Shown: positions 1 to 64,000, counted from the first letter of the stretch. The stretch is 64,000 bases of DNA from Octopus sinensis (GCF_006345805.1 NC_043000.1:118730001-118794000), one strand, 5' to 3'. A program made the numbers and translations. The notes: generated from the sequence alone by a model not told the origin.

Positions 1-789
1 AAATGATGATGATTATGATAAAGCTTCTGTTACTTTCTCTGAAATCCATTTTCAGTAATGGAACCATCAAAATACACATACTTGTCTGCTGATAGACCCA
101 CCCATGTCACATACTTCATCCCAATTTCCAAGAGCCTCTCATGATATCCCTGACCCCTAGCAAACTTCTGCTGTTTTATACCCTCAATCTGAAGCTCTTT
201 TCTCCATATCCATAATTTCCTGGCAATGTATACTACAGAGCTGTTGTATCTCACAATATACATTGCTTCTACTGGTGTATATCTCTTACCTTTTAAGTTC
301 CATCTCATACACAGCAACTACACATGTGCTTATGTCAATATTTGCCTGCATGTATAGATATAAGTATGGCCATAAAGTAGGAAGATTGCTTCCAAGCCAT
401 ATGGTTCTGGGTTCAGTCCCACTGTATGGCACCTTGGGTAAGTGTCTTTGGCTATAACCCTACACTGACCAAAATCTTATTAATGGATTTGTTTGCTAAA
501 AACTGTAAGAAGACTATCATACATGTGTTTGTGTGTGTATATTATTGTCTGCTTGCCTTGGTATCATGTAGTGGTTGTAAATGAATGCCACCATCATTCA
601 AGCAGTGTCCATTTCTAAGTTTCCATGGAAACATGTCTGGTCATGGGGAAATATTACCTCAGAAGAAACTGGTTAGGGCTAACGATAAGAAAGGCATCCA
701 ACCATAGAAAATCAGCCTCAACAAATTTTGTTTGATCCATGTGAGCATGGAAACATGGACATTAAAATGATGATAATGATGATGATCTC

Positions 790-3180
790 TGGTATAATGG
801 AGAGAAAAATGACCAGTTCCTTTATTTAAAGACATTCACATCAACATCGTGTACTTTCCTTAATAGTTTTTCACAGAGCATTAAAGAGTTGTGGACCTTT
901 CAACCCAAAGCTATTGAAGTACCTGGTCCTGACTTTTAGATGGGGTGGATGTAACCTTTGGTAAAATTCAATGACATCCAGTTTAGGTATTTGTATAACA
1001 CTTGATGCAGAAATTAGGTACTAGCCCTCCAAGAATTTTCCATATGGAGATTACTATATATTTCTCAGATCTTCACTACAGGAAGTAAGATTGTAGTTTT
1101 TTTCAGCCCCTCCCTGTTTTTCATCTGCTGCATTGTTACAATCTCTTTAACGTAGTGGCATTGTATTACATGAAGCTCTACAGTTAGTTTGGCACATTAG
1201 AGAGCACAGCTGAGAGCAGTAGTCTAGGCAGCTGAGAATAAAGATCTTTCATGAGGTTAGCATTATTTCTTGTCTTTTGCTCTTAGCCCTCCACTAGCAT
1301 GGATGTCAGTCATTGAATTTGAGGCAAGTGAAATTGAAATCAAATTCAATGACTAGCATCTGTGCTAGTGGAGCACTAAGAGTACCATCCGAGTGGGATC
1401 GTTACGAGCATTGCCTTACAGGCACTTGTGCCGGTGGCATGTGAAAAGACATTCGAGCGAGGTCGTTGCCAGTGCCACTGGACTGACTCCTGTGCAGTTG
1501 GCATGTAAAAAACACCATTTGAGCATGGCCATTGCCAGTACCACCTGACTGGCCCTCATACCGGTGGCACGTAAAAGCACCCACTACACTCTTGAAGTGG
1601 TTGGTATTAGGAAGAGCATCTAGCTGTAGAAACTCTGCCAGATCAAAATTGGAGCCTGGTTCAGCAGTCCTCAGACAAATCATCCAACTCATGCTAGCAT
1701 GGAAAGCGGACATTAAACGATGATGATGATGATTGTCCTGAAGGACCTTTGTATCCATCCTGCCAATTGTCTGCTCATTGGTGCCAATCTCAATAATGTG
1801 CATATGAAATAATGCATCATTACACATACTGATCACCAAGTTTCCCACTGTCTGTGACTCTGAGATTGCAGTGCCTTCAGGTTCTGTATATGCAGGCTGT
1901 GATGTATCTGTGAGCTGATACTGAAGTACTTTAAATTTTTTAGCATTAAACTGCATGTTGTTTTCTTCAGTCTACTTTATATTGCATTTGGATCTCACTG
2001 TAAGCTGAAAGCATCATCAAGGTTCTTTATTGCCTGTGATAATTTTGTATCATCAGCATATCTAGTGACAGTGGATGTCTGGGTGACCATGGCCATGTTT
2101 AAGAGAACTATTATAAACAGTCCTGGCTCCAAAGTTAACTGGGGGACAACACTCAGAATTTATGTTTCCTCAGAGACGGTACTATTGTTTGCAACTGTCT
2201 GACTACTGTCTTTTAAGAAATCGTACAACCACTTGTCTAGTTTACTACTATTCCAAAGTCTTGCAGCTTGTGACATATGCCATGGTCCACCTTTTCAAAG
2301 GCCTTTGCAAAGTCAAGATATATCACGTCAACATTTAAACAGCCAAACAGCTACTTCAAAACTCAGTCATAAAAGCTGTTTGAGGCAGCTTCTTCCGGAC
2401 AGAAGCCAAGAGAGTATCATTCAATGTTGCTTTCTTCTAGGAACATTATCGGTTTCTTTCTGACGATTCATTACATGACTGATGTGTGAAGTCAGAGAAA
2501 TGGGCCTGTAGTTCTTAGAGTCAGTTCCCACCTTTATGAACAGGTCATATAATATACCTTATTTTAGCTTTTAGTAAGTTTGCCACTTGCAAGGAAACTC
2601 TGTAAAAGTACCTGAAGTAGTTTTGCTAAAGCTTACTTCCATAACTTCAAGAGAATAGCTGGAAAGCCGTCAGGGTCAGTTGCTGAGCTAAAGCTCATTT
2701 TATCAATGGCCACTGTTACATCTCCCTTCTCAATGTCGATGAAATTGATGGTTGCCACTTATCTGCAGAGCTATAATATTAAAGAATTCAGCCAGTTTTT
2801 ATTCATATGTGCTCCATGGAGGAGGTGAAGAGACTTTTAATTGTTCAATGAGCACTTCACTTATCCTTTGGAAGTCCATGGTCAGTGAGTCATTCCTTTG
2901 GAACAATGGTCCTATTTTGTACAGTATTGTTCCCTTTTATAGAAAACTTTAGGATTGCTTTTATGCTTTCTACAGCTCTACTCACTCTCTCTCTCTCCTC
3001 TTTCATTTGCCTGGAAGAAATTGATTTTGTTTTCAATATCCAGGACTGTCCATCTTAAATTAGATTTTCCACCATACTTCAGTTGCCTTCTCAACCAGTT
3101 TGAGATCTTTGTTCTGCATCTCAAAGATTTTCCTATCTCAGGAGACTTATTAGTAGGAATGTTGGCTTTTATTCAGGGAC
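790..3180 (-). mobile_element. Degenerate CR1/L2-like LINE reverse transcriptase relic, interrupted by a SINE at about 1330-1735
   Basis: Minus-strand fragments read INFIDIEKGDVTVAIDKMSFSSATDPDGFPAILL, MQFNAKKFKVLQY...GNLVISMCNDALFHMHI and NSFGLKGPQLFNAL, typical of the LINE RT and C-terminal region. Many stops and frameshifts. Confidence 0.7.
1330..1735 (+). mobile_element. SINE with internal GC-rich tandem units and an RTE-like (GAT)n tail (family D)
   Basis: Ends GCTAGCATGGAAAGCGGACATTAAACGATGATGATG. Related copies at 11985-12430 (-) and 21190-21630 (+). Confidence 0.75.
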
Positions 3181-3368
3181 ATATTTAGTGCATCCAGTTT
3201 GCACTGCCAACATCAAATGATTTGAGTTTTAAGTCGATGTCTTCGATGGACAGACTGTTAAACCAGTTTTGTGAACCTCTTTGTAGATTGATTTCCAGAT
3301 TGCTTTATGGAAATTCAAATTGGATATGCCTTGAGTCCTTATGATAGGATAGATGCCAGATGTATGTA

Positions 3369-3418
<50 letters not shown>

Positions 3419-3809
3419 TGTTTTCGTGTGTATACATATATTAGGGTGTCCTGTTTTCAGGGTCAAAATTTTTTCTGAAGGCACCATTGTCTCATGCGGT
3501 GCTGGTAGATGAAAAATGAGATATACAAAGTGACAGGGCTCTAAAACGAGTTTTGTGATTACACAAGCCTTCTGAAGTTGAAAAAAATTGTCAAATTGGC
3601 AATTTTTATTGTGTCTGCGTAGTGTCAAGTCAAAAGGAATCCGTTTAATATTTGTTTCGTAAATCTTATGTGGATCTACACTCTGCTAGAAAATTATGGT
3701 GCAAGGCATAATTTATTTTTAATTAATTTATGACAAGCACAATGTAAAATGGTTGGCAAAAATTTGTTAATCATAAATCAACAATAACCTTCCAAAATAC
3801 ATTTTTTTA

Positions 3810-4058
3810 ATTTACATTATTTACATTTGACGGATATTTGTCCTCATCTTGTTTGTTATTAACACAACGTTTCAGCTGATATACTTTCCAGCCTTCTTCA
3901 GGTGTCTTGGGGAAATTTTGAACCTGGGTTCTCATTCCTAAGATATTTTTTAATGTTATTATTATTATTATTGTTGTTATTGTTCAGGTTACTGCTTGGA
4001 ATCGGACTCGGAGTCTTGGGGTTAGTAGCCCATGCTCTTAACCACTACGCCATATGCC
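3810..4058 (-). mobile_element. tRNA-headed SINE-like element carrying a hammerhead ribozyme
   Basis: Minus strand: tRNA-like head GGCGTAGTGGTTAAGAGC...GAGTCCGATTCC, then (AAT)n, a hammerhead motif, and the tail GTCAAATGTAAATAAT. An inverted sister copy lies at 4108-4372. Confidence 0.7.
3861..3906 (-). ncRNA. Minimal type I hammerhead ribozyme
   Basis: gacac-CTGAAGA-a-GGCTG(gaaagtatat)CAGCT-GAA-ACGT-T-gtgtt. Intact core, 5-bp stem II, palindromic stem III, paired stem I. Confidence 0.75.
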
Positions 4059-4107
4059 TGTGGGCATAGTGTGTAGAGGTTAACCATTACACCACTTAAG
4101 TGGTTAA

Positions 4108-4372
4108 GTGGCATAGTGGTTAAGAGCACTAACCACAAGATTCTGAGTTTGATTCCAAGCAGTGACCTGAAAAATAACAATAATAATAATAATAATAACA
4201 ACAACAACATCGAAAAATACCTTAGGAATGACAATCCAGGTTCGAAATTTCCCCAAGACACCTGAAGAAGGCTGTAGGTATATCAGCCAAAATGTTGTGT
4301 TAACAACAAACAAGATGAGGACCAAATATCCATCAAATGTAAATAATAATTCCTCATCACTTAAATATAGAA
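4108..4372 (+). mobile_element. Second copy of the tRNA-headed hammerhead SINE, with a decayed ribozyme core
   Basis: Same layout as 3810-4058. The motif at 4257-4301 has CGAAACG changed to CAAAATG, consistent with CpG decay. Confidence 0.7.
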
Positions 4373-4704
4373 CTGTACATTTTTTATATACTCTTAAAGT
4401 ACATAATACACATTGTACTATAAAAAGAATCATCAGTATGTACCTATACAGCAGATTTTTTTAACAGGAAATATTATGACTAAATGTTCATCGTCCACTT
4501 AGCACTTAAACATGAGGAACCATGCTGAAATATTTGAAATATATTTAACTGCCATTCCAAACCACCAAGGAGGCTGCAGTTCAGGTTCCTTATCCTTTTG
4601 TTCATGTGGAGGGTTCCCTTGTTCTTTCCTATTTATGGTTGTACAACATCTAGTTGATTTTAAGATTTTTAATCAACTGTGTAACTTTTGTGCTTGTTAT
4701 AATT

Positions 4705-4740
<36 letters not shown>

Positions 4741-5367
4741 CCTTTCAGCTATAGGCACATGGACTGAAAATTCGTGGGGAGGGCATCAGTTGATTACAAA
4801 GACCAAGTACTCAACTGGTATTTATTTTATCGAAACCCGAAAAGATGAAAGGCAAAGTCAATCCCAGTGGTATTTGAACTCAGAACGTAAAGATGGACGA
4901 AATGCTGCTAAGCGTTTTGCCCGGCATGCTAAAGATTCTGCTAGCTCGCTGCCTTAATAATAATAATAACTCTTTCTACTATAGGCACAAGGCCATAAAT
5001 TTTGAGGGGAGAGAATTAGTTGATACTATCAACCCAATACTTGATTGGTACTTTATTTTATTGACCTGGAATGACAAATGACAATGTTACCATGTCAGGA
5101 TTTGAACTCAGAATGTAAAGACCCAACGAAATATTATGCTTGATGCTCTGAGGGTTCTTTCAGCTTCGTGCCCTAATAATTATTTCATATGCTCACACAC
5201 AAGCACATCGGCAACATTCATTGATTTCTTGAAAATGGGGTCATAACCCCAAATTATTGAATGCAAGGTAAGTCTACATTAATTCATATATTTCTCTTCA
5301 TGTGATTTGCCTTGCATTTACTTCACATTGTTCTGGCCTTACCCACAATCTTTTATACAGTATATAT

Positions 5368-5410
<43 letters not shown>

Positions 5411-5442
5411 AATATATATTTATATACAGGCTGTATGATGCA

Positions 5443-6643
5443 TACAGGCTGTGTAAGGTATTTGAGGACACATTTTTGAGGTCATTGATGCATTTTTTGC
5501 TATCTCTGTATAATCTTTGCCTCAGAAAATAATAATGGCAAACACTCAGCTTACTCAAGAAATGAAGAGGCATGCTGTTATTGCATAGCGATTTAGAAAT
5601 ATCTTGATTTTTAAAAGTTGCCAAATCTTTCATCTACAAAGTTTTGTAAGGAGCTAGAGACTGAAGATTGAAACGTATCACCAGTATTGAAACATAAAAA
5701 GCATTCTAAACACTCTAAAATCATCAGGACACCTCAATTTATCCAGCAAGCTCAACAGACTATTGATTAAAATCCCAGATAGTTCATGAGGTCAATTGCA
5801 AAAGACCTCCATGTGTAAGAAGGAACAGTCAGAAATGCTGTCCACAAAGACATCAGATGATGTCTTATATGATGAGGAAAGGTCAATTTGTCAGAAAAAG
5901 CAAAAGAAAATCACTACATCAGATCTAAAAGGCTCTTAAACAAACTGAAATATCCAGTAGAAGAAGATTTGATTTGGTTTTTCCCAAACGAGAAAAACTC
6001 CGACCAAGATCAAAACGTTAACAGAAGAAATGACAGATGGTTATGTGCAGGCCCTTCTGAAGTTCCAAGTGTTATGCATACAAAATGTCTTGCAAATGTC
6101 ATGGTTTTAGGGGTTGTCAGCAATGAAGGACATGTGATACCCCCTTCTTTACTTCTGCCTACATTGAGGTCCTGGAAATAATATTTAAGCCCTAGATAGA
6201 CAGTGTATGCAGTGGAAGGTCATATCTGTTTCAGTTTGACTGTGCCCTATTACACATGGCTCTAGTAACATAGAAATGGATGGTTGAAAATTTTCATGAT
6301 CACACAACCCATACATTTGGCCTCCTAATTCCCCAGATCTAGATCCATTGGACTATTATATGTGGAGTGTTGTTGCGAGAGAGGTCAATGAACACACCCA
6401 TAACAACAAAGATTCTTTGGAAGCTGCCATAGTCAGAATAATGTCCAGAATGAACCAGGACCACTTGATTCGAGCATGTAGATCTCGTATAAAAGCAGTT
6501 TTTGATGCTGAAGATGGCTTTATTGAATAACATTATAGAAAAGGTTTATTTTAGTTTCATAGCATTTTTTTATAAAGTTATCTGTTATTATATATGGCTC
6601 TTTTTTATAAACGTAAATCTGTCCTCAAATATCTTACGCACCT
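5443..6643 (+). mobile_element. Degenerate DD37D (maT-like) Tc1/mariner DNA transposon with terminal inverted repeats
   Basis: TIR-like ends GTGTAAGGTATTTGAGGACACATTT (about 5451-5475) and AAATCTGTCCTCAAATATCTTACGCAC (about 6615-6641). Fragments read WFFPNEKNSDQDQNVNRRNDRW, VMVLGVVSNEGHV and DYYMWSVVAREVNEHTHN...AEDGFIE. Confidence 0.8.
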
Positions 6644-6652
6644 TCTCCGTGT

Positions 6653-6695
<43 letters not shown>

Positions 6696-6955
6696 ATATA
6701 TATCCATGGCTATACACGCTGACGCGCGCGCACACACACGACAAAGCCTCTGTGAACTAAAAACTCTTGAACAAGTATTAACCAAAGTTAATTTCGGTTA
6801 GTAAAATATAAATCCTAATACCCACGTATCAGTGCAAGATCTGTAAATATAAGTCGACATGGCGAAGTTCGTCGCACAGTTTTATTTACTTTTTTTCCCC
6901 CATTTTCCAAGTGTTTTAGAAAATTATAACCGTCACAGCCCTTGTCGTTAAGTTA

Positions 6956-8159
6956 CAGGTGTAATAAATCACCTGTTGATGGATATTTTTAATAACGAAT
7001 TGTCGATAATAAATAACGAATTATTTGATAGTCTATTGTCTTACCTGTATCATTATAAATATAATCGCCATTTCTTGTGTTACGATTTTAATTACAGGTG
7101 AAATAAAACAATTCATAAACACGCATTTAATCTAATGTCGCTATAATACATAACTAAAGTGGATCAATGCGTGGTGGCAATATTTTATAAGTTACAAAAG
7201 GAAAATATATTTAAAAATATCAAATTAACAAACGAACTTATTTAAAATCTATTAATCTTGAGAAAGTTCTTTGCTTTACTATCGGAAAATAACTCAATGA
7301 CCGTTGTTTATAACTAAACTAATTTCAAAGTTTCATATATCGCCATATTTTGGTGATGATTAATTAAAGGTGTAAACAGGTAACTAACGTGACACCAATT
7401 CCTAGGAAATTTACTAACTTGATGGTTAGTTAATTATACTTTACGATTTCCTTTTTATATCTATATAGAAAAGAATATCACATGAAAACGAAATTTTGAA
7501 ACAGTGCAACATAGAATAAAACGTTCGACACAACTAGACCATAATATCTTTGTCGACCTAATTTTCGTTAATACGTGAGCAACTGCAGAAAGAATTTAAG
7601 AAGAGAGGAAGAAAAAAAAGTTATGGACTTACGAGGTGACAGCCACTCCCAGATGGGTCTATATTCGTAGGAGAAAATATACCAGCAACCTTTGTAGCGT
7701 TTACCTTGGTAGTCTTGATAAAATGTATAATCATTGAAACAAGTTTCCCAAAGGCCGAGTTTCACGAATTTATTGTTGGCCTGTTCGAAAGATTCCAGCC
7801 AGTTTGGACTGGAGAAAGCTATAACCATTAAAAAAAAGGCTAAACCGGTCATGGAAAAGCCATATATAAACATTCGAGAACTCGACATGTTCAAACAATA
7901 TCGAAGGTCTCTCTTATCGACAGGTAAATGTTCCTACGTTGATCTATACTACATATATTTAATATATCTGAGGTGAAAATTAACCTCAAGTTATTGTCGA
8001 TATAATATAATTGCTTTGATGGCCGCCTTATATACGATTGGCTGCTTGCTCTGACGAGACACAGGAAACTGACAACGATCAGGCAGTCAGGCTGGCTACC
8101 TACCTACATTTGAAGTCACTATATTGTTTAGGCTTGTTATCTACAGGTAAGGACAGGTG
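6956..8159. promoter_or_regulatory. Cluster of eight CAGGTR/YACCTG E-box-like sites around exon A, with a CCAAT box near 8037
   Basis: Sites at 6956, 6970, 7042, 7095, 7377, 7921, 8144 and 8154. Fewer than one is expected by base composition (rough estimate). Confidence 0.5.
7633..7888 (-). CDS. Claudin/PMP22-EMP superfamily first coding exon A (TM1 + extracellular loop 1)
   Basis: ATG at 7888. MSSSRMFIYGFSMTGLAFFLMVIAFSSPNW...KLGLWETC-17aa-CWYIFSYEYRPIWEWLSP. The exon is 256 nt and ends C|GTAAGT (phase 1). It carries the W-GLW-C-C claudin signature. Confidence 0.88.
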
Positions 8160-9026
8160 AGTAACTAAATCAGCCAAGTAGTTCAACAAGTGACAGCAGT
8201 AAATTTATAGCAGTTGGCCACATATCACCCGGGAAACTTGCAGAAGAATAGGAAAATCTAAATAGATATACATACCAGTATTATTCAGGAAATATACATA
8301 TAAAATAATATTAGGATATGTGTTCTAGAATAGCAAAGCAGTTTATTTAAAATACAAATCGTCGTAGCAGCAGACTAAACAATGAAAAGGTAAAGGTTTC
8401 TTTTAAGTTAGATAGACATATACAAAAAGACTTAATGGTCGTTAAGGGGGTATTTAATAAAAGGGAAAAGGGTCTAAATGTTGAAACGAAATTGTAAGTA
8501 TACAACACTAAATATATAGGTTGGTCATAGCTGGAAAGACGGAATTTTAAAGTTTACTATTAAACTTTTAAAAAATAGCAAATATGACGTTTTATTTTCT
8601 TTTTCCACAATTCAAATGGTGGGATTGAGAGCAAGCCAAGCCAGTTTCAATTCCAAGTCAGAGGACATTATCAACTTCCGTTCTGTAGCTTATGCTTAAG
8701 CTCGCTGTTAGCGTGCTAAAGAAGAGCAGTGGAGATGTTGGGGAGGATAACTATAGTAGCAAATTTGGAACTTGCCATTCTAAGTTCAATTCCAAACACA
8801 GCTTAACCTTCTTCCCACTGTTGATGTCACTCTAATATCTAAAGCCAGCCTTAATCATACAGACCTATAATCAAATGAATATCAGCCATCATTATCCAGT
8901 CTTTTTGGGTTGTTTTTGTTTTTTTTATTCAGACCTAGTGAATCTAGGATTACATTATTCAGTCTTTCTTTAAAAATAGGATACGATTGCTGGGAGAGAG
9001 ATGACTTCGATAATATATTTCTATAC

Positions 9027-9425
9027 AGGTGCAGGAGTTGCTGTGTGGTAAGTACCTTGCTTATGAACCACATGGTTCTGGGTTCAGTCGCACTGCATGG
9101 CAGCACCTTGGGCAAGTGTCTTCTACTATAGCCTCGGGCCGAGCAAAGCCTTGTGAGTGGTTTTGGTAGATGGAAACTGAAAGAAGCCTGTTTATATATA
9201 TATATATATATAGGTATGTATGTGTATCTGTTTGTCCCCCCAACATCGCTTGACAACCGATGCTGGTGTGTTTACGCCCCCCGTAACTTAGCTGTTCGGC
9301 AAAAGAGACTGATAGAATAAGTACTAGGCTTCCAAAGAATAAGTCCTGGGGTCAATTAGCTCGACTAAAGGCAGTGCTCCAGCATGGCCACAGTCAAATG
9401 ACTGAGGCAAGTAAAAGTGTAAAGA
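9027..9425 (+). mobile_element. tRNA-derived SINE family A (GGAGTGGCTGTGTGGTAAG head, internal TA/TG tract)
   Basis: Head...CCTTGGGCAAGTGTCTTCTACTATAGCC...GACTGAAACAAGTAAAAG. About 20 full or partial copies, e.g. 9715-10088(-), 15940-16290(-), 19518-19850(+), 21795-22197(-), 23868-24245(+), 30352-30740(+), 46665-46890(-), 61247-61690(+), 62668-62965(+). Confidence 0.85.
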
Positions 9426-11099
9426 GTGGCCGACTGGCCAGGTTGCCAGCTTGCCTGATGGCAAATGGACCCTTCGCCATTAGAACCCATATATGGGGGC
9501 TCGTGTTAGCATGTAAGGGGCCCATCTTCTCAAGTTTGAGAATTTTTTATTCACTCCTGGAAAAATGCATTATTTCAGCCTGACTGTGTTTGTAGACAGC
9601 TGAAAAGAATACTTCTAACACAAAAAAAAAAAGATAGCATTGTAGTTGTGAATGGGCCCCCTTAGTCTCCTGGCAATCTGTATTTTTAGACCCTGTCCAC
9701 CACTGCTTCTATACTCTTTTTACTTTTTTTACTCTTTTACTTGTTTCAGTCATTTGACTGTGGCCATGCTGGAACACTGCCTTTAGTTGAGCAAATCTAC
9801 CCCAGAACTTATTCTTTGTAAGCCTAGTACTTATTCTATCTGTCTCTTTCGCCGAACTGCTAGGTTACGGTGATATAAACACACCAGTATTGGTTGTCAA
9901 GCGATGTTAGGGGGACAGACACAGACACACATACATATATACGACGGGCTTCTTACAGTTTCCATCTATCAAATTCACTCAAGGCTTTGGTCGGCCTGAG
10001 GCTATAGTAGACTGAATCAGTGGGACTGAATCCGGAACCATGTGGTTGGTAAGCAAGCTACTTGCCACACAGCCACTCCTGCACCTATGATATACTTATG
10101 TGTAAAAACATATTCAATTGACCATACACCTATTTTTAAAATTAGTATTGTACCTAATCAAATTAAATTAAAATTGTGGATAAGGTGGCAAGCTAGTAGA
10201 ATCATTTGCACACAGGGCTAATGTTTAGCAGCACTTTGTCTGTCTTTGCATTCTAAGTTCAAATTCCACCAAAGTCGACTTTGCCTTTTGTTCTTTCAGG
10301 GTTGATTAAAAAAAGTACCAGTTGTACACTGGGGCCGAAGTAATTGGCTTCACCCTCTCTAAAAAATGAATTGCTGGCCTTGTGCCAAAATTTGAAACCA
10401 ATAAATTAGAACTGGATATAGCTAGTTAGTAGTGCACTACACCACCACCACTACTACTACTACTACTATTACATGTTGTTTGAAGAGGAGTTGCCAGTGA
10501 TATACATTATGTGGTGCCACATAAAAAAGTACTCAATATACACGGTAAAGCTGTGGGCATTAGGAGGGACATCCAGCCTAAAAAGCCATGTCACTACCAG
10601 ATATCTTGAATGTTTTAAGCACAGTTAGTTGTAAGCATTTTGGTTATGTGTCTTTAAGGATATCTTCCTCTCTCTCTCTCTCTCACTAGTTTTAAAGACC
10701 TTGTAAAGGATCTTGGACATTATTGTTTCTCCTAAAAGATCAAAAGAAAAAAAGTAAATAGGAAAGAGATAGTGCCTATGACTCTTTACAAGGCCTCTGG
10801 GATTGAAAGGAGGAATGTCAGAAATGTATCCTCAAAGCAGAGAACTGGTCTGGTGTTACACTGGGCAACTGATTAAATCTACCCCCCCCCCAATGATGGG
10901 GATGGCCAGCATGAGCTGTTACATTCCAGATCAAGCTAGTTCTGGTCAGATCAGTCAAGTAGCTTCATCCACAGCAGATGTCATCACTGCTACAGATCAA
11001 AAGCAGGACTTGCAGCCCATATGTGTACCTGCCAGGGATGATTTCTGAACAAGAACTGTCAACTTTTCTACCAATGCATGGGCAGCCTAAGAAGAAAGG

Positions 11100-11535
11100 C
11101 AGATCAGGTACCAGCGCTCTATAAACATTCATTATTTCTTTAATGCCTACAAGGGGCTAAACATAGAGGGGACAAACAAGGACAGACAAATGGATTAAGT
11201 CAATTACATCGACCCCAGGTACTTAATTTGTCGACCCTGAAAGGATGAAAGGCAAAGTCGACCTCGGTGGAATTTGAACTCAGAACGTAATGGCAGACGA
11301 AATACCTATTTCTTTATTACCCACAAAGGGCTAAACATAGAGTGGGCAAACAAGGACAGACATAGGTATTAAGTCGATTACATCAAACCCAGTGCATAAC
11401 TGGTACCTAATTTATCAATTCCAAAAGGATGAAAGGCAAAGTCGACCTCAGCGGAATTTGAACTCAGAACGTAATGGCAGACGAAATACCGCCAAGCATT
11501 TTGCCTGGCGTGTTAACGTTTCTGCCAGCTCACCA
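11100..11535 (-). mobile_element. tRNA-derived SINE family B, dimeric copy
   Basis: Head GAGCTGGCAGAAACGTTAACACGCC...GTTCTGAGTTCAAATTCCGC with the body unit repeated twice. Other copies at 25075-25230, 28098-28278, 36925-37440, 38450-38970, 51217-51780, 62050-62440 and 62965-63190. Confidence 0.8.
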
Positions 11536-11984
11536 CTGTAAACATTCCTTTCAACATCTTCATCCTTTGCTCTATAAACATTCCTTTCAACATCTTTTCT
11601 CTGCCACTGAAAATGTTTTTATGAACTCAAATGCTTGACAGACATTACAAGTACACCTCATCATCATTTAATGCCCAGTTTTCAAGCTTGCATGGGTCAG
11701 ACAAAATTTGTTGAGGCAGATTTTCTAGTCAGGTCAACTTCCTTTATCAAATTATTTTGTTATTGCTACTTTGGTGAATTTCTTTGCAATGATGGTCTTT
11801 GTATAACTTAGACTGCTGAAAACACATATCAGTCTTCTGAATTCCTCAAACAGAATGGCTTGGAAGCGGCCCTGTTGTCTTCCATCCAGTTTTCCTGGCC
11901 ATAAAATTACAGCTGTATATGATAAATGAATACTCTCAATGCCTCTCACATCTCCCCTGATTTGTTAATTGGTCATTTATCATA

Positions 11985-12430
11985 TAATCATCATCATCAT
12001 CATCATCGTTTAACGTCCGCTTTCCATGCTAGCATGGGTTGGACGGTTCAACTGGGGTCTGGTGAGCCCGAAGCTGCACCAGGCCAGTCAGATCTGGCAG
12101 TGTTTCTACAGCTGGATGCCCTTCCTAACGCCAACCACTCCGAGAGTGTAGTGGGTGATTTTATGTGCCACCGACACGGGTGCCAGACGAGGCTGGCAGA
12201 TGGCCACGCTCGGATGGTGTTTTTTATGTGCCACTGACACAGGTGCCAGACGAGGCTGGCAGACGGCCACGCTCGGATGGTGTTTTTTATGTGCCACCGA
12301 CACAGGTGCCAGACGAGGCTGGCAGACGGCCACGATCGGATGGTGTTTGTTACGTGCCCAGTCGATGCGGTACTGGCTACGGCCACGTTCGGATGGTTTT
12401 CTTATGTGCCACCGGCACTGGTACTACAAA
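11985..12430 (-). mobile_element. SINE family D copy with about 4 internal 59-bp tandem units
   Basis: The unit TTTTTATGTGCCACCGACACAGGTGCCAGACGAGGCTGGCAGACGGCCACGCTCGGATGGTG repeats over about 12158-12420. (CAT)n lies at the tail end. Confidence 0.8.
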
Positions 12431-12464
12431 GATACAAATTCCATTGATGTTCATCTATTTTGAT

Positions 12465-12857
12465 TTGGTTTGATTTGATTTGATTTTCACTTGCCTCAAC
12501 AGGTCTTCACAAGTGTCACAAGAAGGAAGGTATGCACAGGTGGACTGACTTCGTCCCAGGTAGGGGCCACGGGTTATGGCTTCACTAGTCTTGCTGGGTC
12601 TTCTCACGCACAGCATACTTCCATAGGTCTCGGTCTCTAGTCATTTCCATGGTGAGACCTAACGTTCGAAGGTCGTGCTTCACCACCTCATCCCAGGTTT
12701 TCCTGGATCTACCTCTTCCACGGGTTCCCTCAACTGCTAGGGATTGGCACTTTCTCACACACCTATCTTCATCCATTCTCGCCACATGACCATACCAGCG
12801 CAATCGTCTCTCTTGCACACCACAACTGATGCTTCTTAGGTACAGCATTTCTCTCAA
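12465..12857 (-). mobile_element. 3' fragment of an RTE-clade LINE
   Basis: ERRLRWYGHVARMDEDRCVRKCQSLAVEGTRGRGRSRKTWDEVVKHDL, the typical RTE C-terminal motif, followed by a (TCAAA)n tail. Confidence 0.8.
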
Positions 12858-13399
12858 GGTACTAATAGATTAAATAAATGATTACAAAAGAAAAATATTT
12901 CACTTATGTGTCCAAGTATAACTGAAAATTAAATTAAATATTCCATTATGATTTTGCTGTGTCTTAAGAGGGTCATTAAATCAAAATAAACACACACACA
13001 CCTGTTCTATTTCTTTACTTTCATCTGTCAACTATGTAACGAGTTAACTGATTGTTTGATTAATTATTTATTCAGTCAATTAATAAGCTAGTTTGTCAAA
13101 GTACTTTCATCACCATTTACAATCTCATCAATGACTCACCCTCTGTACTTCAGGTGTGTCACAACTCATTATAACAGAATCTGTTTCAATACAGGTGTTC
13201 CCATCAAGAATCTTGCAAACCAAATACAAACACAAAATATTCCATTATCATTGTAGTTCAACCCTTCAGCATTCAGATTACTCTGTCAAACATACTGCTT
13301 GTTTATTCTCATTCTTTGGAATCAATTATACATTATCTCATAAGCTTCAAGATCTTGATAATGTGATTGTCTCTCTTTATAGTGATAGTGTAGGGAAGG

Positions 13400-14200
13400 T
13401 GTGAGAAGCTAGATATGGTCAGTTTGGACACAAAACCGGTAGAATATTTGGGCCAGATATAGCTGGTTTAAATGCTAAGTCCACAAAAAATTTATTAAAT
13501 GAGGTAACTTCTCCAGAAAATCATTTAAATATACAAGTTTAACTTAATTTTTACAACACACAAAAATGGCCTTCTCTGAACTCCTTGGTTATTTTCAGCA
13601 GTGTATTATAAAATCATTTAAGAACCTATCTGATGAAATACACTATCTTTTCTCTTTGTTTTCATTTATTAATATTACCTTAGATATTTGGCCTAGCTTC
13701 TCAGCTACTTGGTTCAAAAGTTTCTGGGGTGCCGGTGTTTCTCCTTTCTCTACCTACTGTCTTTGGTGCTTCACATTTTTATAGAGAACCCATTTCTCAT
13801 CACCAGTCACTATTTAGTCCAGAAAGGGTTTATTCGTGAGATGTGACAGCAAAGTAGAGCACATATTCACTCTTTGCATGTGATTAGACTCGGGAAGTTT
13901 GTGAGGAATCTGACTTTTTCAATAACCAAATCCAAGCTTCTCTGTTAGTTCCTCAACAGTTACGATGGGATTTTGCTCCACCAGAGTTTGCAGGACATCC
14001 TTGTCGAGCTTACAGATCTTCTAGGCTTCTAGTTTCTGGAACCACCGTTGACATTGGCTGATGCTTATTGTCCAATCACCATATACTGCATTAATATTCC
14101 TCACGCTGTCACTGCATTGTTGCCTTTATTGAACTCGTGAAGCAAAATATGCCGAATATGCTCCTTTGTCACTTCCATTATAGCTCTGAAAAAATAACTC
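13400..14200 (-). mobile_element. Degenerate Mos1-type mariner transposase relic
   Basis: Minus strand starts MEVTKEHIRHILLHEFNKGNNA and continues through frameshifted HTH and catalytic fragments (VTGDEKWVLY-like). Confidence 0.75.
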
Positions 14201-14728
14201 TTAAAATCAAACTGCATTCTTCAAAACTTGCACTAAGAATAAGTACTAAGTAAAATTACTACCTGCTCTTATTGCAAGTTGACTTTTATTTCACGCAATT
14301 GACAAAACCACAATATTTATGAGATGACCCAATAGAATGTAATTTATGGGAGATTTGATTATTATTTGTAGCTTGTTAAGTAAGTTCACACAAGCTCCTT
14401 TGTTTACTCATCTTAACAGCCATATGTTTGGAATGTCACACTAGCCCTGTCCATTTGACAAGCTACCTGTATATAACCATAGTTTTTAGTTCAGAAAAGT
14501 TGGCTAGAGTTATTCAACAATAATCTGATTTAGAAAATAAATGTGAAAATTATTTTCATAGAAAAAGGCAAAGGAGTGGCTGTGTGGTAAGTAGCTTGCT
14601 TGCGAACCACATGGTTTCAGGTTCAGTCCCACACCATGGCACCTTGAGCAAGTGTCTATTACTATAGCTTTGGGCTGACCAAAGCCTTGTGAGTGGATTT
14701 GGTAAAGGGAAACTGAAAGAAGACCATC

Positions 14729-14760
<32 letters not shown>

Positions 14761-15375
14761 GTTTAAATATTTGTTGTGCAAGATTTTTTATGTGAAGTCG
14801 TGTGTTGAAACAGATATTGTTATATTTCATTAGACAAATTACAGAAGCTACACACATAATAGAAAATAAACCTAGCCTGAATAGAAAACTAGAATGGAGC
14901 ACTAACACACACCACAACATATGACGATAGAGGATCCTGAAAACATAATAAATACACAGATAAATAAATAAACTAATAGAAATAAATAACTATATATATA
15001 TATATATTTTTCGATTCAATTTATTCTTATTATTACTAGTATTGTTGTTATACATACATACATACATACATACATACATACATACAAGCATATGTAATGA
15101 TAATAATGGGTGGATGTAAACACATGAACAAAATAAGAATAAACAAAAACAACAAAAACAAAATACAAATTACATGAACATATAAAATTACAAATTACAT
15201 GAACATATATAAACAGAAGATACAAATATTACAGGCATCCCCCACAAACACACACTAAATAAACATAAACGCACATAGAGATATAAGCATGTACAAATGA
15301 AGACATACAATAGAAATACAAAATGGCTGACGGTTAGTAAGGAGAGTCAGATATAAGGAAGAAGAAAACAAAGGA

Positions 15376-15415
15376 CCACTGATGTGGTCACAGGAGTGTG
15401 ACGAAAGAACTCTGG
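15376..15415 (+). ncRNA. Degenerate hammerhead motif in a Penelope-derived repeat
   Basis: cca-CTGATGT-g-GTCACA(ggag)TGTGAC-GAAAGAACTC-tgg. Same family as 56617-56656, but with A9 and stem III mutated. Confidence 0.5.
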
Positions 15416-15529
15416 CCGAAATAAGATTAAGATTAATGTAAAAAATAAATAACACTGAAGCAAAGTAACACCAAATATATAGTGTTTTTATTGGCTAAAC
15501 TGGCAAAATGATCATTCCGAAATATAACA

Positions 15530-15588
<59 letters not shown>

Positions 15589-16131
15589 ATATGTTGTGTG
15601 TCTGTGTTTGTCCCCCAACATCACTTGACCAAAGCCTTGTGAGTGGATTTGGAAGACGGAAACTGAAAGAAGCCTGTCATATATATGTATATATATGTGT
15701 GTGTTTGTGTTTGTCTCCGCCCCCCCACCACCACCACCACCACCAACATCGCTTGAACACTGATGCTGGTGTGCAAAAGAGACCGATAGAATAAGTACTA
15801 GGTTTACAAAGAATAAGTCCTGGGGTTGATTTGCTTGACTAAAAGCAGTGCTCCAGCACAGCCACAGTCAAATGACTGAAACAAGTAAAAGAGTAAAACA
15901 GAGTAAAGAGAGAATTTGAACTAAAAACAATCTGATGATTACTCTTTTACTTGTTTCAGTCATTTGACTGCAGCCATGCTGGAGCACCACCTTTAGTCAA
16001 GCAAATTGACCCCAGGACTTATTGTTTCTAAGACTAGTGCTTATTCTATTGGTCTCTTTGGCCGAACCGCTAAGTTATGGGGACTTAAACACAACATCGG
16101 TTGTCAAGCGATGTTGGGGGAGGGGGGACAA

Positions 16132-16162
<31 letters not shown>

Positions 16163-16535
16163 CATATGTACAATAGGCTTCATTCAGTTTCTGTCTACCA
16201 AATCCACTCACAAGGCTTTGGTCGGCCCGAGGCTATAGTAGAAGACACTTGCCCAAGGTGCTTACCACACAGCCACTCCTGCACTTATTAGTAGAATTTA
16301 CTTTTTTTATTCTTTTATTTGTTTCAGTCACGTGACTGCAGCCATGCTGGAGCACTACCTTTAGTCAAACAAATCGACCCCAGGACTTATTCTTTGTAAG
16401 CCTAGTACTTATTCTAACAATCTCTTTTGCCGAACTGTTAAGTTATGGGGATGTAAACACACTAACATCAATTATCAAGCAATGATGAGGGGACAAACAC
16501 AGACACCCTAACATATACACACACACACATATATA

Positions 16536-17808
16536 CAGGGGTTGGACAAAATAATGGAAACACCTTAAAATTTCAAACAAATTTATTTTAATATGTGGTA
16601 GGACTGCCTTTAGCAGTAATTACAGCTTGAGTTCTATGAGGTATGGACTTGTACAAAGTTTGAATTGTTTCCAAAGGAATTTTTGTCCATTCTTCAGCTA
16701 AAAGTCTCCAGTTCATGTAGTGATGATGGTGGAGGATATCGACTCATCACTTGTGTTTCTAAAATGCACCATAAATGTTCAATGATATTGAGATCTGGGA
16801 AGTGTGGTGGCCAGATAAGATGTTTAACTTCACTAGAATGTTCCTCGTGCCATTCAGTAACAAATTTAGCTGTGTGAATTGGTGCATTATCATACTGAAA
16901 AATTGCATTTCCCTCCGGAAACAGTTCCACAACCATAGGATGAATTTAAATCAGACAGAATGCTTAAATAGCCTTGACTATTAATTCTGCCATGAAGGGA
17001 AACCATTGGGCCAGCAGATTTCCAAGATATACCCCACCAGATCATCACAGATCCTCCTCCATGTTTAACAGTTGGAAGAAGGCAGTCTGGGTCAAATGGA
17101 TCTTTTGGCTGTCTCCACGCGTATATTTGGCCGGTGGTCAGAAATAGGGTAAAGGATGACTTGTCCAAGAAAATATCATTCTTCTACTGCTCTAGGGACC
17201 AATTCTGTAGGTTTTTACTCCATTCTAAATGCTTTGCAACGTTTGTTTTTGAAAGTAGTGGTTTTCTGATTGCAGCCTTCCCATGAAATCCAGCTTTGTG
17301 CAGCTCCCAGCGAACAGTTTTTATGGGAACTGAGTTCTCAAGGTGGTCATTAAACTCTGCAGTAATTTTGGGAGCTGTACTTTCGTGATCCTTTCTAACA
17401 ATTCACGTAAGAGTCCGACGGTCCCTCTCTGAAAGTGTTGGTTTTCTTCTGGAGTTCTGTTTCAACAAGGAGGTTTTTCCCTCTTTCTCAAAGGCTGTTA
17501 TTACTTTCGAGACAGTACTTCTTGATACACCATACATTTCGGCTGTTTTCTTTACGCTAGCACTTGCCATACAAGGAACAACAATTTGACCTCATTGAAA
17601 GTCTGATAGATCTGTCATTTTAATGAATTTTAATTACCTTTTTCTGATAATATCTGAAAACAAACAGCAATTTTAACAAACCATATTAAGCAACTCTAAT
17701 AATAAATAAAAAAAACATAAAAATAAACAAGCTTTTGATGGTTTCATAGATATTTCAAAATTATGATGCTATCATGCTAGGTGTTTCCATTATTTTGTCC
17801 AACTACTA
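16536..17808 (-). mobile_element. Tc1-like (DD34E) transposon with TIRs and a decayed transposase
   Basis: TIR GTTGGACAAAATAATGGAAACACCT at both ends, flanked by TA. Fragments read CLLPTVKHGGGSVMIW and FQYDNAPIHTAK...WPPHFPDLNIIEHLW. An isolated N-terminal piece lies at about 19200-19375 (+). Confidence 0.88.
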
Positions 17809-20179
17809 TATATATGTAATGGGCTTCTTTCAGTTTCCATCTACCAAATCCACTCACAAGGCTTTGGTCACCCCGAAACTATAGTAGAAGGTGCCATGCA
17901 GTGGGACTGAACCTAAAACCATGTTGTTGGTAAGCAAGCTACTTACAACACAGCCACAGTTTAATAACATCAAGTATTTTCTTTTCAAAGTTCCTCTTTT
18001 CTCCTCTTTTAACATGAACAAGTTGTACGAAACATCGTGAGATACAATATGGAGGTGAAACAGAAGTATGGTGTAATAAAATACACTGGTAGCACTTCAA
18101 TTATAGCAAAATGTGTGACATTAACTACTTACAAACAAACAGGAAGGACTACCTTAATCTTTTCTAGTATCTTATATATTGGTTTCAAATTTTAGCACAA
18201 GGACATCTAGTTTAAGGGGTGGGGTTAGTTAATACATTGATCCTAATGCTTGACTGTTATTTTATTGACCCCCCCCCCACCCAGAATTGACCTCAGATTA
18301 TATTAAACACCACACAAGTGAAGTCATGAAATTGCGTTGTATAATGTTTAAGATGTTCATAATATTACCACAAGAACCAGAAATGAAATCAAAAACATGA
18401 TTTTCAAGTAGACTATTACAGGTCTCGTTCACAAATGTTTTTAAACAAACGAACATAAGGATAAATGTTTTCTTCAAACATTCATTTCATGTTTCAAAAA
18501 AATATTCAAAAGAAAAATCAGGCTCAGTTGACCAGCTGATCATCAGAAACAAGTGTGTGTGTGTGTTTGTGTAACTTTACCTTAACATCACAGGTTGGTT
18601 GTAAACAAGAATGTAGCTCATTTCCAGTCTTCTATAGAAAAATGGATGTCTGGCTACAAGGAAATATTATTTTGCTTGGAAACAGGTGAGGGCTAGTAAC
18701 AAGAAAGGTATCTGACCATAGAAAATCTGCTTCTACAAATTCTGTCAAGTATGGAAAAGTAGATGTTAAGCAATGATACTGATGATGATGTTAGGATGTA
18801 AAGCACCAATCTGGCAGAAACATTAGCACGCCGAGTGAAATGCTTAGCAGTATTTCATCTTTCTTTATGTTCTGAGTTCAAATTTCGCTGAGGTCAATTT
18901 TGCCTTTCATCCTTTCAGAGTTGATAAATTAAGTACCAGTTGCATACTGGGGCCGATCTAATTGACTGACTCCTCCCCAAAAATTTCGAGCCTTGTGTAT
19001 AGAGTTGAAAAGGATGATGTTAGGATGTTATAAGAAGGAAATTTGGCTGCTATTTCTTGTTGGTCTACAAAGAAATTCCTGCCTTATTGAAGGCTCTTCT
19101 CTCTAAGCAGGAACTATTTATATTAGTACAAGAAAGAATGTTGAACTTAAGAGGGGAAGAAATCATTCTGCATAGAAATGTGCAGATAATAGTGGCTGAA
19201 ATAGTGATGGCAGTTGATGAAAAGAAGAAGTATGGTGTATCAAGAAGTACTGTCTCGAAAGTAATGACAGCCTTTGAGAAAGAAGGAAAAACCACCTCAT
19301 TGAAACAGAACTCCAGAAGAAAACCAAAACTTTCAGATAGGGACTGTCGGACTCTTATGTGAATTGTTAGAAGAAAGTAGTTTCATACGTCCCTTAAGAA
19401 GATGTTCCAAATATAATATTGATACAAATGGATACAGATACGAGTGAAGAAGCTTCAGATCGTGAGATCAGTTCCGCGCTGTAAACATTGGGAAGAGAAT
19501 TTGGCAAGAAATGTATACAGGAGTGGCTGTGTGGTAAGTAGCTTGCTTACCATCAACGTGGTCCTGGGTTCAGTCCCACTGTGTGGCACCTTGGGCAAGT
19601 GTCTTCTACTATAGCCTCGGGCCAACCAAAGCCTTGTGAGTGGATTTGGTAGACGGAAAATGGAAGAAACCTGTCGTATATTATATATATATGTATATAT
19701 ATGTGTGTGTATATGTTTTTGTGTCTGTTTGTCCCTGTAACATAGCAATTCGGCAAAAGAGACCAATAGAATAAGTACAAGGATTACAAAAAATAGGCTC
19801 TGGGGTTGATTTGCTCAACTAAAGGTGGTGCTCCAGCATTGCCACAATCAAAGTCAGGAAGGGCATTCAGCTATAGAAACCATACCAAAGTAGACATTGG
19901 AGTTTGGCACAGTCTTTTAGCTCATCAGCTCCTGTCAATCCAACCAACCCATGCCAGCATGGAAAAATGAATGTTAAACAATTATGATGATGATCTACCA
20001 AATCTACTCACAAAGCTTTAGCCAGCCAGGACCGGGACTTTAGTAGAAGACACTTGCCCAAGATACAATACAATGGCACTGAACCCAAAATTCATGTAAT
20101 TGGAAGCTAACTTCTTAATTAAACAGTTATACAAAATAATGGCAAAGAATACTTTAAATTCACAAGAAATTACACAGAT

Positions 20180-20490
20180 GGCAATACTGTCGTTGTTTGT
20201 TCCTTCTCGAGCCAGGCCTCGCTCATAAGGGCCAGTTTCCTTGGTGTATAGGTTCCTCACCTGGACGGGACGCCGGTCCATCGCAGGTGAGCTGCAAGAT
20301 GCAGGAGGAAGAATGAGAGAAAGTTGTGGCGAAAGAGTCAGCAGAAGTTTGCCATTATCTTCTACCGGAGCCGCGTGGAGCTTAGGTGTTTCGCTCATAA
20401 ACACACACATCACCCGGTCTGAGATTCGAACCCGCGATCCCTCGACTGTGAGTCCGCTGCTCTAGCCACTAGGCCATGTGCCTCCACACA
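20180..20490 (-). mobile_element. tRNA-derived SINE family C
   Basis: Head TGGAGGCACATGGCCTAGTGGCTAGAGCAGCGGACTC...GGTTCGAATCTC. Related copies at 37455-37830(-) and 47995-48303(-), and a more distant plus-strand element at 57120-57450. Confidence 0.75.
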
Positions 20491-22189
20491 TGTCAATACT
20501 GGTTATGGACAAATTAACAGTATAAACAGTACCATGTTAGAAAAAATTCTAGTGAACCCACACTATCAGAATAAGGTTAGAACTTTAAGGAGAGGGTATG
20601 GGTTTGCCTCATTATACAGCTGCCAGAGAATTTTTTTAATATTCTGAAATGATGGACAGCAGCATTTAACTCTTTGCAGTGCATTTATTTCAATTAATTT
20701 TCAAAATAATGAAGAATTTAATAAAATAACTTAGTAATTATTGGTTTCAAATTTTGGCACAAGGCCAGCAACCCTATGGTTTTGGGTTCAGTCTCACACC
20801 ATGGTACCTATTACCTCAAGTCAACCAATGCCTTGTCAGAGGATTCGGTAGATGGAAACTGAAAGAAGTCTATCATATGTGTGTGTGTCCCACAACCATG
20901 TGTTTACATCCTCATAACTTAGCAGTTCAGTAAAGGGAACCAATAGAATAAGTACCAGGCTTGTAAAAAAAAATGTACTGGGGTCAATACATTCAATTAC
21001 AAATCCTTCAAGGTGGTGCTCCAGCATGGCAACAGTCAATTGACTCAGGCAATATCAAAATAACACCAGACAACATCAACACTTGTGTCATACACAAAAG
21101 GCTTCACTGTAAGTCTAACTAATTTATTAACGAGTAAAGCTTTATAATTCTTCTTAACATTAGCAGGACTGGATTCTTCACCTACCTTTAAGGACCAGAA
21201 TGCATCAATTGATGCAAAGATGTTTTTCTGCCAGTGTCGCCTGACTGGCTCCTGTGCTGGTGGCACATAAAATGTACCATTTGAGCATGGTCGTTGCCAG
21301 TGTCACTTGACTGGCCCCTGTGCCGGTGGGATGTCAAAAGTACCATTTGAGCGTCGTCATTTCCAGTGTCACTTGATGGCTCCCATGTCGGTGGCACATA
21401 AAATGCACCATTTGAGCATGGTCAATGCCAGTACCGCCTGACTGGCCCCTATGCTGGTGGCACATAAAAAACACCTACTACACTCTTGGAGTGGTTTGTG
21501 TTAGGAAGGGCATCCAGCTGTAGAAAACCTGCCAGATCAGATTGGAGCCTGGTACTGCCTTCTGGCTTGCCAGTCCTCAGTCAAGTTGTCCAACCCATAA
21601 CAGCATGAGAAGCGATGATGATGATGATGAAGGAGAAAAAGAAAAGGAGAAGTGGAAAACCTTTATTAAATGTATAACTCTATTGAATTTTATGGCTTCT
21701 CGATGATATTAGTCACAATTGTTTGATATTTTGAAAGAAATCTATCCTCACAAAATAAAAAGAAATTTATTGAAATTCTAAACATTCATACTCTCTTTTA
21801 GTCTTTTACTCATTTCAGTCATTTGACTACGGCCATGCTGGAGCACCGCATGTAGTCGAGCAAATCGACCCCAGGACTTATTCTTTGTAAGCCTAGAACT
21901 GATTCTATCGGCCTCTTTTGCCGAACCGCTAAGTTACGTGGACGTAAACACACCAACATCGGTTGTTAAGCGATGTTGGGGGGACAAACACAGACATACA
22001 CACACACATATATATATATATGTACATATAACAATGAGCTTCTTTCAGTTTCCGTCTACCAAATCCACTCACAAGGCTTTGGTCGGCCCGAGGCTATAAT
22101 AGAAGACACTTGCCCAAGGTGCCACGCAGTGGGACTGAACCCAGAATCATGTGGTTGGTAAACAAGCTTCGAACCACACAGCCACTCCT

Positions 22190-23800
22190 ACACCTATCAG
22201 AACATTTTAGCACACATTGCATACATAGATTCTTTTTTTTTTTACAGACTCCATACATTTCTGTGGTTCTGTTTCAGCATTTTGTTTTCACACACATACA
22301 TTTGACTTTAGTTCCAGAGGTAGAACTTTCTTCAAAAGGGTATTTGATAGTACATGAACAACCGCAAGGTGAATCACCACAAATTTCTTTTGCAACATTT
22401 TGAATATCTTCCCATCGACTAATGACTGAATTGCGCAGCTGTTTTAAGAGCAATATCCAAAATATTATAAAAAACATGCATTAGCCATTGTCTACTGCTT
22501 GCTTTGACTGAATAAAGTTTTGCGATTTGGTCAATCACATCATCTACGCCTACCTTATTCTTGTTATAAAAAAAAGTATGGTGTCAGGCATTTTTTCGAG
22601 GTTATTTTCAGAAGAATCTTCTACATGTTGATGCAAGGTACTCCAAACAACAACATACTTTGATTTTTAACACTGGTATGATATAAGTGAGACAGTGGGC
22701 TTTTCTGTGGATTTCAAAACCAGTTTCATGCACTGGTTCCACCTGTTCTACTGCTTCTGGCAATTCCCTTCTGTTGTCATGAACTGCTCTGGCCAAACTG
22801 CAGTTTTGTTTTGTGAGCTATGCAATTACTGAATATCTAAAACATTGTCACATGTATTTATAAACAAAAGCAGGTGCAAGTTTTCAAAAGTTGCCAATGC
22901 ATCCATTAATTGACGCACGTGATCCATATAGGAAGTGGTTTATTTTTTTTTTTTACAGTTGGTGCAAGCAACCTATAATTTATAGTGTCTAAAGATATCA
23001 TAAAACTATGAAAATTCAAGCACTATGATGTCAAAATCTACAATAGTTTTGGAACTGTGCGCAATTAAGATTTCAAAATTCATCAAATGACTCACTCGGT
23101 CCTTCTTGTGTTAATGAATTGATATATATGACAGACTTCTTTCAGTTTCCGTCTACCAAATCCACTCACAAGTCTTTGGTCAGCCGAAGGCTATAGCAAA
23201 AGACACTTGCCCAAAGTGCCAAGCAGTGGGACTGAACCTGGAACCACGTTATTGGGAAGCAAGCTTCTTACCACACAGCCATGCCTAAATCTCTCTTTAT
23301 ACAATTTGCCAGCTCAATCCATCACTAGTGTCTTCAAATTCTACAGTTTTTCTGTTTTGTTTTATTTAAAGAAAAGTATTATGATTCCAATTTACTGGCT
23401 GCAGTGAAGCATTATCAGTTTTGTAGAGAAAACAGCCAGCAAACTCTTCACAAAACCATCTCAATGCTGGCACCAGCAACCCTATGACAGGCTCTAACAA
23501 TTGTATGCCATGAGGAAGAAGAAAAGTCTTACATCAGAATATGTTACCAGAAATGGAATGGTTACTGATTGTTACAGAATAAATAAACTGGGATCCTGTA
23601 ACTCTTTTGAATATTTCATGTCTCCCTAAGAGCTCTGCCCAAGATTTTAGACCTCATCTTCTTACCATCATGCGATATATTCCACTATTGGTATCACCTG
23701 CCAGATTGCACAACAAGCTGGAATTACATTAGTCAAGGTTCAATTATCTAAAACATATCAGACTATTCTCAATTGCATTGAACAAAAATGCCTTTGAAAT
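22190..23800 (-). mobile_element. Degenerate piggyBac (PGBD-like) transposase relic, split by a SINE at 23128-23285
   Basis: Minus-strand fragments: TCDN..., VHDNRRELP, KYVVVWSTLH, MPDTIL-FYNKNKVG-VDQIAKLYSVKA, FYNILDIAL, and a Cys-rich tail (KCMCVKTKC...GVCKKK...MCAK). Confidence 0.75.
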
Positions 23801-25405
23801 TGGTTGCTAAATCCTCATTCATCAACACACTACAACCACTACCAGTGTAATACTCCAGCGTGTAGACACAGGAGCGGCTGTGTGGTAAAGTAGCTTGCTT
23901 CCCAAACACATGGTACTGGGTTCAGTCCCACTGTGTGGCACCTTGGGCAAGTATCTTCTACTGTAGCCTCGGACCGACCAAAGCCTTGTGAGTGGATTTG
24001 GTAGACGGAAACGGAAACTGTATATGTATATATATATATATATATATATAGGTATGTGTGTTTGTGTGTCTGTGTTTGTCACCCCAACATCGTTTGAAAA
24101 CCGATGCTGGTGTGTTTACATCTCCGTAACTTAGCAGTTCAGCAAAAGAGATCGATAGAATAAGTACTAGGCTTACAAAGAATATGTCCTAAAGGCGGTG
24201 CTCCAGCATGACTGCAGTCAAATGACTGAAACAAGTAAAAGAGTAAATACATACTCCCTCTGTGTCTTCTTTCAAATTTACCTGCTTCTCCTACAAAGTA
24301 TTTCATCCAAACTCTTACCTAGTACCATCTTAAGATACAGGCACACAGGGCAATTGCTAAGGGTTTCACAGACCTAGGGACACAATTCTGATCTATGTAT
24401 GCTGTAACTTAGTGTCAATCAATAACTACTATAGGTCAAGGTACCAGCAACTCGGGCAGTCGCCCAGGGTATCATGTGTTTTTTAGTCTACATTTTCTAT
24501 TTTGCTCCTTGTGAAAGTTTTTAAAAACTATACTTGTAAGGGTGCCGAAGTTCAACTAATCTAGCGCCAGCAACCCTAAGGCAGGCCCTAACAATAGGAC
24601 CCAGTGCATTGATTTGCCTGGGGATCTCACAGGCCTAGGAATCTGATTCTGGTCTATGTATGTTGTAGATTGCTGTCAATAAATAAATACTACATGGCCC
24701 AATGCATTAAATTTGACCAGAGGCACTGCTAAGACATCCCTAGAATGATTGCTCGCTAGAATTCTCTCTGCGTGTATGATTTGTCTGTAGACATCAACAG
24801 GTAGAAATTCAAGTTGAACATCAACTTGGAAGGACCTGCAATGGATATGGATACACTCCCATCCTTTGGAGGCTAATTTAAAACGAAGACAAAATTGGTT
24901 TGGTTTCTGGTTTCTTAATGAAAGTGAAAAGATTATTAAAAAGTGAGTTTCGAAATAAAAGACATCGAAGTTTGTTCTAATTGAATCAAATACATACTTT
25001 TGTTGACCACAAACAGATATCATGCCAGTAACAGTTAGAATAATGTGAATGGGTCAACGATATTTAAGATCGATTTCAAATTCCGCCGAGGTCGACTTTG
25101 CCTTTCATCATTTCGAGGTCGATAAATTAAGTACCAGTTACGCACTGAGCTCGATCTAATCGACTTAATCCCTTTGTCTGTCCTTGTTTGTCCTCTCTGT
25201 GTTTAGCCCCTTGTAGGTAGTAAAGAAATAGGTATTTAAGATCGATGTCAACATAACACGAATTAACAGATTGTAAGCTTGGGAAGATGTCATGCGATAA
25301 ACCGAACATCCCACGATAATGAAAGTTCAAAGCTTGTTTACGTAAGGGAGATAATGATTTCATACCAAAAAATGTCCAGTAAATAATTGCTTATAAAGTA
25401 CTTAC

Positions 25406-25676
25406 ATGGCAATATAATATCCCGGAGAGCTCTTACTTCGTCTGAAAATACCCAGTAACATCCTTTGTAGCTTTGGCCACTCATAGAGTCCGGTCTTTTA
25501 TAACCATCATAACATACTTCCCATAAACCTGCACTAATGAAATTTGGATCACCACCTTCATGTCGATCGATCCAGTGTGAACTAGAAAAACAAATCAGTT
25601 TGAACAGTCCTGCTAGAAAGGTCCCAGTAAGACCTGCGATGAAGAAGATCTTCGGGAAATTCCGCTCAGTGGGCAT
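25406..25676 (-). CDS. Claudin/PMP22-EMP superfamily first coding exon B (TM1 + ECL1)
   Basis: ATG at 25676. MPTERNFPKIFFIAGLTGTFLAGLFKLICFSSSHW...SAGLWEVC-17aa-CYWVFSDEVRALRDIILP. The coding part is 271 nt and ends T|GTAAGT (phase 1). An upstream acceptor TTTATTTATTTATCACAG at 25733-25750 implies a 5'UTR intron. Confidence 0.88.
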
Positions 25677-25862
25677 GGCAGTTCCAGTGTGGACGATAAG
25701 CGGAAGTTGATGTTAGACCTTATCCCCCGAAGCTGTGATAAATAAATAAAAATTGTGATGTGGGAACAGATGGAAAATTATTTCTGTGAATAAACAGCGC
25801 CTTTTTTTTTTTTTTCTTTTCAATATAACTCCCCCCTCGGCTTTTTTGTTACGAAGTGGTCG

Positions 25863-25935
25863 CTTACCACCTTTAGACTGTTCTACTTATTTTTTAATGT
25901 GGTTATCTACCTGCATTACCTGCGTGACGTCACCT
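25863..25935 (-). promoter_or_regulatory. Putative promoter and non-coding first exon for exon B
   Basis: Candidate donor GTAAGC at 25867, paired TACCTG at 25908 and 25917, and a palindromic GTGACGTCAC (CRE) at about 25924-25933. Confidence 0.45.
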
Positions 25936-28900
25936 AGGTGTGCCAGTCATTGATTGTTAGTGACTACTGCTACGTTTAGTACGATTGAAGTGCAGTGACA
26001 GCTTTTTCTTAATATATTTTTAACTGATCAATTGTGTATGTATGCGCGCGGTCAATAAAATCGTTTGGGAAAAGTTCAACTGATAATAGTAAAGCAACAC
26101 AAAAGGTTTTTAGGTTAGCAGCAGAAATTAAGGGGGAAAAAATCAACAAAAAATTGATTTTATTAAAGATGCCAGATACTAATCATAGTTTTTTTACGAA
26201 TTGTGGATTCTCTTAGAAAATATATTATCATCACCACTTTCTATACAGATTATCCCGTGGGTGGCATAATGTGTTAGATTGTAATGGTGGGACGAAAAGA
26301 AATTGTCTCTCTGAAGAGAATAAACTAAATAAAATATAAATAGACAGGAATTGAAACTTATATAAGTTAGCACTAGCGAGCTATCATATCTTTTAAACTC
26401 ATAAAGATGGCCAAAAAGAAAATACCACAAGCAATTTTTTGCCGTTAGACCTAAATGATTCTAGTGAAAGCTGTTGATGGCTAGCTGTTCAAAGTATTAA
26501 TTTTAACATAGTCCATTTGCTGTATAACATCAAGCAAACTTTTAGAAAACCTACGACTTCAAATGAAAAGAGTATGATAGCATTTAATTTGATAGGATTC
26601 AAATAATAACAACGTACTGGACAAGCAAATCTTTTCAGATTAAAGAATGTTGAGGATTATTAGGTTATTTTTATCCATTAATCTATAATTCTGAAGCCAG
26701 AAACTGCTACACAAATAATGGGTTTATAAACAGACGGTTGTGTGTGTGAACTGGTCGTGTGGATAAAATATTGAATAGTTCAAAAATTTTGGCTTCAGGA
26801 TCATAGCAAGAGTTTCGTTGTATTTCTGGGTTATTGAAAATTGGTTCTATATTTTCTGGGGAAAATTAGTAAAACCGTCATCATTAATGTAAAATATTAT
26901 TATATAACAGTTTATTTTCGAATAATGTTACAACCTACAAGGACCCACAGATAGATTTGAACCCGTGAAAATATCTGACTTAATTTTCATTAACCAATTT
27001 AAATTTTCGCTCCAAGAATTGTCACCAGTATTGTTAATAAAGAAATCATTATTTTAAATATCCCATACATTTGTGAAATAATAAATACTTGATATTTTGT
27101 GATGAAATCAATGAACAGTTAGTTCTACCGATTTCTCCATGGAAATATATCTATTTTCAACAACCCAGAAATAGAACGAAACCCTTGTATGATCATGAAA
27201 TCAGAATTTCCAAAGTCAGGCAAGATTTCATCTGCTCAGTTATGTACAACTGTCTCTTCTTAAACTCATTATTTTGAGTAGGATTTCCCGGGTTTTGTGA
27301 TTTTTAAATAACGCATAATCTGACAGCGAAAATCAAGACGTATACCGTAAATTATATAATTAATCTGCCAGTGAATTGCTTCGATTCTTATCTGTTTATT
27401 TTCATTTACGTGGAAAATGCTTTTAGGTAGGGAATCCCGATTTAATAAATACTGCTCAAAATGAAAAGAAATCGATTCTGACTAATCTGATATTTATTTG
27501 ACAATCAAAATAAATTTAGGGATGAGGATTCTTTTCTTTTACAAAACCGTTTGTTTAGGTTTTACAGTCTTTTCGTTGATTTTCTTTCTTTAATAATTGA
27601 AAATAGTTAATTGCATCGACTTCCATGGTTTATTGAATTTTATTTGATTCCCAGAGATAACAAATCTGTCTCTTCAAAGTATTTGAACCCCTGTAAACCG
27701 AAACGTTAAAATGTGGCGATCTTTGGACTTTAAGACAGAGAAATAAACTGCACCAGTTGAAAATGAAGGAAAAACACTGATTGCTATAGTCTGTGCATAT
27801 GTACCTATCTATAGGCATTAGCTACAGCCGTGTGTAATTTGGCCATTTCCACCTTTAGTAGATTAGAAATAACTTTCCCCTGGATAAGGCGCTAGACGAT
27901 CGCATATAGTTTTCCCGGAGAAGCTATTTACATATTGTATTTTAAATATGCCCATTGGAGCTGTGTAAAATTAAATGAATTAGAGACAGAAAAATCGAGT
28001 ATCATATTTGAACTCGTGATATATGAAGTAGCTATTCGGTATCTTATAATTTTGCTTCGACATCATCACGATCAACAGAAGAATGATATTAGATGATTTT
28101 TCGTCTGCCGTTACGTTCTGAGTTCAAATTCCGCCGAGGTCGACTTTGCCTTTCATCCTTTCGGGGTCGATAAATTAAGTACCAGTTACGCACTGGGGTC
28201 GATGTAATCGACTTAATCCGTTTCTCTGTCCTTGTTTGTCCCCTCTGTGTTAGCCCCTTGTGGGTAGTAAAGAAATAGATATTGGATGATTTTCAGGTCT
28301 TTTCACAAAAGCAGATGGCTTGAATTATCTTCAGCAAGAAGGTTTAATACAAATTCAGACCACCAGAAGTTTACTTATGTAGGTGCTACACACAATATAA
28401 GATCAACCGAAATCTAATAATCTTGCCATGGGCATTTAATGCAGAACAACTGGGATTTTAGTTAAGTGTTCTCCGGGTGTTTTACGGTTTATCTCACTTC
28501 ACTTAATGGTGGTTTCAAATTTTGGTACAAATTTTAGGTGATGGATTTTAGTCAATATCCTCAACCACAGTATATGACTGGTACTTTAATCACTTTCGTT
28601 ACCAACCCGGCCGAAACCGGCTCTGGCTCTGTAATACAAATGTCTTGTTTTCGTAAGTTCTGAATTAAAATCTTCCACCAAACCTTAATCACAATTTATG
28701 TTCTTAACACTAGCTGAATGATAACTAAGTTATTTTACTAAATTCTTTGTTGTATTTAAAATTAATGGAAAGAAACACAGAGCATCTCAACAGAAATATT
28801 GTAACAAAAGGGTTATTCTATTGAGCCTGGAAAGATGAAAGGTAAAGTAGATCTCTGCGGGGATTGAATTCGGAACGTAAAGAATCAGAAGAAACAACGT

Positions 28901-29789
28901 TAAGCATTTGGTTCGACATGCTAGCTATTTCAAATTTTGGCACAATACCAAAATTGGTAGTGTGTTAGTCGATATCATCGATCCCAGTACTTAATTGGTA
29001 TTTTCTTTTATGAAAATGAAAATTTTCAGAGAATGAAAGGTGAAGTTGACCACGGCGAGATTTGAACTTAAAACGTAAAAAAAAAAAAAACGGAAGAAAT
29101 GTCGCTTAACATTTTATCCCACGCCCAAACGAATTTGCCGGCTCGCTGCCATCAGTTGTTAATAGTAAAAAATAAAAGATGATATCGACAGGATTTGAAC
29201 TCTAAAACGAAAAGATCACAATGTAATTTTTACGACACTAACGACTCTGCCAGCTCACTGCACCTTTCCAACTGATGGATAAGCCATATCCAATGGGAAA
29301 ATTATTTCTAAACTGCTGAAGGAGGAAATGGCCAAGTTACACACGACAGTAGGTCATGCATATAGACAGGTACATATACACAGGCTATAACAATCAGTGT
29401 TTTTCTTTCACTTTCAACCAGTGCAGTTTATTTCTCTGTCTTAAAAGTCCAAAGATCGCAACATCTTAACGTTTCGGTTTCCAGCTAATGTATATGAAAC
29501 AGTAAGATACAGTATTATACGCATTGAGGTTTACTCTACATGCATAATCACAACATACAAAAGCATAAAATAAAATATAAAATTATATTTACATATATAT
29601 ATATGTATTTAGTTGAATAAGGTACTTAAAATTGAGGTACCTAGTTAGGTCAGAATAAAATGCACATCCAGCAATTTTTACATGAATGCCAACCTTGGTA
29701 CAAAAGTACTGGCAGAATGATATTCGGGTAATATAATGTATGCAGTTAATTTAAACTAACTGAGTATGGATTGACACCTGTCCTTCAAT

Positions 29790-29792
29790 TGT

Positions 29793-29854
<62 letters not shown>

Positions 29855-29866
29855 CATACACACATA

Positions 29867-29931
<65 letters not shown>

Positions 29932-30281
29932 TTAATCCAAACGGGAAAACAAAAAAACAACAACAATGGAACAATTACAGTATTATTATTAATAGGCGCT
30001 CAGGAAATGGAAGCAGGAGGGTATGACGTTTCGAGCGGAGCTCTTCGTCGGAAACATAAAGAAGGAAGAGAGAGGAAAGAAAGATCCCAAAGCGGGCAAC
30101 AGGGATAGAGAAAAAAAAAAAAAAACGACTGGTGTTTACGAGTTACATATATATATACATACATATATATATATTTATATATACACATATACATATATAT
30201 ATATACACATATACATATATATACATACATATATATATTTATATATACACATATACTATATATATATATACACACATATAC

Positions 30282-30314
<33 letters not shown>

Positions 30315-30736
30315 CACATATACTTATATATATACATATATATATATATATAGGCGCAGGAGTGGCTGTGTGGTAAGTAGCTTGCTAACCAACCACATGG
30401 TTCCGGGTTCAGTCCCACTGCGTGGCATCTTGGGCAAGTGTCTTCTGCTATAGCCCCGGGCCGACCAATGCCTTGTGAGTGGATTTGGTAGACGGAACCT
30501 GAAAGAAACCTGTCGTATATATATATATATGTGCGCGTGTGTTTGTGTGTCTGTGTTTGTCCCCCTAGCATTGCTTGACAACCGATGCTGGTGTGTTTAC
30601 GTCCCCGTTACTTAGCGGTTCGGCAAAAGAGACCGATAGAATGAGTACTGGGCTTACAAAGAATAAGTCCCGGGGTCGATTTGCTCGACTAAAGGCGGTG
30701 CTCCAGCATGGCCGCAGTCAAATGACTGAAACAAGT

Positions 30737-30767
<31 letters not shown>

Positions 30768-30862
30768 ATAATAATAATATTAGGGAGTATATCCAAACTT
30801 ACAGGGGAAAATTAGATTTAGGATAAAATCAAATTTCACAGTATAAATATATCCTTCAATTG

Positions 30863-30915
<53 letters not shown>

Positions 30916-31115
30916 TAATTTTAATAATTTAAATTTTATATTTTATATATATATTATATATTATATTAATTATATTTATTATTCGTTTTTTTATGTTTTG
31001 GTTTATGTCTATCACTGTTTGAGTTGCCTAATAGTGATTTTATCTCTAATTTAATTTATATATATATATATACACACACATATACATATATATACACATA
31101 TACATATATATACAC

Positions 31116-31156
<41 letters not shown>

Positions 31157-31575
31157 TATTTATATATATATACATATACATATATATATACATATATAAT
31201 ATATATATATACATATACACATATATATATATACACATATACATATATATATATATACATATATTATATATACATACACATATACATATATATATATACA
31301 CATACATATATATATACATATATATATACACACACACACATATATATATACATATATATATATACACATATACATATATACACATATACATATATATACA
31401 CACAAATATATATACATGTACATATATATATTTATATATATATACACACATATATACATATATATATATATAGAGAGAGAGAGATAGTTAGATAGATAGA
31501 TAGATATGCATACATATATTTATACATATATATATACACATATATATATGCACATATATATGCACATATATATAC

Positions 31576-31654
<79 letters not shown>

Positions 31655-31690
31655 CATACATACATACATACATACATACATACATACATA
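29790..31690. repeat. Large (TA)n/(TACA)n/(CA)n microsatellite complex with an embedded SINE and a Penelope-derived fragment
   Basis: Seen directly in the sequence. It explains the YI/YT-rich pseudo-ORFs in the ORF track. Confidence 0.95.
30021..30055 (-). ncRNA. Minimal type I hammerhead motif (CCGACGA core variant)
   Basis: gttt-CCGACGA-a-GAGC(tcc)GCTC-GAA-ACGT-C-atac. Stem I has one mismatch. Confidence 0.6.
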
Positions 31691-32507
31691 CCCTGTTGTT
31701 GATGTTGAAATTCTAATGAAGGGGTATTGGATCTAGGTTAGAAACCGACTCTTTCTCTATTGGCAGAAAATCTTGAAATAAACTGAATAATTACATACAT
31801 ACATGTGCATGTACACATTATATACAATATTAAAATTTTAAAACGCACTTGTAAATAAAGACTCCAATTTGAGGGAATGACCACTCAGGTGAGATCGCGG
31901 TACCCAAAACATCGACTGCCTTCGGATCCAGACATATGCTCTTTCTCAACTCCTACCACCCGATAGAGTTGCAGGATCGACTCTTATCCATTCTTAATGT
32001 ACAATTCCCATACACACCTTCATAACGTTTTCTGAAGAACACAACGTCCCTCTACAGCCTGGTGGAAAAGAAAATCTTTCTCTTCGAATGTTGACTTTAT
32101 TTTCTGATGTGGTACGGAAGGTTTTAATTTTGTTTATTTTGAAATCTCTTTAACAGACGCATAGTTGTGAAAGTTTGGAATAAATCTGTACAACGAATTG
32201 GTTCAGGAAGGTGGCCGTGCACCGGAAAGAAATAGTTGATGTTTGTTTTCGTTAAATGATTGATAAGACTGCATCATTATCTGTCATTTATACCAGTTTC
32301 ATTACGAGCTAATTAGCTACAACCAATCATATTAATAATTTCTAATTATTAATATTGCTCATAAAATAAATACACGTATATAAAATGTAATGGTGAAGTG
32401 GAAATGTTCAAAACATGAAACAAACAAATAAAAAGCATTCTAAATCTATGATTGTTATCAACAGTGAAGTTATCAAAACGGAATTTAATACATTAAAGTT
32501 TACTTAC

Positions 32508-32763
32508 AAGGTAAAACATATTCCTTCACGGATGAGAGACTGTCAGAATACAACCACCAGCATCCAGTGAATATCTTTTTAGCTCCTAATGGGGTGTATT
32601 CTCGATAACAAACTTCCCAAAGTCCAATACGGCTCGGTTTCTCACCACTTTGGTTAACCCAATACGAAGTTGAAAATCCAATTATCTTAAAAAGTAATGC
32701 CAAAAGCGTAAAGGCAATGCCAGAGAAATAAAATCTTCGCTTGGAGTCTTTAATAATAACCAT
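32508..32763 (-). CDS. Claudin/PMP22-EMP superfamily first coding exon C (TM1 + ECL1)
   Basis: ATG at 32763. MVIIKDSKRRFYFSGIAFTLLALLFKIIGFSTSYW...RIGLWEVC-15aa-CWWLYSDSLSSVKEYVLP. The exon is 256 nt and ends T|GTAAGT (phase 1). Confidence 0.88.
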
Positions 32764-33482
32764 ATTTAAAATTAGTGTGAATCTCAAAGGTGATGTCCAG
32801 CTGATGTAGTTATTTGATCAGGGGTCGGTGTTGTTTCCTTTCTAATTCGACCAAGGTGCGAGCTTACAAAATATGTTTATTCATTATACAAATAATCCTG
32901 TTTTTAATCGTTCCTTGTACATAATTGTTATAAACAAATGGATCAAGAATGTATTACAACCGAAGAAATGACAACAGGTAACAACAGGTAGATCAGTTTC
33001 AAAAAGAGAGTCAGGCTTTTGTATTGTTTATTTTCGTTTAGATTTGGGGCAGAGATATTACAGTCGTAGTTTCTTCCCTTCGTCACTAACCGGAAGACAT
33101 GACTATATATATATATTAACAGTTGCTGAGGGATAAGGGTAAACGAAATACAGTTATTTATCTGGAGTAATTACTATAGAGTAAGATTTCTGTTCATAAA
33201 ATCGAAATACTAGAACCAACGATAGCGCAGTTAGTAGGACATTTCTAAACAGGATGGCAACGATATATCGCCCTGAGCAACTGAATTGATCTTAGCTATG
33301 AATCACCTGTGAGTTAACTCAATATGTGATACTTCTAGTATGACTAATTTGAAACAAAACTTAGAGAATGAGCAATATTGTGTACCAAACGGCATAAGAT
33401 TTGATAGAAACACGAAATTAAAATAGTAATTGTAGAAAACTTCGATCAAACAAATTTCATGATACAACGAAATTATTCGTAA

Positions 33483-33841
33483 CTAGCAGTATTGCCCGGC
33501 GTTACTCGGGTTTGTTTCGACTCTTTAGAATTGGAATTTTTGAAAAGTAAAAATTTTGCATTATGTAGCTTGTTATTCTATTTAAGTGAACATTTTTCTG
33601 GTTGAAATACACAGAAAAATGGCAACACAGCAGTCAAAAAGCACGTTTTTGATGTAAATAATTTTTGGTCTTAACATGGTCCGATTTGATTTTTTTTCTT
33701 CTACGGAAGGAAGAGCAAGCCTTCTTCTATCCTACTCTCAATTTTGGTCAACTTGCGCCGCAGGGTCTCGGAGGAGATAGTGTTAGTTGAAGGCTACCAA
33801 ACCTACCATATACAGACAACTTTAGCTTTATATAGAGAGAT
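33483..33841 (+). mobile_element. Non-autonomous Helitron-like (Lep1/DINE-type) element
   Basis: Starts CTAGCAGTATTGCCCGGCGTTACTCGGG and ends ...CTTTATATAGAGAGAT. Similar termini at 46973-47506, 45820-46098 (partial) and from 59593. The class assignment is an inference. Confidence 0.45.
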
Positions 33842-34369
33842 AATTATTATAATAAAGGCGGCAAGCTGGCAGAATCGTTAGCACTTCGTCTAACTTTACG
33901 TTCAGACTTCAAATTCTTTCGAAATCGACTTTACCTTTCCGGGTCGATAAAATAAGTACCATTTGAGCATATTTTCCCCTGAAATTGGTAGTCTTGTGTC
34001 AAAATATCAACTTTAAAAATACACCATATGGGAATATATTTACACAAGGATGATAACAGGTTTCAAAGTGCCATGCTAATGGCAATGTCTGAAGACGGTC
34101 AATATGTTGAATGAAGATTGTAAAGCAAAATGCCTTAAATAACTATTATTACAATTTGAAACACATAATTCCATATCAGTAGATTGTGTGTAGTATTTAT
34201 CTATGTAGCCATCAACAAACACACACACACGTGTGTGTGTGTGGTGTTGGCAGTGGTGGTGGTGTTCGAACGTGTGTGTGTGTACAGTTATGCCTCGCCA
34301 CACACGGTTTAACTGTAGCATGGTTTCTGCTTCTGGTTTTGAATTATTACACACACACACGCACACACC

Positions 34370-35703
34370 CTACATAAGAGTGCCCACCAGAATCGTCAAT
34401 TTAGTGCGATTTTACTATTTTCGCGCGAAAATCCATCGAGTTACAACACTGACATCTCATTTTAAGATATATTTACCAAAATTATATAAAAAAATATCTT
34501 GAAATACTAAAGAGTAAATGTATTCAATAAAATCGCCATTGGCTTCAACCACGGCCTCCAGACGACTTCAGAATCTCCTGCAACTCTTCTGGACGATCTC
34601 CTTGCTTAAGTTGGTGAATGCTGCCATAATTCTTGCCTTCAGTTCGTCTTTGGTGTTACAAGGAGTTTTGTTGGTCTCTCGCTCAACTGCCCCACACACA
34701 TAATAATCAAGGGGGTTACAGTCTGAGGGTTAAGTGGCCAGATGTTAGAGGTGATGTGGTTACAGAAATTGTCTGACAGTCATGACTGGGTGCTCCTGAT
34801 TGTGTGGCATGGTGCAGAGTCCTGTTGCCAAACATAGGGTCTTCCAGCAGCCACTCTCTTGACCCAGAGCAGCACTGCCTCCTACAGGCATTTGATGTAG
34901 GCCCCCCGTATTGAGTCTGAGGCCGTGTGAGAAGATGAATTGGAGGCATAACGCTGCCATCACTAGTGATCACTCCAAACACCATGATATTGACTGGCTG
35001 TTTCATTTTTATCAATCTCTGTAGATATTTTGAGGACACGGCAAGCTAAAGATTGTTCTGTGTGTTCACCATTTGATCCTGCAAAAAATTTTTTCGTCTG
35101 AGAAAAACCAAAGCATTTTCTGTTGGAGGGGATGCTTGAGTTTGTTCGAAAGCTTCGTAGCGTGGTCTTCCCACTTGTTCTTGATGACTTGGGATAAAAA
35201 TTGGCCCTTTCTCATCTTGTATGAAGAATAGCGAATGTTTTCATGCAATACCTGCCTGATAAGAAACTCAGACACTCCCATGTCCCCGTCGATGGACCTG
35301 ACTGACTAAATGGGATCGTTGTCAATAACGGCCTGGATGTCACCAACAAATTCAGGAATTTTTTTCTAATCAGAACGATCAGAATGAGTTTATCGAGCTG
35401 CCGTAGCTTCGTAATCACCATTATGCTCATTCAACTTTTTCCGAATCCTCTGCATTGTCTTCTAATTAAAACTCAAACACTCTGACATGCTTGTATTGGA
35501 GCTTCTGTCGCGAATGCCAAGCAGTACAGCCTGTCGTTTCCAAATTTCTGGCAGAATCAATTCCGTCGTGGTGCTATTTTTCTCACAGACGGTGCCCAAC
35601 TGCCCTACAATACTGAATAATCAACAAAATCAAAAACAAACAATGCTCATACGCAAAATTAAAAATGTAAAATGGCGACAATTTATACATTGCACCCCCC
35701 CTG
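34370..35703 (-). mobile_element. Degenerate DD37D Tc1/mariner transposon
   Basis: Fragments read MLWFFSDEKIF, VNIMVFGVITSDGSVMPP and ERETNKTPCNTKDELKARIMAAFTNLSKE...EAVVEANGDFIE. Confidence 0.8.
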
Positions 35704-35764
35704 TCTCTCTCACTCTGTGTCTCTCTCTCTCTCTCCACCCTCCATTTCCAAGTATGTTTATCTT

Positions 35765-35765
35765 A

Positions 35766-35796
<31 letters not shown>

Positions 35797-35925
35797 TGTA
35801 TGTATGTATGTATGTATGTATGTATGTATGTGTGTGTGTGTATGTGTGTATGTGTGTATGTGTGTATGTGTGTATGTATGTATGTATGTATTTATGTATG
35901 TATGTATGTATGTATGTGTGTATGC

Positions 35926-35963
<38 letters not shown>

Positions 35964-36360
35964 GTGTGTGTGTATGTATGTGTGTATGTATCTATGTATG
36001 TATGTATGTATGTATGTATGTATGTATGTATGTATGTATGTGTGTGTATGTATGTGTGTGTATGTATGTATATATGTATGTATGTATGTATGTGTCTATG
36101 TATGTATGTATTCATGTATGTGTGTATGTATGCATGTATGTATGTATGTGTGTGTGTATGTATGTATGTATGTATGTATGTGTGTATGTATGTATGTATG
36201 TGTGTGTGTATGTATGTATGTGTGTGTGTATGTATGTATGTATTTATGTATGTATGTATTTATATATGTATGTATGTATGTGTGTATGTATATATGTATG
36301 TATGTATGTGTGTATGTATGTATGTGTGTATCTATGTATGTATGTATGTATGTATGTATA
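35765..36360. repeat. (TATG)n/(TG)n microsatellite
   Basis: Seen directly. A further TATG tract lies at 36590-36720. Confidence 0.95.
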
Positions 36361-39300
36361 CTCTTTTACACTTTGCTGCGATTTGTGGACATTTATGAAA
36401 ACTAGAGTATAAAAATCGATACATAGGCACTGGGCTGGCTGTGTGATTAAGATCGCTTTGCCACATGTGGATCTTGGGTTCAGTCCCACTGCGCAGCACC
36501 TTCGATAGGTGCCTTCTCCTACAGACCCGGACGGGACAATGCCCTGTGAGAGAATTTGGTAGGCAGAAACTGTGAGGAAACTCCTCGATTATATGTATGT
36601 ATGTTTGTGTCTGTCTGCCTGTATGTATGTATGTATGTATGTATGTATGTATGTATGTATGTATGTATGTATGTATTTATGCATGTATGTATGTATGTAT
36701 GTATGTATGTATGTATGTATGCCGTTGTGTTTGTGTTTGTCCTGTTCCCCACCGTTTGACGACCGCTGTTTGGTTGATTACGTCTCTGTAACAAAATGTT
36801 TCGGTAAAAGATCCCGATAGGGTAGGTAATTGGGTTGATTTGTTTGACTAAAACCCTCAAGGTGGTACCCCCAGTATGGCTGCAATCCAATCTGAAACAT
36901 GTTAAACCTATAATAAGCATACAATAAGGCGGCGAGCCGGCAGAAACGTTAGCACGCCGGGCGAAATGCTTAGCTGTATTTCGTCTGTAATCGACTTAAT
37001 TCGTTTGTCTATCCTTGTTTGTCCCCTATGTGTTTGGCCCCTTGTGGATAGTAAAGAAATAGGTATTTTGTCTGTCTTTACGTTCTGAATTCAAATTCTG
37101 CCGAGGCCGACTTTGCAGAATCTTCTTTTCGGGGTCGATAAATTAAGTACCAGTGAAACCCTGGGGTCGATGTAATCGACTAGCGCCCTCCTCCAAAATT
37201 TCAGTCCTTCTGACTATAGTAGAACGGATTATAATTATTATTAATGCGGTGAAATGGCGGCAACCTTGCAGAATCGTTAGCCCGCTGGACGAAATGTTTA
37301 GTGGTATTTCGTCTGTTTTACGTTCTGAGTTCAAATTCCGTCGAGGTCGACTTTGCTTTTCCTTCCTTCGAGGTCGATAAATTAAGTACCAGGTTCGCAC
37401 TGAGCTCGATCTAATCGACTGCACCCTCCCCCAAAATTTCGGGTTTTGTGCTTAGAATAGAATACGACGACGAGGGTTCCGGTTGATCCGAATCAACGGA
37501 ACAGCCTGCTCGTGAAATTAACGTGTAAGTGGCTGAGCACTCCACAGACACGTTTACCCTTAACGTAGTTCTCGGGGATATTCAGCGTGACACAGAGAGT
37601 GACAAGGCCGGCCCTTTGAAATACAGGTACAACAGAAAGAGGAAGTAAGAGTGAAAGAAAGTTGTGGTGAAAGAGTACAGCAGGGATCACCACCATCCCC
37701 TGCCGGAGCCTCGTGGAGCTTTAGGTGTTTTCGCTCAATAAACACTCACAACGCCCGGTCTGGGAATCGAAACCGCGATCCTATGACCGCGAGTCCGCTG
37801 CCCTAACCACTGGGCCATTGCGCCTCCACAATAGAATAGTATAATAAGCTTAGAATGCAAATGTTCAGATATCATAACGAGGGTCGATTGTGTAATTTGG
37901 AATAAAGATACATTATTGTTTGACAGAGATGCATAATCCTTTCTTTTATAGGCACAAGGTCTGAAAATTTGAGGGAGGAGAACAGTCGATTACATCGTCC
38001 CCTAGTGTTCAACTGGTACTTATTTCATCGACCCGAAAGAATGAAGGCAAAATTGACCTTGACGGAATTTGAACTCGGTACGTAAAGACGTATGAAATGC
38101 AGTCAAACATTTTGTCCTGCAAGTTAACGATTCTTCCAGCTTGCCATCTTATGATATAAAAATAAATGATAACATACCTTTTTAATGTAAATAAGGTTTG
38201 GTGTTAACATGATCCGATTTGAATTTTTTCTTCTACGGAAGGAAGAGCAAGCCTTTTTCTATCATACTCTCAATTTTGGTCAACTTGTGTTGATGTGAAA
38301 TTAATTTGGCAGTGCAAGGGAAATAACTCTAGGTATGTCGATATTTTAAGTTTTTAAATCGGTCAATAGTAATGTGTAAATAATCGTTGAAATAAGGCTT
38401 GAAATTTGGGGGAATGGATGAAATCGACGTAACTGATACTTAATAATCGACCCCGAAAGGATGAAAGGCGAAGTCGACCTCGGCGGAATTTGAACTCAGA
38501 AGGCAGAGGCAAACGAAATTCTGCTAAGCATTTCGCCCAGCGTGCTAACGATTCTTATTTCTTTATTGCCCACAAGGGGCTAAACATAGAGGGGACAAAC
38601 AAGGTCAGACAAACGGATTGAGTCGATTACATCGACCCCAGTGTGTAACTGGTACTTAATTTATATACCCCGATACGAATGAAAAGCAAAGTCGGCCTTG
38701 GCGAAATTTGAACTCAGAACGTAACAGCAGACGAAATACTTATTTCTTTACTACCCACAAGGGGCTACACACAGAGAGGACAAACAAGGACAGACAAACG
38801 GATTAAGGCGATTATATCGACCCCAGTGCGTAACTGGTACTTAATTTATCGATCCCGAAAGGATGAAAGGCAAAGTCGACCTCGGCGGAATTTGAACTCA
38901 GAACGTAGCGGCAGACGAAATACCGCTGAGCATTTCGCCCGTCGTGCTAACTTTTCTGCCAGCTCGCTACATTGTAAGGTGTAAACTATAAGGCTGCTTG
39001 GATCTGTATGTGTATATATATATATATAACTTAAAAGTACAAAGTGAGATAGGGGTTATGAGTGTAACCCACTATGGGATATCATTTATCCAATATACTG
39101 CCAGTAAAGTACCCAGAAAGGCTAATACATAAATGCTAAGAATTGCAATGCAATTAATTCATTTATTGTATTATATGGGCGAAGGTAAAATGCTTTACCT
39201 CAAATTCATAATACAAAATAAGAAAATGAAGGAATAGATTTCTTTCAATCATCAACTACCAGATAATACCAATTCATTTTATTTGTTAACTAATTATTTA

Positions 39301-39592
39301 GATTAAATAGGAACATCCAAATACAACAGAATAATACAGAATAAAACAATATACACCAATAAGTAAGATAACTATTCTGTTGGATTTGGATGTTCCTATT
39401 TAATCTAAATAATTAGTTCATAAATTATACGAATTGGTACTACCAGATAGTACCAATTCATATAAGTTATTAACTAATTATTTAGATTAAATTTTACCTT
39501 TAAAGGCATTTTTTGATATGCTGGCCATTGATAAATTTTTTCCCGAAAAAATTTTATCCTACATCAATATATATATTTATATATATATATAT

Positions 39593-40614
<1,022 letters not shown>

Positions 40615-40621
40615 TTATATG

Positions 40622-40717
<96 letters not shown>

Positions 40718-40718
<1 letters not shown>

Positions 40719-43700
40719 CCCCGCAAATTACAAATCAAGCCCATCTCGGAAGAACCAGAAGAACAAAGAAGACTTAGAGAAAAAATGTCATTAGAAGAAA
40801 TGAAGATGGAAATAGAACTACTTAAGCTGAGAGCTAAGACGAATGAAGAAAAAGTAAAAACCATAGATGAGGAAATCAACGAAGAAGTCATCAAACTAAT
40901 AGACGACATCAATACTGAAACATTACCAGCACTATGGAATGAAGAATGTGAAAAAGAGGAACTTAAGTCCCTCCAACGATGGGAAAAGAGCGACATCTGG
41001 TTCTTGGATTATGAAACCAACTTCAAAAATGAACACATATCCAACAACCCCTTCATAAAATTAAGTAAATCAAAACCAAATACCAACAGAACGGAACAAC
41101 CACCAAGAAATCCTAACACACTCTACACCAGAAAAATACACTTAAAACACACCCCACACTACCTACACCAACCCCAAAACACCTACAGAGGCCCACCACA
41201 CCAGTTCGAGAATAGATATACCAACAGAACAGAACAACCACCAAGAAATCCAAACACACTCTACACCAGAAAAATACATTTAAAACGCACCCCACACTAC
41301 CTACACCAACCCCAAAACACTTACAGGGGCCCACCACACCATTTCACGAACCTAAGGGCTACAACATACAATACTATGAAATACAATCCACATAACCAAA
41401 CTAAAACTCTACTACCAAACATCCACCCTAGGAACCAACCATACAAACCTAACAAACAACAAATGCACTACGGAGGAAACAACTACCAACACAATATACC
41501 TGATGAACTAAGACGGAACACTAGGTACAACAACACACTTCAGAACAGAGCACCACAAACTCACTCTGACAATTATAACAACATGAGACAGATAAATAGT
41601 AGTTTTGAACATAACTACACCAACCATTTTTTAGACCTTACACACAGGAACAGGGACACACGATGGCAAAGGACAAACAAAAGAAACCTCAGGTAATTAA
41701 GATAATCAATCTCTCAAACAAAGAACTTACACCTAACGAAATAAGCATACTCTCCAAAGGACTTAAATTTACACCCACCCCACAACGTTCTAATTACTAT
41801 GAAATGAAAGATGATATTTCGGAATTTTGCAGGAAACTAAGACTCACCGAGGAATTTCAAGACAAACAAATAGATGAGGATTCAATAGCTAGAAACAAGA
41901 GCAATTACACCCCCACCAAGGGAAAGAATAAAGCCTTAGACCGCTATTGTGACTACATAACTAATTTCCCGTTTCAATTCATCAAGAAACAAAAACACAG
42001 CCCTAACTTTAACAAAAGAGAATGGAACGACCTCATCAAACTAAGAGAAGACAAAGCAATAACAATTAAGGAGGCAGATAAGGGCAACGCGATAGTAGTA
42101 ATGAATACAAACGATTATAAAAATTTTGTGCTATCCCTATTAAGAGATGAAACGTATTATGAAAGGGCCCAACAGTATAATCAGCAAAAAATAATGCATA
42201 ACCTTAGGACATTAATCAACACATACCGAGAAGGACTCACGGACAAGGAGTATGAATACATCACTAACTTCAAATGCAAATCGAGTTTGTTCTATGGTAT
42301 CCCTAAAGTACACAAAAGCCAAATAATTAGAGAAACATGCAAAACATCTACCGATATACTCATCAAAATCCCTTCACCAAATGATCTCAAACTTAGACCG
42401 ATAATAGCAGGGCCAGCATGTGAGACTCACCGCCTCAGCAATTTCTTAGACACACTTCTTAACCTTTCCTAAAACACATCAAAAGCTACGTAAGAGACGA
42501 TATAGATATGCTCAACCACCTCCCTAAAACAGTCAATGAGAAAACCCTTCTAGTATCATTCGACGTAGTTAATCTTTATTCTAACATCCCTCACAACCTA
42601 GGAATAGAAGCGATCACCTTCTGGCTGAATAACTACTCCTTTGAACTCCCAACTCGCATAAACAAAGACCTTATAATAGAAGGACTTAGATTTATTTTAG
42701 AAAACAATTACTTTATTTTTTACAATAATTTCTACAGACAAAGATCGGGAACAGCGATGGGCACGCGTACTGCACCATCTTTTGCCAACCTAGTGATGGG
42801 ATACCTCGAGAAAATACTCTACCAGATAACACTCGAGAAATTTGGAAACACCTTCTCTACCTATATCCAGAACAACTGGAAAAGATACCTCGATGACTGT
42901 TTCGTCATCTGGGACAAAAGTATAGAGAAACTTGAGGAATTTAAAATACTATTAAATGGAATAAATGATAATATACAATTCACGATGGATCATAACGAAG
43001 AAGAATTACCATTTTTAGACATCCTCATTAAGAAAACCGGTAACAAAATAAAGACAGATATCTACTATAAACCGACAGACTCCAAACAATACCTACCCTT
43101 TGATTCATGCCACCCACGACACACTAGAATAAATGTCCCTTTTTGTTTAGCTAGAAGGATCTGCACCATAATATCAGACACAAACACCCGACATACACGT
43201 CTCCAGGAACTTAGAACCACACTCACAAATAGAAACTATCCACAGCCCTAATAGACAGTGCAATCCAAAGGACACTCAAATTAAGTATAGAAGACCTGAG
43301 ACAAACAAAACCAAAAAAGAAAGAACAATTAAAAACCCTTCCCTACATCTCTACACACAACCCACTCAACAATGAGGCCTTCAGCACCATACTACAAAGC
43401 ACAGCCCTACTAAAGGGAGACCCAAAGATGAACCGGATCCTCGAAACACACACCATCATTAAAAGTAAACGGCAACCAAAATCCTTGAAAAGGATTTTAA
43501 CCCAAGCTAAACTGCACTCAACATCAACCACAAAACCAGCAGTTAGAAAATGTGGAAGGCCCAACTGCGGAATCTGTGTCATCTTGATAGAAGGTTCAGA
43601 ATTTATACTAGAACAAGGCCATCAGTTCACCATTAGAGCAAACTTCACCTGCGCATCAGAAAATTTAATTTACGTCTTAACATGCGCAGGCTGCAATAGG

Positions 43701-43958
43701 CAGTATATAGGCCATACAAAAAATAGCTTACGTAACAGGATGGCGGTGCATAAATCACAAATTAGAAACCCTGAATACCGGAAAATACCGGTCAGCGGAC
43801 ACATAGATAGATGTGCTGGAAATGTAAATCCGAAATTTACAACTTACCCGCTTTATAAATTCAGTGACAGCGTAACCTTCACGCAACGCCAAAATAAAGA
43901 ACTGTATTTCATCAAAAAATTTAGACCAAGTTTGAACACCCTGGGCCAGGAATATTAA
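40718..43958 (+). pseudogene. PLE ORF of about 1080 codons with three -1 frameshifts and no internal nonsense codon
   Basis: ORF-track segments 40395-41696, 41663-42472, 42508-43251 and 43428-43958 each step by -1 frame. Single-base insertions near 41630-41690, 42465 and 43248 would fuse them. Confidence 0.8.
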
Positions 43959-44099
43959 AACAAAACATTGGTCCTCCGAAAAGGAGAAGCGAAATTCTAC
44001 CACGGCCGCTGCCTTAAACAGTCACTCACACTGACAGAGATATGTCTTAGGGAAAGAAAAAATTTATAAAAGATCTCTACGAGCAGATCTAATCCTGAT

Positions 44100-44725
44100 T
44101 CGTCAAGAAACTGATGACGTATTACCTCAGTGGGCAAGCTATTGTCACCCTGCTTGGTCGGTTTCCACACACGATACAGCTAAGGGTCAGACCCGATTCT
44201 GATTGGTCAAAACATTGATGACGTCTCGTTCTGCTGGACTAGCCACCTAACGGGATTATTGTTCAAAACATTGATGACGTCTCGTTCCGCTGGACTAGCC
44301 ACCTAACAGGATACAGTCATGGGTCAGATCTAATACACCTATAGGTCAGACCCGATTCTGATTGGTCAAAACATTGATGACGTCTCGTTCTGCTGGACTA
44401 GCCACATAACGGGATGATTGGACAAAACATTGATGACGTCCCGTTCTGCTGGACTAGCCACCTAACGAGATGATTGGTCAAAACATTGATGACCTCTCGT
44501 TCCGCTGGACTAGCAACCTAACAGGATACAGTCATGGATCAGATCTAATTTCAATCCGTCAAAAACAAGGATGACGTATTTCTTCCGTGGCCAAACTGTC
44601 GTTCTGCTTGGTTGGTTTCCTAACAGAATATATTCGTTCAGACTGAGTTTTGATTGGTTGGGAACTATATGACGTCAGTGAAAAATGTAAGTGAGACAGC
44701 TAAGCTGAGCTGATATAAACCCAAA
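44100..44725 (+). promoter_or_regulatory. PLE pseudo-LTR promoter array: five units of about 57 bp, each carrying TGAC(G/C)T and most an ATTGG (CCAAT) box, then TATAAA
   Basis: GATTGGTCAAAACATTGATGACGTCTCGTT repeats over 44200-44525. TGACGTCA lies at about 44669 and TATAAA at 44715-44720. Confidence 0.6.
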
Positions 44726-45024
44726 CAATTCACAAAATTCACCAAAACTATACGAACAGACACCAACCAAAAATCATTACAGTTGCTCCCATTGGAACAC
44801 AAGGTAAAATCTAAAATGAATTCCTCGCTTTTTCAAGAACATGAATTTTTTATATTTAACTCTATTGAATGCATATCACCACTATGAACTACTACATCAT
44901 ACTCTTTAAACATATAGCATGGACTCGCTTTACTATATATGAATTTTTTATGTTTGACTCTATTGAATATTATATATGAATTTTTTATATTTGATAGCAT
45001 GAACTATCTTTTTTATATATAATT

Positions 45025-45075
45025 TTTTTTTTTGATAAGGTTCGTCATTTCAAGAACCGAAACATGTTAAATAAA
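45025..45075 (+). ncRNA. Minimal type I hammerhead ribozyme with a U3-A8 compensated core
   Basis: ttttttt-TTGATAA-GGTTC(gtcatttcaa)GAACC-GAA-ACATGT-T-aaataaa, at the 3' end of the PLE. Confidence 0.7.
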
Positions 45076-45173
45076 TAATGTATATATAAAAATTAAAATT
45101 TGTCTAATATAGCAGCATTTTCAAACTTCATTTTTTACAAATATATACCCACTCGTATACGAGCTAATCTTAT

Positions 45174-45213
<40 letters not shown>

Positions 45214-46888
45214 TGCAATGATTTGGTAAGCAGTGTCGATTTTACAATTCTGTAAGGGATAATAATAATATTTTATAAGCTTAAAGCTTATAGGCGGTCC
45301 TCAATGAATGATTAAAGTAACTAGTCTAATATTGGGTCATAGTTGCTAATTCCTTTGTCATTTTATTTTCTTATTACCGCTGTGGTGTACTCGACTAATG
45401 CTTCGTTCTGAAACTTATTTATATTCAATTCTACACTAGATTATTAGTCACGCAATGCCCAAGCGAAATATATACATACAGACGTGTGTGTGTGTATGTG
45501 TGTGTGTGTGTGTGTGTGGTGTGTGTGTGTGTGTGTGTGTGCATATGTATTACGTATGTGTATGTGTATTCCCTTACACGTTTGGACCTAAAAGCCGCGG
45601 TCATCTTGTGGTACCGCCGCCGGTATCATCACCTTTTCAATGGTCATTTCCATGCGATTGACTTTTGGCTAATGGGATTGTCTGATACTGCTGCCCTCCT
45701 TTGAATTCCTTGCCATGATGTAGGCTTATCTGGGATCTGGGAGATCTCAGGAAATCAAGGTGCTTCTTGAAACACCTGCTCTCGCTCCATTTTGATCTCT
45801 AAGTTTTTATTTATCAGACACGGGTTTGTAAGGGAAATAGCTATATAAGCATTTTTAGAGAGTTACTTCCCTTATATAATAGCAAAAAACGCATTAAAAA
45901 TGGAAAATAATGATGGTAAATTTTTTTTTAAATCGTAGACTCATCGTAGACGCGCGCTAATACGCAGAAGGGCTCGATATGAATCACGACTATAAGACAC
46001 CCGCTTTTGGTTAAACTGCACCGCAAAATGTGGGAGTAGTTAGGAATCTAAATCGTAGGAGACAGACACCACACAACCTCACTTTTATTTATATAGATTA
46101 AGTATCTGCGGACCTTTGAATCCCAAGCTATTGAAGTATTTGATCCTTACTCTACACAGGATCGGTGAGAATTTGGGGCCGCTTCTTCTCTTCTTTGTAG
46201 TTCCTTATGCTTTAGTAACCTGAATTTTGTTCGGAACAATATCGTATAAAGAGAAATATATAAGTCTGACACCAAAACGAGATGGAATATTACTTAGGGC
46301 CAATGCTTGTTTTATTAAATTATTGTACACCGAGTGTCACAGATACCAACTGGTGTTTAAGTGGCAGGAAAGTCTACGTAATCCCAAGAAATCCACAAAC
46401 TTTCCACAGCTATACTTACAAAGAACATAAATATTAGCGACTTGGGGTCTTTTCGGTTTGAACGGCAGTTTTTTAAGATAATTTCCACGTAACTAAACAC
46501 TTTAAAACTTCGTATACTGGTAGAATGTGTTTATAAAACATCTTTTTCTCTTGGCTTTATTGAGAAAATTCTATAGTTTATAAGATATTTGTTGTTGTTG
46601 TTTTTTTCTTCAATTTCTGAAATTTCAACCAATCAATGACGTCTATTGAGGTGAAAACATTCAGTGCCGTATGAATACAAACACAGACACAAACACATAC
46701 ACATACATATTTATATATACATATATACGACGGGCTTCATTCAGTTTCCGTCTACCAAATTCTCTCACAGGACTTTGGTCGGCCCGAGGCTATAGTAGAA
46801 GACACTTGCCCAAGGTGCCACGCAGTGGGGCTGAACCCGGAACCATGTGGTGGGTAAGCAAGCTACTTACCACACAGCCACTCCTACG

Positions 46889-46932
<44 letters not shown>

Positions 46933-48959
46933 TGTTAAAAACTCTTCAGTTTAGAAGTAAATTTATTAAAGACTAGCAGTATCGCCCGGCGTTGCTCGGG
47001 TTTGTAAGGGAAATAACTATATAAGCATTTTTAGAGAGTTATAGCAAAAAAATGCATTAAAAATGGAATAAAAAATGATGGTAATTTTTTTTTTTAATCG
47101 TTGACTCAGTGTCTTCAAGCCATGAAGTCGTTGTTCTAAAAGAACGCTGGTCTCCTTGACAACGCTTTACGACGTTGATTTCCTTACACTCCCTTCCCCA
47201 CAGCTTCACGAGGGAGGGAAGAAGGGGGAGAAGCAACACAGGTGCAGGTGTGACCATGGACGCCAACTCCGCCGCCATCGACACACGAAAAAATATGCAT
47301 TAAAATGGAATAAAAAATGATGTTAAATTATTTTTAAAATCGTAGACTCATCGTAGACGCGCGCTACTACCCAGACGGGCTCGATATGAATCACGACTAT
47401 CAGATACCCGAATTTGGTTAAACTGCACCGCAAAATGTGGGAGTAGTTAGGAATGTAAATCGAAGGGGCCAGACACTCACACAACTACAGTTTTATATAT
47501 ATAGATGAGTCAATTCTGATAACAACAGACAATTTTTCTATAAAAATTTAAAAAGAATGCTTGACTGCAGTTGTACATCATCATAATTATTATTAAAAAG
47601 GCATCGAGTTGGCGGTTGCTGCTGCACCGGACAAAATATCTTGTGGCATTTTCTTCCGTCTCTTTACGTTCTGAGTTCAAACCCTAATAAAGTAGACGTT
47701 GTATTTCATCCTTTTGGAGTCGGTAAAATAAAGTACCATTCAAGTAATGGGGTCGATGTAATCGACTTGTCCCTTCACCTCAAAACTGTTGTTTTACAGC
47801 CCTACAACGGACAGGGGCTCTGTTTAGGAGGTATGTTGTCATCTCTGTCACTTAAACGCCGTGGAAACCGGGTAACCGACCTTATCAGTTCTAGGGCTCA
47901 AGCAAAAAAAGGTGGGATTGTAATTTAAAGAAAATATCAACAAAATCAGGGGCTAAACCGTTTCCTTTGCTTTGTCGCAGTGAGGAGTGTCATCTTACTT
48001 GTAGTTTGTTCCTTCTCGAGCCATGTCTGGCTCTTAAGGGCCGGTTTCTGGTTTCCTTGACGTATACGTTCCCCACCTGAACGGGACGCCGGTCCGTCGC
48101 AGTTGAGCTGCAAGACTCAGGAGGAAAGAGTGAGAGAAAGTTGTGGCGAAAGAGTCAGCAGAAGTTCACCATTACCTTCTGCCGGAGCCGCGTGGAACTT
48201 AAGTATTTCGCTCATAAACACACACATTGACCGGTAAGAGATTCGAACCCGCGATCCCTCGACCGCGAGTCCGCTGCTCTAACCACTAGGCCATGTGCCT
48301 CCATATGTCATCATATTTAACGATAATTAATTATGCATTTCTCTTTCGTACATGATAAATTGTTTCTAACATAAGTACACGGTCGAAAATTTGGGGTTGG
48401 GAATTAATCGACTCAGGTGGTGAGCTGGCAGAATTGTTTAGCACGTACAAGGTTCTTAGCGGAATTTTTTCGAGGTCAGTTTTGCTTTTCATCCTTTCAG
48501 AGTTGAAAAAATACATTCTTGTTAATCTTTGGGGTCAATGTAATTGATTTGTCTCCTCCCTTCGAAAATTGCTAGTCATCCACCCTGCAACGGACTGGGG
48601 TCCTGTACTTGTATGACATTTTATTTTATCGAGCCCGGAAAAATAAAAGGCGAAGTTCACTTCGGTGAGATTTGAACTCAGAATGTAAAGAACCGAAAAA
48701 AATACCGCAAAAGCATTTTATCCGACACTACAAAGACACTTTCACATCACTGCTCACGTTACATTGTAATTATAGTTATAAATACGTGGATTCACTGAGT
48801 ATAAGCAGGTATGTTCTAAGGGGAAATACTCAGATATATGAGATTATGTCCCCTACATCTACAACGGAGCTTGTTGCCTTTTCGAATAATATATTATAGG
48901 TTGTCAAGTATGAAATTTGTAGAAAAGAAAAAAAAGTTTGCTAATGTTTTTGCTAAACA

Positions 48960-49400
48960 AGGAATAGTTTTATTCATCAAAGGATGCACCCATATTGTCA
49001 ATACACTTTTGCCATTTCAGCGGTAGCTTATCCAGCCCGGAATTGTAAAAGGCTGGCAATCTAGAGTCAATAGAATCTTGGAAGGCCTGTTTTACAGCAT
49101 CGTGGAATTAAATTTTTTTCCTATCAAAAAATTATCCAAATTCTGAAAGAAGTGGTAGTCAGTGGGGGCAAGATCAGGTAAGTATGGTGAATGATGGAGA
49201 ACTTCCAATTCCAACTCCTGTAGTTTCGCCAATGTCATTTTTGCGATGTGTGGTCTGGCGTTGTCTTGCAATAAAATGGGAGTGGATCTCTTGACTAATC
49301 TAGGCTGTTTTTTTTGTAAATTTCTGAATCATTTGGTCCAGTTGGCTGCAGTATACTTCGGCCGTGATTGCTGAGCCAGGTTTAATGAAATCATCAAGAC
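48960..49400 (-). mobile_element. Mos1-type mariner C-terminal relic
   Basis: Minus-strand fragments VYCSQLDQM and CPTDYHFFQNLDNFLIGKKFNS, frameshifted around the QDNARPH and YSPDLAP motifs. Confidence 0.7.
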
Positions 49401-50659
49401 AAACAGCGCATGTCCTTGCAAGTGGATCCAGTTGGAACTTTCTTCAAGTCGAGTAGCCGATCCCGCTCAAAAAATCCCTGAATAAGGGTTGTTATTTAAT
49501 CAATCTAACAATGTTTTAAATCAGTTTTAAAATATTTCTAAGCTCGTTCGTTTTGGCGATGAAGTATTTTTACAGGCGGATGTTCAAAGTGTTTTCATTT
49601 CCCCCACCCCACACCCCAAGAATTTTAGTGGGTGTGCTTGTTCCCCTTACACCCCCGTTTCCAAATAATATGAGTACTAGATATACTGGAAAAAAATTTA
49701 GGTTTCAAATTTGTGAAAAAGTGAACTCCAAACATGAAAGACATTCATCATATGTTCGATCGTCAGTCTCTGGCTTCCAGAATTCTTCCATCTCCACTAG
49801 GAAACGCTTTGGTCTTTTACCATTGCTTTGGGTCGGTTCGAACGCTTCACCCAAATGAATGAAACTGTATGAAATCCAGTTATATGAAGTGTACCCGTAT
49901 TTCAGTTTTGTCATATATAATATCCCGTTGAGTCTGAGTATTACGTTAATGGTACACGTGTCTTTGAAAAAGATTCACTCAACCTACACACCAATACAAC
50001 GCGCTGGTAGTTCAGTTGATCGGACAACGGACAATTGAACGCCTATCGTCCAAACTGATCGAGATACATTTACATATTTTACATTTTGATTTATTTCATC
50101 TCCCACCGTCATCGCGTGTCTTATTCCTAGATTATGATATGTACATGTCTGAGCAACCTTCTGATAAAAAGTTTCCTGCCACATGTTGCAAGGTCGGAAC
50201 TTTATTATGCCATCCTCAATACAATTGTAGAAATGAAGCAACTAGAAAGGAAAGAAAATCCAAACCGTAAATAACTAAATTTTTTTTATTGTAGCAAACA
50301 TTTGTCGAAACTCTTTAAGAACAACAATTAAATATAAATTGAAAGAGAAAAGTTAGTAATCCTGATATATGGAGTGTAGTTGTATTTCAGTTTTGTCACA
50401 CACAATATCACGTTGAGTCTGTTTAAGTATTACGTTAATGGTGCACGTGTCTTTGAAAAAAATCAGTCAACCTACACACCAATACAACGCGCTGGTAGTT
50501 CAGTTGATCGGACAATTGTACACCTGTAGAAAACAGGAAACTCTATTTAATGGCTAAACACACTAATATCAACAGTTATCGCCAAGCTAATATATAGTCC
50601 ATAAATATAGGAAGAAAGCTGCCGTTGATTAACTGCAAGAGGCCATCGCCTGTAGCTAG

Positions 50660-50871
50660 CTATATGACACGCGAACCTGTGTCCATTATAACTTTCGAAC
50701 AGGGGAGGTCAACCGCTTCCCCTTGCAGGTCAATATCCTTCACCTCCTTCAAACCTTTTGCTATTGGAGAAACAGGATACATATCAACCCGTGTGGTGTA
50801 AAGTATGGCTGAACTCGGGTTCTTGTAGAGACAATGCAGCTCCTTATAATCATACATGGTACTATGAAAAT
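50660..50871 (-). CDS. Possible terminal coding exon of an unidentified minus-strand gene
   Basis: Acceptor GTCTTTCAG|AT, then 69 open codons (FHSTMYDYKELHCLYKNPSS...DTGSRVI) to TAG. Higher GC than the flanks and not recognisably repetitive. No family recognised. Confidence 0.3.
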
Positions 50872-51216
50872 CTGAAAGACTTTTTATAAGATTTAAAGGA
50901 TGATGAACAAAACAAAATGCTTTAGTTTTTAACCTCGTTACCAAACAGAGGTGGCCGGTCAAAATTAATTCTAAATTAAAAAGAGAGAGAACATACATGC
51001 ATACAGGCATACAGACAGACAAAGAAGGAATTTAGCACAATTTTAATATTCGGTACAATTGTTTCTGTACCACTCCGTTTCTAACCACATTGCATGTAAT
51101 TGATACAGTGTGAAAAATTACGCAATGCGTGTTTGTAACTAAGTATATTGGAGTAACACTTCATTAGACCAATAGTCGTGCCTCTTTTCATTGTACACGG
51201 CGTATTATATTGTATC

Positions 51217-51780
51217 CTGGCAGAATTGTTAGCACGCCGGGCGAAATGCTTAGCGGTATTTCGTCTGTCGCTACGTTCTGAGTTCAAATTCCGCCGAGGT
51301 CGACTTTGCTTTCATCCTTTCGGGGTCGATTAAATAAGTACCAGTTACGCACTGGGGTCGATATAATCGACTTAATTCGTTTGTCTGTCCTTGTTTGTCC
51401 TCTCTCTGTTTAGCCCCTTGTGGGTAGTAAAGAAATAGGTACTTCGTCTGTCGCTACATCCTGAGTTCAAATTCCGCCGAGGTTGACTTTTGGAGTCGAT
51501 TAAATAAGTACCATTTACGCACTGGGGTCGATATAATCGACTCAATTCGTTTGTCTGTCCTTGTTTGTCCTCTCTCTGTTTAGCCCCCTTGTGGGTAGTA
51601 AAGAAATAGGTACTTCGTCTATCGCTACGTCCTGAGTTCAAATTCCGCCGAGGTTGACTTTCGGAGTTGATTAAATAAGTACCATTTACGCACTGGGGTC
51701 GATATAATCGACTTAATCCTTTTGTCTGTCCTTGTTTGTCCCCTCTGTGTTTAGCCCCTTGTGGGTAGTAAAGAAATAGT
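51217..51780 (+). repeat. Trimeric SINE family B (one head plus three tandem bodies)
   Basis: The unit GTCTGTCGCTACG...GAGTTCAAATTCCGCCGAGG...GGGTAGTAAAGAAATAG occurs three times. Confidence 0.85.
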
Positions 51781-52387
51781 TTTATAAAAGCAAAAACAGA
51801 AAAATTAAATAATTCGTTACACAAAAGACTACCCATAAGCCATTAATTACTCAATGGCCTACAAATACATGAACTTAGAAGAAAAAAATTCCCAAAAGAT
51901 CAGAAACCTACCTCAGTAGTCCACTTCCAGTCGATTGTTATACGTGTATAAATCCAAGTGAATTATTAACCAGTTTGACATTAAATGCGATCAGGCTAGT
52001 CACTATTGTACTATACTGTTATTAATGGATATAATAGCTGATTGGCAAGAATGACTTCGGGGCTGGAATAGTTGTCCACGTCTTCAGCTAAATGTAAGTA
52101 ATGCCAAGTTTAACAGTAGACTTTGTTGAGTTTTCTGTTCCACTGATTTATACTCAAGCCATCGTCGAATTACCGACGATCCACGATGGCTTTGTATTTT
52201 TTAGTGACACGTGTTTTGTTACAGGTGCTCTTGTTTTCATCCAACTTTAGATACCTGTAACATTCCTCATCAAATATAGAGGAAACAGTTAAGTCATTGA
52301 TGGAGATGTTGCAATTCTGGTTTACAGTTTTCCCTCTTTTCACAACCGTATAACAACATTTATCCTGGCCAAACTTCAACCCTATAC

Positions 52388-52418
<31 letters not shown>

Positions 52419-52440
52419 TGTATGTATGTATGTATGTATG

Positions 52441-55400
52441 GTAACATGTAACCCAGTACATCCTGTTACATGGTCGGGTCGTTGGCGACTAAACTGGCAA
52501 CCCCACCAAGATTTCTTGGTGAGGAGGGTGATTTGGACACCCAGCAGGACTAAAAACAAAACCTGTCAAAGGGCAGAGGAACTCTCTCATGAGTCAATGG
52601 CCATCCAAAATCCGGAGTGGAGCCCCTAAGGCGGTTGGATTGCGCCATGCGTGCCACCTTCCGGCAGCTCCTGCATCCTGGTCTACCCCCAGCCGTCTTG
52701 ACTTTGTCTTGCCACTGGATCCGGCGCACCAGGACGAGAGAGTGAGGCTGATCCTGCGTAAGTCACCCTCACTATAATCCAAGTCACGCGCATGTCATGC
52801 CATCATGACACCATAACAAATTCCTGTGGCGATGGGGAAACGGCGAAGTAGCAGGTGAGGATACACTGGGAGCTGCAGTCGTGAACCCACACACAGGCGG
52901 CTCAGGTCATGTGGTCGCCCCTCACTGAACTGAGGCAGCAGTGGAGTCCGGCAGTCTCCTGAGTGACCGAGCAGCCCTCTTCAGGATCACTCTGCTCGCC
53001 TCCCCAGCATGAGGACGGGGCTAGAAAAGGTTGCCCTAAACATAGCCTGCCTCACCTCACCCTGGTCAGCAAACCGCGGCTGGCGGGGATCCTTTCCAAG
53101 CGGTCGAAACAAAGAAAGAAAACAAACAAAGGTGCTCACTTTCGCAACTTGGAACGTGAGAACTCTGCTTGACAACACCAAAGCGGACAGATCAGAGAGA
53201 CGAACTGCCCTGGTGGCCAGAGAACTGAGCCGATACAATGTCGATATCGCAGCACAGAGCGAGACCCGCCTTGCGGACAAAGGCCAGCTGACAGAGACAG
53301 GCGGCGGCTACACCTCCTTTTGGAGTGGTCACAGCAGCGAATAGCGTCGTGAGGCTGGTGTTGGTTTTGCCATCAAGTCAGTACACGTGCGGAAACTGGA
53401 AAGCTCCCCCGAGGGTATCAACGATCGGCTGATGAAGATGCAGCTCCCACTTGGAAACAAGACTAGTGCGACCATCATCAGCGCTTACGCCCCCACCATG
53501 ACCAACCCTGAAGAAGTTAAGGACAGGTTCTATGAGGAACTCGACTCCCTCATCACGTCAGCCCAGCCTGGGAAGCTCGTCCTCCTTGGGGATTTTAACG
53601 CCCGTGTCGGGACTGACCACCAAGCTTGGCATCGCGTACTGGGAAAGCAAGGAATCGGAAAGTGCAACAACAACGGGCAGCTCTTCCTGCGTGCGTGTGC
53701 CTCTCATGATCTTACCATCGCCAACACCTTGTTCCGTCTGCCAACACGCAACAAGACATCATGGATGCATCCACGCTCCAAACACTGGCATCTGATAGAT
53801 TACGTCATCGTCAGGGCGAAAGACAGGCGGGACGTGAGACTGGTCAAAGCCATGTGCGGAGCTGATTGCTGGACGGACCATCGCCTCATCATCTCCAGGA
53901 TGGATTTCTACATCCGACCTAAGAGAAGACCACAGGGTCAGAAAGTGACGAGGAAGCTTAACATCACGAAATTAAAGAACCAGCTGACTGCACAAGATCT
54001 CCAGTCACGTATGGACAGCAAGCTGTTGGACATTCGGAATGACCAGTCCAGCATCGATGAGCAGTAGGAATCATTCAGGGACACGGTTCATTCCATCGCC
54101 CTTGAAACTCTAGGCCAAGTTACGAGGAACCACCAGGACTGGTTCGACGAAAACGACCAGGAAATCCAAAAGCTCCTGGAAGAGAAACGCCGTCTGCTGC
54201 GGGCTCACCAAAATGACACCACCTGCACGGCAAAGAAGGCTGCTTTCAACAACATTCGCAGCACAGTCCAGGCTAAACTCCGCCTCATGCAAGACGCATG
54301 GTTAAGCGCCAAGGCGGATGAGATTCAGGGATACGCAGACAAACACGACACCAAGACATTCTACGAGGCGCTGAAAGCTGTCTATGGACCGCAGTTCTCC
54401 TTTGGATCAACCCCCCTGCTCAGCTCGGATGGAACCTCACTCCTGACTAACAAGAAGCTGATCCTGGAGAGATGGGCGGAGCATTTCAACATTGTGCTCA
54501 ACCGACCAGCCCAGATCAACGAGGAAGCCATCGCACGACTCCCCCAGGTGCCGACAAACCACGAGCTGGCTGTTCCCCCTGGAGCCGAGGAAGTGAGCAG
54601 AGCCATCAAAAAAATGTCCACCGGCAAAGCTCCAGGCTCTGACGCCATCCCTGCAGAGGTGTTCAAGTCGGGCGGCCCCACCATGATCAGTCAGCTCACC
54701 AGCCTGTTCCAGTCGATGTGGGACAGGGAACAACTCCCTCAAGATTTCCGGGACGCAACAATCGTCCACATTTATAAGCGGAAAGGAGATCGGCAGTCCT
54801 GCGACAACCACCGAGGAATCTCCCTCTTGTCCATAGCAGGCAAGATCCTGGCCCGAGTCCTGCTTGACCGCCTTCTGGAACACTTGGAGCAAGGCCTTCT
54901 CCCTGAGAGCCAGTGTGGCTTCCGCGCGGGTCGAGGGACCACTGACATGATATTCGCCGCCCGCCAGCTCCAGGAGAAATGCATGGAGCAGCACCTTGAC
55001 CTCTGCATGACCTTTGTTGACCTCACCAAGGCTTTCGATACAGTCAGTCGGGAGGGACTATGGAAGGTCATGGGAAAATTTGGTTGCCCCAGCAAATTTA
55101 TTGCAATTGTCCGCCAGTTCCACGACGGAATGACAGCCAGAGTCCTTGAAGACGGCAACTCATCTGAAGCCTTCCAGGTGACCAACGGAGTCAGGCAGGG
55201 CTGTGTCCTGGCCCCAACACTGTTCAGCATCATGTTCTCGGCAATGCTGTCCGACGCCTTCAGGGACTGCAAGTCCGGTATCGACATCAAGTACAGGACA
55301 GACGGGAAACTTTTCAACTCCAGAAGATTGCAGGCCGTCACAAAGGTAAGGGAGACAGTCGTCAGAGTCTTTCTCTTTGCTGACGACTGCGCCCTTAATG

Positions 55401-56375
55401 CAATCGATGAGCAGGTGATGCAGCTCGGGATGGACAGGTTCTCATCAGCCTGTGACAACTTCGGTCTCACCATCAGTGCCAAGAAAACCGAAGTGATGTT
55501 TCAGCCAGCCCCCAGCAAACAATACCATGCGCCTCAGATAAAGGTGAACGGACGGATCCTACGAGCAGTGAAAAACTTCACCTACCTGGGCAGCTCTCTC
55601 TCCTGCAATGCCAACATAGACACTGAAATCATCAACAGAATCTCCAAGGCAAGCAGCGCGTTTGGGAGACTGCGAAAGAAAGTCTGGGAGCGAAGAGGAA
55701 TCAGCCTCAACACCAAGCTGAAAGTCTACCGGGCAGTCGTGCTTACCACCCTACTATACGGCTGCGAGACGTGGACTGCTTACCGAAGGCACGAGCACCA
55801 GATAAACCACTTCCACCTCAGGTGTCTTCGGAACCTCCTTCACATCCGCTGGCAGGACAAAGTCCCAGACACGGAAGTTCTGAAGCAGGCAGATCTCCCT
55901 AGCACCATCACGATCATGCGCAAGGCCCAGATGAGATGGGCGGGCCACGTCTCCCGCATCTCCGACACTCGCATCCCAAAACAGCTCTTCTACGGTGAAC
56001 TCAGCCAGGGCAAACGCAAAGTCGGAGGGCAGAAGAAGCGCTTCAAGGACAGTCTCAAGGTCTCTCTCAAAGACTTCTCCATCGGCACAGAGACTTGGGA
56101 GACACTTGCTGCCTACCGCTCATCCTGGCGCAGCGCAATCACCACAGGAGCAGGGACAGCCGAGGAGGGACGGATTCGGTCAGCAGAGCAGAAACGCCAT
56201 ATGCGGAAAGCCAGAGCCGCCTGCACCAGTAGCAAGGCCCCTACCCACTTCTGCCCCACCTGTGGGAGGGGCTTCCTTGCCCGGATTGGCCTCACCAACC
56301 ACCTCCGGTCTCATAGCGGCAGTTCCACTAGATGATGTCAGTGGTCATCTTCGAACCCGAAGGACGAACATTATT
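52441..56375 (+). mobile_element. Near full-length RTE (BovB-like) LINE: APE endonuclease + RT + C2H2 finger
   Basis: GC-rich block between (TATG)n tracts. One reading frame, 53009-56335: ATWNVRTL, ETRL, SAYAPT, GDFNARVG, IDYVI, YKRKGDRQSCDNHRGISLL, FVDLTKAFDTV, GVRQGCVLAP, LFADD, LRWAGHV, CPTCGR...HLRSH. A 3' CTTCG-AACC-CGAAG hairpin precedes an ATT tail. Confidence 0.95.
53009..56335 (+). pseudogene. RTE ORF (1109 codons) interrupted only by TAG at 53342-53344 and 54065-54067
   Basis: The ORF-track segments starting at 53009, 53387 and 54287 are all in the same frame. No frameshift. Confidence 0.9.
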
Positions 56376-56469
56376 ATCATTATGTATGTATGTATGTATG
56401 TATGTATGTATGTATGTATGTATGTATGTATGTATGTATGTATGTATGTACGAAAAACGAATATGAAAT

Positions 56470-56773
56470 ATTGTTGTATTTGGGGATGGTCATGTTGCTA
56501 GTTTATCCAATAAAACACACGCACCATACATTTGGTGTTAATTTGCTTTCCTTACTGCCGATCGGCTGATCGGTAGTAAGGAAAGACACACAAATAGGAA
56601 AGGAGTAAGTAAAGGACCACTGATGAGGCCACAGAAGTGTGACGAAAGATCTCTAGCCGAAATACGATTATTGTAAAAAATAAAATAAAGCCGAAGCAAA
56701 TTAACACCAAATATATAGTATGTGTGTTTTATTGACTAAACTGGCAACATTACCATCCCCAAATGCAACAATA
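56470..56773. repeat. Fold-back Penelope-derived repeat: about 80-bp inverted arms, an internal 18-bp hairpin and a hammerhead
   Basis: 56470-56548 is the reverse complement of 56694-56773. The hairpin CTTTCCTTACTGCCGATC/GATCGGTAGTAAGGAAAG lies at 56546-56585. Confidence 0.75.
56617..56656 (+). ncRNA. Minimal type I hammerhead ribozyme
   Basis: cca-CTGATGA-g-GCCACA(gaag)TGTGAC-GAA-AGATCT-C-tag. Intact core with a palindromic AGATCT stem III. Confidence 0.7.
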
Positions 56774-57549
56774 TCTGTTTCAATACACGATTTCACATCA
56801 AGAATCTTGCAAAACGTAAGAATATGAAATACTTTTCTGTTAATTGTTTCCCACTTTAATGATTAGATGTCCACAAATCTTTAGATGTTCCAAGATATCA
56901 TTTGTAAAAATTTAATTTTTGAAGAGGAAAATCAATGATCATAAAAGTCATTCTTTTAAATGTCCTTCTTGTAAAAATCATTTTTGTAAACAGACACAGT
57001 GGAGCGAAGGATTTTCCAGTTTCTAGGTCTATTGTATACATATACATTCACATATATGATATGATATGATACGATACGATATGGTATTGTGTGTGTGTGT
57101 ATATGTGTGTGCGTGCGTGTGAAGGTACATGGTTCAGTGGTTAGAGCGTCGGGCTCACAATGAGGTAGTGTGTTCGATTCCCGGACAGAGCTGTGTTGTA
57201 TTTTTGAGCAAGACACTCTATTTCATGTTGCTCTAGTGCACACAGCTGTAGAAATGAGTTGCGACGTCACAGGTGCCAAGCTGTATCGGCCTTTGCCTTA
57301 CCATTGGAAAACATTGGTGGCACAGAGAGGGGGGCTGCTATGCATGGGCAACTGCTGTTCTTCCATAAAACAACCTTGCCCAGGCTTGTGCCTTGGAGTG
57401 TAACTTTCTAGGTGCAATCCCATGGTCATTCATGACCGAAGGAGGTCATTTGCTATTTCTATGTGGAGGTATCGTCGGCGGCTATACCAGAATACGGAGC
57501 TATTTCTAGCACTAGAGTTGACCTATTTAACGTTAACTCTCTTATATTT

Positions 57550-57606
<57 letters not shown>

Positions 57607-57609
57607 ATA

Positions 57610-58800
57610 TATATAGTTAATCCAAACAAGAAACCACAAAAAAACACAACAACGCGAGGACGTGGAACAAGTATAGTATTATTGGACGCTCAGGAAAGAA
57701 GGAAAGAAGGAGGGTTTAACGTTTCGAGCGGAGCTCTTCGTCGGAAACATAGGAGAAGGAAAGATCCAGAGAAGGGATGACAGAGGAAAAAAATCATATA
57801 TATATATATATATATATATAGTGTAATAAATAAAATATATGCATACATACAAACATATATGTACGTACCTACATCTACATGCATATATAAATATATATAC
57901 GTGTGTACAGGACACCACAAATAGACGTAGAACTCAACGAGAAACGAAAACGTAAAGACAGTATGGAACGGACCATTATTTTAACAACGAAAAAACAGAG
58001 TACAAGACAACTACACAAGGAAAAATCCCCTTCATCAGCTGTCCCTAGTTCAACTCCAGCGTGTTTCGAAGGTGAGGACAGAACACGTCTCGTCGAACAA
58101 GTCCTTCCTGCGAAAGAATTAAATAAAATTCCTTTGCAGAGGGGTAAAAACAAGGAAAAAAATGTGACAAAAACAGGATGTAAAAACAATACAATTAAAA
58201 ACAAATACAAAATAAAAATACAATTACAAAACATACAGTACAAGAAGGAATAGGAACAGGACAGGAAAACAAATAAAGAGGGCCTATAAGCCTAGACGAT
58301 GAAAAATTTTTTTCACGAGCGCAGGAAGAAACATGTTTACTTGAATAAGGCCGCCAGCGAAAGGAAGTTCGTAGACCCGGCTGTGAGAGAGATGAGGAGG
58401 AGTGAGAGAGAGAGAGATAGAAAGGAAGGAAGCAAAAGAGGGTGAAAGAAAAAGAGAAGAAGGATTATAGAGTTTCGCGTCATAATTATATATAAAAACC
58501 AGCTTAGAGAAGAAGGAACGAAACCAAGCCAAACGAATCGAATCGAATCTACGTGAAGGCGCTCAGTCATACAATAGTGTAATAAATAGAATATATGCAT
58601 ACATACAAACATATATGTACGTACCTACATCTACATGTATATATACATGCATATATAAATATATATACGTGTGTACAGGACACCACAAATAGACGTAGAA
58701 CTCAACAAGAAACGAAAACGTAAAAACAGCATGGAACGGACCATTTTTTTAACAACGGAAAAACAGAGTACCAGACAACTACACAAGGAAAATATATATA
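57610..58800 (-). mobile_element. Non-autonomous Penelope-derived repeat in (TA)n with an internal direct repeat of about 190 bp
   Basis: 57836-58020 is repeated at 58591-58790. It contains the hammerhead at 57714-57748. A homologous fragment lies at 29935-30120. Confidence 0.6.
57714..57748 (-). ncRNA. Minimal type I hammerhead motif (CCGACGA core variant), fully paired
   Basis: gttt-CCGACGA-a-GAGC(tcc)GCTC-GAA-ACGT-T-aaac. Confidence 0.7.
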
Positions 58801-59164
58801 TATTTGGAGAAAAGTTTTCTTAAAGAGAAAAAAAATCTCTCTAAATCAAAACGAAGACTTTTGAAATATAACTCCAAATGTAATTGGTAGAACTATATGC
58901 ATATCCAATCTCATACTGACGTCGCGTGTATAGTTATGCAAATTATATTTTTCTAGGATGATCACACTGATGAATTGCGGACATTTACGTAAGTATTACG
59001 TAAGTGGTAACAGTGAAACCGGGTTTGTAATTAATCTTTATACTTTGTATTTTTTCATTTGTCTTGCTCGCTAACGTTCTGGCGTTTGCTGAATTTTCAT
59101 GAGTACAATCTTTTCGTAGTGGTCAGACCTGTAGCATAATGGATGTCCACTTAGTGGTCATCCC

Positions 59165-59236
59165 CCTTATATGTATATATATGTATGTATGTATGTATAT
59201 ATATACATACATATACATACATATATAATATATATA

Positions 59237-59297
<61 letters not shown>

Positions 59298-59375
59298 TAT
59301 ACATATATATATAAATATATATTATATATATCATATATATTATATATATATATATAATATATATTATATATATCA

Positions 59376-59407
<32 letters not shown>

Positions 59408-59443
59408 TATAAATACATATATATGTATATATATATGTATGTA

Positions 59444-59484
<41 letters not shown>

Positions 59485-59592
59485 TATATATTTATGTACA
59501 TATAAATATATATATTATATATTATATATATATATATTATATATATATATATATTATATGTATGTATGTATATGTATACACACATATATATA
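59165..59592. repeat. (TA)n-rich microsatellite
   Basis: Seen directly. Similar tracts at 40460-40717 and 63640-64000. Confidence 0.95.
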
Positions 59593-61414
59593 CTAGCAGG
59601 AGTACCCGGAGTTGCTCGGGTATTAAATACTCTGCAATGCAAATCACACCAGGGGCATAATGGCACGCATGTTCAAGTGCGAAAAAGGGGGAGGCGTGAA
59701 TTGGGTATGTGCACTTAAAAGGGGGAGAGTGGACATTATGTCTTGTGTGATTACTTAGAAGTGATAAATTGGGGAGAAAGGGGCGCAGTCGAGGGTGTAA
59801 GGTTGACACAGTTCACAACACGAACATTATGGTATTTATAAAGGGTGTGGACATTTGGTGGGGGTATGTATCATGCGTATGCTAAAAAGTGTTAAAAGGG
59901 GGAGGGGGACACGTACGGTGTCGTGGTTGAAAGGTTGATATGAAGGTGAAAGTGGCGCTTATTAGTAGAACAACCCAACGTCGGAGGGGGTGCTCGATGT
60001 TCGGGTAATGGTGGTGGAGGGAATTGTTTACAAATCGCACAATCTCTTGCCATTACAGGCATTTTATTTTATTAGATTGGCGTTAAAAGAATATTGTCTA
60101 ATTTTGGGGTGGATTGGTGTAAACGACCCGAACTAAGTACCATTAGTTATTTTTACAGTAAGTGAGAGTGGAAGGTTGACCTAGATCTAGCTCTCTGCAA
60201 AAAGATGAAGTTATTGGAGAGGAAGGGAGTGTCCATCTTTTGCAGTTTTTTGTAGAACCCGGATGCACAGAGACACAGAACAAATACTTTCCAGAAATGA
60301 CGCAACACAGTGGTTCTTTTGCAACAAAAAAAAAAAAATTAGGCGTTCCTTGAAACGGCTTTCTTGGGTGTAACTCTGCAAAAAATGCGAAAAGTTTATG
60401 TTTCACAGTATTTCGTAGATCCGTCGCAAGTTAAATAAAGAATATTAACCAAAAATAGTTTTAAACCATTACTGAGTCATCTGTACTGTTGATGTGAGAT
60501 TTGGATGAGTTCGGTCAAAAATGAAGGATTAAAAATTAAAAAAAACGGTTTTCTACTCAGTTTTTTGCAATTGTTGGTCATACGCGGAGGAATTCTGTGC
60601 AAATCGGATCTCCTAACGTTATCCGTTGGATGAGTAAATAGTGTGTAAAGTTTGAACGCAATCCACCGAAGCAGTGAGAAGTTTTGAAGATTTAAAGGGG
60701 AAAAAGTGAATAAAAATCACAGTTTTCCGCGGTTTTTTGTCGCACAGGGATGCTTTGGAAACGGAACAGATACTTGATAGAACCGCCATTACATGGTGGT
60801 TTTTTAGCCGTAAAAACCAAGGAAATCTGACTTTCCAGTAAAATGTTTTCTACCATGGAACTTTGCAATTTTCTTGGGAATCAGAGGCCCCAAGACAGTG
60901 TCAAAACATTTGTCTGAAATATCGCAACATGACTGTCCTTTTGACACTAATATTATAAAAATCGAACGTTTCTGTAAAATCTTTTCTCGCGTGCAACTTT
61001 TGCCTTTTTTTTTGCAAAAAGTGTGTGTGAGGGGTCCCTTCAGTTTTATCGATCTTTCTCCTAGAAGCAGGTATCTCTGGGTATTAGTAATGCAGCATTG
61101 ACCTGCCTGGGTAAAATTTCCATTTAATATAAAAAATGTCATCATTTCTGCATTAATATAAACAACGTTTGAATTAATGCAGATGTTAATCTAGCTCATA
61201 GGGTGAGATTAAATAAATGTTATTATAGACACATGAATGACTCTATAGGCGCGGGAGTGGCTGTGTGGTAAGAAGCTTGCTTACCAGCCACATGGTTCTG
61301 GGTTCAGTCCCACAGCATGACACCTTGGGCAAGTGTCTTCTACTATAGCCTCGGACCGACCAAAGCCTTGGGAGTGAATTTGGTAGACGGAAACTGAAAG
61401 AAGCCCGTCGTATA

Positions 61415-61473
<59 letters not shown>

Positions 61474-63660
61474 TGTTGTGTATATGTTTGTGTATGTGTT
61501 TGTCCCCAACATCGCTTGACAGCCGATGCTGTTGTGTTTACGTCCCCGTAACTTAGCAGTTCGGCAAAAGAGACCGATAGAATAAGTACTAGACTTACAA
61601 AGAATAAGTCCTGGGGCCGATTTGTTCGACTAAAGGCGGTGCACCAGGATGGCCACAGTCACATGACTGAAACAAGTAAAATATAAAATATAAAAAATAA
61701 TCTGATACTGCCCTTATCTGCTCTTTATCTAACAAAACTAATAACTGAATTCAAACTAGTTAAGTACTGTGCAATAACACTTGACTCTGTAGTTTTTGCA
61801 TTATATAAGAATAAAACAACGTACGCTATAATGATTTGTATCGTCAGTGAATAGCCTTGAACAGGGGTTGAAATTGTTTTTCAGGGTACTTCTGAGCAAT
61901 TAAAACTTAGGGTTGTCGATAATAACACAAATCAGAGAAGCTCCTCTAAATGCTTTCGTTGTATACTGCTGCGTACAATTTTTATTTGGTTTTAATCGAC
62001 ACGGTAAACTCTAAAATTGGTTTCCAATTTTCGCACAAGAACAGCAATTTCGGGAGAGGGGGTTGGTCGAATACATGGACCCCAGCGCTCAACTGGTACT
62101 TATAATATCGACTCTGAAAGGATGAAAGGCAAAGTCGGCCTTGGTGGAATTTGAACTCAGATCGCAAGCACGAACGAAATGCTGCTAAGCAATTTTTCTC
62201 AGCGTGCTAACGATTCTTATTTCTTTATTGCCCACAAGGGGCTAAACATAGAGTGGATAAACAAGGACAGACAAACGGATTAAGTCGATTATATCGACCC
62301 CAGTGCGTAACTGGTACTTATTTAATCGAACCTGAAAGGATGAAAGGCAAAGTCGACCTCGGTGGAATTTGAACTCAGAACGTAGCGACCGACGAAATAC
62401 TGCTAAGCATTTCGCCCGGCGTGCTAACGTTTCTGCCAGCTCAACACCAAAGTAAACCTTACTTTCGCTTTTTAAAATTTCTGGTATTAGAAGAGTGCAG
62501 AAGGTCAGTAGCAGATGCTGGCTTGCAGAATTTACCAGCACTTGTACTTGCTCTACAAAGAATTGTGAATGGTGAGATAAAAGGCTATGCTCCAAAGGAA
62601 CTCGCTCAGGCAAAGAGAATCACTTCGTACTTATATATTTTTAGTTATTATTATATTTATAGAAAAGTGATGTGGCTGTGTGGTAAGTAGCTTGCTTACC
62701 AACCACATGGTTCCGGGTTCAGTCCCACTGCGTGGCACCTTGGGCAAGTGTTTTCTACTATAGCCTCGGGCCGACCAAAGCCTTGTGAGTGGATTTGGTA
62801 GACGGAAACTGAAAGAGCCCGTCGTATATATATATATATGTATATGCTTGACAACCGATGCTGGTGTATTTACGTCCCCGTAACATAGCGGTTCGGCAAA
62901 AGAGACCGATAGGATAAATACTAGGCTTACAAAGAATAAGTCCTGGGGTCGATTGCTCAGTTAAAGGCGGGGAGTTGGCAGAAACGTTAGCACGCCGGGC
63001 GAAATGCGTAGCCATATTTCGTCTGCCTTTACGTTCTGAGTTCAAATTCCGCCGAGGTCGACTTTGCCATTCATCCTTTCGGGGTCGATAAATAAAGTAC
63101 CAGTTTCGCACTGGGGTCGATGTAATCGACTTAATCCGTTTGTCTGTACTTGTTTGTCCCCTCTATGCTTCGCCCCTTATGGGCAATAAATAAATATAAA
63201 GGCGGTGCTCCAGCATGGCCACATTCAAATGACTGAAACAAATAAAAGAGTAGAAGAGCAAAAGAGTAGCTTCTCATTGAATTTGACTTTTTTAAAAGAA
63301 TATCTGCTGGGACTCAGTTAAGACAACGCGGGTTCCAGTTGATCCGAACAACAGAACAGCCTGCTCGTGAAATTTACCTGCAAATGACTGAGCACTTCAC
63401 GGACACTTGTACAACTTTCTCTCACTATTTCTTCCTGTTTCTGTTGTATCTGTATTTCAACAGCTGTAAATGTACACCAATACACCTATACAACTCCATA
63501 TACATACAAACAAATACAAGTATATAAGGAGTATATACATATATACACATGTATATATAAACCCACAAGCAATTATACATCATAGTTTAAATATGTAAAA
63601 ACATAATACCAATAACTGTATAAGCCAGACTACAGGCGTACACATACATGTCAGTATATA

Positions 63661-63755
<95 letters not shown>

Positions 63756-63952
63756 TACACATATATATATACATATATATACCCCTACATACATACAAAC
63801 CTATACAAACATCACATACACAAAAGTGCACTGAAGTCTATTCATAAGATTTAATATACACAAAAATAACATTAAAAAATACTTAAAACTACCCCATGCA
63901 TGCACACAAATAAACATAAATAAATAAATATATATATATATATTATATATAT

Positions 63953-63986
<34 letters not shown>

Positions 63987-64000
63987 ATATATATATATAT

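What the first reader, a model, noticed from the sequence alone, without database searches (positions are those of the whole stretch)
7633..32763. Candidate variable-first-exon claudin locus: three interchangeable TM1+ECL1 cassettes with no constant exons between them
Seen in the sequence: three same-strand exons, each with its own ATG, TM1 and W-GLWE-x-C...C loop. All end at the identical position (17 codons after Cys2, at Pro) in the identical phase (phase 1, GTAAGT). A manual scan of the non-repeat parts of the 6.7-kb (C-B) and 17.5-kb (B-A) gaps, and of the 7.6 kb downstream of A, found no TM2-TM4 exons. Established: vertebrate CLDN10a/b and CLDN18.1/18.2 swap TM1+ECL1 through alternative first exons, ECL1 sets paracellular selectivity, and clustered protocadherins use variable exons spliced to constant exons. 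Inference: this is one gene with at least 3 promoter-chosen ECL1 cassettes spliced to shared exons left of position 1. That would give a cephalopod septate-junction or cell-recognition protein a protocadherin-like diversification scheme. I do not know of a description of this in molluscs.
Basis: partly seen in the sequence, partly recalled or inferred. Interest (0 to 1): 0.88.

Follow-up and report, generated by a model that had tools for sequence, protein, structure and literature searches.

The report
Octopus claudin-like gene, three first exons

Summary
Three paralogous minus-strand exons lie at A 7633-7888, B 25406-25676 and C 32508-32763. Each has an ATG, TM1 and a W...GLWE.C...C loop, and each ends Pro + 1 nt | GT(A/G)AGT.

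tblastn and a profile HMM over the window plus 200 kb to its left find exactly one TM2 exon (1.8 kb left of position 1) and one TM3-TM4 exon (21.3 kb left). Nothing lies in the gaps. The three conceptual splices are letter-for-letter RefSeq Octopus sinensis LOC115211099 isoforms X2, X1 and X3; O. bimaculoides has the same three.

Sepia esculenta RNA contigs carry A-type and B-type first exons on a 682/682-nt identical constant part, with unrelated 5' leaders. Argonauta hians keeps C-B-A-E2-E3 in the same order, with conserved donors and pN of 0.06-0.18 against saturated pS.

The protein is a Claudin_2 (PF13903) tetraspan. Its fold is equally close to claudins and TARPs, so its function is open.

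This is a CLDN10/CLDN18-type alternative-first-exon gene conserved across coleoid cephalopods, not a protocadherin-scale system. It is already annotated; I found no paper describing it. Interest is modest.

Side find: the annelid Owenia has three first, one middle and three last exons.

The parts
32508..32763 (-). Variable first exon C (coding part), used in isoform X3. ATG is at 32763-32761. It encodes an N-terminal stub, TM1 and ECL1 (W..GLWEVC..C), ending Pro + T. The donor GT is at 32507-32506.
   Evidence: The exact spliced product is XP_029635854.1. The Argonauta ortholog is 68% identical, with pN 0.18 against pS 0.65 and a conserved donor T|GTGAGT.
25406..25676 (-). Variable first exon B (coding part), used in isoform X1. 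ATG is at 25676-25674. It ends Pro + T, and the donor GT is at 25405-25404.
   Evidence: The exact spliced product is XP_029635852.1. A B-type transcript in Sepia esculenta is spliced to the same constant exons as the A-type transcript. The Argonauta ortholog is 73% identical, dN/dS about 0.10.
7633..7888 (-). Variable first exon A (coding part), used in isoform X2. This is the ancestral, constant-exon-proximal cassette. ATG is at 7888-7886. It ends Pro + C, and the donor GT is at 7632-7631.
   Evidence: The exact spliced product is XP_029635853.1. In the tree it falls inside a mollusc-wide orthogroup (support 97/98). It is 91% identical in Argonauta. The A-type transcript was found in 23 Sepia RNA contigs.
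7889..7935 (-). About 47 nt directly upstream of exon A's ATG that still align with Argonauta. Probably 5' UTR or core promoter.
   Evidence: In blastn of O. sinensis against Argonauta, the syntenic block 7935-7627 extends past the ATG. All other non-exonic matches are multi-copy repeats.
1..7632 (-). The in-window part of the intron between exon A and constant exon 2. Exon 2 (TM2, 153 nt, acceptor ctacag|CA TGG TTC) lies outside the window at coordinates -1811..-1963 (C4:118728037-118728189). Exon 3 (TM3, ECL2, TM4, tail and stop) lies at -21276..-21496 (C4:118708504-118708724).
   Evidence: HMM E-values are 1.8e-12 for exon 2 and 1.4e-33 for exon 3, and the next best hit is E=0.78. Genome-wide there are five E1-type exons but only three E3-type exons.
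7936..25405 (-). Intron sequence for isoforms X1 and X3. It is repeat-filled (SINE copies, microsatellites, Tc1/mariner remnants) and holds no TM2-TM4 exon.
25677..32507 (-). Intron sequence for isoform X3, which also holds the upstream region of exon B. No TM2-TM4 exon is present.

Best explanation
The window is Octopus sinensis chromosome contig C4:118730001-118794000. It holds the 5' part of one three-coding-exon claudin-superfamily gene, LOC115211099, which has three alternative first exons.

Each first exon carries its own start codon. Each encodes the cytosolic N-stub, TM1 and nearly all of the first extracellular loop, 56-61 aa including the W-GLW-C-C signature. All three end in phase 1 with a consensus donor.

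All three join the single acceptor of exon 2 (TM2), which joins exon 3 (TM3, ECL2, TM4 and tail). The split codon reads CCA (Pro) for A and TCA (Ser) for B and C.

Shown here:
- the exon anatomy;
- a single constant exon set;
- exact identity of the three splice products with RefSeq isoforms;
- use of A-type and B-type first exons on one constant body in cuttlefish RNA;
- purifying selection on all three cassettes between Octopus and Argonauta.

Inferred:
- Each cassette is driven by its own promoter. The cuttlefish A and B transcripts share no 5' leader sequence, which supports this.
- A transcript starting at C or B skips the downstream cassettes because those are first exons with no in-frame acceptor.
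- The isoforms keep the same TM2-TM4, ECL2 and cytoplasmic tail but present different TM1/ECL1 surfaces (about 35% pairwise identity; net loop charge -1, -3, +1). They would therefore differ in extracellular partner or pore-lining properties, probably by tissue.

Exon A is the ancestral cassette. B predates the octopus-cuttlefish split. C has been found only in octopods so far.
For: - Anatomy and phase.
- Constant exons: tblastn finds one exon 2 and one exon 3 left of the window, with splice sites read. An HMM scan of 264 kb gives only those two hits.
- Method control: the same HMM scan recovers E1-E2-E3 for every ordinary tandem paralog in Lineus, Patella and Liolophura.
- Genome-wide count: five E1-type exons against three E3-type exons. 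The two chromosome-3 paralogs each have their own E3 10-14 kb downstream.
- Database match: exact look-up gives A+E2+E3 = XP_029635853.1 (X2), B = XP_029635852.1 (X1) and C = XP_029635854.1 (X3). O. bimaculoides has X1-X3 and O. vulgaris has X1 and X2.
- Transcripts: Logan RNA contigs L027 (B-type) and L028-L033 (A-type) are 682/682 nt identical from the predicted junction through the 3' UTR, and unrelated upstream of it. One of these runs is Sepia esculenta larval RNA-seq.
- Argonauta hians locus L034 has C-B-A-E2-E3 in the same order within 13 kb. All cassettes are open and the donors are conserved. pN is 0.06/0.14/0.18 against pS of 0.65-0.79. Only the five exons are syntenically conserved.
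- Family: PF13903 at 66-77 bits against a cutoff of 29.1. There are four hydrophobic segments. The AF2 model has pLDDT 79, with four helices and an ECL1 beta-sheet. Foldseek hits TARPs, claudin-15/3/4 and GSG1L.
Against: - I saw no octopus RNA directly. For cassette C the only evidence of splicing is the automated RefSeq model in two species, plus conservation of the ORF and donor.
- Separate promoters are inferred, not shown.
- A strong acceptor-like site (tttatttatttatcacag|) sits 56 nt upstream of exon B's ATG. B's leader may therefore be spliced to a further upstream non-coding exon, which could in principle be shared.
- Function is unknown. There is no PDB sequence homolog, and the fold does not discriminate claudin from TARP.
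Confidence: 0.9

Rival explanations
1. Ordinary tandem paralogs: B and C are first exons of separate genes whose own TM2-TM4 exons sit in the gaps or elsewhere nearby.
For: This family usually expands by whole-gene tandem duplication. Lineus has three, Patella two and Liolophura at least three adjacent E1-E2-E3 genes.
Against: No TM2-TM4 signal appears in the gaps or in 200 kb of flank apart from one E2 and one E3. The same scan does detect E2 and E3 of real tandem paralogs. Genome-wide there are five E1 exons against three E3 exons. In compact Argonauta, C, B and A are 4 kb and 3 kb apart with nothing between them. RefSeq and Sepia transcripts join them to the shared exons.
Confidence: 0.02
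2. Cassette C (and possibly B in octopus) is an orphan or rarely used exon, and RefSeq isoform X3 is a computational chaining not backed by abundant transcripts.
For: I found no transcript-derived protein with a C-type exon. C is the most diverged cassette. The B-type transcript was seen in 1 Sepia contig, against 23 for A-type.
Against: The ORF, ATG, W-GLW-C-C motif, exact length to the donor and the T|GTRAGT donor are all kept between Octopus and Argonauta. pN is 0.18 against pS 0.65, while the flanking intron is unalignable. A dead exon would not show this. The same isoform is annotated in two species.
Confidence: 0.06
3. The three cassettes are mutually exclusive internal exons behind one shared promoter and non-coding leader exon, chosen by splicing rather than by promoter.
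For: An acceptor-like polypyrimidine-AG lies 56 nt upstream of B's ATG, and a weaker one lies upstream of C's. I could not map transcription starts.
Against: The Sepia A-type and B-type transcripts have 746-nt and 289-nt leaders with no shared sequence. About 47 nt upstream of A's ATG is conserved in Argonauta without an acceptor.
Confidence: 0.07

Closest known systems
Vertebrate CLDN10 (a/b) and CLDN18 (18.1/18.2) alternative-first-exon isoforms (from established knowledge; reviews such as PMC9153115 and PMC12172364 surfaced but I did not read them)
   Same: This is a claudin-superfamily tetraspan gene. Alternative first exons, each with its own ATG, swap the N-terminus, TM1 and first extracellular loop. 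TM2-TM4, ECL2 and the tail come from shared exons. The number of isoforms is small.
   Different: There are three cassettes rather than two. The protein is a Claudin_2 (PF13903) lophotrochozoan orthogroup, not a classical PF00822 claudin. It has no C-terminal -YV PDZ motif. The first-exon arrays presumably arose independently. Tissue specificity and any paracellular role are untested.
Clustered protocadherins and UGT1A (variable first exons spliced to constant exons; from established knowledge)
   Same: The gene logic is the same: tandem variable first exons, each presumably with its own promoter; the 5'-most transcribed donor is spliced to one constant acceptor; downstream cassettes are skipped because they lack acceptors.
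   Different: The scale differs: 3 against roughly 9-60 cassettes. The variable exon here encodes only TM1+ECL1 of a tetraspan, not a whole ectodomain. There is no evidence for stochastic or combinatorial single-cell choice or for a conserved promoter element.
TARP gamma subunits, GSG1L and classical claudins (solved structures)
   Same: The AF2 model of isoform X1 superposes on TARP gamma-2/3/8, claudin-15 (4p79, TMq 0.68), claudin-3/4 and GSG1L with Foldseek probability 1.0. It has a four-helix bundle and an ECL1 beta-sheet.
   Different: Identity is only 13-21%. phmmer finds no sequence-level hit in the PDB. The tail motifs of TARPs and claudins are absent. The fold cannot say whether this protein forms junctions or acts as a channel or receptor auxiliary subunit.
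Ordinary tandem paralogs of the same family in Lineus longissimus, Patella caerulea and Liolophura sinensis
   Same: The three-coding-exon plan is the same, with identical phase-1 boundaries after ..LxP and after TM2.
   Different: There every E1 has its own E2 and E3. In cephalopods three E1 share one E2-E3.

Membership tests
Claudin superfamily, Pfam Claudin_2 (PF13903: PMP-22/EMP/MP20/claudin) | Full-length match to the family HMM above the gathering score | tested here: met
   Isoforms X2, X1 and X3 score 76.6, 71.9 and 66.1 bits against a cutoff of 29.1, covering profile positions 1-192.
Claudin superfamily, Pfam Claudin_2 (PF13903) | Four transmembrane helices with a large ECL1 carrying W-(G/N)LW-C-C | tested here: met
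   Kyte-Doolittle finds four segments in each isoform. The AF2 model has helices 7-31, 91-118, 124-158 and 172-213, with strands in ECL1. W, GLWE, C and C are invariant in A, B and C.
Claudin superfamily, Pfam Claudin_2 (PF13903) | Claudin/TARP-type three-dimensional fold | tested here: met
   Foldseek against the PDB gives 117 hits at E<=1e-3. Every one of the 50 hits listed is a TARP, a claudin or GSG1L, with TMq 0.58-0.68. The model has mean pLDDT 79 and pTM 0.72.
Classical tight-junction claudins (PF00822) | Match to PF00822 above the gathering score | tested here: not met
   X2 scores 22.3 and X1 22.5 bits against a cutoff of 26.7. X3 is not listed.
Classical tight-junction claudins (PF00822) | C-terminal PDZ-binding -YV motif | tested here: not met
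   The shared tail ends ...KAHRMRRY. The motif definition is from memory.
Classical tight-junction claudins (PF00822) | Forms junctional strands or sets paracellular selectivity | not testable with these tools
   This needs expression and localisation or electrophysiology.
Alternative-first-exon gene of the CLDN10/CLDN18 type | Two or more first exons, each with its own ATG, ending at the same position and phase | tested here: met
   All three end Pro + 1 nt | GTAAGT, 17 residues after the second Cys.
Alternative-first-exon gene of the CLDN10/CLDN18 type | A single shared set of downstream exons | tested here: met
   with the method control.
Alternative-first-exon gene of the CLDN10/CLDN18 type | Transcripts that join each first exon to the same exon 2 | tested here: inconclusive
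   This is met for A-type and B-type in Sepia esculenta RNA contigs, with 682/682 nt identical after the junction. For octopus, and for cassette C, the only evidence is the exact match to RefSeq models X1-X3. I could not read any RNA directly.
Alternative-first-exon gene of the CLDN10/CLDN18 type | A separate promoter for each first exon | tested here: inconclusive
   The Sepia A and B leaders (746 and 289 nt) share no sequence. No transcription-start data were available for octopus.
Clustered-protocadherin-like diversity locus | A large array of variable exons (tens) | tested here: not met
   There are exactly three cassettes at this locus and five E1-type exons in the whole genome.
Clustered-protocadherin-like diversity locus | Stochastic, cell-by-cell promoter choice | not testable with these tools
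   This needs single-cell RNA data.

The most novel reading that the evidence does not exclude
This lophotrochozoan claudin-like family may repeatedly evolve exon-cassette arrays instead of whole-gene duplicates. Coleoid cephalopods have two or three TM1+ECL1 first exons. Independently, the annelid Owenia fusiformis has three first exons, one TM2 exon and three TM3-ECL2-TM4 last exons, allowing up to nine combinations. If the cassettes are used cell-type-specifically, for example in the nervous system, this would be a small combinatorial surface-diversity system built on a tetraspan. That would be a modest analogue of the protocadherin logic in animals that also expanded protocadherins.
Probability: 0.15. 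Interest if true: 0.6.

Novelty: new member of a known kind. Interest (0 to 1): 0.3.

Why it matters
The finding shows that swapping TM1+ECL1 through alternative first exons is not confined to vertebrate CLDN10 and CLDN18. The same trick evolved in an invertebrate claudin-superfamily gene. It has been kept at least since the common ancestor of octopus and cuttlefish for cassettes A and B, and across octopods for cassette C.

It gives a clean natural experiment on ECL1 function: one constant body carries three loops of about 35% identity and different net charge.

It also flags annotation errors in relatives. These include exon-only 'proteins' that read into the intron, the Owenia model that chains two first exons, and the fused Liolophura model.

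It does not open a new class of mechanism. The isoforms are already in RefSeq.

Tried and rejected
- Literature. A search for octopus, claudin and alternative first exon returned nothing relevant. A search for the LOC, XP and UniProt identifiers returned no paper. A search on claudin-like, mollusc and septate junction gave only general barrier reviews.
- PDB sequence search with isoform X2: no hit at E<=1. Family placement therefore rests on Pfam and fold.
- Cassette C outside octopods. A region-restricted search of 5.8 billion proteins found only the octopus isoform. Among the 174 proteins retrieved up to that point, the best non-octopod match to C is the Sepia B-type exon at 39%. No decapod or Nautilus genome was reachable, so absence is not shown.
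- Origin of B and C. The first-exon tree puts A in a mollusc-wide orthogroup (97/98). B and C sit on long branches, weakly grouped (79/87) with a chromosome-3 paralog. In-situ exon duplication and capture of first exons from decayed tandem paralogs cannot be told apart.
- Owenia isoforms. None of the nine predicted E1 x E3 combinations is in the protein collection, and no transcript-derived relative was found. Usage remains untested.
- dS between Octopus and Argonauta is saturated (pS 0.65-0.79; the Jukes-Cantor correction is undefined for A and E3). I therefore report pN and pS rather than a precise dN/dS.


Full report
**What is in the window**

A stop-to-stop ORF listing and tblastn of the three peptides against the window confirm three paralogous coding exons on the minus strand.
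- Exon A is at 7633-7888, B at 25406-25676 and C at 32508-32763.
- Pairwise identity is 31-37% (E 1e-10 to 1e-16). No fourth copy exists in the 64 kb; the next best hit has E=0.09.
- Reading the DNA shows each has an ATG, a hydrophobic TM1, W, GLWE-x-C and a second Cys, then 17 residues to a Pro.
- After the Pro comes one extra base and then GTAAGT: cct c|gtaagt in A, cca t|gtaagt in B, cct t|gtaagt in C.
- On their own the exon peptides hit Pfam Claudin_2 weakly.

**Where the window comes from**

The genome search places the window at G000:C4:118730001-118794000 in a 2.72-Gb genome. C4 is 164,836,235 bp long. That is the same length as the contig that encodes the Octopus sinensis RefSeq proteins found later. 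The window is therefore from O. sinensis.

**Finding the constant exons**

A profile of the three exons, searched against 1.84 billion representative proteins, gave 494 relatives. These include full-length proteins of 200-220 aa that continue ...LxP-PWFISVQ....

I fetched 200 kb to the left of the window and ran tblastn with 13 full-length homologs against flank plus window. Besides the three first exons it found exactly two further exons, both on the minus strand and both left of position 1.
- Exon 2 is at window -1811..-1963. Its acceptor is tttttttctacag|CA TGG TTC. It encodes TM2, is 153 nt long, and ends TGT G|gtaagt.
- Exon 3 is at window -21276..-21496. Its acceptor is ttttcaacag|GT CTA. 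It encodes TM3, ECL2, TM4 and the tail, and ends in TAA.
- Phase 1 is respected throughout. The split codon reads C+CA = Pro for A, matching the ..P-P-W-F.. of other species, and T+CA = Ser for B and C.

I then built a profile HMM of the TM2-TM4 part from 61 homologs. Run with all filters off on all 11,269 frames of at least 15 aa across the 264 kb, it gave E=1.4e-33 for exon 3 and 1.8e-12 for exon 2. Nothing else scored better than E=0.78.

The same scan serves as a control for sensitivity. It recovered E1, E2 and E3 of every ordinary tandem paralog in Lineus, Patella and Liolophura.

Genome-wide, O. sinensis has five E1-type exons: three here and two on contig C3. It has only three E3-type exons: one here, and one 10-14 kb downstream of each C3 first exon.

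**Are the splices real?**

I spliced A, B and C conceptually to exons 2 and 3 and looked the three proteins up by exact sequence. All three are in NCBI.
- The O. sinensis LOC115211099 isoforms are X2 (A, XP_029635853.1, 209 aa), X1 (B, XP_029635852.1, 214 aa) and X3 (C, XP_029635854.1, 209 aa).
- O. bimaculoides LOC106876987 has the corresponding X1-X3. O. vulgaris has X1 and X2.

A homology search with X1 also returned full-length proteins encoded on 1-2.4 kb contigs assembled from sequencing runs. Contigs that short encoding the full spliced protein must be spliced transcripts.
- P0161 carries a B-type first exon. P0164 carries an A-type first exon and occurs on 23 contigs.
- At the DNA level, the B-type contig L027 and the A-type contig L028 are 682/682 nt identical from the predicted junction through the 3' UTR.
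- Upstream of the junction they are only paralogous (50/90). Their 289-nt and 746-nt leaders share nothing.
- The split codon is again Ser for B-type and Pro for A-type.
- One of the runs holding the A-type transcript, SRR23936169, is Sepia esculenta larval RNA-seq.

Alternative use of A and B on one constant body is therefore shown by RNA in a cuttlefish. It predates the octopus-cuttlefish split.

**Conservation**

The Argonauta hians locus L034 is compact.
- It holds C (2635-2889), B (6933-7205), A (10001-10255), E2 (14475-14624) and E3 (15255-15473), all open and in the same order.
- The donors are C|GTAAGT, T|GTAAGT and T|GTGAGT.
- Against O. sinensis, amino-acid identity is 91% (A), 73% (B), 68% (C), 94% (E2) and 85% (E3).
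- pN is 0.06, 0.14, 0.18, 0.05 and 0.08 respectively. pS is saturated at 0.65-0.79.
- blastn of the whole gene region shows that only the five exons, plus about 47 nt upstream of A's ATG, are syntenically conserved. Every other match is a multi-copy repeat.

B and C are therefore maintained coding exons, not decaying relics.

In a first-exon tree, A falls in a mollusc-wide orthogroup with support 97/98. B from Octopus, Argonauta and Sepia forms a clade (91/83). C from Octopus and Argonauta forms another (99/99). Both B and C sit on long branches, so their origin is unresolved. I found no C-type exon outside octopods.

**What the protein is**

- All three isoforms match Pfam Claudin_2 end to end, at 66-77 bits against a cutoff of 29.1. 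They fall below the classical claudin PF00822 threshold.
- Each has four hydrophobic segments.
- ECL1 is 56-61 aa long, with net charge -1 (A), -3 (B) and +1 (C).
- An AlphaFold2 model of X1, built from a 16-sequence alignment, has pLDDT 79 and pTM 0.72. It shows four helices and a beta-sheet in ECL1.
- Foldseek against the PDB returns TARP gamma-2/3/8, claudin-15, claudin-3/4 and GSG1L at TM 0.58-0.68.
- phmmer against PDB sequences returns nothing.
- The tail ends -RRY, not -YV.

The protein is a claudin-superfamily tetraspan. Whether it is junctional, adhesive or an auxiliary subunit cannot be told from these data.

**Mechanism**

Shown: three first exons, one acceptor, compatible phases, annotated and (for A and B) transcribed isoforms, and selective constraint.

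Inferred:
- Each cassette has its own promoter.
- A transcript that starts at C or B carries the downstream cassettes as intronic sequence, because they lack a usable in-frame acceptor.
- The products differ only in the N-stub, TM1 and ECL1. They therefore differ in extracellular interaction or selectivity while sharing TM2-TM4, ECL2 and the cytoplasmic tail.

One caveat applies. A good acceptor-like site lies 56 nt upstream of B's ATG, so B's leader may include a further upstream non-coding exon.

**Comparison and novelty**

The design is that of vertebrate CLDN10a/b and CLDN18.1/18.2, and it shares its logic with clustered protocadherins and UGT1A (established knowledge). With three cassettes and no evidence of stochastic choice, it is not a protocadherin-scale diversity system.

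The isoforms are already in RefSeq. No paper in the searchable library cites the gene or the protein accessions. I rate it a new member of a known kind, of modest interest.

**Side observation**

The annelid Owenia fusiformis locus L035 has three first-exon cassettes, one TM2 exon and three TM3-TM4 last-exon cassettes. All have compatible phase-1 splice signals, and each last exon has its own stop. The public model chains two of the first exons together. I found no transcript evidence for any combination. Lineus, Patella and Liolophura instead have ordinary tandem genes.

Noticed in passing
L035 (Owenia fusiformis CAIIXF020000001.1:61232024-61268832), about 10001-31500 +: The homologous annelid locus has three TM1+ECL1 first exons, a single TM2 exon and three TM3-ECL2-TM4 last exons. 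All have phase-1-compatible splice signals, and each has its own ATG or stop. This suggests alternative 5' and 3' cassettes, up to 9 isoforms. The public protein CAH1776236.1 wrongly chains two first exons.
   Followed up: partly
window 25733-25750 (-): A polypyrimidine tract followed by AG (tttatttatttatcacag|) lies 56 nt upstream of exon B's ATG. B's 5' leader may be spliced to an upstream non-coding exon. The region is not conserved in Argonauta.
   Followed up: no
window 52967-56335 (+): A LINE copy sits in a GC-rich island (50-55% GC against 33-42% around it). An APE-type endonuclease (Exo_endo_phos_2) and a 755-aa RVT_1 ORF lie in one frame, interrupted by two in-frame stops.
   Followed up: partly
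window 41615-43958 (+): A Penelope-like retroelement: a reverse-transcriptase ORF followed by a GIY-YIG endonuclease ORF, spread over three consecutive frames. A long (TA/TAC)n microsatellite precedes it.
   Followed up: partly
window 16694-17591 (-) and 19024-19362 (+): Tc1/mariner-like transposase remnants (DDE_3 plus an HTH domain) lie inside the B-A intron. A second, inverted HTH fragment lies about 1.5 kb away.
   Followed up: partly
proteins P0003, P0006, P0154, P0158 (other cephalopod assemblies): Several public 'proteins' of 90-190 aa are just an A-type or B-type first exon read through the donor into the intron (ending ...LSPRK.. or ...LPCE/CKY). The constant exons were missed in those assemblies.
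   Followed up: partly
L038 (Liolophura sinensis CM072722.1:12168857-12201059): The 431-aa RefSeq model XP_064596691.1 is two adjacent complete paralogs (E1-E2-E3-E1-E2-E3) fused into one protein. Further paralogs flank it.
   Followed up: partly
window about 9100-9190, 14640-14730, 15630-15680, 19580-19680, 22040-22128, 23130-23220, 30400-30520 and others: A short interspersed repeat family occurs many times in the introns. It is also present in multiple copies around the Argonauta gene at 75-96% identity, so it appears to be shared across octopods.
   Followed up: no
G000:C3:100523747-100537622 (+) and G000:C3:5165816-5176186 (-): These are the only other members of this subfamily in the O. 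sinensis genome. Each has one E1-type and one E3-type exon 10-14 kb apart, i.e. the ordinary single-first-exon layout.
   Followed up: partly
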